The position numbers were made by a program, and so were the translations under genes. From assembly GCA_051530055.1 (NCBI GenBank), contig JBMGUZ010000051.1, positions 1 to 20,197 on the forward strand: a DNA stretch of 20,197 bases, written 5' to 3'. Numbering within the stretch: position 1 is the stretch's first letter; every line of letters begins with the position of its first letter. Below, piece after piece: positions 1-20,197 of the stretch. The notes beneath the pieces were generated by a model. That model made no database searches, had not been told where the DNA came from, and worked only from the letters and a program-made list of their open reading frames with translations. The DNA comes from Neoechinorhynchus agilis. Its lineage: Eukaryota > Animalia > Acanthocephala.

Positions 1-442
1 TTTCCTTTGAAATAATGTTGAATTTTCGTATTTCCAACGACAGCAGTATGCAAACCATGTAACAAGTTGTAGAGCTCGAAAGTTGATGGGACGAACTCAT
101 TGGCGACTTTAAGTGTCGGGCGGGCCATTCTGAAAATGTCAAATGCAGTAAGGAGCGTATATTGAGGAGCAACCTTAAAATGGGCGGATTTGGCCGATTT
201 CTGATCTCGTTCTGTATCACGTACAGTTCGGGGTTCTAGAGTTTTGGTTGTCTCGGAATCCTTTGTTTGTGTCATTTCCGTTTTATCAAAGATTGGACGT
301 TGTTTATCATCCATGTAAGGTTTTTCAACAACTGTAAGACGAGCAACGGCTGTTTCGGGGTCTTCTGGGTTTGAAGGAGTGACTCGATTCATGCCTGATT
401 CTCTATCGTAATTGCGTCTCATATTTGGACAACAAAAGAAGT
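1..442 (-). other. Endogenous viral element, partitivirus-like capsid N-terminal fragment, copy 1 (ATG at 422; frame runs off the left edge)
   Basis: Translates as MRRNYDRES...RPTLKVANEFVPSTFELYNLLHGLHTAVVGNTKIQHYFKG. The N-x-FVPS-xxx-LY-xx-L pattern resembles the N-terminal conserved block of alphapartitivirus coat proteins as I recall it. Intronless. Matches 18615-19056 with 3 substitutions seen by eye. Confidence 0.6.
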
Positions 443-686
443 ACGGACCTAAACGAGAATTACCATTGGGTGGTGGAGCAGTCACCTCGGGGTAGTTATC
501 CGTAGAGAGAACTGCCCGCATCCGGGCGAATGTGGCAGGAGAGCCATCCCGATAGTGGTCGAGTGCCGCTGAACCGCACAACGTCAGGTAAGCCATCTTT
601 TCATTCCGACGACGGAGTAGGGGCGCAACATGACTGACGGTGCTTAGGAGGGGGTGAAGTCCATACGCGAAACTTGCCCAGATCCA
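443..686 (-). other. Virus-like segment fused in frame upstream of the capsid N-terminus (possible capsid C-terminal part)
   Basis: Stop-free from 686 to the window edge in the frame of ATG 422 (first ATG at 596): WIWASFAYGLHPLLSTVSHVAPLLRRRNEKMAYLTLCGSAALDHYRDGSPATFARMRAVLSTDNYPEVTAPPPNGNSRLGPYF. The ending RLGPYF recalls the GP[FY]W motif near partitivirus capsid C-termini. Not in the ORF track because no stop lies in the window. Confidence 0.35.
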
Positions 687-808
687 TCAGATTATCATAC
701 TATAACACCCCGTCGAGGCCCCAAAGACACGAAATGGTGGAGAGGATCTTGCGGGTTAAAGCTCATAGCGTAAATACGAGAGACCGAAGATACCTCTACC
801 AGGTTTCA

Positions 809-1664
809 CTACAACCGCTCACTTAGCTCGCGCCACAACTCATTGTACTCAGCACCGATTAAACCGGAAGTAGAATAAGAAAGGCCTAGAGAAAGACAAA
901 TCGGCCCATAGCTTTCAACCATATGGGGCATAACACCGAAGTAATAGTGTAAAGCCTTCTTCTCTTCAACACTCTCCCCCCTATAGAAAGGACAATTGAT
1001 CTGGGCCGCTGCTCTAGCTTTTTCGCCAAGAAAGATGTCATTATCTTTGGCTGTGAGACCCACTTCGTGGAGGAAACCGAGCGTAGTGTTTGGAAGAGTT
1101 CGGAAAAGGGAGTAATTCCCAGCCAAGGCAGTAACGATCTTAAAAACGTGGTCAGCTGATTGTAAAGACTTAACGGTCATCTGATACCCTACCGGCACAT
1201 AGGGTCGCGAGACTGGATTGCCGTTAATGGAATGCATAAGGCGGTTCCATTCTTCAGAGAGCCTCTCGGCATAGCCATCACCACCAGCTAGAACGGAGGA
1301 GATGTAAGAGCTTGTGAAACTGCTCACACCGTTTCCAGCTAGAGTGGAGATAGCATCTGGCGAGAGCCATCCCGAAGTACTGAACTGCCGAAAGTGCCTA
1401 TTTCTAAGCGAAGAGAGAAGTGTAGTGCGCCTAGTGGCGCGCCATTCGAGATTTTCTATTAACTCGCCCTGGCCATTCAACGTGTCCAACTCCTTACAGA
1501 ACGCAGCGCACAAACGCTGATTACGGGAGTTAAGCCCATGTGCCAAGGCGTGCAACATAGGTGGATTATTTCTATGGGAGAAACAAAGACCCATAAGTCG
1601 TTTCTTCGAGGTGCCAATCTTATTAAGAAGATAATGAGCACGCACTCGAACATCGTTACGAATC
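809..1664 (-). CDS. Intronless virus-like ORF of unknown family, 5'-truncated and fused to the 121-bp repeat (ORF track 809-1708)
   Basis: 284 aa open from IRNDVRV to ELSERL*. It has no introns in a genome with dense short introns, is more GC-rich than host intergenic DNA, and sits inside the EVE mosaic. The first 15 aa of the 299-aa ORF come from the satellite. 1327-1664 recurs at 19249-19586. Confidence 0.5.
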
Positions 1665-2287
1665 AAGGTGGTCGTTGCCACACAAATAACAGAATTTTTA
1701 AGTACCAATCATTGAATTGTCTATATCATGTTCCTCATTGCTATTCATAAACACAAACTTCCTTCTGTTGATCGTCAGGAACCCCAAAGTAGTCGTAGCC
1801 ACGCGAATAACAGAATTTTTAAGCGCCAATCATTGAATCGTCTATGTCATGTACCTCATTGCTATTCATAAACAGAAACTTCCTTCTGTTGTACTTCAGG
1901 CATCCCAAAGAAGTCGTTGCCACACAAATAGCAGAATTTTTAAGCACCAATCATTGAATTGTCTAAGTCATGTACCTCATTGCTATTCATAAACACAAAC
2001 TTCCTTCTGTTGCACGTCAGGAATCCCAATATGGTCGTTGCCACACAAATAACAGAATTTTTAAGCGCCAATCATTGAATCGTCTAAGTCATGTACCTCA
2101 TTACTATTCATAAACACAAACTTCCTTCTGTTGCACGTCAGGAATCCCAAAGTTGTCGTTGCCACACAAAGAACAGAATTTTTAAGCGCGAAACATTGAA
2201 TTGTCTAAGTCATGTACATCATTACTATTCATAAACACAAACTTCCTTCTGTTGCACGTCAGGCATCCGAAAGTAGTCGTAGCCACA
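1665..2287. repeat. 121-bp tandem repeat array, about 5.1 units
   Basis: The motif gtcgt(t/a)gccac recurs at 1671, 1792, 1913, 2034, 2155 and 2276 (period 121). Units differ by scattered substitutions. Confidence 0.97.
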
Positions 2288-2387
2288 TTTACTCAAAATT
2301 TTCTCCATTATGACCGTAATTAGTTAAATCATTGGAATGGTCAAGTTTCGCACCACGTACATTTTAGGGCTTGCTTGGTGTATCGCG

Positions 2388-2686
2388 CAGACAGTGGTTG
2401 TCATGGTTTTTATTTTAACGTATCTTATATCGAAATTGTATTCGTTTAGCATTATCGCCCAAAGCACTAACCTTCCGTTGGTCATCTTGCTGAGGTCCCT
2501 CTGGTACCTGAATATGTGCTTTAACGGTTGGTAATCAGTTTCCAACACAAAATGTCGCCCATAAAGGTATTAATGAAACCGCTTGATTGCGTGCACGATG
2601 GCCAAGGCTTCTTTGTCTATAGTAGCATATCGCACTTCAGTTGGATTAAGTTTTCGTGACGTCAACATTATTGGAACTTTTTTGTT
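2388..2686 (-). mobile_element. Ty3/gypsy LTR retrotransposon pol relic (RNase H domain)
   Basis: Translates as VPIMLTSRKLNPTEVRYATIDKEALAIVHAIKRFH*YLYGRHFVLETDYQPLKHIF...RLVLWAIMLNEYNFDIRY, matching the Ty3/gypsy RNase H pattern (SR.L...E..Y...EKEALA, YLYGR.F...TDH.PL, RW...L..Y.F.I.Y). In-frame TAA at 2570-2572. Confidence 0.88.
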
Positions 2687-2689
2687 TCA

Positions 2690-5110
2690 ATAGCGAAGAT
2701 TGTATCAATTAAATTTATTATATGAAAATTTTCGGCGTTTTCGTTGGCCTTCTTCGGTCACTCTAAAATTACAGTAGAATCAAATTTGAGAGCGTCTTAA
2801 TTCTATTTATCGGGGGTATTCTGAGGTTCAATTTATAGTCGGCTTTGTTGCCAGGAAACGTGTTTGTTCGCTGGATCATTATCGCTTCGATCGTCACTCT
2901 ATCGCGCTTTACGTCAGTGCGGGCCAGTACTTCGGTGCCATCAAAATTGATCGCATGTCCACTGCTATTGATGTGGGACACTATTGGCGAACTTACATCC
3001 GTCTTTTTGTCCACTGCTCTTCTGTGCTCGGCAATCCTTTTTAAATTGATGGTTTGTCCCACATATGAGAGATTGTAATTGGAACATGAAATCTTGTATA
3101 CACATCCGACCGGTACCTCCTCATTTTTCGGCCGGAGTACTCCTTGGAGAGTCCTGCCCTTTTGCTTAAACGTAGCGCACGCTTTGTCTCTATCGATTCT
3201 GTTGATCAGCGAATCTATCCCCGAATTCCATTGAACATCGACGAATGGCGTTTCAATGTAGCACTTCTTTTTCTCTTGATTGATTGTTCTCACATACGAA
3301 GCATACTTAGCCCTTCTCCTACATTTCTCAATGTATTTCTTTGGGTATCCACTCACTTTGAGATTGTTTAATAAATCCAATATAGTTCACAATTAAGGCG
3401 TACTGTATCCGAACAATATCGAAATGCCCTGATGAACATCGATCGGACTATTGCCAATTTGTGTTTGATCGGCTGAGCAGATATCCACGGAACAACCATG
3501 TGCGGAAACCCTTGCTTCCTGTAGACCGATGTCATAAAACCACTATTCGAACCTTTTGTTACTTGTACATCCAGAAATGGTAGAGACTCATTTTCCTCCT
3601 CTTCCATTGCCCATATTATATTTTGGTGGCAGCTATTCAGTTCCTTGCTCAGTTGTACAGTTGAACTTCTATTGGGATCCAGAATAATGAACGTATTGTC
3701 CACATATCGTAGCCAGAGCTTCACATCATTTAATTCTGACAAGTGTTCATCCCATTTTCTGATGTATATCTCAGCCAATAGTGGGTATAATGGGTTTCCC
3801 ACATCGCTAGCCCATCCGCCTGGTCATAATTCACACCCTCAAACTCAATGTTTGAATATTGTCTACAGAATTCAAGAAGCTGGCGCCAATTATTAGCTGA
3901 GAGCTTCCATTCTGTACATTTTTCGACCAATAGGTTTGTTGCTAGCTCAATCCCCTCCTCCACGGGTATCTTTGTAAATAAGGACGTTACATCCGCCGAA
4001 ACCATGAGACCGGTTTCGTTTGGATTCACCCTGCCCAATCGATCAATGAAATCTACACCCGAAGTGACCACATGGTCCGATGCCGGAAGGAGCTGTTTGA
4101 TAAATCCGGATAGTTTTCTCGACAACTTATAGTTATAGGATGAGTGTGCGGCGATGATCGGACGCGCTTTGACGGGTGTTTTGTGGATCTTTGCAAATAA
4201 ATACATTTTCGGCGTCTTAGCATTCACGGATCGTATTCTTTTAAACTCTTCTTCTGGTAGACCCTTCTGTTTCATTAATTTCAGAAGTAATCTGTTGAGT
4301 TCGTTCTCGCGTTTATTCGTGGGGCAGAAATCGAGCTTCTTGAATTCGTCAGCCTGTAGAAGTTCCATACCAAGTCTGTTGAACATTTCTTCGTTTGCCA
4401 CACAAAATCCATGTCCTTTATCGATTTTCAGTTTACGTAATTCATTCCGTGCCTTGATTACTTTGGGTCCAGTCAACATCTTTCCTGTTATATTCGAACC
4501 ACGATTCCTTCCGTTCTTAATAGCCATTTTGCAACTTCTTTCCAACTCCCATAATGGGATATTTTCGATTTGAATCGAAAGGTCATACACCATTTCCGCC
4601 ATCTTAGTTCTGAATTGTAGGGTTCCGATTCTCGGGGTCGGGATAAACTCAGGGCCGAATGACAAAAGTTCCAATACTTCTTCAGGCAGTATAATCTTCG
4701 ATAGGTTGATGACCTTATCTTTGTTCTCCGACGGAATGAATAGATGTCCATCGGCGAGCTTGAGAATTTCTGCCAAGTTATCGACCTCCATAATCAGGAT
4801 ATTACACCATTCGTCGTCCGTCAAGCAACCCAGAATACCACGATTGTTCTCTAATTGACGCTCAAGATGTTTCCTTTCTTTTTGGAGTTCCTTAATAGCG
4901 TTGTTCAATAACCAAGTTTGCATCGACTTCTGGGCTTTTGAGCCATCGAACCCATACGCCACAGATTGTAGTTCCAGAAATGAAGGAAGTACTTCATACC
5001 GTTTACAGCTTTCAAGGAATTCCGATGCATTTTTGTTGCGAACCATTTTCAACGATAATTTCTCCATTAGACGCAGTTTATCGCAAATCCGAAAGCAAAT
5101 TTTGAATTAG
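2690..5110 (-). mobile_element. Penelope-like retroelement (RT + GIY-YIG endonuclease), decayed
   Basis: RT motifs KxHK..ARPII, SADVTSLFTKIP, DGLAMGNP and LRYVDN, followed by GIY-YIG (CVYKISCS...YVGQT, RIAEH, HINSSGH, EAIMI). Split into ORFs 3730-5067, 3368-3802 and 2769-3380 by a 2-bp TG insertion near 3803 and a frameshift near 3375. Catalytic YVDD reads YVDN (3695-3697). Confidence 0.92.
2723..2760 (-). ncRNA. Degenerate minimal type I hammerhead ribozyme candidate at the PLE 3' end
   Basis: Minus strand reads TGA-CCGAAGA-A-GGC-caacgaaaac-GCC-GAA-AATT-T-TCA: core CUGANGA with U4 to C, stem II GGC/GCC, GAAA, palindromic AATT in place of helix III, and short stem I TGA/TCA. It lies just after the EN stop codon and is followed by AATAAA (2714-2719). 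Confidence 0.45.
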
Positions 5111-6216
5111 CGCGTCAGGAATTACTAAACGAACAAAATTGTATATGGCTAGCTAGCGTTATTACTTTCTCTAATCGTATTTGTTCAATTCTTTAAAAGT
5201 CATAAACGTGAAAGATCATCAAATTTGCAAACGTCAACAAATGATGGAAACAATGCATCAATAATCACGGTTGTTTCTCCAAAAACTGAAAAACAAATAA
5301 CTCAAGAACTATTGCAGCTATCGCAAATCCGAAAACAGATTTTGAATTAGCGCGTCAGGAATTACTAAACGAACAAAATTGTATATGGCTAGCTAGCGTT
5401 ATTACTTTCTCTAATCGTATTTGTTCAATTCTTTAAAAGTCATAAACGTGAAAGATCATCAAATTTGCAAACGTCAACAAATGATGGAAACAATGCATCA
5501 ATAATCACGGTTGTTTCTCCAAAAACTGAAAAACAAATAACTCAAGAACTATTGCAGCTATCGCAAATCCGAAAACAGATTTGGAATTAGCGCGTCAGGA
5601 ATTACTAAACGGACAAAATTGTATATGGTTAGCTTACGTAATAACGTCGGAAATCGCATTTGTTCAATTCCTCAACAGTCATAAACGTGAAAGATCATCA
5701 AATTTGCAAACGTCAACAAATGATGGAAACAATGTTGCATCAATAATCACGGTTGTTTCTCCAAAAACTGAAAAACAAATAACTCAAGAACTATTGCAGC
5801 TATCGCAAATCCGAAAACAGATTTTGAATTAGCGCGTCAGGAATTACTAAACGAACAAAATTGTATATGGCTAGCTAGCGTTATTACTTTCTCTAATCGT
5901 ATTTGTTCAATTCTTTAAAAGTCATAAACGTGAAAGATCATCAAATTTGCAAACGTCAACAAATGATGGAAACAATGCATCAATAATCACGGTTGTTTCT
6001 CCAAAAACTGAAAAACAAATAACTCAAGAACTATTGCAGCTATCGCAAATCCGAAAACAGATTTGGAATTAGCGCGTCAGGAATTACTAAACGGACAAAA
6101 TTGTATATGGTTAGCTTACGTAATAACGTCGGAAATCGCATTTGTTCAATTCCTCAACAGTCATAAACGTGAAAGATCATAAAATTTGCAAATGTCAACA
6201 AAGGATGGAAACAATG
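5079..6216. repeat. 240/242-bp tandem array (about 4.7 units) continuous with the PLE 5' end
   Basis: tcgcaaatccgaaa at 5081, 5321, 5561, 5803 and 6043. Two internal variants occur in order A,A,B,A,B. Confidence 0.95.
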
Positions 6217-6725
6217 TCCATCCTTATAATGCTCACTTTTGCTCTTCCACTCAACTCTGAAAGCTCGGGTTGGAACGAAAAATCTATGTCGGAACGTCCT
6301 CGTCTTTAGCAATTGAATCGGACGGAGAGTTGTTCCACACCCCACCTGACAAGTGAATTAACAGCCAGATTCTCCCGTTTCGATCAATCCCTGAACAACA
6401 TGAAGTTGAGGACAAGGCACTCTTCAAGGGCCGCAGCTGCAATTGTTCCTAACCTCACCAGCAGCATCCGCTTTTTCGATCTTCGAATTGTCCATTTTAT
6501 TTCGAATTGTCCAGTAAACAAAGCGCTAATAAAGGTGAAATTACCAAAGATATTAAAACGTTCTCTATATTGGGAAACACATTATTGATAAACAAAATGA
6601 ACGACAAGCGTCTAGTCAATGTTGAATAAATACCGGAAACAAAGGCGAGCACTCACCTAAAAGCGGTTTGCGATCTCCTCGAATTCTATAAGATCGACTT
6701 GAATATCGAATAAAGAAATAGGAAA

Positions 6726-7318
6726 ATGAGGATTCCCATTATCGTACTGATTATCGCGATAGGACTACTAGTCAACATATCAGCGCTTTCCGTCCTACCG
6801 GAAACGAAAAACAAAATTACGCCGTTCTCCTATTATAGCGATTCGCCAATACTATTTAAATCCAGAGATGGAGAAAATCAGCAAAAAGACGACGAATCCG
6901 ATGAGATGAGCAGTGGACCTCCAATGATGGACGAAAGCTCGTCAAATCAAGGTGATTTTAATGATATCGATTCATCAGAAGAGAACGAAGCCATATCGAA
7001 GCCTGGAGAAAATCAACAAAAAGACGACGAATCCGATGAGATGAGCAGCGGACCTCCAACGATGTACGAAAGCTCATCAAATCAAGGTGATTTTAATGAT
7101 TTCGATTCATCAGAAGAGAACAAAGGCATATCGAAGCCAGGAGAAAATCTGCAAAATGACGACGAATCCGATGAGATGAGCAGTCGACCTCCAGTGATGG
7201 ACGAAAGCTCTACAACATCTCCTTATCTAAAGTTGCCTTTTCTGTCAAAGAAAGACGTCGGTAACTTTTAAACAAATGGATTTTGCTGTGTCCATTTTCC
7301 ATCTATTGAGAAAAATAG
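6726..7318 (+). CDS. Secreted acidic (D/E/S/N-rich) repeat protein, about 180 aa
   Basis: Hydrophobic signal peptide MRIPIIVLIIAIGLLVNISA, then about 2.5 copies of a 45-aa unit. A probable terminal intron 7261-7310 (GTAACT...GAG, 50 nt) would end the protein ...DVEK*; unspliced, it stops at 7271. Confidence 0.75.
6870..7212 (+). repeat. 135-bp coding tandem repeat
   Basis: ggagaaaatc at 6870, 7005 and 7140; unit GENQQKDDESDEMSSGPPMMDESSSNQGDFNDIDSSEENEAISKP. Confidence 0.95.
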
Positions 7319-8412
7319 GCCGATATTTACTACTCCGGAGCGTCACTTTATTCAACAATTCTAAGCTATCCGGGCAATGTTAACAATGGACGACTTCAAG
7401 AAACGTTGTAGCTCCGGGATATTTTAGATTATCCTGCTCTCGATCAGTCGGACCGAGAAGCTTACAACTTTAAGCATTTTGTTGAGTTTAAATTATTTTC
7501 ATGTAATAAATTATCAGTAGTCATTTATGGAGGAAGTCTAATAATGACGAGGGTACGGATGATGAAGGTGTCAATGGCTTTAAAAAGTTGATACTTTGGT
7601 AACAGTATCATTAATCAACGTCATTTCGTTTCCCAAACACTGATTTTTCATTGACCGCTTTCAATGATTATATGGATTTCCATCACGAATCGACCGCCTT
7701 TAATAATCGCGACCGCTAAAAAATTGATTCATCGAAAAACTTCACCAACCATTAAGTTGAACTTTTTAAAAATCAATGCTCTGTAGTTCGTTAATCAATA
7801 AACTCTCATAAATGAGAATTGTGCGAAATTTAAAAGGTCTTTTTGGCGGACATTCATAAAGATTTCATCGTTACGCCATGGAATACTCGCTGTTCCTTTA
7901 AGGAATTAAATAATCCGATTCGAACCATTTGATGATTTCGGTTCTTTTTTTCGTCAATAATACAAGTAAAAGAACGTTCGTAAGATGTTATCGATGACAA
8001 CATTCACCAATCTGTTCGCCGTGAATATCGCGCTGATTATCGATATTATCCACGAAATCCCAAAAACCTAAGCGCTGATTCCGTATATCGATAAGTTACG
8101 TTGAATCTACGAGCAGATTTAAATGCTAAAATAGATCCTTAATTTTTGTTAAAGGCTTCCATTGTGTTCATGATGAACATTTGAACGAAAGGTGCCAATT
8201 TGTTTTTTGAAATGGGAATTTTTTCAACAAAGACCGAAGAAGGAAAAACCTAAGCACTTAATAATTTAAAAATTTGCGTGCTTAAAACAAGTTTTAATTC
8301 TTTAAAAGGAGACTAACAAACTGTTTAACGCCATTCCAAGCCACTGGGCAAAAGGAAAAACCTCAGTACTTCATCATTTTAAGTTTGGATGAAATGAAAA
8401 AATATCTTAGTT

Positions 8413-10044
8413 TTTGGTACGTGTGGGTATCGAATCTTTTAAATTTTTTGTAAAAACCATGATTACAGAAAGCTCAAAAGATTAACGGGATGGATATTTT
8501 CGCCTTTATGCAATCATTAACACAATCACCGAGGCCACATTCGTCCTTTGTTTTTTGTTTTGAGCAACAAAACCGATACGTATTAATTCGCAATATCGTT
8601 CCTTGCTCGATTGTCTTTCCCAAGGAGACGGATAACATTTTCAAATAAAGACATGAATCCAGAAATAAGCAAAATCCTTTTACGTTTAATTCAACGATTG
8701 AGCGATAATATTCCGACAAGTGACAGTCAACGGTTTGAAAACCACATTTTAATTATGGAGGCTACAATGGAATCCATGCGGATTCTAGCGAGCCAAAATG
8801 CGACGAGCAAACCAACGCCAGGTGAGTTCCACAAAAACCTCATATCGATTCCATTATTTCAAATGAGTTTAGGAGTGTCATTTCCTTCAATGAATTCAAC
8901 TCGAAGTAACGAGCCAGAAAATCTTGATAGAACATTTGCCGGTTTGTTGAGAATGGCACCTTCGAACACTGCGGCGTCCGCATTGTCAGTGGCCGCAAAC
9001 TTAGCAAACGCCCAGCAACAGTGTTTCCGAATAACTTCCGAACAGTCCAAGGAGCAAAAATCGGCCGAAACAAATCGAATGATTGGCGATAATAACCAAG
9101 AACTTGAAGATTTAATGCAATTCATAATTCAAAATGCCGATGCCATCGCTGAGAGTCGTCCGCCGCAAATCTTTCCGAGAATAAATGATAATAATCGAGC
9201 CGGCGTCATCAGTCTCGAGATGGTAGATGAACGCCAAGATTCAGTCGGCAATCCTCAAGCTTTTCTTCAAAAAACATCGCAGCCAACAATGCCTTGGATT
9301 TGTGCAAAATGCGGAACTTTCTTAACTCCATCGTGGCATCAATATAAAGGTTCGGTCTACTGCTTTTCATGCGCTGACTCGGTCGCATTTTCCGAATGGG
9401 AACCGGCCATTCGCGAACTATTTGAAAAATTTCTGGATTCAGAATGGATTCCTCCTGTTCTCGATCCGGACCACAGCACAAACATTCACCAAAGAACTCA
9501 AATCTCAACACCACGAAGATCGGCAAGGTCACAGGAGGAACTCGAGATTGAATACACAGCAAAAATTAGTGAACCAACTCCAGAAAACATTCCATCGGTT
9601 CACAATTCGCCGGTTGAAAAATCATCTGAGGTTTTTATCCATCAAACTGACCATCAAACGGAAACTAATTTGTTTCAGGCAAATGAAGGAGCCACCAATT
9701 CTCTTCCACCAATAGAAATTGATAGCAGTACAAACAGAAAAAAAGATAAAGAAGGAGAATCTCAATGTAGAGATAGTTCGTCTGAGAGCAATTTTGTAAG
9801 ACGAGAGTAATATTGATAAATAAGTTTTTATTTGTACGTCTGCATTAAATTATTTCCTAAATACGATAGCGAACGGTGGTTAGAGTGAAATCAGAATCGT
9901 AAACTTTTAGCGATCCGGGCTTTGTAGATGTGTTCTTCACAATCCCGGATATAAAATATTTTATCGAGATTTTTCGAAAGATAAAGCCTCGCCAAGCGAT
10001 GCAGAGCTCCATGAGGTTTGTCGCTTAACAACTTTCAACAACAA
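8413..10044 (+). repeat. 1.63-kb direct duplication, copy 1 (copy 2 at 12987-14618)
   Basis: Constant offset of 4574 bp from tttggtacgtgtggg to actttcaacaacaa, with substitutions only. Copy 2 is followed by an AAC-rich expansion, after which similarity briefly resumes. Confidence 0.97.
8653..9810 (+). CDS. Orphan protein with a divergent GATA-like C4 zinc finger, copy 1
   Basis: First ATG is 8653 (the ORF-track start at 8611 is TTG). Finger CAKCGTFLTPSWHQYKGSVYCFSC (C-x2-C-x16-C-x2-C with TPxW) at 9301-9372. S/E/T-rich C-terminal tail. Possible in-frame intron at 8822-8872. Confidence 0.7.
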   Translation: MNPEISKILLRLIQRLSDNIPTSDSQRFENHILIMEATMESMRILASQNATSKPTPGEFHKNLISIPLFQMSLGVSFPSMNSTRSNEPENLDRTFAGLLRMAPSNTAASALSVAANLANAQQQCFRITSEQSKEQKSAETNRMIGDNNQELEDLMQFIIQNADAIAESRPPQIFPRINDNNRAGVISLEMVDERQDSVGNPQAFLQKTSQPTMPWICAKCGTFLTPSWHQYKGSVYCFSCADSVAFSEWEPAIRELFEKFLDSEWIPPVLDPDHSTNIHQRTQISTPRRSARSQEELEIEYTAKISEPTPENIPSVHNSPVEKSSEVFIHQTDHQTETNLFQANEGATNSLPPIEIDSSTNRKKDKEGESQCRDSSSESNFVRRE

Positions 10045-10555
10045 ACAAATTGAATTCTTTTCATTCTTATAGCAGAAATGTGCAGAGCATAAAAACGACA
10101 AAGCGGACGATTCGGAGTCATGCAAAACAACTAAAATCTTTTTTTGGATGACTATTGAGACGAGGCTTCCCCGCGAAACATCGCAATAAGACTTTTTCGG
10201 TCTTCGGGAAGTGCGATTCTCGTAAAGAAGACACTGAACTGTTTTACGACTTGCTTCATATGATCAACCAACAGCACTCGGCTAACAACGAGTAACCGCA
10301 ACTGGTTATAACAATCATTTACAAACTCACGTTAACTATACTATTCAGCCATAGACCCATTGACTTGTAAGGATGTAGGTTGAACATCAATGTAGTAGGA
10401 AAATCATTTGTAAGAGGTGATATAACTGCTTAACGAAAGACGGACAACGAAACTCACAATTTCGCGTTTTGGCACACTTAACGTAGTATAAAAGTTTGGG
10501 GAAAAAGATTGAACTTCGCTCACATTCCAGTTGAACAAACTTCTCCAATCGAAAA

Positions 10556-12248
10556 ATGAAGCCGTTAGTATCTGCAGAGGTTTTGGGATCTTGTGAGTTC
10601 GTATCACTAGAGCCACGAAGATTATCATGTCTGGAGCTATCGGTTTGATTGCATTGGCATCGATTATTTCTCTGATTGTTGCGCTCACCGTTACTTTTGT
10701 TCACAAGGACGCCGTGACCTCTGCTCCAACTGGTGATGCAAAAGGTAAGCACTTTTTAGAAACTTTAATAGCTTATTACGCTTTTTCGTTGCAGCTCAAT
10801 GTAAGTTCGATTTGCTTTGTTAGAAATCAATACCGAGTCCTATAAGTTTCCAAAGCCAAAACATTGTACGAAGTAAAAGGAGGAGTCAATGGCGGACAAA
10901 GATTTATTCAGGCGGGAAAATACATGCGAAGAAACTTTGATTTCCATCATGAACCAAAGGTTAGTCGGGATTCTTAAAAGGCTACAGTATTTATTTACGA
11001 TTAAGATGGAATTTCGCGTCGAAGAACCGATACGAAATGTTCAAAAAAGAGGGTCAATGCGAGTTCGTGATCTAAAGGGTCAATGCGAGTTCGTGATCTA
11101 AATAAAATATTTGAACTTGCGGTAAGACGATTCAGGTCTGGCTTTCGTTTTGAATTTCATTTTTCTATTAGATGAATGGTCGAGTGGAAGAGATGGCTCT
11201 GAATGTCTTACCTATACACCGACCTCATGGAGTTCAAGTAGAAATGGTCAATGAGCTACCAGGGTAAATCATAAGATAAAGCTTCAAGTTTTTTATTATC
11301 TGCCTATAAAAGAGAACAATTTGAAGTGATTTACCGCGCATTCTACAAGCTTCCTTGCGATTGCTCTGAAAAACGCCTTGAGGATCTTATTGTAATTCTG
11401 GCTCAAATCGAGATTTTGACCAACGATGGAAAACGTGATGTTCTAAACAGTCTTAAATCGGATATATTGGAAGGTATTTTTAAACTTTAAAGAAAATCTC
11501 ATACTGCTTTTTCCTAACTTATCGATGATAATTATGTATATGACGACGCATTCGACGATATATTAGAGGATGATGATCCATGGGAACAAGAGTGCGGAAT
11601 ATGTAAGGAGTGATGTCTTCTTTTATCCTTATTTTGTTAATTCATTTTAAAGTGTACGAAGTCATAGTAACTTACACGGATGACGGAACACTGGGGGATA
11701 AAGTAGAGATTCTCAATTAAATGCTAGGATATAATTCTTTTAAAAGCGTTGAGAATTCCTACCATGATTTGAATACACTCGAACAAGATGAATTCAATAA
11801 CGATGCAATTACGCTCGCCCTTTCTCAAGGATCCGAATATTCGAGTGACCAGGATCCTGTTTATGTCGAGTTCGACAGCTATGGTCAGCGCCCCGTATTC
11901 TTATTGTATAACTTATTTTCATTTCAGAAGTCATTAATCCCGACAGCCCAACCGAGTACAAAATGCACCTCCGAATGTTCATTGATCTAACATGTGAGAC
12001 TTGCATTGAAACCATAACCGAGAAGCTCAGCAAAGAACTCACTATTGTCTTATCAGCGAGTACTGTCGTCTTGCCAGCCGGTGGAAAAGTTGAATTCATT
12101 GGTTGGTTCTGCTAAAATTCCTTCTATTCTCATATTCACATATATAGATTCCAATACAAGACTCAGCCATGACCAAGCTTTGAGTTTTTACGAAAACAGG
12201 GAAGCAATCGATCCTGAGAAATTCACAACACCGGCACCAGTTCAATAA
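10556..12248 (+). pseudogene. 12-exon gene for a signal-anchored/secreted protein of about 378 aa (repaired), with two apparent lesions
   Basis: Inferred introns: 10564-10610, 10745-10794, 10801-10846, 10960-11005, 11122-11171, 11264-11312, 11474-11524, 11603-11652, 11703-11753, 11884-11927 and 12102-12147 (44-51 nt, all GT donors). Splice phases give a continuous frame (MKPATKIIMSGAIGLIALASIISLIVALTVTFV...PAPVQ*) once the 26-bp duplication at 11050-11101 is removed. The intron 7 acceptor is CG rather than AG. Confidence 0.72.
11050..11101 (+). repeat. Perfect 26-bp tandem duplication inside exon 5
   Basis: agggtcaatgcgagttcgtgatctaa at 11050-11075 and 11076-11101; causes a frameshift with TAA at 11099-11101. 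Confidence 0.97.
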
Positions 12249-12986
12249 AGCTGATCACGGATACTCATTAGACCAGATCGTTAATACCTTCAAAATCATC
12301 TCAAAGTTACACTGTCATATTGCATGAATTTCCAAACAAGAGTTTCTCCGCATTTCTAATTTTTGACTAATAATTACGGTCATTAATTCAGTAATCGCTT
12401 TTACGTCGCTAATCTGTTATTACCAGTTATATCAGTCGCTGTCAAATTGCAACATCCTCCAAAAAATATTGATTTTATATCGTTAAAACGCTGAGTTGAT
12501 TCTTAACTAAATCCTAGTTTGCTCGCCGTAGAATTCTTTTATAAAAGATAACTTCCAAACTCTCGATTTGAACATAATCGATTATAGAATTTTCCGTTGG
12601 GCCAAAATCTAGACATCGATAAAAGGTAGCGCTCTCGTCTACAGGCCACCGCTACTTGATGTGATGTATTTCAATAGTTATTCAGCGGCCGTGTGGTGTG
12701 CGCGTTCATATTGCGCTTGATATGTCGAAAGTTCAACGCCACCGGTCGCTGAGTTAGACGGCGGCCCCTTCAAGTGCGGCTTAGCGCCTCCGTTGTGCGA
12801 AAGTTCCGTCCTGAATCTGTACCTATGCCGAAATCCCGGGTTTTAAAGTCGACTCTTTAATAATAAAAACCCTCGGGACACTTGCATCGAGAGGGATCAG
12901 GATAAGTCGAAGGGATACAAAGGAATATGGCCGTGAGGCCCAAAAGAAGATGTCACAAGCAAACAAGAGTGTATGAGGCCTTGGCG

Positions 12987-14618
12987 TTTGGTACGTGTGG
13001 GTATCGAAACTTTTAAATTTTTCGTAAAAACCATGATTACAGAAAGCTCAAAAGATTAACGCGATGGATATTTTCGCCTTTATGCAATCATTAACACAAT
13101 CACCGAGCCCACATTCGTCCTTTGTTTTTTGTTTTGAGCAACAAAACCGATACGTATTAATTCGCAATATCGTTCCTTGCTCGATTGCCTTTCCCAAGGA
13201 GACGGATAACATTTTCAAATAGAGACATGAATCCAGAAATAAGCAAAATCCTTTTACGTTTAATTCAACGATTGAGCGATAATATTCCGACAAGTGACAG
13301 TCAACGGTTTGAAAACCACATTTTAATTATGGAGGCTACAATGGAATCCATGCGGATTCTAGCGAGCCAAAATGCGACGAGCAAACCAACGCCAGGTGAG
13401 TTCCACAAAAACCTCATATCGATTCCATTATTTCAAATGAGTTTAGGAGTTTTATTTCCTTCAATGAATTCAACTCGAAGTAACGAGCCAGTAAATCTTG
13501 ATAGAATATTTGCCGGTTTGTTGAGAATGGCACCTTCGAACACTGCGGCGTCCGCATTGTCAGTGGCCGCAAACTTAGCAAACGCCCAGCAACAGTGTTT
13601 CCGAATAACTTCCGAACAGTCCAAGGAGCAAAAATCGGCCGAAACAAATCGAATGATTGGCGATAACAACCAAGAACTTGAAGATTTAATGCAATTCATA
13701 ATTCAAAATGCCGATGCCATCGCTGAGAGTCGTCCGCCGCAAATCTTTCCGAGAATAAATGATAATAATCGAGTCGGCGTCATCAGTCTCGAGATGGTAG
13801 ATGAACGCCAAGATTCAGTCGGCAATCCTCAAGCTTTTCTTCAAAAAACATCGCAGCCAACAATGCCTTGGATTTGTGCAAAATGCGGAACTTTCTTAAC
13901 TCCATCGTGGCATCTATATAAAGGTTCGGTCTACTGCTTTTCATGCGCTGACTCGGTCGCATTTTCCGAATGGGAACCGGCCATTCGCGAACTATTTGAA
14001 AAATTCCTGGCTTCAGAATGGATTCCTCCTGTTCTCGATCCGGACCACAGCACAAACATTCACCAAAGAACTCAAATCTCAACACCACGAAGATCGGCAA
14101 AGTCACAGGGGGAACTCGAGATTGAAGGCACAACAAAAATAAGTGAACCAACTCGGGAAAACATTCCATCGGTTCACAATTCGCCGGTTGAAAAATCATC
14201 TGAGGTTTTTATCCATCAAACTGACCATCAAACGGAAAATAATTTGTTTCAGGCAAATGAAGGAGCCACCAATTCTCTTCCACCAATAGAAATTGATAGC
14301 AGTACAAACAGAACAAAAGATAAAGAAGGAGAATCTCAATGTAGAGATAGTTCGTCTGAGAGCAATTTTGTAAGACGAGAGTAATATTGATAAATAAGTT
14401 TTTATTTGTACGTCTGCATTAAGTTATTTCCAAAATACGATATCGAACGGTTGTTAGAGTGAAATCAGAATTGTAAACTTTAAGCGATCCGGGCTTTGTA
14501 GATGTGTTCTTCACAATCCCGGATATAAAATATTTTATCGAGATTTTTCGAAAGATAAAGCCTCGCCAAGCGATGCAGAGCTCCATGAGGTTTGTCGCCT
14601 AACAACTTTCAACAACAA
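12987..14618 (+). repeat. 1.63-kb direct duplication, copy 2
   Basis: Collinear with 8413-10044 at offset 4574. Confidence 0.97.
13227..14384 (+). CDS. Orphan protein with a divergent GATA-like C4 zinc finger, copy 2
   Basis: Same length as copy 1 with 13 aa differences from ATG to stop. Finger CAKCGTFLTPSWHLYKGSVYCFSC at 13875-13946. Confidence 0.7.
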   Translation: MNPEISKILLRLIQRLSDNIPTSDSQRFENHILIMEATMESMRILASQNATSKPTPGEFHKNLISIPLFQMSLGVLFPSMNSTRSNEPVNLDRIFAGLLRMAPSNTAASALSVAANLANAQQQCFRITSEQSKEQKSAETNRMIGDNNQELEDLMQFIIQNADAIAESRPPQIFPRINDNNRVGVISLEMVDERQDSVGNPQAFLQKTSQPTMPWICAKCGTFLTPSWHLYKGSVYCFSCADSVAFSEWEPAIRELFEKFLASEWIPPVLDPDHSTNIHQRTQISTPRRSAKSQGELEIEGTTKISEPTRENIPSVHNSPVEKSSEVFIHQTDHQTENNLFQANEGATNSLPPIEIDSSTNRTKDKEGESQCRDSSSESNFVRRE

Positions 14619-15723
14619 CAATAATAACGACGACAACAATTGCAAACAAATTAAATTCCTTTTTTATAGGAATTTTTGTGACCACAAATAGCAAAGACGA
14701 TTTTCGGCGTATTTTTTGGAAACCAATCTCAGGTTTTGTTTTTCAATTGAAACTTAGCCGGGCTGTGGTAATGATAAAGAAAATCTTTATTTTTGAGCTT
14801 TCATCGTCTTGCTCGAAAATCTACAAAGGCTCATGGAGATGTGAAGTTTGCTAGCGACATCGAAGCCGGGACTTTAGCAGTTCTTGGGCTTTTTTGAGAT
14901 GATTTCCTATTTTTCATTCTCTACGGCCCGGAATGTAGGTTCCTTGGCGATTCCATTGCTGACAAAATTCGATTTGCACTTTATCGAAACTTTGTTTACG
15001 AAATTAACTGAGAACGATATTTGGTCAATTGCAATCGCGATTTCGCTTGGATGGGCCGTTGATATGATAAAGAAAATCTTTAATTTCGAGCTTTCGCAGT
15101 CTTACGGCTGACAGGAAACGTTCGTAAACTCCTGAATCCGGACGCAAAATCTATGCTATCTCCCGTACTTGAACCTTTAGAAAATAGCCGAAGAATCAAA
15201 GGATTCAATTTATTTTAAGATGAGCTTTCTAAAGACTATTTTCAAGTGCTGGATTTGTCCAAAAATTATCCAAAAAAGTGAATTATTGTGTTAAACAAAG
15301 AAGCAAACTGCGACTGTAGAGGTTTCTTTTTTTATCCGAGTCAAAAACGTATCGATGCTTAATTTTAAGAATCATTCATATTATTGATTTCAAGTTAAGT
15401 CTCCGCTGGATTTAATGAAAGTTCTGGACTTTTTATAAAAGCTAAAATGAATTTATTTGATTATTTCGCTACAACAGGAAAATTTAGCACCCGAACAAAA
15501 ATCGATGGTTTATTGAAACCAATCAATAATAGCGAATATGTGTGTGAAAGCGTCAATCGCTCACAATAAACTTTATTTCAAGCTAACATCTCGCTTTATC
15601 TGTGATTCCAAGCTAAGAAACCCCAAGGATGTCTTCATCCCATTGTTGGAACCACAGAATACGCGAGGATTCGTTAATCCCCGCTTTTCACTTGCCCCAT
15701 TAAGCAATCCGATTCAGTTGAAC

Positions 15724-17415
15724 TCAATTTTCTCCTTGAAAATTGCCTGCATTCTCATCCAAGCGTTTCGCAGCTTCCTCGTCGACCCGATTATAGTCTT
15801 CCAAACTATGTATATAAAACAACTTAGGATCGATTGTTGTTATTGTCCTGAAAAGCAAATCCTCTGTAACGGGCCTTTCAATACTTTCTTTGATCGCCAT
15901 TGCAGTTTGGAAAGTATTGGCGATGTCTTTATCGTTTCTGACCCGAATCATCTTCCATTCACCTCCCTCGACAACGCATTCGATTATCTTTTCATTGCAT
16001 TGAAACAATTGAGCCGTGAGTCGAATCCGGGCGAACGGTTCATTGTACTTTCTAACATACAGAAATCAACCAGAACCGATTTTTCGCTTTTCCATATCGT
16101 GGCCAGGAATTACCAATTTGAAGTCGACCGAATTCAATCGTGTAGGTTTATACTTTAGCAGCTCGTAAAATGTTCCAAAAATATAAGGCATATAAACGGG
16201 CTGAAATATAAGACCGTCTGTCTCATGAGGGAGTTCTCTTTTAAACTTCTCATTCAAAAGATGTTTACTGTGTTTGAGGCCGTAAAAATCCTTTCTTCGA
16301 ATCCCAAACGGTTCTCGACTTCGGTCTATCGCTCCGCATTCCATTGCACGATGACGAGGCAAAATAATCTCTCTCAAAATGAGTTCCAAGCGTTTATCAA
16401 AGTCGAGTTCTTTACCGGCAGGATGCCCGTTGAATGCCAAGACGTCGAATATAAGAAATCGAGGAATCCGTTTGCCTTCAACTACATCTTCCACCATCTC
16501 TCCATCAAGTAAAGTCTGACGAAGATGATCTTTGGTGCCACGTTTCGTCACAAACGTCAGGTTTCTCACTTTAAAGATTGAATTGCGCCGGTCAATCATA
16601 TAAATTTCGTTTTTCGCTCGAATTAAACACAAATACCGGGTTCCGTCATCCTTCCAGCTTACGCGATAATCCAACTGCCGCAATGTTTGGATATTATTGA
16701 GTGTCATTGATACCGGCTGGCTACCGATGAATCCTCTTCCATGACTTTCTGGACAAAGGTCCTTTATGTTTTGTCGAATTTCGTTGATTTTTCTTCGATC
16801 TCTGTCGTATCTTAGTCGATAGATGAACGGAACATCTACCGAGAAGCCCTCTGATAAACCTGTTGGTTGGTTTACTTCCTCATTCGAACTATCCAGAATG
16901 GAAGGATTTGGTTTTTCCGCTAGCGCGTCGATTTTCCTTTTTGATTTAAAATCTGCCGACTTTGGGTCAACTGCAACCCTTTTTCTACGTGGACTTTGTT
17001 CCCGGGTTTCCGAGTCCGTTGTTTGCGCCATTTGATTCGATCTTTTACGAAAACCGATGTCTTCATTTGATCTTTTTCTCGATTTCATGTGTTCATCCTC
17101 CTCTTTAATTATTTGAGTCTTGAGCGAAGCATTTAACTCAGTTTGATGATCAGCGGACGATTGCGAAACTCTTCGCTTCGACCGAATGCTGTGCTCGTCC
17201 GAATCACTTATGGATCGTTTTCGTCCACCAGCGAACTTCTTTCTCTTAATATCGGCGATATCGATTACGTCGTTTGCTTCTTGCTTTGATCCATAATTTG
17301 TACTGGTTTCGATACTCACGGCTTCTGTCGAATTCATGGTGGATGCCGGATCCTTGGTATCAATTTTGCGCTTTAATAGCACGCCGGTTCGCCAACTCGA
17401 GTACCGTAATCTCAT
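15724..17415 (-). pseudogene. RNGTT: mRNA capping enzyme guanylyltransferase domain (RNGTT-like), intronless, no triphosphatase domain, one in-frame TGA
   Basis: FIGSQPVS, motif I WKDDGTRY (KxDG), III LLDGEMV, IIIa FLIFDV, IV DGLIFQP, V LKYKP, LNSVDF and VI RVRNDK. ORFs 16066-17415 and 15724-16008 are in the same frame, joined by TGA (16066-16068) plus FLYVRKYNEPFARIRLTAQ. No HCxxGxxR motif; the N-terminal ~190 aa are K/R/S/E-rich low complexity. Confidence 0.88.
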
Positions 17416-18614
17416 AAATCTATAGAATGCTTTAATCGATGTCTTATTAATGATTTTGATTTAATCGCATCCTTATCTTTGCAGCAGTTCGATCTTTTAG
17501 TGAAGAATTCAACCTCGAACACATGACGGTCTCTGAGTCTACTCATTTTGGGTAAAATCCAACGGCAAATGGGAATCTTCGTAAGGGCGACCACTTCTCC
17601 GATGGGTTCTGGAGGGTGATTACGAACAAGAAACCGTATCTTCTTCTAATGTGGCAGCCGGCTAACGAAGCCGTGGAATAAATTTCTTATCAAGTTCTGT
17701 GAATTTCTATTAAAACCTTTCCCTTTTATTAGAATGTCGCATGTTCATTACAATAAAATTCGGTAGCACGTTCATTCGAAGGCAACGCTTGAGGACGATT
17801 TCAGCATCTCCTGATTCTCAGTGTATTTGATCATTTCGAAGAAAATCGGCTTGCTCAATTGAATTTTGATCAGTCGGTGGATTGTCCACTGATTTCTAAA
17901 CCGCTTGTTATCTTTTTCGAATTTATCCAAATTAAGCAACTGAAAACAAATGCGGCTACAAAATACTAATTAAATAGCCCGTGAGATTTTTAGGTTTAAA
18001 GGAAATTTCAGTTCAATTCTTCCTTTGGGAGCATCGAGTCCAGTTAGACAAAATGCGAACATCGAATAAATAAAATGACTTTATATTTGAATTCCCGTCA
18101 CTTAAACGCAATGGGTTTTTAGCGTTTCAATTTTTAGGCCATGAATCGATATTTCTGATTGAAAAATAACGATTTTTTATATATTGCCACCATAAAGTAT
18201 CGATTCTAAATTTTCATTCGAAGAAGCTTAAAACTGTCCGTCGGTACAATAATAAACATTTTCTATTCAGCACTTTAGAAAACCCAATAAAATCGCTTTA
18301 AACCTAAGACTTTGAGCAAGCAAACAAAATGACTACTTTTCCCGAATTGATTTATCGATAAAAAGTCGACTAAAAATTTTAAATGTGCGCCGAATAATAA
18401 AACGGACCCGAATTCTGTCGTTTTTTCGTAACTTCCAAAACGCCGTCCGCTTTCTAAAGCGCTGCACCCGCATTCCTCGCGTCGTTCTGTTTTGTTCTCC
18501 GGTGAATCGAGCGACTTTGGCGATGGTGGAAAATCGTTTACGTTCGTACCGAGGACGAATGGAAGCGTCTCAATGCAAGTGAGTAATATTTTGAAATTGT
18601 GGGAAATCTCTGTT

Positions 18615-19056
18615 TTTCCTTTGAAATAATGTTGAATTTTCGTATTTCCAACGACAGCAGTATGCAAACCATGTAACAAGTTGTAGAGCTCGAAAGTTGA
18701 TGGGACGAACTCATTGGCGACTTTAAGTGTCGGGCGGGCCATTCTGAAAATGTCAAATGCAGTAAGGAGCGTATATTGAGGAGCAACCTTAAAATGGGCG
18801 GATTTGGCCGATTTCTGATCTTGTTCTGTATCACGTACAGTTCGGGGTTCTAGAGTTTTGGTTGTCTCGGAATCCTTTGTTTGTGTCATTTCCGTTTTAT
18901 CAAAGATTGGACGTTGTTTATCACCCATGTAAGGTTTTTCAACAACTGTAAGACGAGCAACGGCTGTTTCGGGGTCTTCTGGGTTTGAAGGAGTGACTCG
19001 ATTCGTGCCTGATTCTCTATCGTAATTGCGTCTCATATTTGGACAACAAAAGAAGT
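18615..19056 (-). other. Endogenous viral element, partitivirus-like capsid N-terminal fragment, copy 2 (ATG 19036)
   Basis: Same sequence as 1-442. After about HYFKG the frame appears to read into flanking sequence and stops at 18275 (253-aa ORF, probably chimeric). Confidence 0.6.
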
Positions 19057-19248
19057 TGCCGAATAGTATTTTAGCTCATTCTCGGGGGAGGAATTAGTCC
19101 GGACCGCCGGAAGATCGGATACTCTAAGAAGGCCGAACTGTATTAAAGGATAGAAGTAATAGCCGGGGTCGTAGTTCCATGACAGCCTGATACCTGACGT
19201 GTAAGGAACTTGTAATCTACCCATGAATTGGAAATCAAGCGTATTGTT
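19057..19248 (-). other. Virus-like segment unique to EVE copy 2
   Basis: Stop-free in ORF 19033-19251 (NNTLDFQFMGRLQVPYTSGIRLSWNYDPGYYFYPLIQFGLLRVSDLP...). It has sharp junctions with shared blocks on both sides and no ATG start. Family not recognised. Confidence 0.35.
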
Positions 19249-19855
19249 CACCGTTTCCAGCTAGAATGGAGATAGCATCTGGCGAGAGCCATCCCGAAGT
19301 ACTGAACTGCCGAAAGTGCCTATTTCTAAGCGAAGAGAGAAGTGTAGTGCGCCTAGTGGCGCGCCATTCGAGATTTTCTATTAACTCGCCCTGGCCATTC
19401 AACGTGTCCAACTCCTTACAGAACGCAGCGCACAAACGCTGATTACGGGAGTTAAGCCCATGTGCCAAGGCGTGCAACATAGGTGGATTATTTCTATGGG
19501 AGAAACAAAGACCCATAAGTCGTTTCTTCGAGGTGCCAATCTTATTAAGAAGATAATGAGCACGCACTCGAACATCGTTACGAATCTTATGGTCTATACT
19601 ATCAGATTTTTCCGCTATGGTTGTGGGCCCAACGAAAGCAGCTTCATACTTGAAGTTTCGCATGGCAGCCTCCATGTCGCGGGTGAATGATCCATTTTTG
19701 TCGGTAGGAACAAAAGTACTGAAATTGCGGTACTTTTCGCGTCTTTCCTTCTTTTCCACTCGAACATGCTCCATATCGCCAAGAGTGGCTTTAGCTCTAC
19801 TTATATAGGCCAGGAAAGCAGTGCCGAGATCAATTGGACTAGTCATGTACCTCAT
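19235..19855 (-). CDS. Virus-like ORF, copy 2: extra N-terminal 87 aa plus the shared block, 3'-truncated
   Basis: MTSPIDLGTAF...DHK continues in frame into IRNDVRV...AGNG (shared with copy 1), then ends 4 codons after the junction at 19249. Confidence 0.5.
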   Translation of the reverse strand: MRYMTSPIDLGTAFLAYISRAKATLGDMEHVRVEKKERREKYRNFSTFVPTDKNGSFTRDMEAAMRNFKYEAAFVGPTTIAEKSDSIDHKIRNDVRVRAHYLLNKIGTSKKRLMGLCFSHRNNPPMLHALAHGLNSRNQRLCAAFCKELDTLNGQGELIENLEWRATRRTTLLSSLRNRHFRQFSTSGWLSPDAISILAGNGEQYA

Positions 19856-20197
19856 TGCTATTCATAAACAGAAACTTCCTTCTGTTGTACTTCAGGCATC
19901 CCAAAGAAGTCGTTGCCACAGAAATAACAGAATTTTTAAGCGCCAATCATTGAATTGTCTATATCATTTTCCTCATTGCTATTCATAAACACAAACTTCC
20001 TTCTGTTGCACGTCAGGAATCCCAAGGTGGTCGTTGCCACACAAATAACAGAATTTTTTAGCACCAATCATTGAATCGTCTAAATCATGCACCTCACTGC
20101 TATTCATAAACACAAACTTCCTTCTGTTGCACGTCAGGCATCCGAAAGAAGTCGTAGCCACGCGAATAACAGAATTTTTAAGCGCCAATCATTGAAT
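19841..20197. repeat. 121-bp tandem repeat array, second locus (runs off the right edge)
   Basis: Same unit as 1665-2287; gtcgt(t/a)gccac at 19910, 20031 and 20152. Confidence 0.97.

What the first reader, a model, noticed from the sequence alone, without database searches (positions are those of the whole stretch)
1..20197. Two differently shuffled copies of a partitivirus-like EVE mosaic bracket the window
Seen: on the minus strand, copy 1 is satellite-B-C-Z-D (2287 to 1) and copy 2 is satellite-A-B-Y-D (20197 to 18615). B is 1327-1664/19249-19586 and D is 1-442/18615-19056, each over 99% identical by eye. A, C, Y and Z each occur in one copy only. Known: RNA viruses without a DNA stage leave nrEVEs through retroelement reverse transcription, often as template-switched mosaics. 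Inferred: a recent, multi-fragment endogenisation of a dsRNA virus that was duplicated and re-cut, possibly a small-RNA template locus.
Basis: partly seen in the sequence, partly recalled or inferred. Interest (0 to 1): 0.8.

Follow-up and report, generated by a model that had tools for sequence, protein, structure and literature searches.

The report
Broken toti-like virus relics, duplicated
The two ends of this thorny-headed-worm (Neoechinorhynchus agilis) contig carry two recently duplicated, differently deleted, non-functional remnants of an endogenised toti-like double-stranded-RNA virus, not a partitivirus, lodged in a 121-bp satellite; this is a known kind of genomic fossil in a host group where it had not been reported.

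Summary
Both repeated blocks lie where the finding says (338 bp with 1 mismatch, 442 bp with 3 mismatches). Each copy abuts a 121-bp satellite, and A, C, Y and Z are single-copy. The window is a whole unplaced contig of the acanthocephalan Neoechinorhynchus agilis.

The blocks are viral. An exhaustive protein search found only N. agilis paralogues and ORF1 of Schistocephalus solidus toti-like virus 1. A sibling contig (L002) holds a far more complete 7.96-kb insert inside one satellite unit, with a 1543-codon ORF followed by a 980-codon RdRp ORF. That single-molecule layout fits a toti-like virus, not a bisegmented partitivirus.

The blocks are not shuffled. In both copies the identifiable pieces keep the order of the full element, so they are different deletion derivatives. 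Neither copy retains the polymerase core.

The copies sit in a tandem segmental duplication of about 17-18.6 kb, also seen on contig L003. At least three viral lineages occur in this genome. Synonymous sites between them are saturated while pN is 0.08-0.16, which points to several endogenisations.

A small-RNA role is untested. The joins peculiar to this contig need long-read confirmation. This is a new member of a known kind, of moderate interest.

The parts
1..1663 (-). EVE copy 1. A truncated, broken remnant: most of the ORF1-like central region, then block D, which includes about 66 codons from the start of the RdRp frame. It is cut by the contig end.
   Evidence: tblastn with P0001, P0002 and P0018. 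It is 100% identical at protein level to part of L002 ORF-A. The satellite-to-element join was read. Breaks were counted.
1664..2287 (.). 121-bp satellite array (5.2 units) directly upstream, in element sense, of copy 1.
   Evidence: The unit has no similarity to the element itself.
18615..19841 (-). EVE copy 2. A broken remnant: the first part of the ORF1-like region (A and B), a roughly 68-codon piece from the middle of the long frame (Y), then block D with about 66 codons of the RdRp frame.
   Evidence: tblastn. Its 5' join to the satellite is the same as in L002. Its 3' join to the dispersed repeat is the same as in L003.
19842..20197 (.). 121-bp satellite array (at least 2.9 units) upstream of copy 2. 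It runs off the contig end.
18100..18606 (-). Dispersed repeat of about 450-500 bp immediately downstream of copy 2. This is a neighbour, not viral sequence.
   Evidence: Copies occur in L001 (4), L003 (2), L004 (2) and L005 (1).
16066..17415 (-). Host-type mRNA capping enzyme ORF with the guanylyltransferase domain only. This neighbour belongs to the duplicated unit.
   Evidence: Pfam PF01331 at 2.8e-59. The closest solved structures are mammalian capping enzyme. The L003 paralogue has all three domains. About 1.5 kb holding the paralogue's 5' part is missing here.
2769..5067 (-). Retroelement-like ORF remnants between the satellite and the 240-bp tandem array. This is a neighbour.
   Evidence: Weak GIY-YIG hit below the Pfam cut-off. 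The ORFs were read. The resemblance to a Penelope-like RT motif rests on my own knowledge and no profile confirmed it.
2288..18099 (.). Spacer between the two copies, about one unit of a 17-18.6-kb tandem segmental duplication. It holds tandem arrays of 240 bp and 135 bp, a 1.6-kb internal repeat and the capping-enzyme ORF.
   Evidence: The same order of features is seen in L002 and L003 at 96-99% identity.

Best explanation
The two window ends are two recently duplicated, independently deleted, non-functional copies of an endogenous viral element (EVE). The element derives from a monopartite toti-like dsRNA virus of the acanthocephalan Neoechinorhynchus agilis.

Shown:
- A viral insert of about 8 kb (long ORF1-like frame, then an RdRp frame) sits inside one unit of a 121-bp satellite on sibling contig L002.
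- The satellite plus insert belongs to a host segment of about 17-18.6 kb that is repeated in tandem.
- The units carry versions of the insert that share outer joins but differ by internal deletions and truncations.
- The window holds about 1.08 units, so one remnant lies at each end.
- Neither window copy keeps the polymerase core or an uninterrupted long frame.

Inferred:
- Viral RNA was reverse-transcribed by a cellular retroelement enzyme, and the cDNA was captured at a break in the satellite. No poly(A) tail or target duplication is present, and about 24 bp of the target unit are lost.
- The segment then duplicated at the DNA level. Deletion and recombination between copies of two viral lineages produced the present mosaics.
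- The window copies are most likely inert relics.
For: Viral origin:
- The 299-codon ORF of copy 1 has a single word-search hit, a 511-aa N. agilis protein.
- The exhaustive HMMER search returned 14 N. agilis proteins plus ORF1 of Schistocephalus solidus toti-like virus 1 (E 4e-5 over 1.84 billion proteins).
- Pairwise BLASTP gave 4e-12 with collinear stretches. hhalign gave 96% probability, E 2e-9.
- L002 holds ORF-A (1543 codons) followed by ORF-B (980 codons). ORF-B scores above the Pfam gathering cut-off for RdRP_1 (32.5 bits) and RdRP_4 (25.5 bits), and one GDD lies in the matched stretch.
- G+C of the insert is 0.476 against 0.387 for the flank.

Host context:
- The satellite, retroelement remnants and capping-enzyme gene lie on the same contig.
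- The insert interrupts one satellite unit.

Duplication:
- Window, L002 and L003 share the flank order at 96-99% identity.
- Copy 2 shares its 5' join with L002 and its 3' join with L003.

Collinearity and breakage:
- Shown: Several lineages:
- pS is 0.73-0.83 against pN 0.08-0.16.

No host-level constraint:
- L002 and L003 differ by 1 synonymous and 5 non-synonymous changes.
Against: - The RdRp frame could not be placed. No relatives were retrieved and there was no PDB hit. RdRP_1 scores higher than RdRP_4, so 'toti-like' rests on ORF1 homology, layout and size.
- The first 241 bp of block D match nothing in any related locus. Their origin, and why both copies join different upstream pieces to them, is unexplained.
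- EVE parts are about ten times less diverged between contigs than their flanks. A simple 'integrate, then duplicate' history does not predict this.
- The assembly comes from pooled worms (PMC12690905). Window, L002 and L003 could therefore be alleles rather than neighbouring units.
- Four joins are seen only in this contig.
Confidence: 0.8

Rival explanations
1. The remnants derive from a partitivirus-like (bisegmented, Durnavirales) virus.
For: ORF-B of the sibling copy scores higher against Pfam RdRP_1, the family that holds partitivirus and picorna-like polymerases, than against RdRP_4 (32.5 against 25.5 bits).
Against: - The ORF1-like frame and the RdRp frame are adjacent on one 7.96-kb insert.
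- At 980 codons the RdRp frame is far longer than partitivirus polymerases (own knowledge).
- The only viral relative of ORF1 is from a toti-like virus.
- No partitivirus protein appeared in any search.
Confidence: 0.04
2. One of the two copies, or their placement on one molecule, is an assembly artefact. Haplotypes or paralogous units from pooled worms would have been stitched together at shared repeats.
For: - The contig is unplaced and only 20 kb long.
- The assembly is a hybrid MaSuRCA/Flye build from pooled males and females (PMC12690905).
- Both contig ends lie in repeats, and the left end coincides with a fork between the L002 and L003 paths.
- Four internal joins are unique to this contig.
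Against: - The 5' join of copy 2 is independently present in L002 and its 3' join in L003.
- L003 independently shows the same tandem unit structure, with EVE sequence at both ends of a unit of about 17 kb.
- Copies 1 and 2 differ by real substitutions.
Confidence: 0.15
3. The locus is a functional, host-maintained element. It would be either a small-RNA (piRNA-like) source that targets a circulating toti-like virus, or a co-opted viral protein.
For: - Both copies have the same orientation in a repeat-rich, satellite-embedded region.
- EVE parts are about ten times less diverged between contigs than their flanks.
- The sibling copy keeps two long uninterrupted frames.
- Several lineages imply repeated exposure to the virus.
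Against: - The window copies are truncated and out of frame.
- The few differences between duplicated copies are mostly non-synonymous (1 synonymous to 5 non-synonymous).
- No expression or small-RNA data could be examined.
- Low divergence is equally explained by recent gene conversion.
Confidence: 0.1
4. The blocks are not viral but belong to a host multigene family or a transposon that a tapeworm virus once captured.
For: - The family has at least 14 gene models on three chromosomes and several unplaced contigs in N. agilis.
- It has no Pfam or PDB match.
Against: - It is physically linked to an RdRp frame in L002, and to RdRp fragments in L001 and L003.
- It is intronless, with G+C unlike the flanks.
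- No homologue turned up in any other cellular organism among 1.84 billion representatives.
- Saturated synonymous divergence with strong amino-acid conservation between copies in one genome is typical of separately captured virus strains.
Confidence: 0.03

Closest known systems
Toti-like non-retroviral EVEs in eukaryotic nuclear genomes (capsid-like and RdRp-like inserts reported in fungi, arthropods, nematodes and others; from my own knowledge of the 2009-2010 paleovirology papers, not re-read here)
   Same: Fragments of a dsRNA virus ORF1 and RdRp in host DNA, often truncated, multi-copy and in repeat-rich regions.
   Different: The host phylum, Acanthocephala, is new for this virus group. 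A sibling copy is nearly full length. At least three diverged lineages are present. The insert lies inside a satellite unit that is part of a tandem segmental duplication.
Schistocephalus solidus toti-like virus 1 (SsTV1; PMC7305300), an exogenous, vertically transmitted virus of a fish tapeworm
   Same: - The layout has two frames, a very long ORF1 followed by an RdRp, on a molecule of about 8 kb.
- The central ORF1 region is homologous (27-31% identity in collinear stretches).
- The host is likewise a helminth parasite of fish.
   Different: - SsTV1 is exogenous and absent from its host genome.
- The N-terminal halves of ORF1 show no similarity.
- RdRp similarity could not be compared, because its polymerase was not retrieved.
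Mononegaviral RdRp-like EVEs of the acanthocephalan Pomphorhynchus laevis (PMC12548735)
   Same: EVEs of RNA viruses on unplaced contigs of an acanthocephalan assembly, in many copies.
   Different: The virus order differs (negative-strand Mononegavirales). That paper covered neither toti-like sequences in Acanthocephala nor N. agilis.
nrEVE clusters in piRNA-producing, retrotransposon-rich loci of Aedes mosquitoes (own knowledge)
   Same: Several rearranged viral fragments, same-strand, embedded in repeats.
   Different: No small-RNA evidence exists here. The insert is in a satellite rather than nested in LTR elements. The mosaics are explained by DNA-level deletions within a segmental duplication.

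Membership tests
Non-retroviral endogenous viral element (nrEVE) | Sequence homologous to proteins of an RNA virus that has no DNA stage | tested here: met
   The ORF1-like region matches ORF1 of a toti-like virus. An RdRp frame is linked to it in L002. The window itself keeps ORF1-like pieces and about 66 codons of the RdRp frame.
Non-retroviral endogenous viral element (nrEVE) | Physical continuity with host DNA in a DNA-derived assembly | tested here: met
   The satellite, repeats and a metazoan-type capping-enzyme gene lie on the same contig. The insert interrupts one satellite unit in L002. Further copies lie on three chromosomes.
Non-retroviral endogenous viral element (nrEVE) | Presence/absence polymorphism or an empty orthologous site | not testable with these tools
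   No reads, no individual genomes and no searchable second acanthocephalan genome were available.
Toti-like (Ghabrivirales-like) virus origin | A single genome molecule with a 5' ORF1 (structural) followed by a 3' RdRp frame | tested here: met
   L002 has ORF-A at 10001-14632, then ORF-B at 14715-17657 on the same strand, offset by one frame, within one 7960-bp insert. This is seen in the sibling contig, not in the window.
Toti-like (Ghabrivirales-like) virus origin | ORF1 homologous to ORF1 or capsid of a described toti-like virus | tested here: met
   SsTV1 ORF1 is the only non-host hit. There are three collinear BLASTP stretches, and hhalign gives 96% probability.
Toti-like (Ghabrivirales-like) virus origin | RdRp belongs to the totivirus-type family (Pfam PF02123) and groups with Ghabrivirales in phylogeny | tested here: inconclusive
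   PF02123 scores 25.5 bits, above its cut-off of 22, but PF00680 scores 32.5 bits on the same stretch. No RdRp relatives were retrieved for a tree. The AlphaFold model was too poor for a fold search.
Partitiviridae origin | Two genome segments, each with one ORF, with RdRp and capsid on separate molecules | tested here: not met
   The ORF1-like and RdRp frames are adjacent on one insert, flanked on both sides by the same satellite unit.
Partitiviridae origin | Capsid or RdRp with specific similarity to partitivirus proteins | tested here: not met
   No partitivirus protein appeared in Pfam, PDB, the word-based search or the exhaustive search. The RdRP_1 hit is generic to the picorna-like and partiti-like clan.
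LINE-type retroposition of viral RNA | A 3' poly(A) tail and a target-site duplication at the insertion | tested here: not met
   At the complete insertion in L002 there is no poly(A) tail, and about 24 bp of the satellite unit are missing rather than duplicated.
Small-RNA (piRNA-cluster-like) template locus | Strand-biased small RNAs that map to the viral fragments | not testable with these tools
   No small-RNA or RNA-seq data were accessible. The only observations are the shared orientation of both copies and the repeat-rich context.

The most novel reading that the evidence does not exclude
N. agilis carries a currently circulating toti-like virus, related to a tapeworm virus, that has been endogenised repeatedly. 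The satellite-embedded, tandemly duplicated EVE array would be kept homogeneous because it serves as an antiviral small-RNA source, or because the long-frame sibling copy is expressed. This would be the first such system in Syndermata.
Probability: 0.1. Interest if true: 0.7.

Novelty: new member of a known kind. Interest (0 to 1): 0.45.

Why it matters
- No virus of the toti-like group, endogenous or exogenous, has been described for Acanthocephala. The only EVEs reported there are mononegaviral (PMC12548735), and the N. agilis genome paper does not mention viral sequences.
- The family's only relative in a library of 1.84 billion proteins is a virus of a fish tapeworm. This hints at a virus lineage shared by unrelated helminth parasites of fish.
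- Several diverged lineages, with saturated synonymous sites under strong amino-acid conservation, indicate repeated and partly recent endogenisation. A living virus is therefore worth looking for in existing RNA-seq data.
- For genome annotation, at least 14 'hypothetical protein' models of N. agilis, some fused across copies, are EVE-derived and should be flagged.

Tried and rejected
- Pfam on all window ORFs of the two ends gave no family.
- PDB sequence searches with P0001 and with the RdRp frame gave nothing meaningful.
- The word-based protein search with the RdRp frame found nothing at E<=0.001, and nothing again at E<=10.
- IMG/VR and metagenome scans with the RdRp frame and with P0001 found no relatives.
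- Single-sequence AlphaFold2 models of P0001 and of the RdRp core were unusable (mean pLDDT 34.5 and 38.1), so no fold search was run.
- The idea that the satellite derives from the element was rejected, because there is no similarity.
- The idea that block D continues the ORF1-like frame of copy 1 was rejected. The apparent extension is 3-4 chance residues.
- An apparent 95% match of copy 1 to L002 beyond block C is a spurious low-identity extension.
- The N-terminal half of the ancestral ORF1 (alignment A2) shows no similarity to the SsTV1 N-terminal half.
- Rfam and tRNA scans of the window found nothing.
- The retroelement remnants next to the satellite could not be confirmed as a Penelope-like element by any profile.
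Full report
**1. Observation**

The repeat finder, Tandem Repeats Finder and a self-BLAST of the window recover both repeated blocks at exactly the coordinates given in the finding.
- Block B is 338 bp with 1 mismatch.
- Block D is 442 bp with 3 mismatches (recounted).
- A 121-bp satellite lies next to each copy. One array is at 1664-2287 (5.2 units). The other runs from about 19842 to the contig end (at least 2.9 units).
- Nothing else in the window matches A, C, Y or Z.
- G+C is 0.45-0.50 at the two ends and 0.33-0.42 elsewhere.

**2. Where the window comes from**

- The 299-codon ORF of copy 1 has one hit in the 5.8-billion-protein word search. The hit is a 511-aa hypothetical protein (P0001) of the acanthocephalan Neoechinorhynchus agilis, at 75% identity.
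- A cluster look-up shows that a protein encoded by the window (P0017) is on record on a contig of exactly 20,197 bp. The window is therefore a whole unplaced contig of assembly GCA_051530055.1.
- That assembly was built from pooled male and female worms with a hybrid MaSuRCA/Flye strategy and purge_dups (PMC12690905). The paper does not mention viral sequences.

**3. What the blocks encode**

- P0001 and the window ORFs have no Pfam family and no PDB relative.
- An exhaustive HMMER search of 1.84 billion representatives with P0001 gave 15 hits. Fourteen are N. agilis hypothetical proteins.
- The fifteenth is the 1696-aa ORF1 product of Schistocephalus solidus toti-like virus 1. The library-wide E-value is 4e-5.
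- Pairwise BLASTP gives 4e-12, with further collinear stretches. A profile of nine family members against it gives 96% probability, E 2e-9.
- According to its describers, that virus has two ORFs, the second an RdRp of Pfam family PF02123, and it is absent from its host's genome (PMC7305300).

**4. A much more complete sibling copy**

One cluster member (P0018) lies on another unplaced contig, JBMGUZ010000053.1 (L002).
- L002 1-9463 is syntenic with window 1671-9127 at about 98%. The sequence is inverted in locus coordinates.
- Beyond the satellite, L002 carries a 7960-bp insert with two long uninterrupted frames. ORF-A spans 10001-14632 (1543 codons). ORF-B spans 14715-17657 (980 codons), one frame offset.
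- ORF-B passes the gathering cut-offs of Pfam RdRP_1 (32.5 bits) and RdRP_4 (25.5 bits) over residues 570-749, and a single GDD lies in that stretch.
- The insert is flanked on both sides by the satellite. Comparing each flank with the neighbouring unit shows that it interrupts one unit. About 24 bp of the unit are missing, and there is no poly(A) tail and no target duplication.
- G+C of the insert is 0.476 against 0.387 for the flank.
- The satellite has no similarity to the element and is absent from the chromosomal locus L001.

**5. Toti-like, not partiti-like**

- A long ORF1 followed by an RdRp frame on one molecule of about 8 kb is the toti-like layout. Partitiviruses keep polymerase and capsid on two short segments and have much shorter polymerases (established knowledge).
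- The only viral relative of ORF1 is toti-like.
- The RdRp itself could not be placed. The two Pfam families score similarly. No relatives came back from the word search even at E<=10, from IMG/VR, from metagenomes or from the PDB. Single-sequence AlphaFold models were unusable.
- I therefore hold 'toti-like' with good but not full confidence, and 'partitivirus-like' as tested and not met on layout.

**6. Deleted, not shuffled**

Each block was mapped onto P0001/L001 and onto L002 ORF-A and ORF-B.
- B, C and Z of copy 1 are one continuous stretch of the ORF1-like region, roughly its last four-fifths.
- A and B of copy 2 are its first two-fifths.
- Y is about 68 codons from further down the long frame.
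- The last 200 bp of D are 100% identical to the start of ORF-B, about 66 codons.
- In both copies the identifiable pieces follow the order of the full element.

Breaks in copy 1:
- It lacks the 5' part, through a secondary join to the satellite at a different phase of the unit.
- It has one frame change and up to four in-frame stops, in a poorly conserved stretch.
- It has one large internal deletion.

Breaks in copy 2:
- It has no stops within its retained pieces.
- It has large internal deletions whose joins are out of frame.

Both copies keep only about 7% of the RdRp frame and lack its catalytic core.

The first 241 bp of D match nothing in any related locus, at either DNA or protein level. 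An apparent extension of homology into it is chance. This part remains unexplained.

**7. Why the copies sit at the two ends**

A third contig, JBMGUZ010000012.1 (L003), shows the same order of features twice, about 17 kb apart. The order is:
1. a 135-bp tandem array
2. a 240-bp tandem array
3. retroelement remnants
4. the 121-bp satellite
5. the EVE
6. a dispersed repeat of about 450-500 bp
7. the capping-enzyme gene

EVE sequence lies at both ends of the unit. The locus is therefore a tandem segmental duplication, and the window holds about 1.08 units.
- Copy 2 shares its satellite join with L002.
- Copy 2 shares its downstream join to the dispersed repeat with L003. Those two joins are thus independently corroborated.
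- The other four joins are seen only here.
- The left end of the contig lies within 1-2 nt of the point where L002 (RdRp continues) and L003/copy 2 (dispersed repeat follows) diverge. The right end lies in the satellite. Both are typical places for an assembler to stop.

**8. Several viral lineages**

The family occurs on at least three chromosomes and five unplaced contigs. Codon-wise comparison was made of the window type, the L001 type and the second part of L002 ORF-A.
- pS is 0.73-0.83, which is saturated.
- pN is 0.08-0.16.

The lineages therefore diverged under strong purifying selection, as expected for replicating viruses captured separately, and not as neutral paralogues.

L002 ORF-A is itself a fusion. 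A first part is identical to the window type. A second, more complete part is of another lineage, about 80% identical at protein level.

After duplication there is no sign of constraint. L002 and L003 differ at 6 sites in 2959 nt, 1 synonymous and 5 non-synonymous.

Gene models P0007, P0008, P0009 and P0013 show that the ancestral ORF1 extended some 600-790 residues further upstream. That part shows no similarity to the tapeworm virus.

**9. Mechanism**

Shown:
- a viral insert inside a satellite unit
- duplication of the host segment
- shared outer joins
- different internal deletions
- loss of the polymerase core in both window copies

Inferred:
- reverse transcription of viral RNA by a cellular retroelement enzyme
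- capture of the cDNA at a break, since there is no LINE signature
- later recombination or gene conversion among units

Retroelement remnants lie next to the satellite. A dispersed repeat follows EVEs in the same orientation at five places. Neither can be tied to the integration.

The small-RNA suggestion cannot be tested here.

**10. An oddity**

Between contigs, the flanks differ by 1.2-2.4 substitutions per 100 bp. The EVE parts differ by 0-0.18, and the first kilobase downstream by 0.24. Possible readings are gene conversion, a recent spread of the EVE-bearing stretch across units or haplotypes, or selection. I could not tell them apart.

**11. Comparison and verdict**

- Toti-like EVEs are a known kind.
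- Acanthocephalan EVEs reported so far are mononegaviral (PMC12548735).
- This is a new member of a known kind: a toti-like EVE family in a new host phylum. It has a nearly full-length sibling copy, several lineages, and a tapeworm virus as its only known relative.
- The window itself holds two inert, deleted remnants.

Interest is moderate, at 0.45.

Noticed in passing
window 16066-17415 (-); L003 15669-17921: A metazoan-type mRNA capping-enzyme gene is part of the duplicated unit. The L003 paralogue has the DSPc, guanylyltransferase and C-terminal domains. The window copy shows only the guanylyltransferase domain and lacks about 1.5 kb that holds the 5' part. It is probably a truncated duplicate.
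   Followed up: partly
window, L002 and L003: EVE parts against flanks: EVE segments and about 1 kb downstream differ by 0-0.24 substitutions per 100 bp between contigs. The surrounding unit differs by 1.2-2.4. Gene conversion, recent spread and selection are all possible and unresolved.
   Followed up: partly
window 202-442 and 18816-19056: The first 241 bp of block D have no match in any related locus at DNA or protein level. Both copies join different upstream pieces to the same start of this stretch. The origin is unknown.
   Followed up: yes
L006 (IMGVR_UViG_3300004137_000018) 4515-4592; residues 1498-1567 of its 2107-aa ORF: An alpha-like RNA-virus contig (Viral_helicase1, RdRP_2, dsrm) shares a block of about 30-67 residues with the EVE ORF1 and with SsTV1 ORF1. 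The block is built around a W-N-x-L-M-H-x-x-N-G-N motif (pairwise E about 1e-6, hhalign 60%). It may be a small module shared between unrelated RNA-virus lineages.
   Followed up: partly
window 18100-18606; L001 (4 copies), L003 (2), L004 (2), L005 (1): A dispersed repeat of about 450-500 bp lies downstream of EVEs in the same orientation at five places, and interrupts the RdRp-like part of the L001 copy. It is very abundant, so chance adjacency is possible. Its class was not identified, and no tRNA or Rfam match was found.
   Followed up: partly
window 2324-5067 (-): Retroelement-like ORF remnants sit next to the satellite. There is a weak GIY-YIG hit (E 5e-4, below cut-off), RT-like motifs that recall Penelope-like elements (own knowledge), and a short RT_RNaseH-like fragment (E 0.027). 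No profile confirmed any of these.
   Followed up: partly
window 5079-6217 and 6869-7210; L002 2833-4074: There are two further tandem arrays, one of 240 bp (4.7 units) and one of 135 bp (2.5 units here, 9.2 units in L002). The 135-bp array lies inside an open frame, with a weak SH3BGR hit on that ORF.
   Followed up: no
window 8413-10048 and 12987-14621: A 1.6-kb direct repeat (98% identical) carries a 399-codon ORF with no Pfam or PDB relative.
   Followed up: partly
L002 10001-17836 (gene model P0018) and other N. agilis models (P0002-P0015): At least 14 annotated 'hypothetical proteins' of N. agilis are EVE-derived. Some models fuse two EVE copies or bridge the two frames with a small intron. 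The start codon of L002 ORF-A lies in the satellite.
   Followed up: yes

Follow-up and report, generated by a model that had tools for sequence, protein, structure and literature searches.

The 20,197-nt unplaced contig JBMGUZ010000051.1 from assembly GCA_051530055.1 of the acanthocephalan Neoechinorhynchus agilis (analysed at full length and referred to as the window) carries two incomplete copies of one coding sequence on its minus strand. Copy 2 holds blocks A and B, and copy 1 holds blocks B and C. A first-pass annotation had joined these blocks into a virus-like 371-aa protein for which both copies together were needed, and had attributed it to an additional segment or gene of the same virus, to a co-infecting virus or to a satellite, possibly from a new family. 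Which gene A-B-C derives from, and why it is found in complementary pieces, was addressed by homology searches, mapping of the copy borders and comparison with relatives elsewhere in the assembly.

Two incomplete copies and their borders

Copy extents were determined by tblastn with P0001, P0002, P0019, P0021 and P0018, and also with ORF1 of Schistocephalus solidus toti-like virus 1 (SsTV1; P0016). The resulting coordinates and those of the adjoining repeats are given in Table 1. The lower bound of copy 2 is approximate, the dispersed repeat beginning at this position. The minus-strand ORFs comprise 299 aa in copy 1 and 206 aa in copy 2. Block B is one 338-nt stretch common to both copies (99.7% identity), and a second common block of 442 nt (99.3% identity between the copies) is located downstream. 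Block A, taken from the ATG at 19846 onwards, comprises ~87 codons upstream of B in copy 2; block C comprises ~172 codons downstream of B in copy 1. The copies are indeed complementary and each is incomplete, and the proposed sum of 87 + 284 = 371 fits the coordinates. As copies 1 and 2 differ by a few substitutions, they do not represent one collapsed sequence.

Table 1. Coordinates of the gene remnants and adjoining repeats in the window.
Feature	Position	Strand	Content or evidence
Copy 1, broken gene remnant	1..1663	-	B, C and more of ORF1, without A
Copy 2, broken gene remnant	18580..19842	-	A+B, 68-codon ORF1 piece, ~240 nt, ORF2 piece
121-bp satellite array, 5.2 units	1664..2287		TRF, repeat families D1 and D3, junction alignment
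121-bp satellite array, 2.9 units	19843..20197		TRF, junction alignment; extends off the contig end
Dispersed repeat, ~400 nt	18199..18592		Bounds copy 2 on the 3' side

In copy 1, the part derived from ORF1 of the source element is followed by ~240 nt without recognisable relative and by a piece from the N-terminal region of ORF2, and the left contig end cuts the copy off. The 68-codon piece of copy 2 comes from further down ORF1, beyond B; the subsequent ~240 nt of unknown origin and the ORF2 piece are shared with copy 1. Both copies enter the common downstream block at exactly the same base, coming from different upstream partners. For the 253-aa ORF in this block, the only relative found was the gene call from the window itself. 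The match to P0018, through which alone the ORF2-derived piece of the window was recognised, lies in another frame than the 253-aa ORF.

At the 5' ends, both copies abut satellite DNA. The array starting at 1664 adjoins copy 1, whose 299-aa ORF takes its initial 15 codons from this array; the array starting at 19843 adjoins copy 2 in a unit phase different from that of the copy 1 junction. The ATG codons at 19846 and 19855 are both situated within the 121-bp satellite, and homology to relatives begins only at ~19840. The dispersed repeat on the other side of copy 2 was also detected in a 21.5-kb chromosomal locus (L001), where four copies with 72–76% identity are present, one of them within the endogenous element at that locus.

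Because the window also contains a metazoan-type gene for an mRNA capping enzyme, together with satellites and a retroelement, it was classified as host DNA. The GIY-YIG match of the retroelement is weak. The capping-enzyme ORF matched PF01331 (2.8e-59) and a mammalian capping enzyme in the PDB (1e-66). A giant-virus or large DNA virus setting, which the capping enzyme had prompted, was rejected, the top matches being the mammalian enzyme. On the contig as assembled, the virus-derived pieces are continuous with this host DNA. Rfam and tRNA scans of the window gave no matches.

Relatives in the worm genome and in a tapeworm virus

A phmmer search of 1.84 billion representatives gave 15 matches, 14 of which were N. 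agilis proteins or gene calls on the window contig; the remaining match was ORF1 of SsTV1. A profile search of 5.8 billion proteins gave no matches beyond N. agilis proteins and gene calls on the window contig, and no relative was found in IMG/VR or JGI metagenome contigs. The pieces matched N. agilis proteins with E-values of 1e-101 to 1e-153, far beyond chance. At least 12 N. agilis proteins annotated as "hypothetical" carry the three blocks in collinear order, and the relatives are located on three Mb-scale scaffolds (7.8, 16.4 and 19.4 Mb) and several small contigs. They contain 190–795 more residues before A and more than 600 after, in one polypeptide. The stop at the end of the proposed 371-aa ORF is premature, because homology to the relatives continues beyond it. 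With a start codon contributed by satellite DNA, relatives that extend on both sides and homology that runs past the closing stop, the 371-aa stretch is not a stand-alone protein.

One relative, P0018, is an uninterrupted ORF of 2578 aa on another small contig, with A+B+C contiguous at its start (99.5–100% identity). The sequence can therefore be read from a single contig of the same assembly, and combining the two copies is not the only way to obtain it. Whether A and C ever occur on one molecule was checked, and both were found together in N. agilis proteins and on the P0018 contig. Residues 2121–2300 of P0018 form an RdRp domain (RdRP_1, 30.7 bits with a cutoff of 23.9; RdRP_4, 23.7 bits with a cutoff of 22), ~1100 residues downstream of A-B-C in the same ORF. 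The same order, ORF1 and then ORF2, was present at L001, split by frame changes. Three tandem "genes" there were considered as a mononegavirus N-P-M gene row; this was rejected, as they constitute one frame-split toti-like ORF1 and ORF2. The gene thus precedes a toti-type RdRp within one element in the relatives P0018 and L001, not in the window itself. The window is devoid of RdRp sequence with recognisable motifs, in agreement with the earlier observation that A-B-C has no RdRp motifs or GDD, and this absence is expected because A-B-C belongs to the capsid-side gene and not to the polymerase.

SsTV1 ORF1 (QJD26155.1; Hahn et al., ISME J 2020, PMC7305300) was the sole homologue found outside N. 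agilis (phmmer E 4.1e-5, 1.84 billion sequences). Pairwise BLAST gave three collinear HSPs (best 2e-11), hhalign of the family profile against this protein gave 96% probability (E 4.4e-9, 334 columns), and the window DNA itself matched by tblastn with an E-value of 1.8e-7. Residues 820–1170 are collinear with the end of A, with B and C, and with sequence beyond. The protein comprises 1696 aa. As is also seen among the N. agilis relatives, ~800 residues precede the homologous part. Of the two viral ORFs, the first encodes this protein and the second the RdRp (PMC7305300). The link to a bona fide virus consists of this single distant sequence (~27% identity), and it joins an exogenous tapeworm RNA virus, reported missing from the genome of its host (PMC7305300), to broken DNA copies in an acanthocephalan. 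Judged by its sequence, A-B-C is an internal stretch of a much longer ORF1 from a toti-like dsRNA virus (order Ghabrivirales). The supposed new viral protein family is accordingly a slice of a toti-like ORF1 homologous to that of SsTV1. The virus-like character proposed at first was upheld by this homology and by the RdRp in the P0018 ORF; broken copies in an animal contig do not agree with an additional segment, with co-infection or with a satellite protein.

Among toti-like viruses of arthropods and crustaceans are some (for example the shrimp myonecrosis virus group) in which ORF1 encodes a very long polyprotein of ~1600–1700 aa, the C-terminal part being the major capsid protein; the capsid domain is located in the second half, and the RdRp follows. 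A-B-C begins ~500–800 residues into ORF1, a position that would match the beginning of such a capsid domain, the likeness being one of layout only. By analogy with the gene order of Totiviridae, ORF1 presumably encodes the capsid protein. For both window ORFs and 15 relatives, Pfam searches gave no match in the target region, and PDB sequence searches with P0001, P0003 and P0018 gave no meaningful match for the target. AlphaFold2 models of P0002 and P0001, calculated from alignments of 10–13 sequences, had mean pLDDT values of 30.6 and 38.1, respectively, and were too poor for fold comparison.

Decay of the copies and alternative explanations

Breaks were counted against the long relatives. 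Copy 1 is truncated on the 5' side at the satellite and has one large internal deletion of ~570 codons. In addition, homology is lost over a short stretch that contains 4 stop codons and across which the frame changes. For this degenerate stretch, a small inversion was considered; plus-strand protein matches were weak, and at the DNA level neither orientation aligned better than shuffled sequences did. Copy 2 is likewise truncated at the satellite and has two large internal deletions (~470 and ~340 codons) with frame changes; its retained homologous pieces contain no internal stop codon. Both copies are pseudogenes by their 5' truncations and large internal deletions, copy 1 also by its stops and frame change. 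They probably make no functional protein, and any role of the window's copies would be as a source of RNA.

The two copies are very probably pseudogenised, differently deleted remnants of one endogenous toti-like viral element fixed in the N. agilis nuclear genome, this element being a DNA copy of a toti-like dsRNA virus genome with ORF1 followed by ORF2 (RdRp). Viral RNA would have been reverse-transcribed by retroelement machinery and integrated, and the insert would then have been cut off on its 5' side against the 121-bp satellite. The unit of satellite plus insert may subsequently have been duplicated at least three times within the repeat-rich region, each duplicate shedding different internal parts.

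The presence of two separate remnants could instead be an artefact of assembly, if a single repeated locus with contiguous A+B+C, as on the P0018 contig, had been traversed by different paths. The contig is small and unplaced and originates from a hybrid MaSuRCA/Flye assembly (PMC12690905), and the near-identity of the common blocks (99.3–99.7%), the shared entry base into the downstream block after different upstream partners and a third arrangement on another small contig would all be compatible with such paths. This explanation is nevertheless considered unlikely, as the satellite junctions of the two copies differ both in their position within the viral gene and in satellite phase, a few substitutions separate the copies and, as far as the contig shows, their 3' neighbours are different. 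Were it correct, the fragment would remain endogenous and toti-like.

Endogenous remnants of this kind might also have been kept as useful, either as a source of antiviral small RNAs or as a truncated capsid-like protein interfering with a related virus. With satellites and transposon debris nearby, the copies are placed much as small-RNA source loci of other animals are. The size of the family and a very long frame still open in one relative would also fit. Among fungi, endogenous toti-like capsid gene copies have been described as conserved and as interfering with related viruses, in the cases covered by PMC2805616 and PMC6166632. Retention for a function is regarded as quite doubtful for the window, where both copies are truncated and internally deleted, copy 1 contains stops and the apparent start codon is satellite sequence. 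For the family as a whole, there is a slim chance that it does not consist of dead fossils only: it is large and partly intact, with one uninterrupted 2578-codon ORF from capsid to RdRp, and satellite-embedded copies with nested deletions, such as those in the window, might be transcribed and thereby, through small RNAs or decoy proteins, protect against a relative still in circulation. If so, Acanthocephala would have their first described locus of a virus-host arms race.

A non-viral origin, with the pieces belonging to an acanthocephalan host gene family and the tapeworm virus ORF1 resembling it by chance or because the virus had captured a host gene, was judged very improbable. All close relatives are annotated as animal proteins, and neither Pfam nor the PDB gave a match to viral capsids; the P0018 ORF, however, runs on into a viral RdRp domain, the order from ORF1 to ORF2 recurs in L001, the copies are intronless, multicopy, truncated and frame-broken, and the only homologue outside N. 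agilis among the 1.84 billion representatives is a virus. Toti-like viruses have dsRNA genomes and are not known to have a DNA stage. An exogenous virus (extra segment, co-infecting or satellite virus) assembled along with the sample, to which the virus-like pieces and one relative ORF intact over 2578 codons might have pointed, is extremely improbable, since the assembly was made from DNA reads, the pieces are embedded in one contig between satellites, a retroelement and the capping-enzyme gene of metazoan type, relatives are located on 7.8–19.4 Mb scaffolds, and IMG/VR and JGI metagenome contigs gave no relative.

Comparison with other endogenous viral elements

The locus is an endogenous toti-like viral element of an already known kind in a newly added host phylum. 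Endogenous toti-like elements, which are non-retroviral integrated RNA virus sequences, are described for fungi, arthropods and other eukaryotes as nuclear DNA copies of capsid and/or RdRp genes, and in the cases described they are often multicopy, fragmentary and near retroelements, as here (Taylor & Bruenn 2009, PMC2805616). They differ from the present element in the host phylum, in the nearest virus, which is here a flatworm toti-like virus, and in the setting, the N. agilis copies being embedded in a 121-bp satellite with nested deletions.

For Acanthocephala, only mononegavirus-like fossils have been reported so far, and no exogenous virus is known (PMC12548735). The mononegavirus RdRp-like elements of Pomphorhynchus laevis (PMC12548735) resemble the N. 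agilis family as acanthocephalan RNA-virus fossils that are multicopy and found on unplaced contigs. Unlike the latter, they derive from a polymerase gene of the negative-strand RNA realm, and they have no sequence relation to the N. agilis family. For palaeovirology, a host phylum is hereby added for toti-like fossils, and the family tie to the tapeworm toti-like lineage is a hint that this lineage has long been associated with parasitic worms. N. agilis is a fish parasite, and Acanthocephala are sparsely studied animals. For genome annotation, a viral derivation is to be assigned to no fewer than 12 of the "hypothetical proteins" of N. agilis.

Structure and decay of the two copies

ORF listing of the two minus-strand remnants gave reading frames of 299 aa (copy 1) and 206 aa (copy 2). 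By self-comparison of the window, block B (338 nt, 99.7% identity) is common to both copies, as is a second block farther downstream (442 nt, 99.3%). Block A comprises about 87 codons 5' of B in copy 2, counted from the ATG at 19846, and block C about 172 codons 3' of B in copy 1; the 371-codon total proposed in the first-pass annotation agrees with these coordinates. All tests were run on the separate pieces as present in each copy.

On the 5' side both copies abut a 121-bp satellite; the junction falls at a different point of the viral gene, and at a different phase of the repeat unit, in each. Satellite sequence contains both ATGs of copy 2, where homology begins a few bases inside the element boundary, and also supplies the first 15 codons of the 299-aa ORF in copy 1. 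Breaks in copy 1 were counted against long relatives. Its 5' truncation takes away A and all upstream sequence; a short stretch of lost homology contains four stop codons and separates different frames, a single internal deletion removes roughly 570 codons, and the copy is cut by the contig end. Copy 2 is 5'-truncated and has two internal deletions, one of roughly 470 codons and one of roughly 340, accompanied by frame changes; no stops occur within its retained pieces. A 68-codon piece from farther down the presumed capsid gene (ORF1) separates B from the shared downstream block in copy 2 and is missing from copy 1.

Relatives in N. agilis and linkage to a polymerase

Among 5.8 billion proteins, the 299-aa piece matched only the N. 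agilis hypothetical protein P0001 (511 aa), which spans A, B and C collinearly at ~75% identity and continues for ~120 residues. An exhaustive phmmer search with P0001 against 1.84 billion representatives returned 15 hits. The nine N. agilis hits looked up all proved to be hypothetical proteins of this species, as did three additional ones found by profile search; their genes lie on several small contigs and on scaffolds of 7.8, 16.4 and 19.4 Mb. In several of these relatives the polypeptide extends 190–795 residues upstream of A; in others it continues for more than 600 residues downstream of C.

P0018, a member of the 90% cluster of the related protein P0002, corresponds to an ORF that stays open for 2578 codons on another contig (19,643 nt) of this assembly. 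Its first 369 residues consist of a satellite-derived start and A+B+C, 99.5–100% identical to the window copies; A, B and C are therefore contiguous in the N. agilis genome, and the claim that the protein can be rebuilt only by combining the copies does not hold. From residue 368 a second unit follows, 79–85% identical to the first and 99% identical to P0002; it is ORF1 sequence again, in diverged form, and precedes the RdRp domain. Residues 2121–2300 score above the Pfam cutoffs of viral RdRp families. Judged by sequence, A+B+C is a small part of a very long, putative capsid-to-polymerase reading frame. An open frame of this length in assembled DNA points to some constraint or to a very recent integration. 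The same ORF1-to-ORF2 (RdRp gene) order is found in L001, the 21.5-kb chromosomal locus of P0001, which is annotated as three "genes" because of frame changes.

P0003, encoded on the 7.8-Mb scaffold, carries the end of A, then B, C and sequence beyond in its first 416 residues. Its last ~360 residues form a polymerase-like tail of another kind, which contains a GDD stretch and gave a weak RdRP_4 hit (E 0.065); BLAST detected no similarity between this tail and the RdRp part of P0018. The tail may derive from rearrangement of a copy or represent another toti-like lineage.

A ~200-nt part of the shared downstream block is 100% identical to the P0018 stretch between capsid region and RdRp domain, and L001 conserves a part neighbouring that stretch; a further ~240 nt of the block have no recognisable relative. 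Two open frames overlap there on the same strand. The 98-aa frame is the one matching P0018, and no relatives were found for the 253-aa frame. Both copies enter the block at the identical base from differing upstream partners, and a third arrangement of the pieces is present on another small contig. The pattern could stem from genuine recombination between repeat copies or from the routes taken by the assembler through a repeat.

Probable toti-like ancestry

The fifteenth phmmer hit was QJD26155.1 (1696 aa), encoded by ORF1 of Schistocephalus solidus toti-like virus 1 (SsTV1). Identity to the family is modest yet consistent (~27%): every member matches residues 820–990, with further collinear matches. 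The N. agilis family profile matched residues 820–1170 with 96% probability (E 4.4e-9), and the window DNA matched SsTV1 ORF1 directly (E 1.8e-7). No further relatives were detected in IMG/VR or among JGI metagenome contigs. SsTV1 has two ORFs, the second encoding the RdRp, and a copy was reported absent from the tapeworm genome (PMC7305300). The proposed viral assignment rests on this one distant exogenous relative and on the physical RdRp link in the relatives.

Gene order in Totiviridae is the basis for assigning ORF1 an inferred capsid role. Pfam and PDB sequence searches with the ORF1 region gave zero matches, and two AlphaFold runs on shallow alignments reached mean pLDDT of 30.6 (P0002) and 38.1 (P0001), values too low to confirm that role.

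The simplest reading is that the window copies are an endogenous viral element derived from a toti-like dsRNA virus. The viral genome would have been copied into DNA and inserted into a repeat-rich region; the insert would then have been truncated against satellite and duplicated along with the satellite beside it, and deletions would have eroded the duplicated copies. The window copies are not expected to yield a functional protein; they might serve as a source of RNA.

Eukaryotic genomes have been known since 2009 to contain endogenous toti-like capsid and polymerase genes (PMC2805616), and the window element therefore belongs to an already known kind, not to the new viral protein family first suggested. 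For Acanthocephala, the searchable literature yielded only mononegavirus-like polymerase fossils in Pomphorhynchus laevis, in a source remarking that no virus of acanthocephalans is known (PMC12548735). Viral sequences are not discussed in the available passages of the N. agilis genome paper (PMC12690905). For palaeovirology and for annotation, the element is a moderately interesting case.

Other features of the contig

Neoechinorhynchus agilis is a thorny-headed worm of fish. The window spans one of its unplaced contigs in full, JBMGUZ010000051.1 (20,197 nt, assembly GCA_051530055.1), to which gene call P0017 belongs; by its satellites, coding repeat, retroelement, duplication and capping-enzyme ORF it looks like animal DNA.

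Features of the window and of locus L001
Feature	Position	Strand	Description
121-bp satellite	1664-2287 and 19843-20197		
Fragment beside retroelement	2324-2548	-	74 aa; weak RT_RNaseH hit
Retroelement remnant	2769-5067	-	three ORFs (445, 144, 203 aa); reverse-transcriptase-like motifs
240-bp satellite	5079-6217		4.7 units; alternative 482-bp higher-order period; AT-rich
Repeat-protein ORF	6726-7271	+	181 aa; hydrophobic N-terminus; 2.5 tandem 45-aa acidic repeats (135-bp period)
Direct duplication	8413-10048 and 12987-14621	+	1.6 kb; 98% identity
Capping-enzyme ORF	16066-17415	-	449 aa; strong mRNA capping-enzyme guanylyltransferase domain, residues 207-437
Dispersed repeat	18199-18592		~400 nt; bounds copy 2 at 3' side
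Overlapping open frames, shared downstream block	18275-19036 and 18538-18834	-	
Dispersed-repeat copies in L001 (n=4)	3546-3849, 14368-14655, 17927-18240, 20552-20855		72-76% identity

The retroelement remnant, whose predicted layout is Penelope-like, matched a GIY-YIG endonuclease weakly and below cutoff (E 5e-4). The 240-bp satellite sits between it and the repeat-protein ORF, whose sole match was a weak SH3BGR hit below cutoff and whose product could be a secreted repeat protein. Each copy of the duplication contains a 399-aa ORF with a four-cysteine zinc-finger-like motif; these ORFs matched no Pfam family and gave just a weak LIM/PINCH hit (E 0.018).

The best solved relatives of the capping-enzyme ORF are the mammalian enzyme. 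Unlike in the metazoan enzyme, its first ~200 residues are basic and serine-rich and the triphosphatase domain is absent there; the C-terminal OB domain is also missing. The ORF may represent a single host-gene exon.

The dispersed repeat had no tRNA or Rfam matches, and one of its four L001 copies sits within the endogenous element. It is probably a short non-autonomous mobile element.
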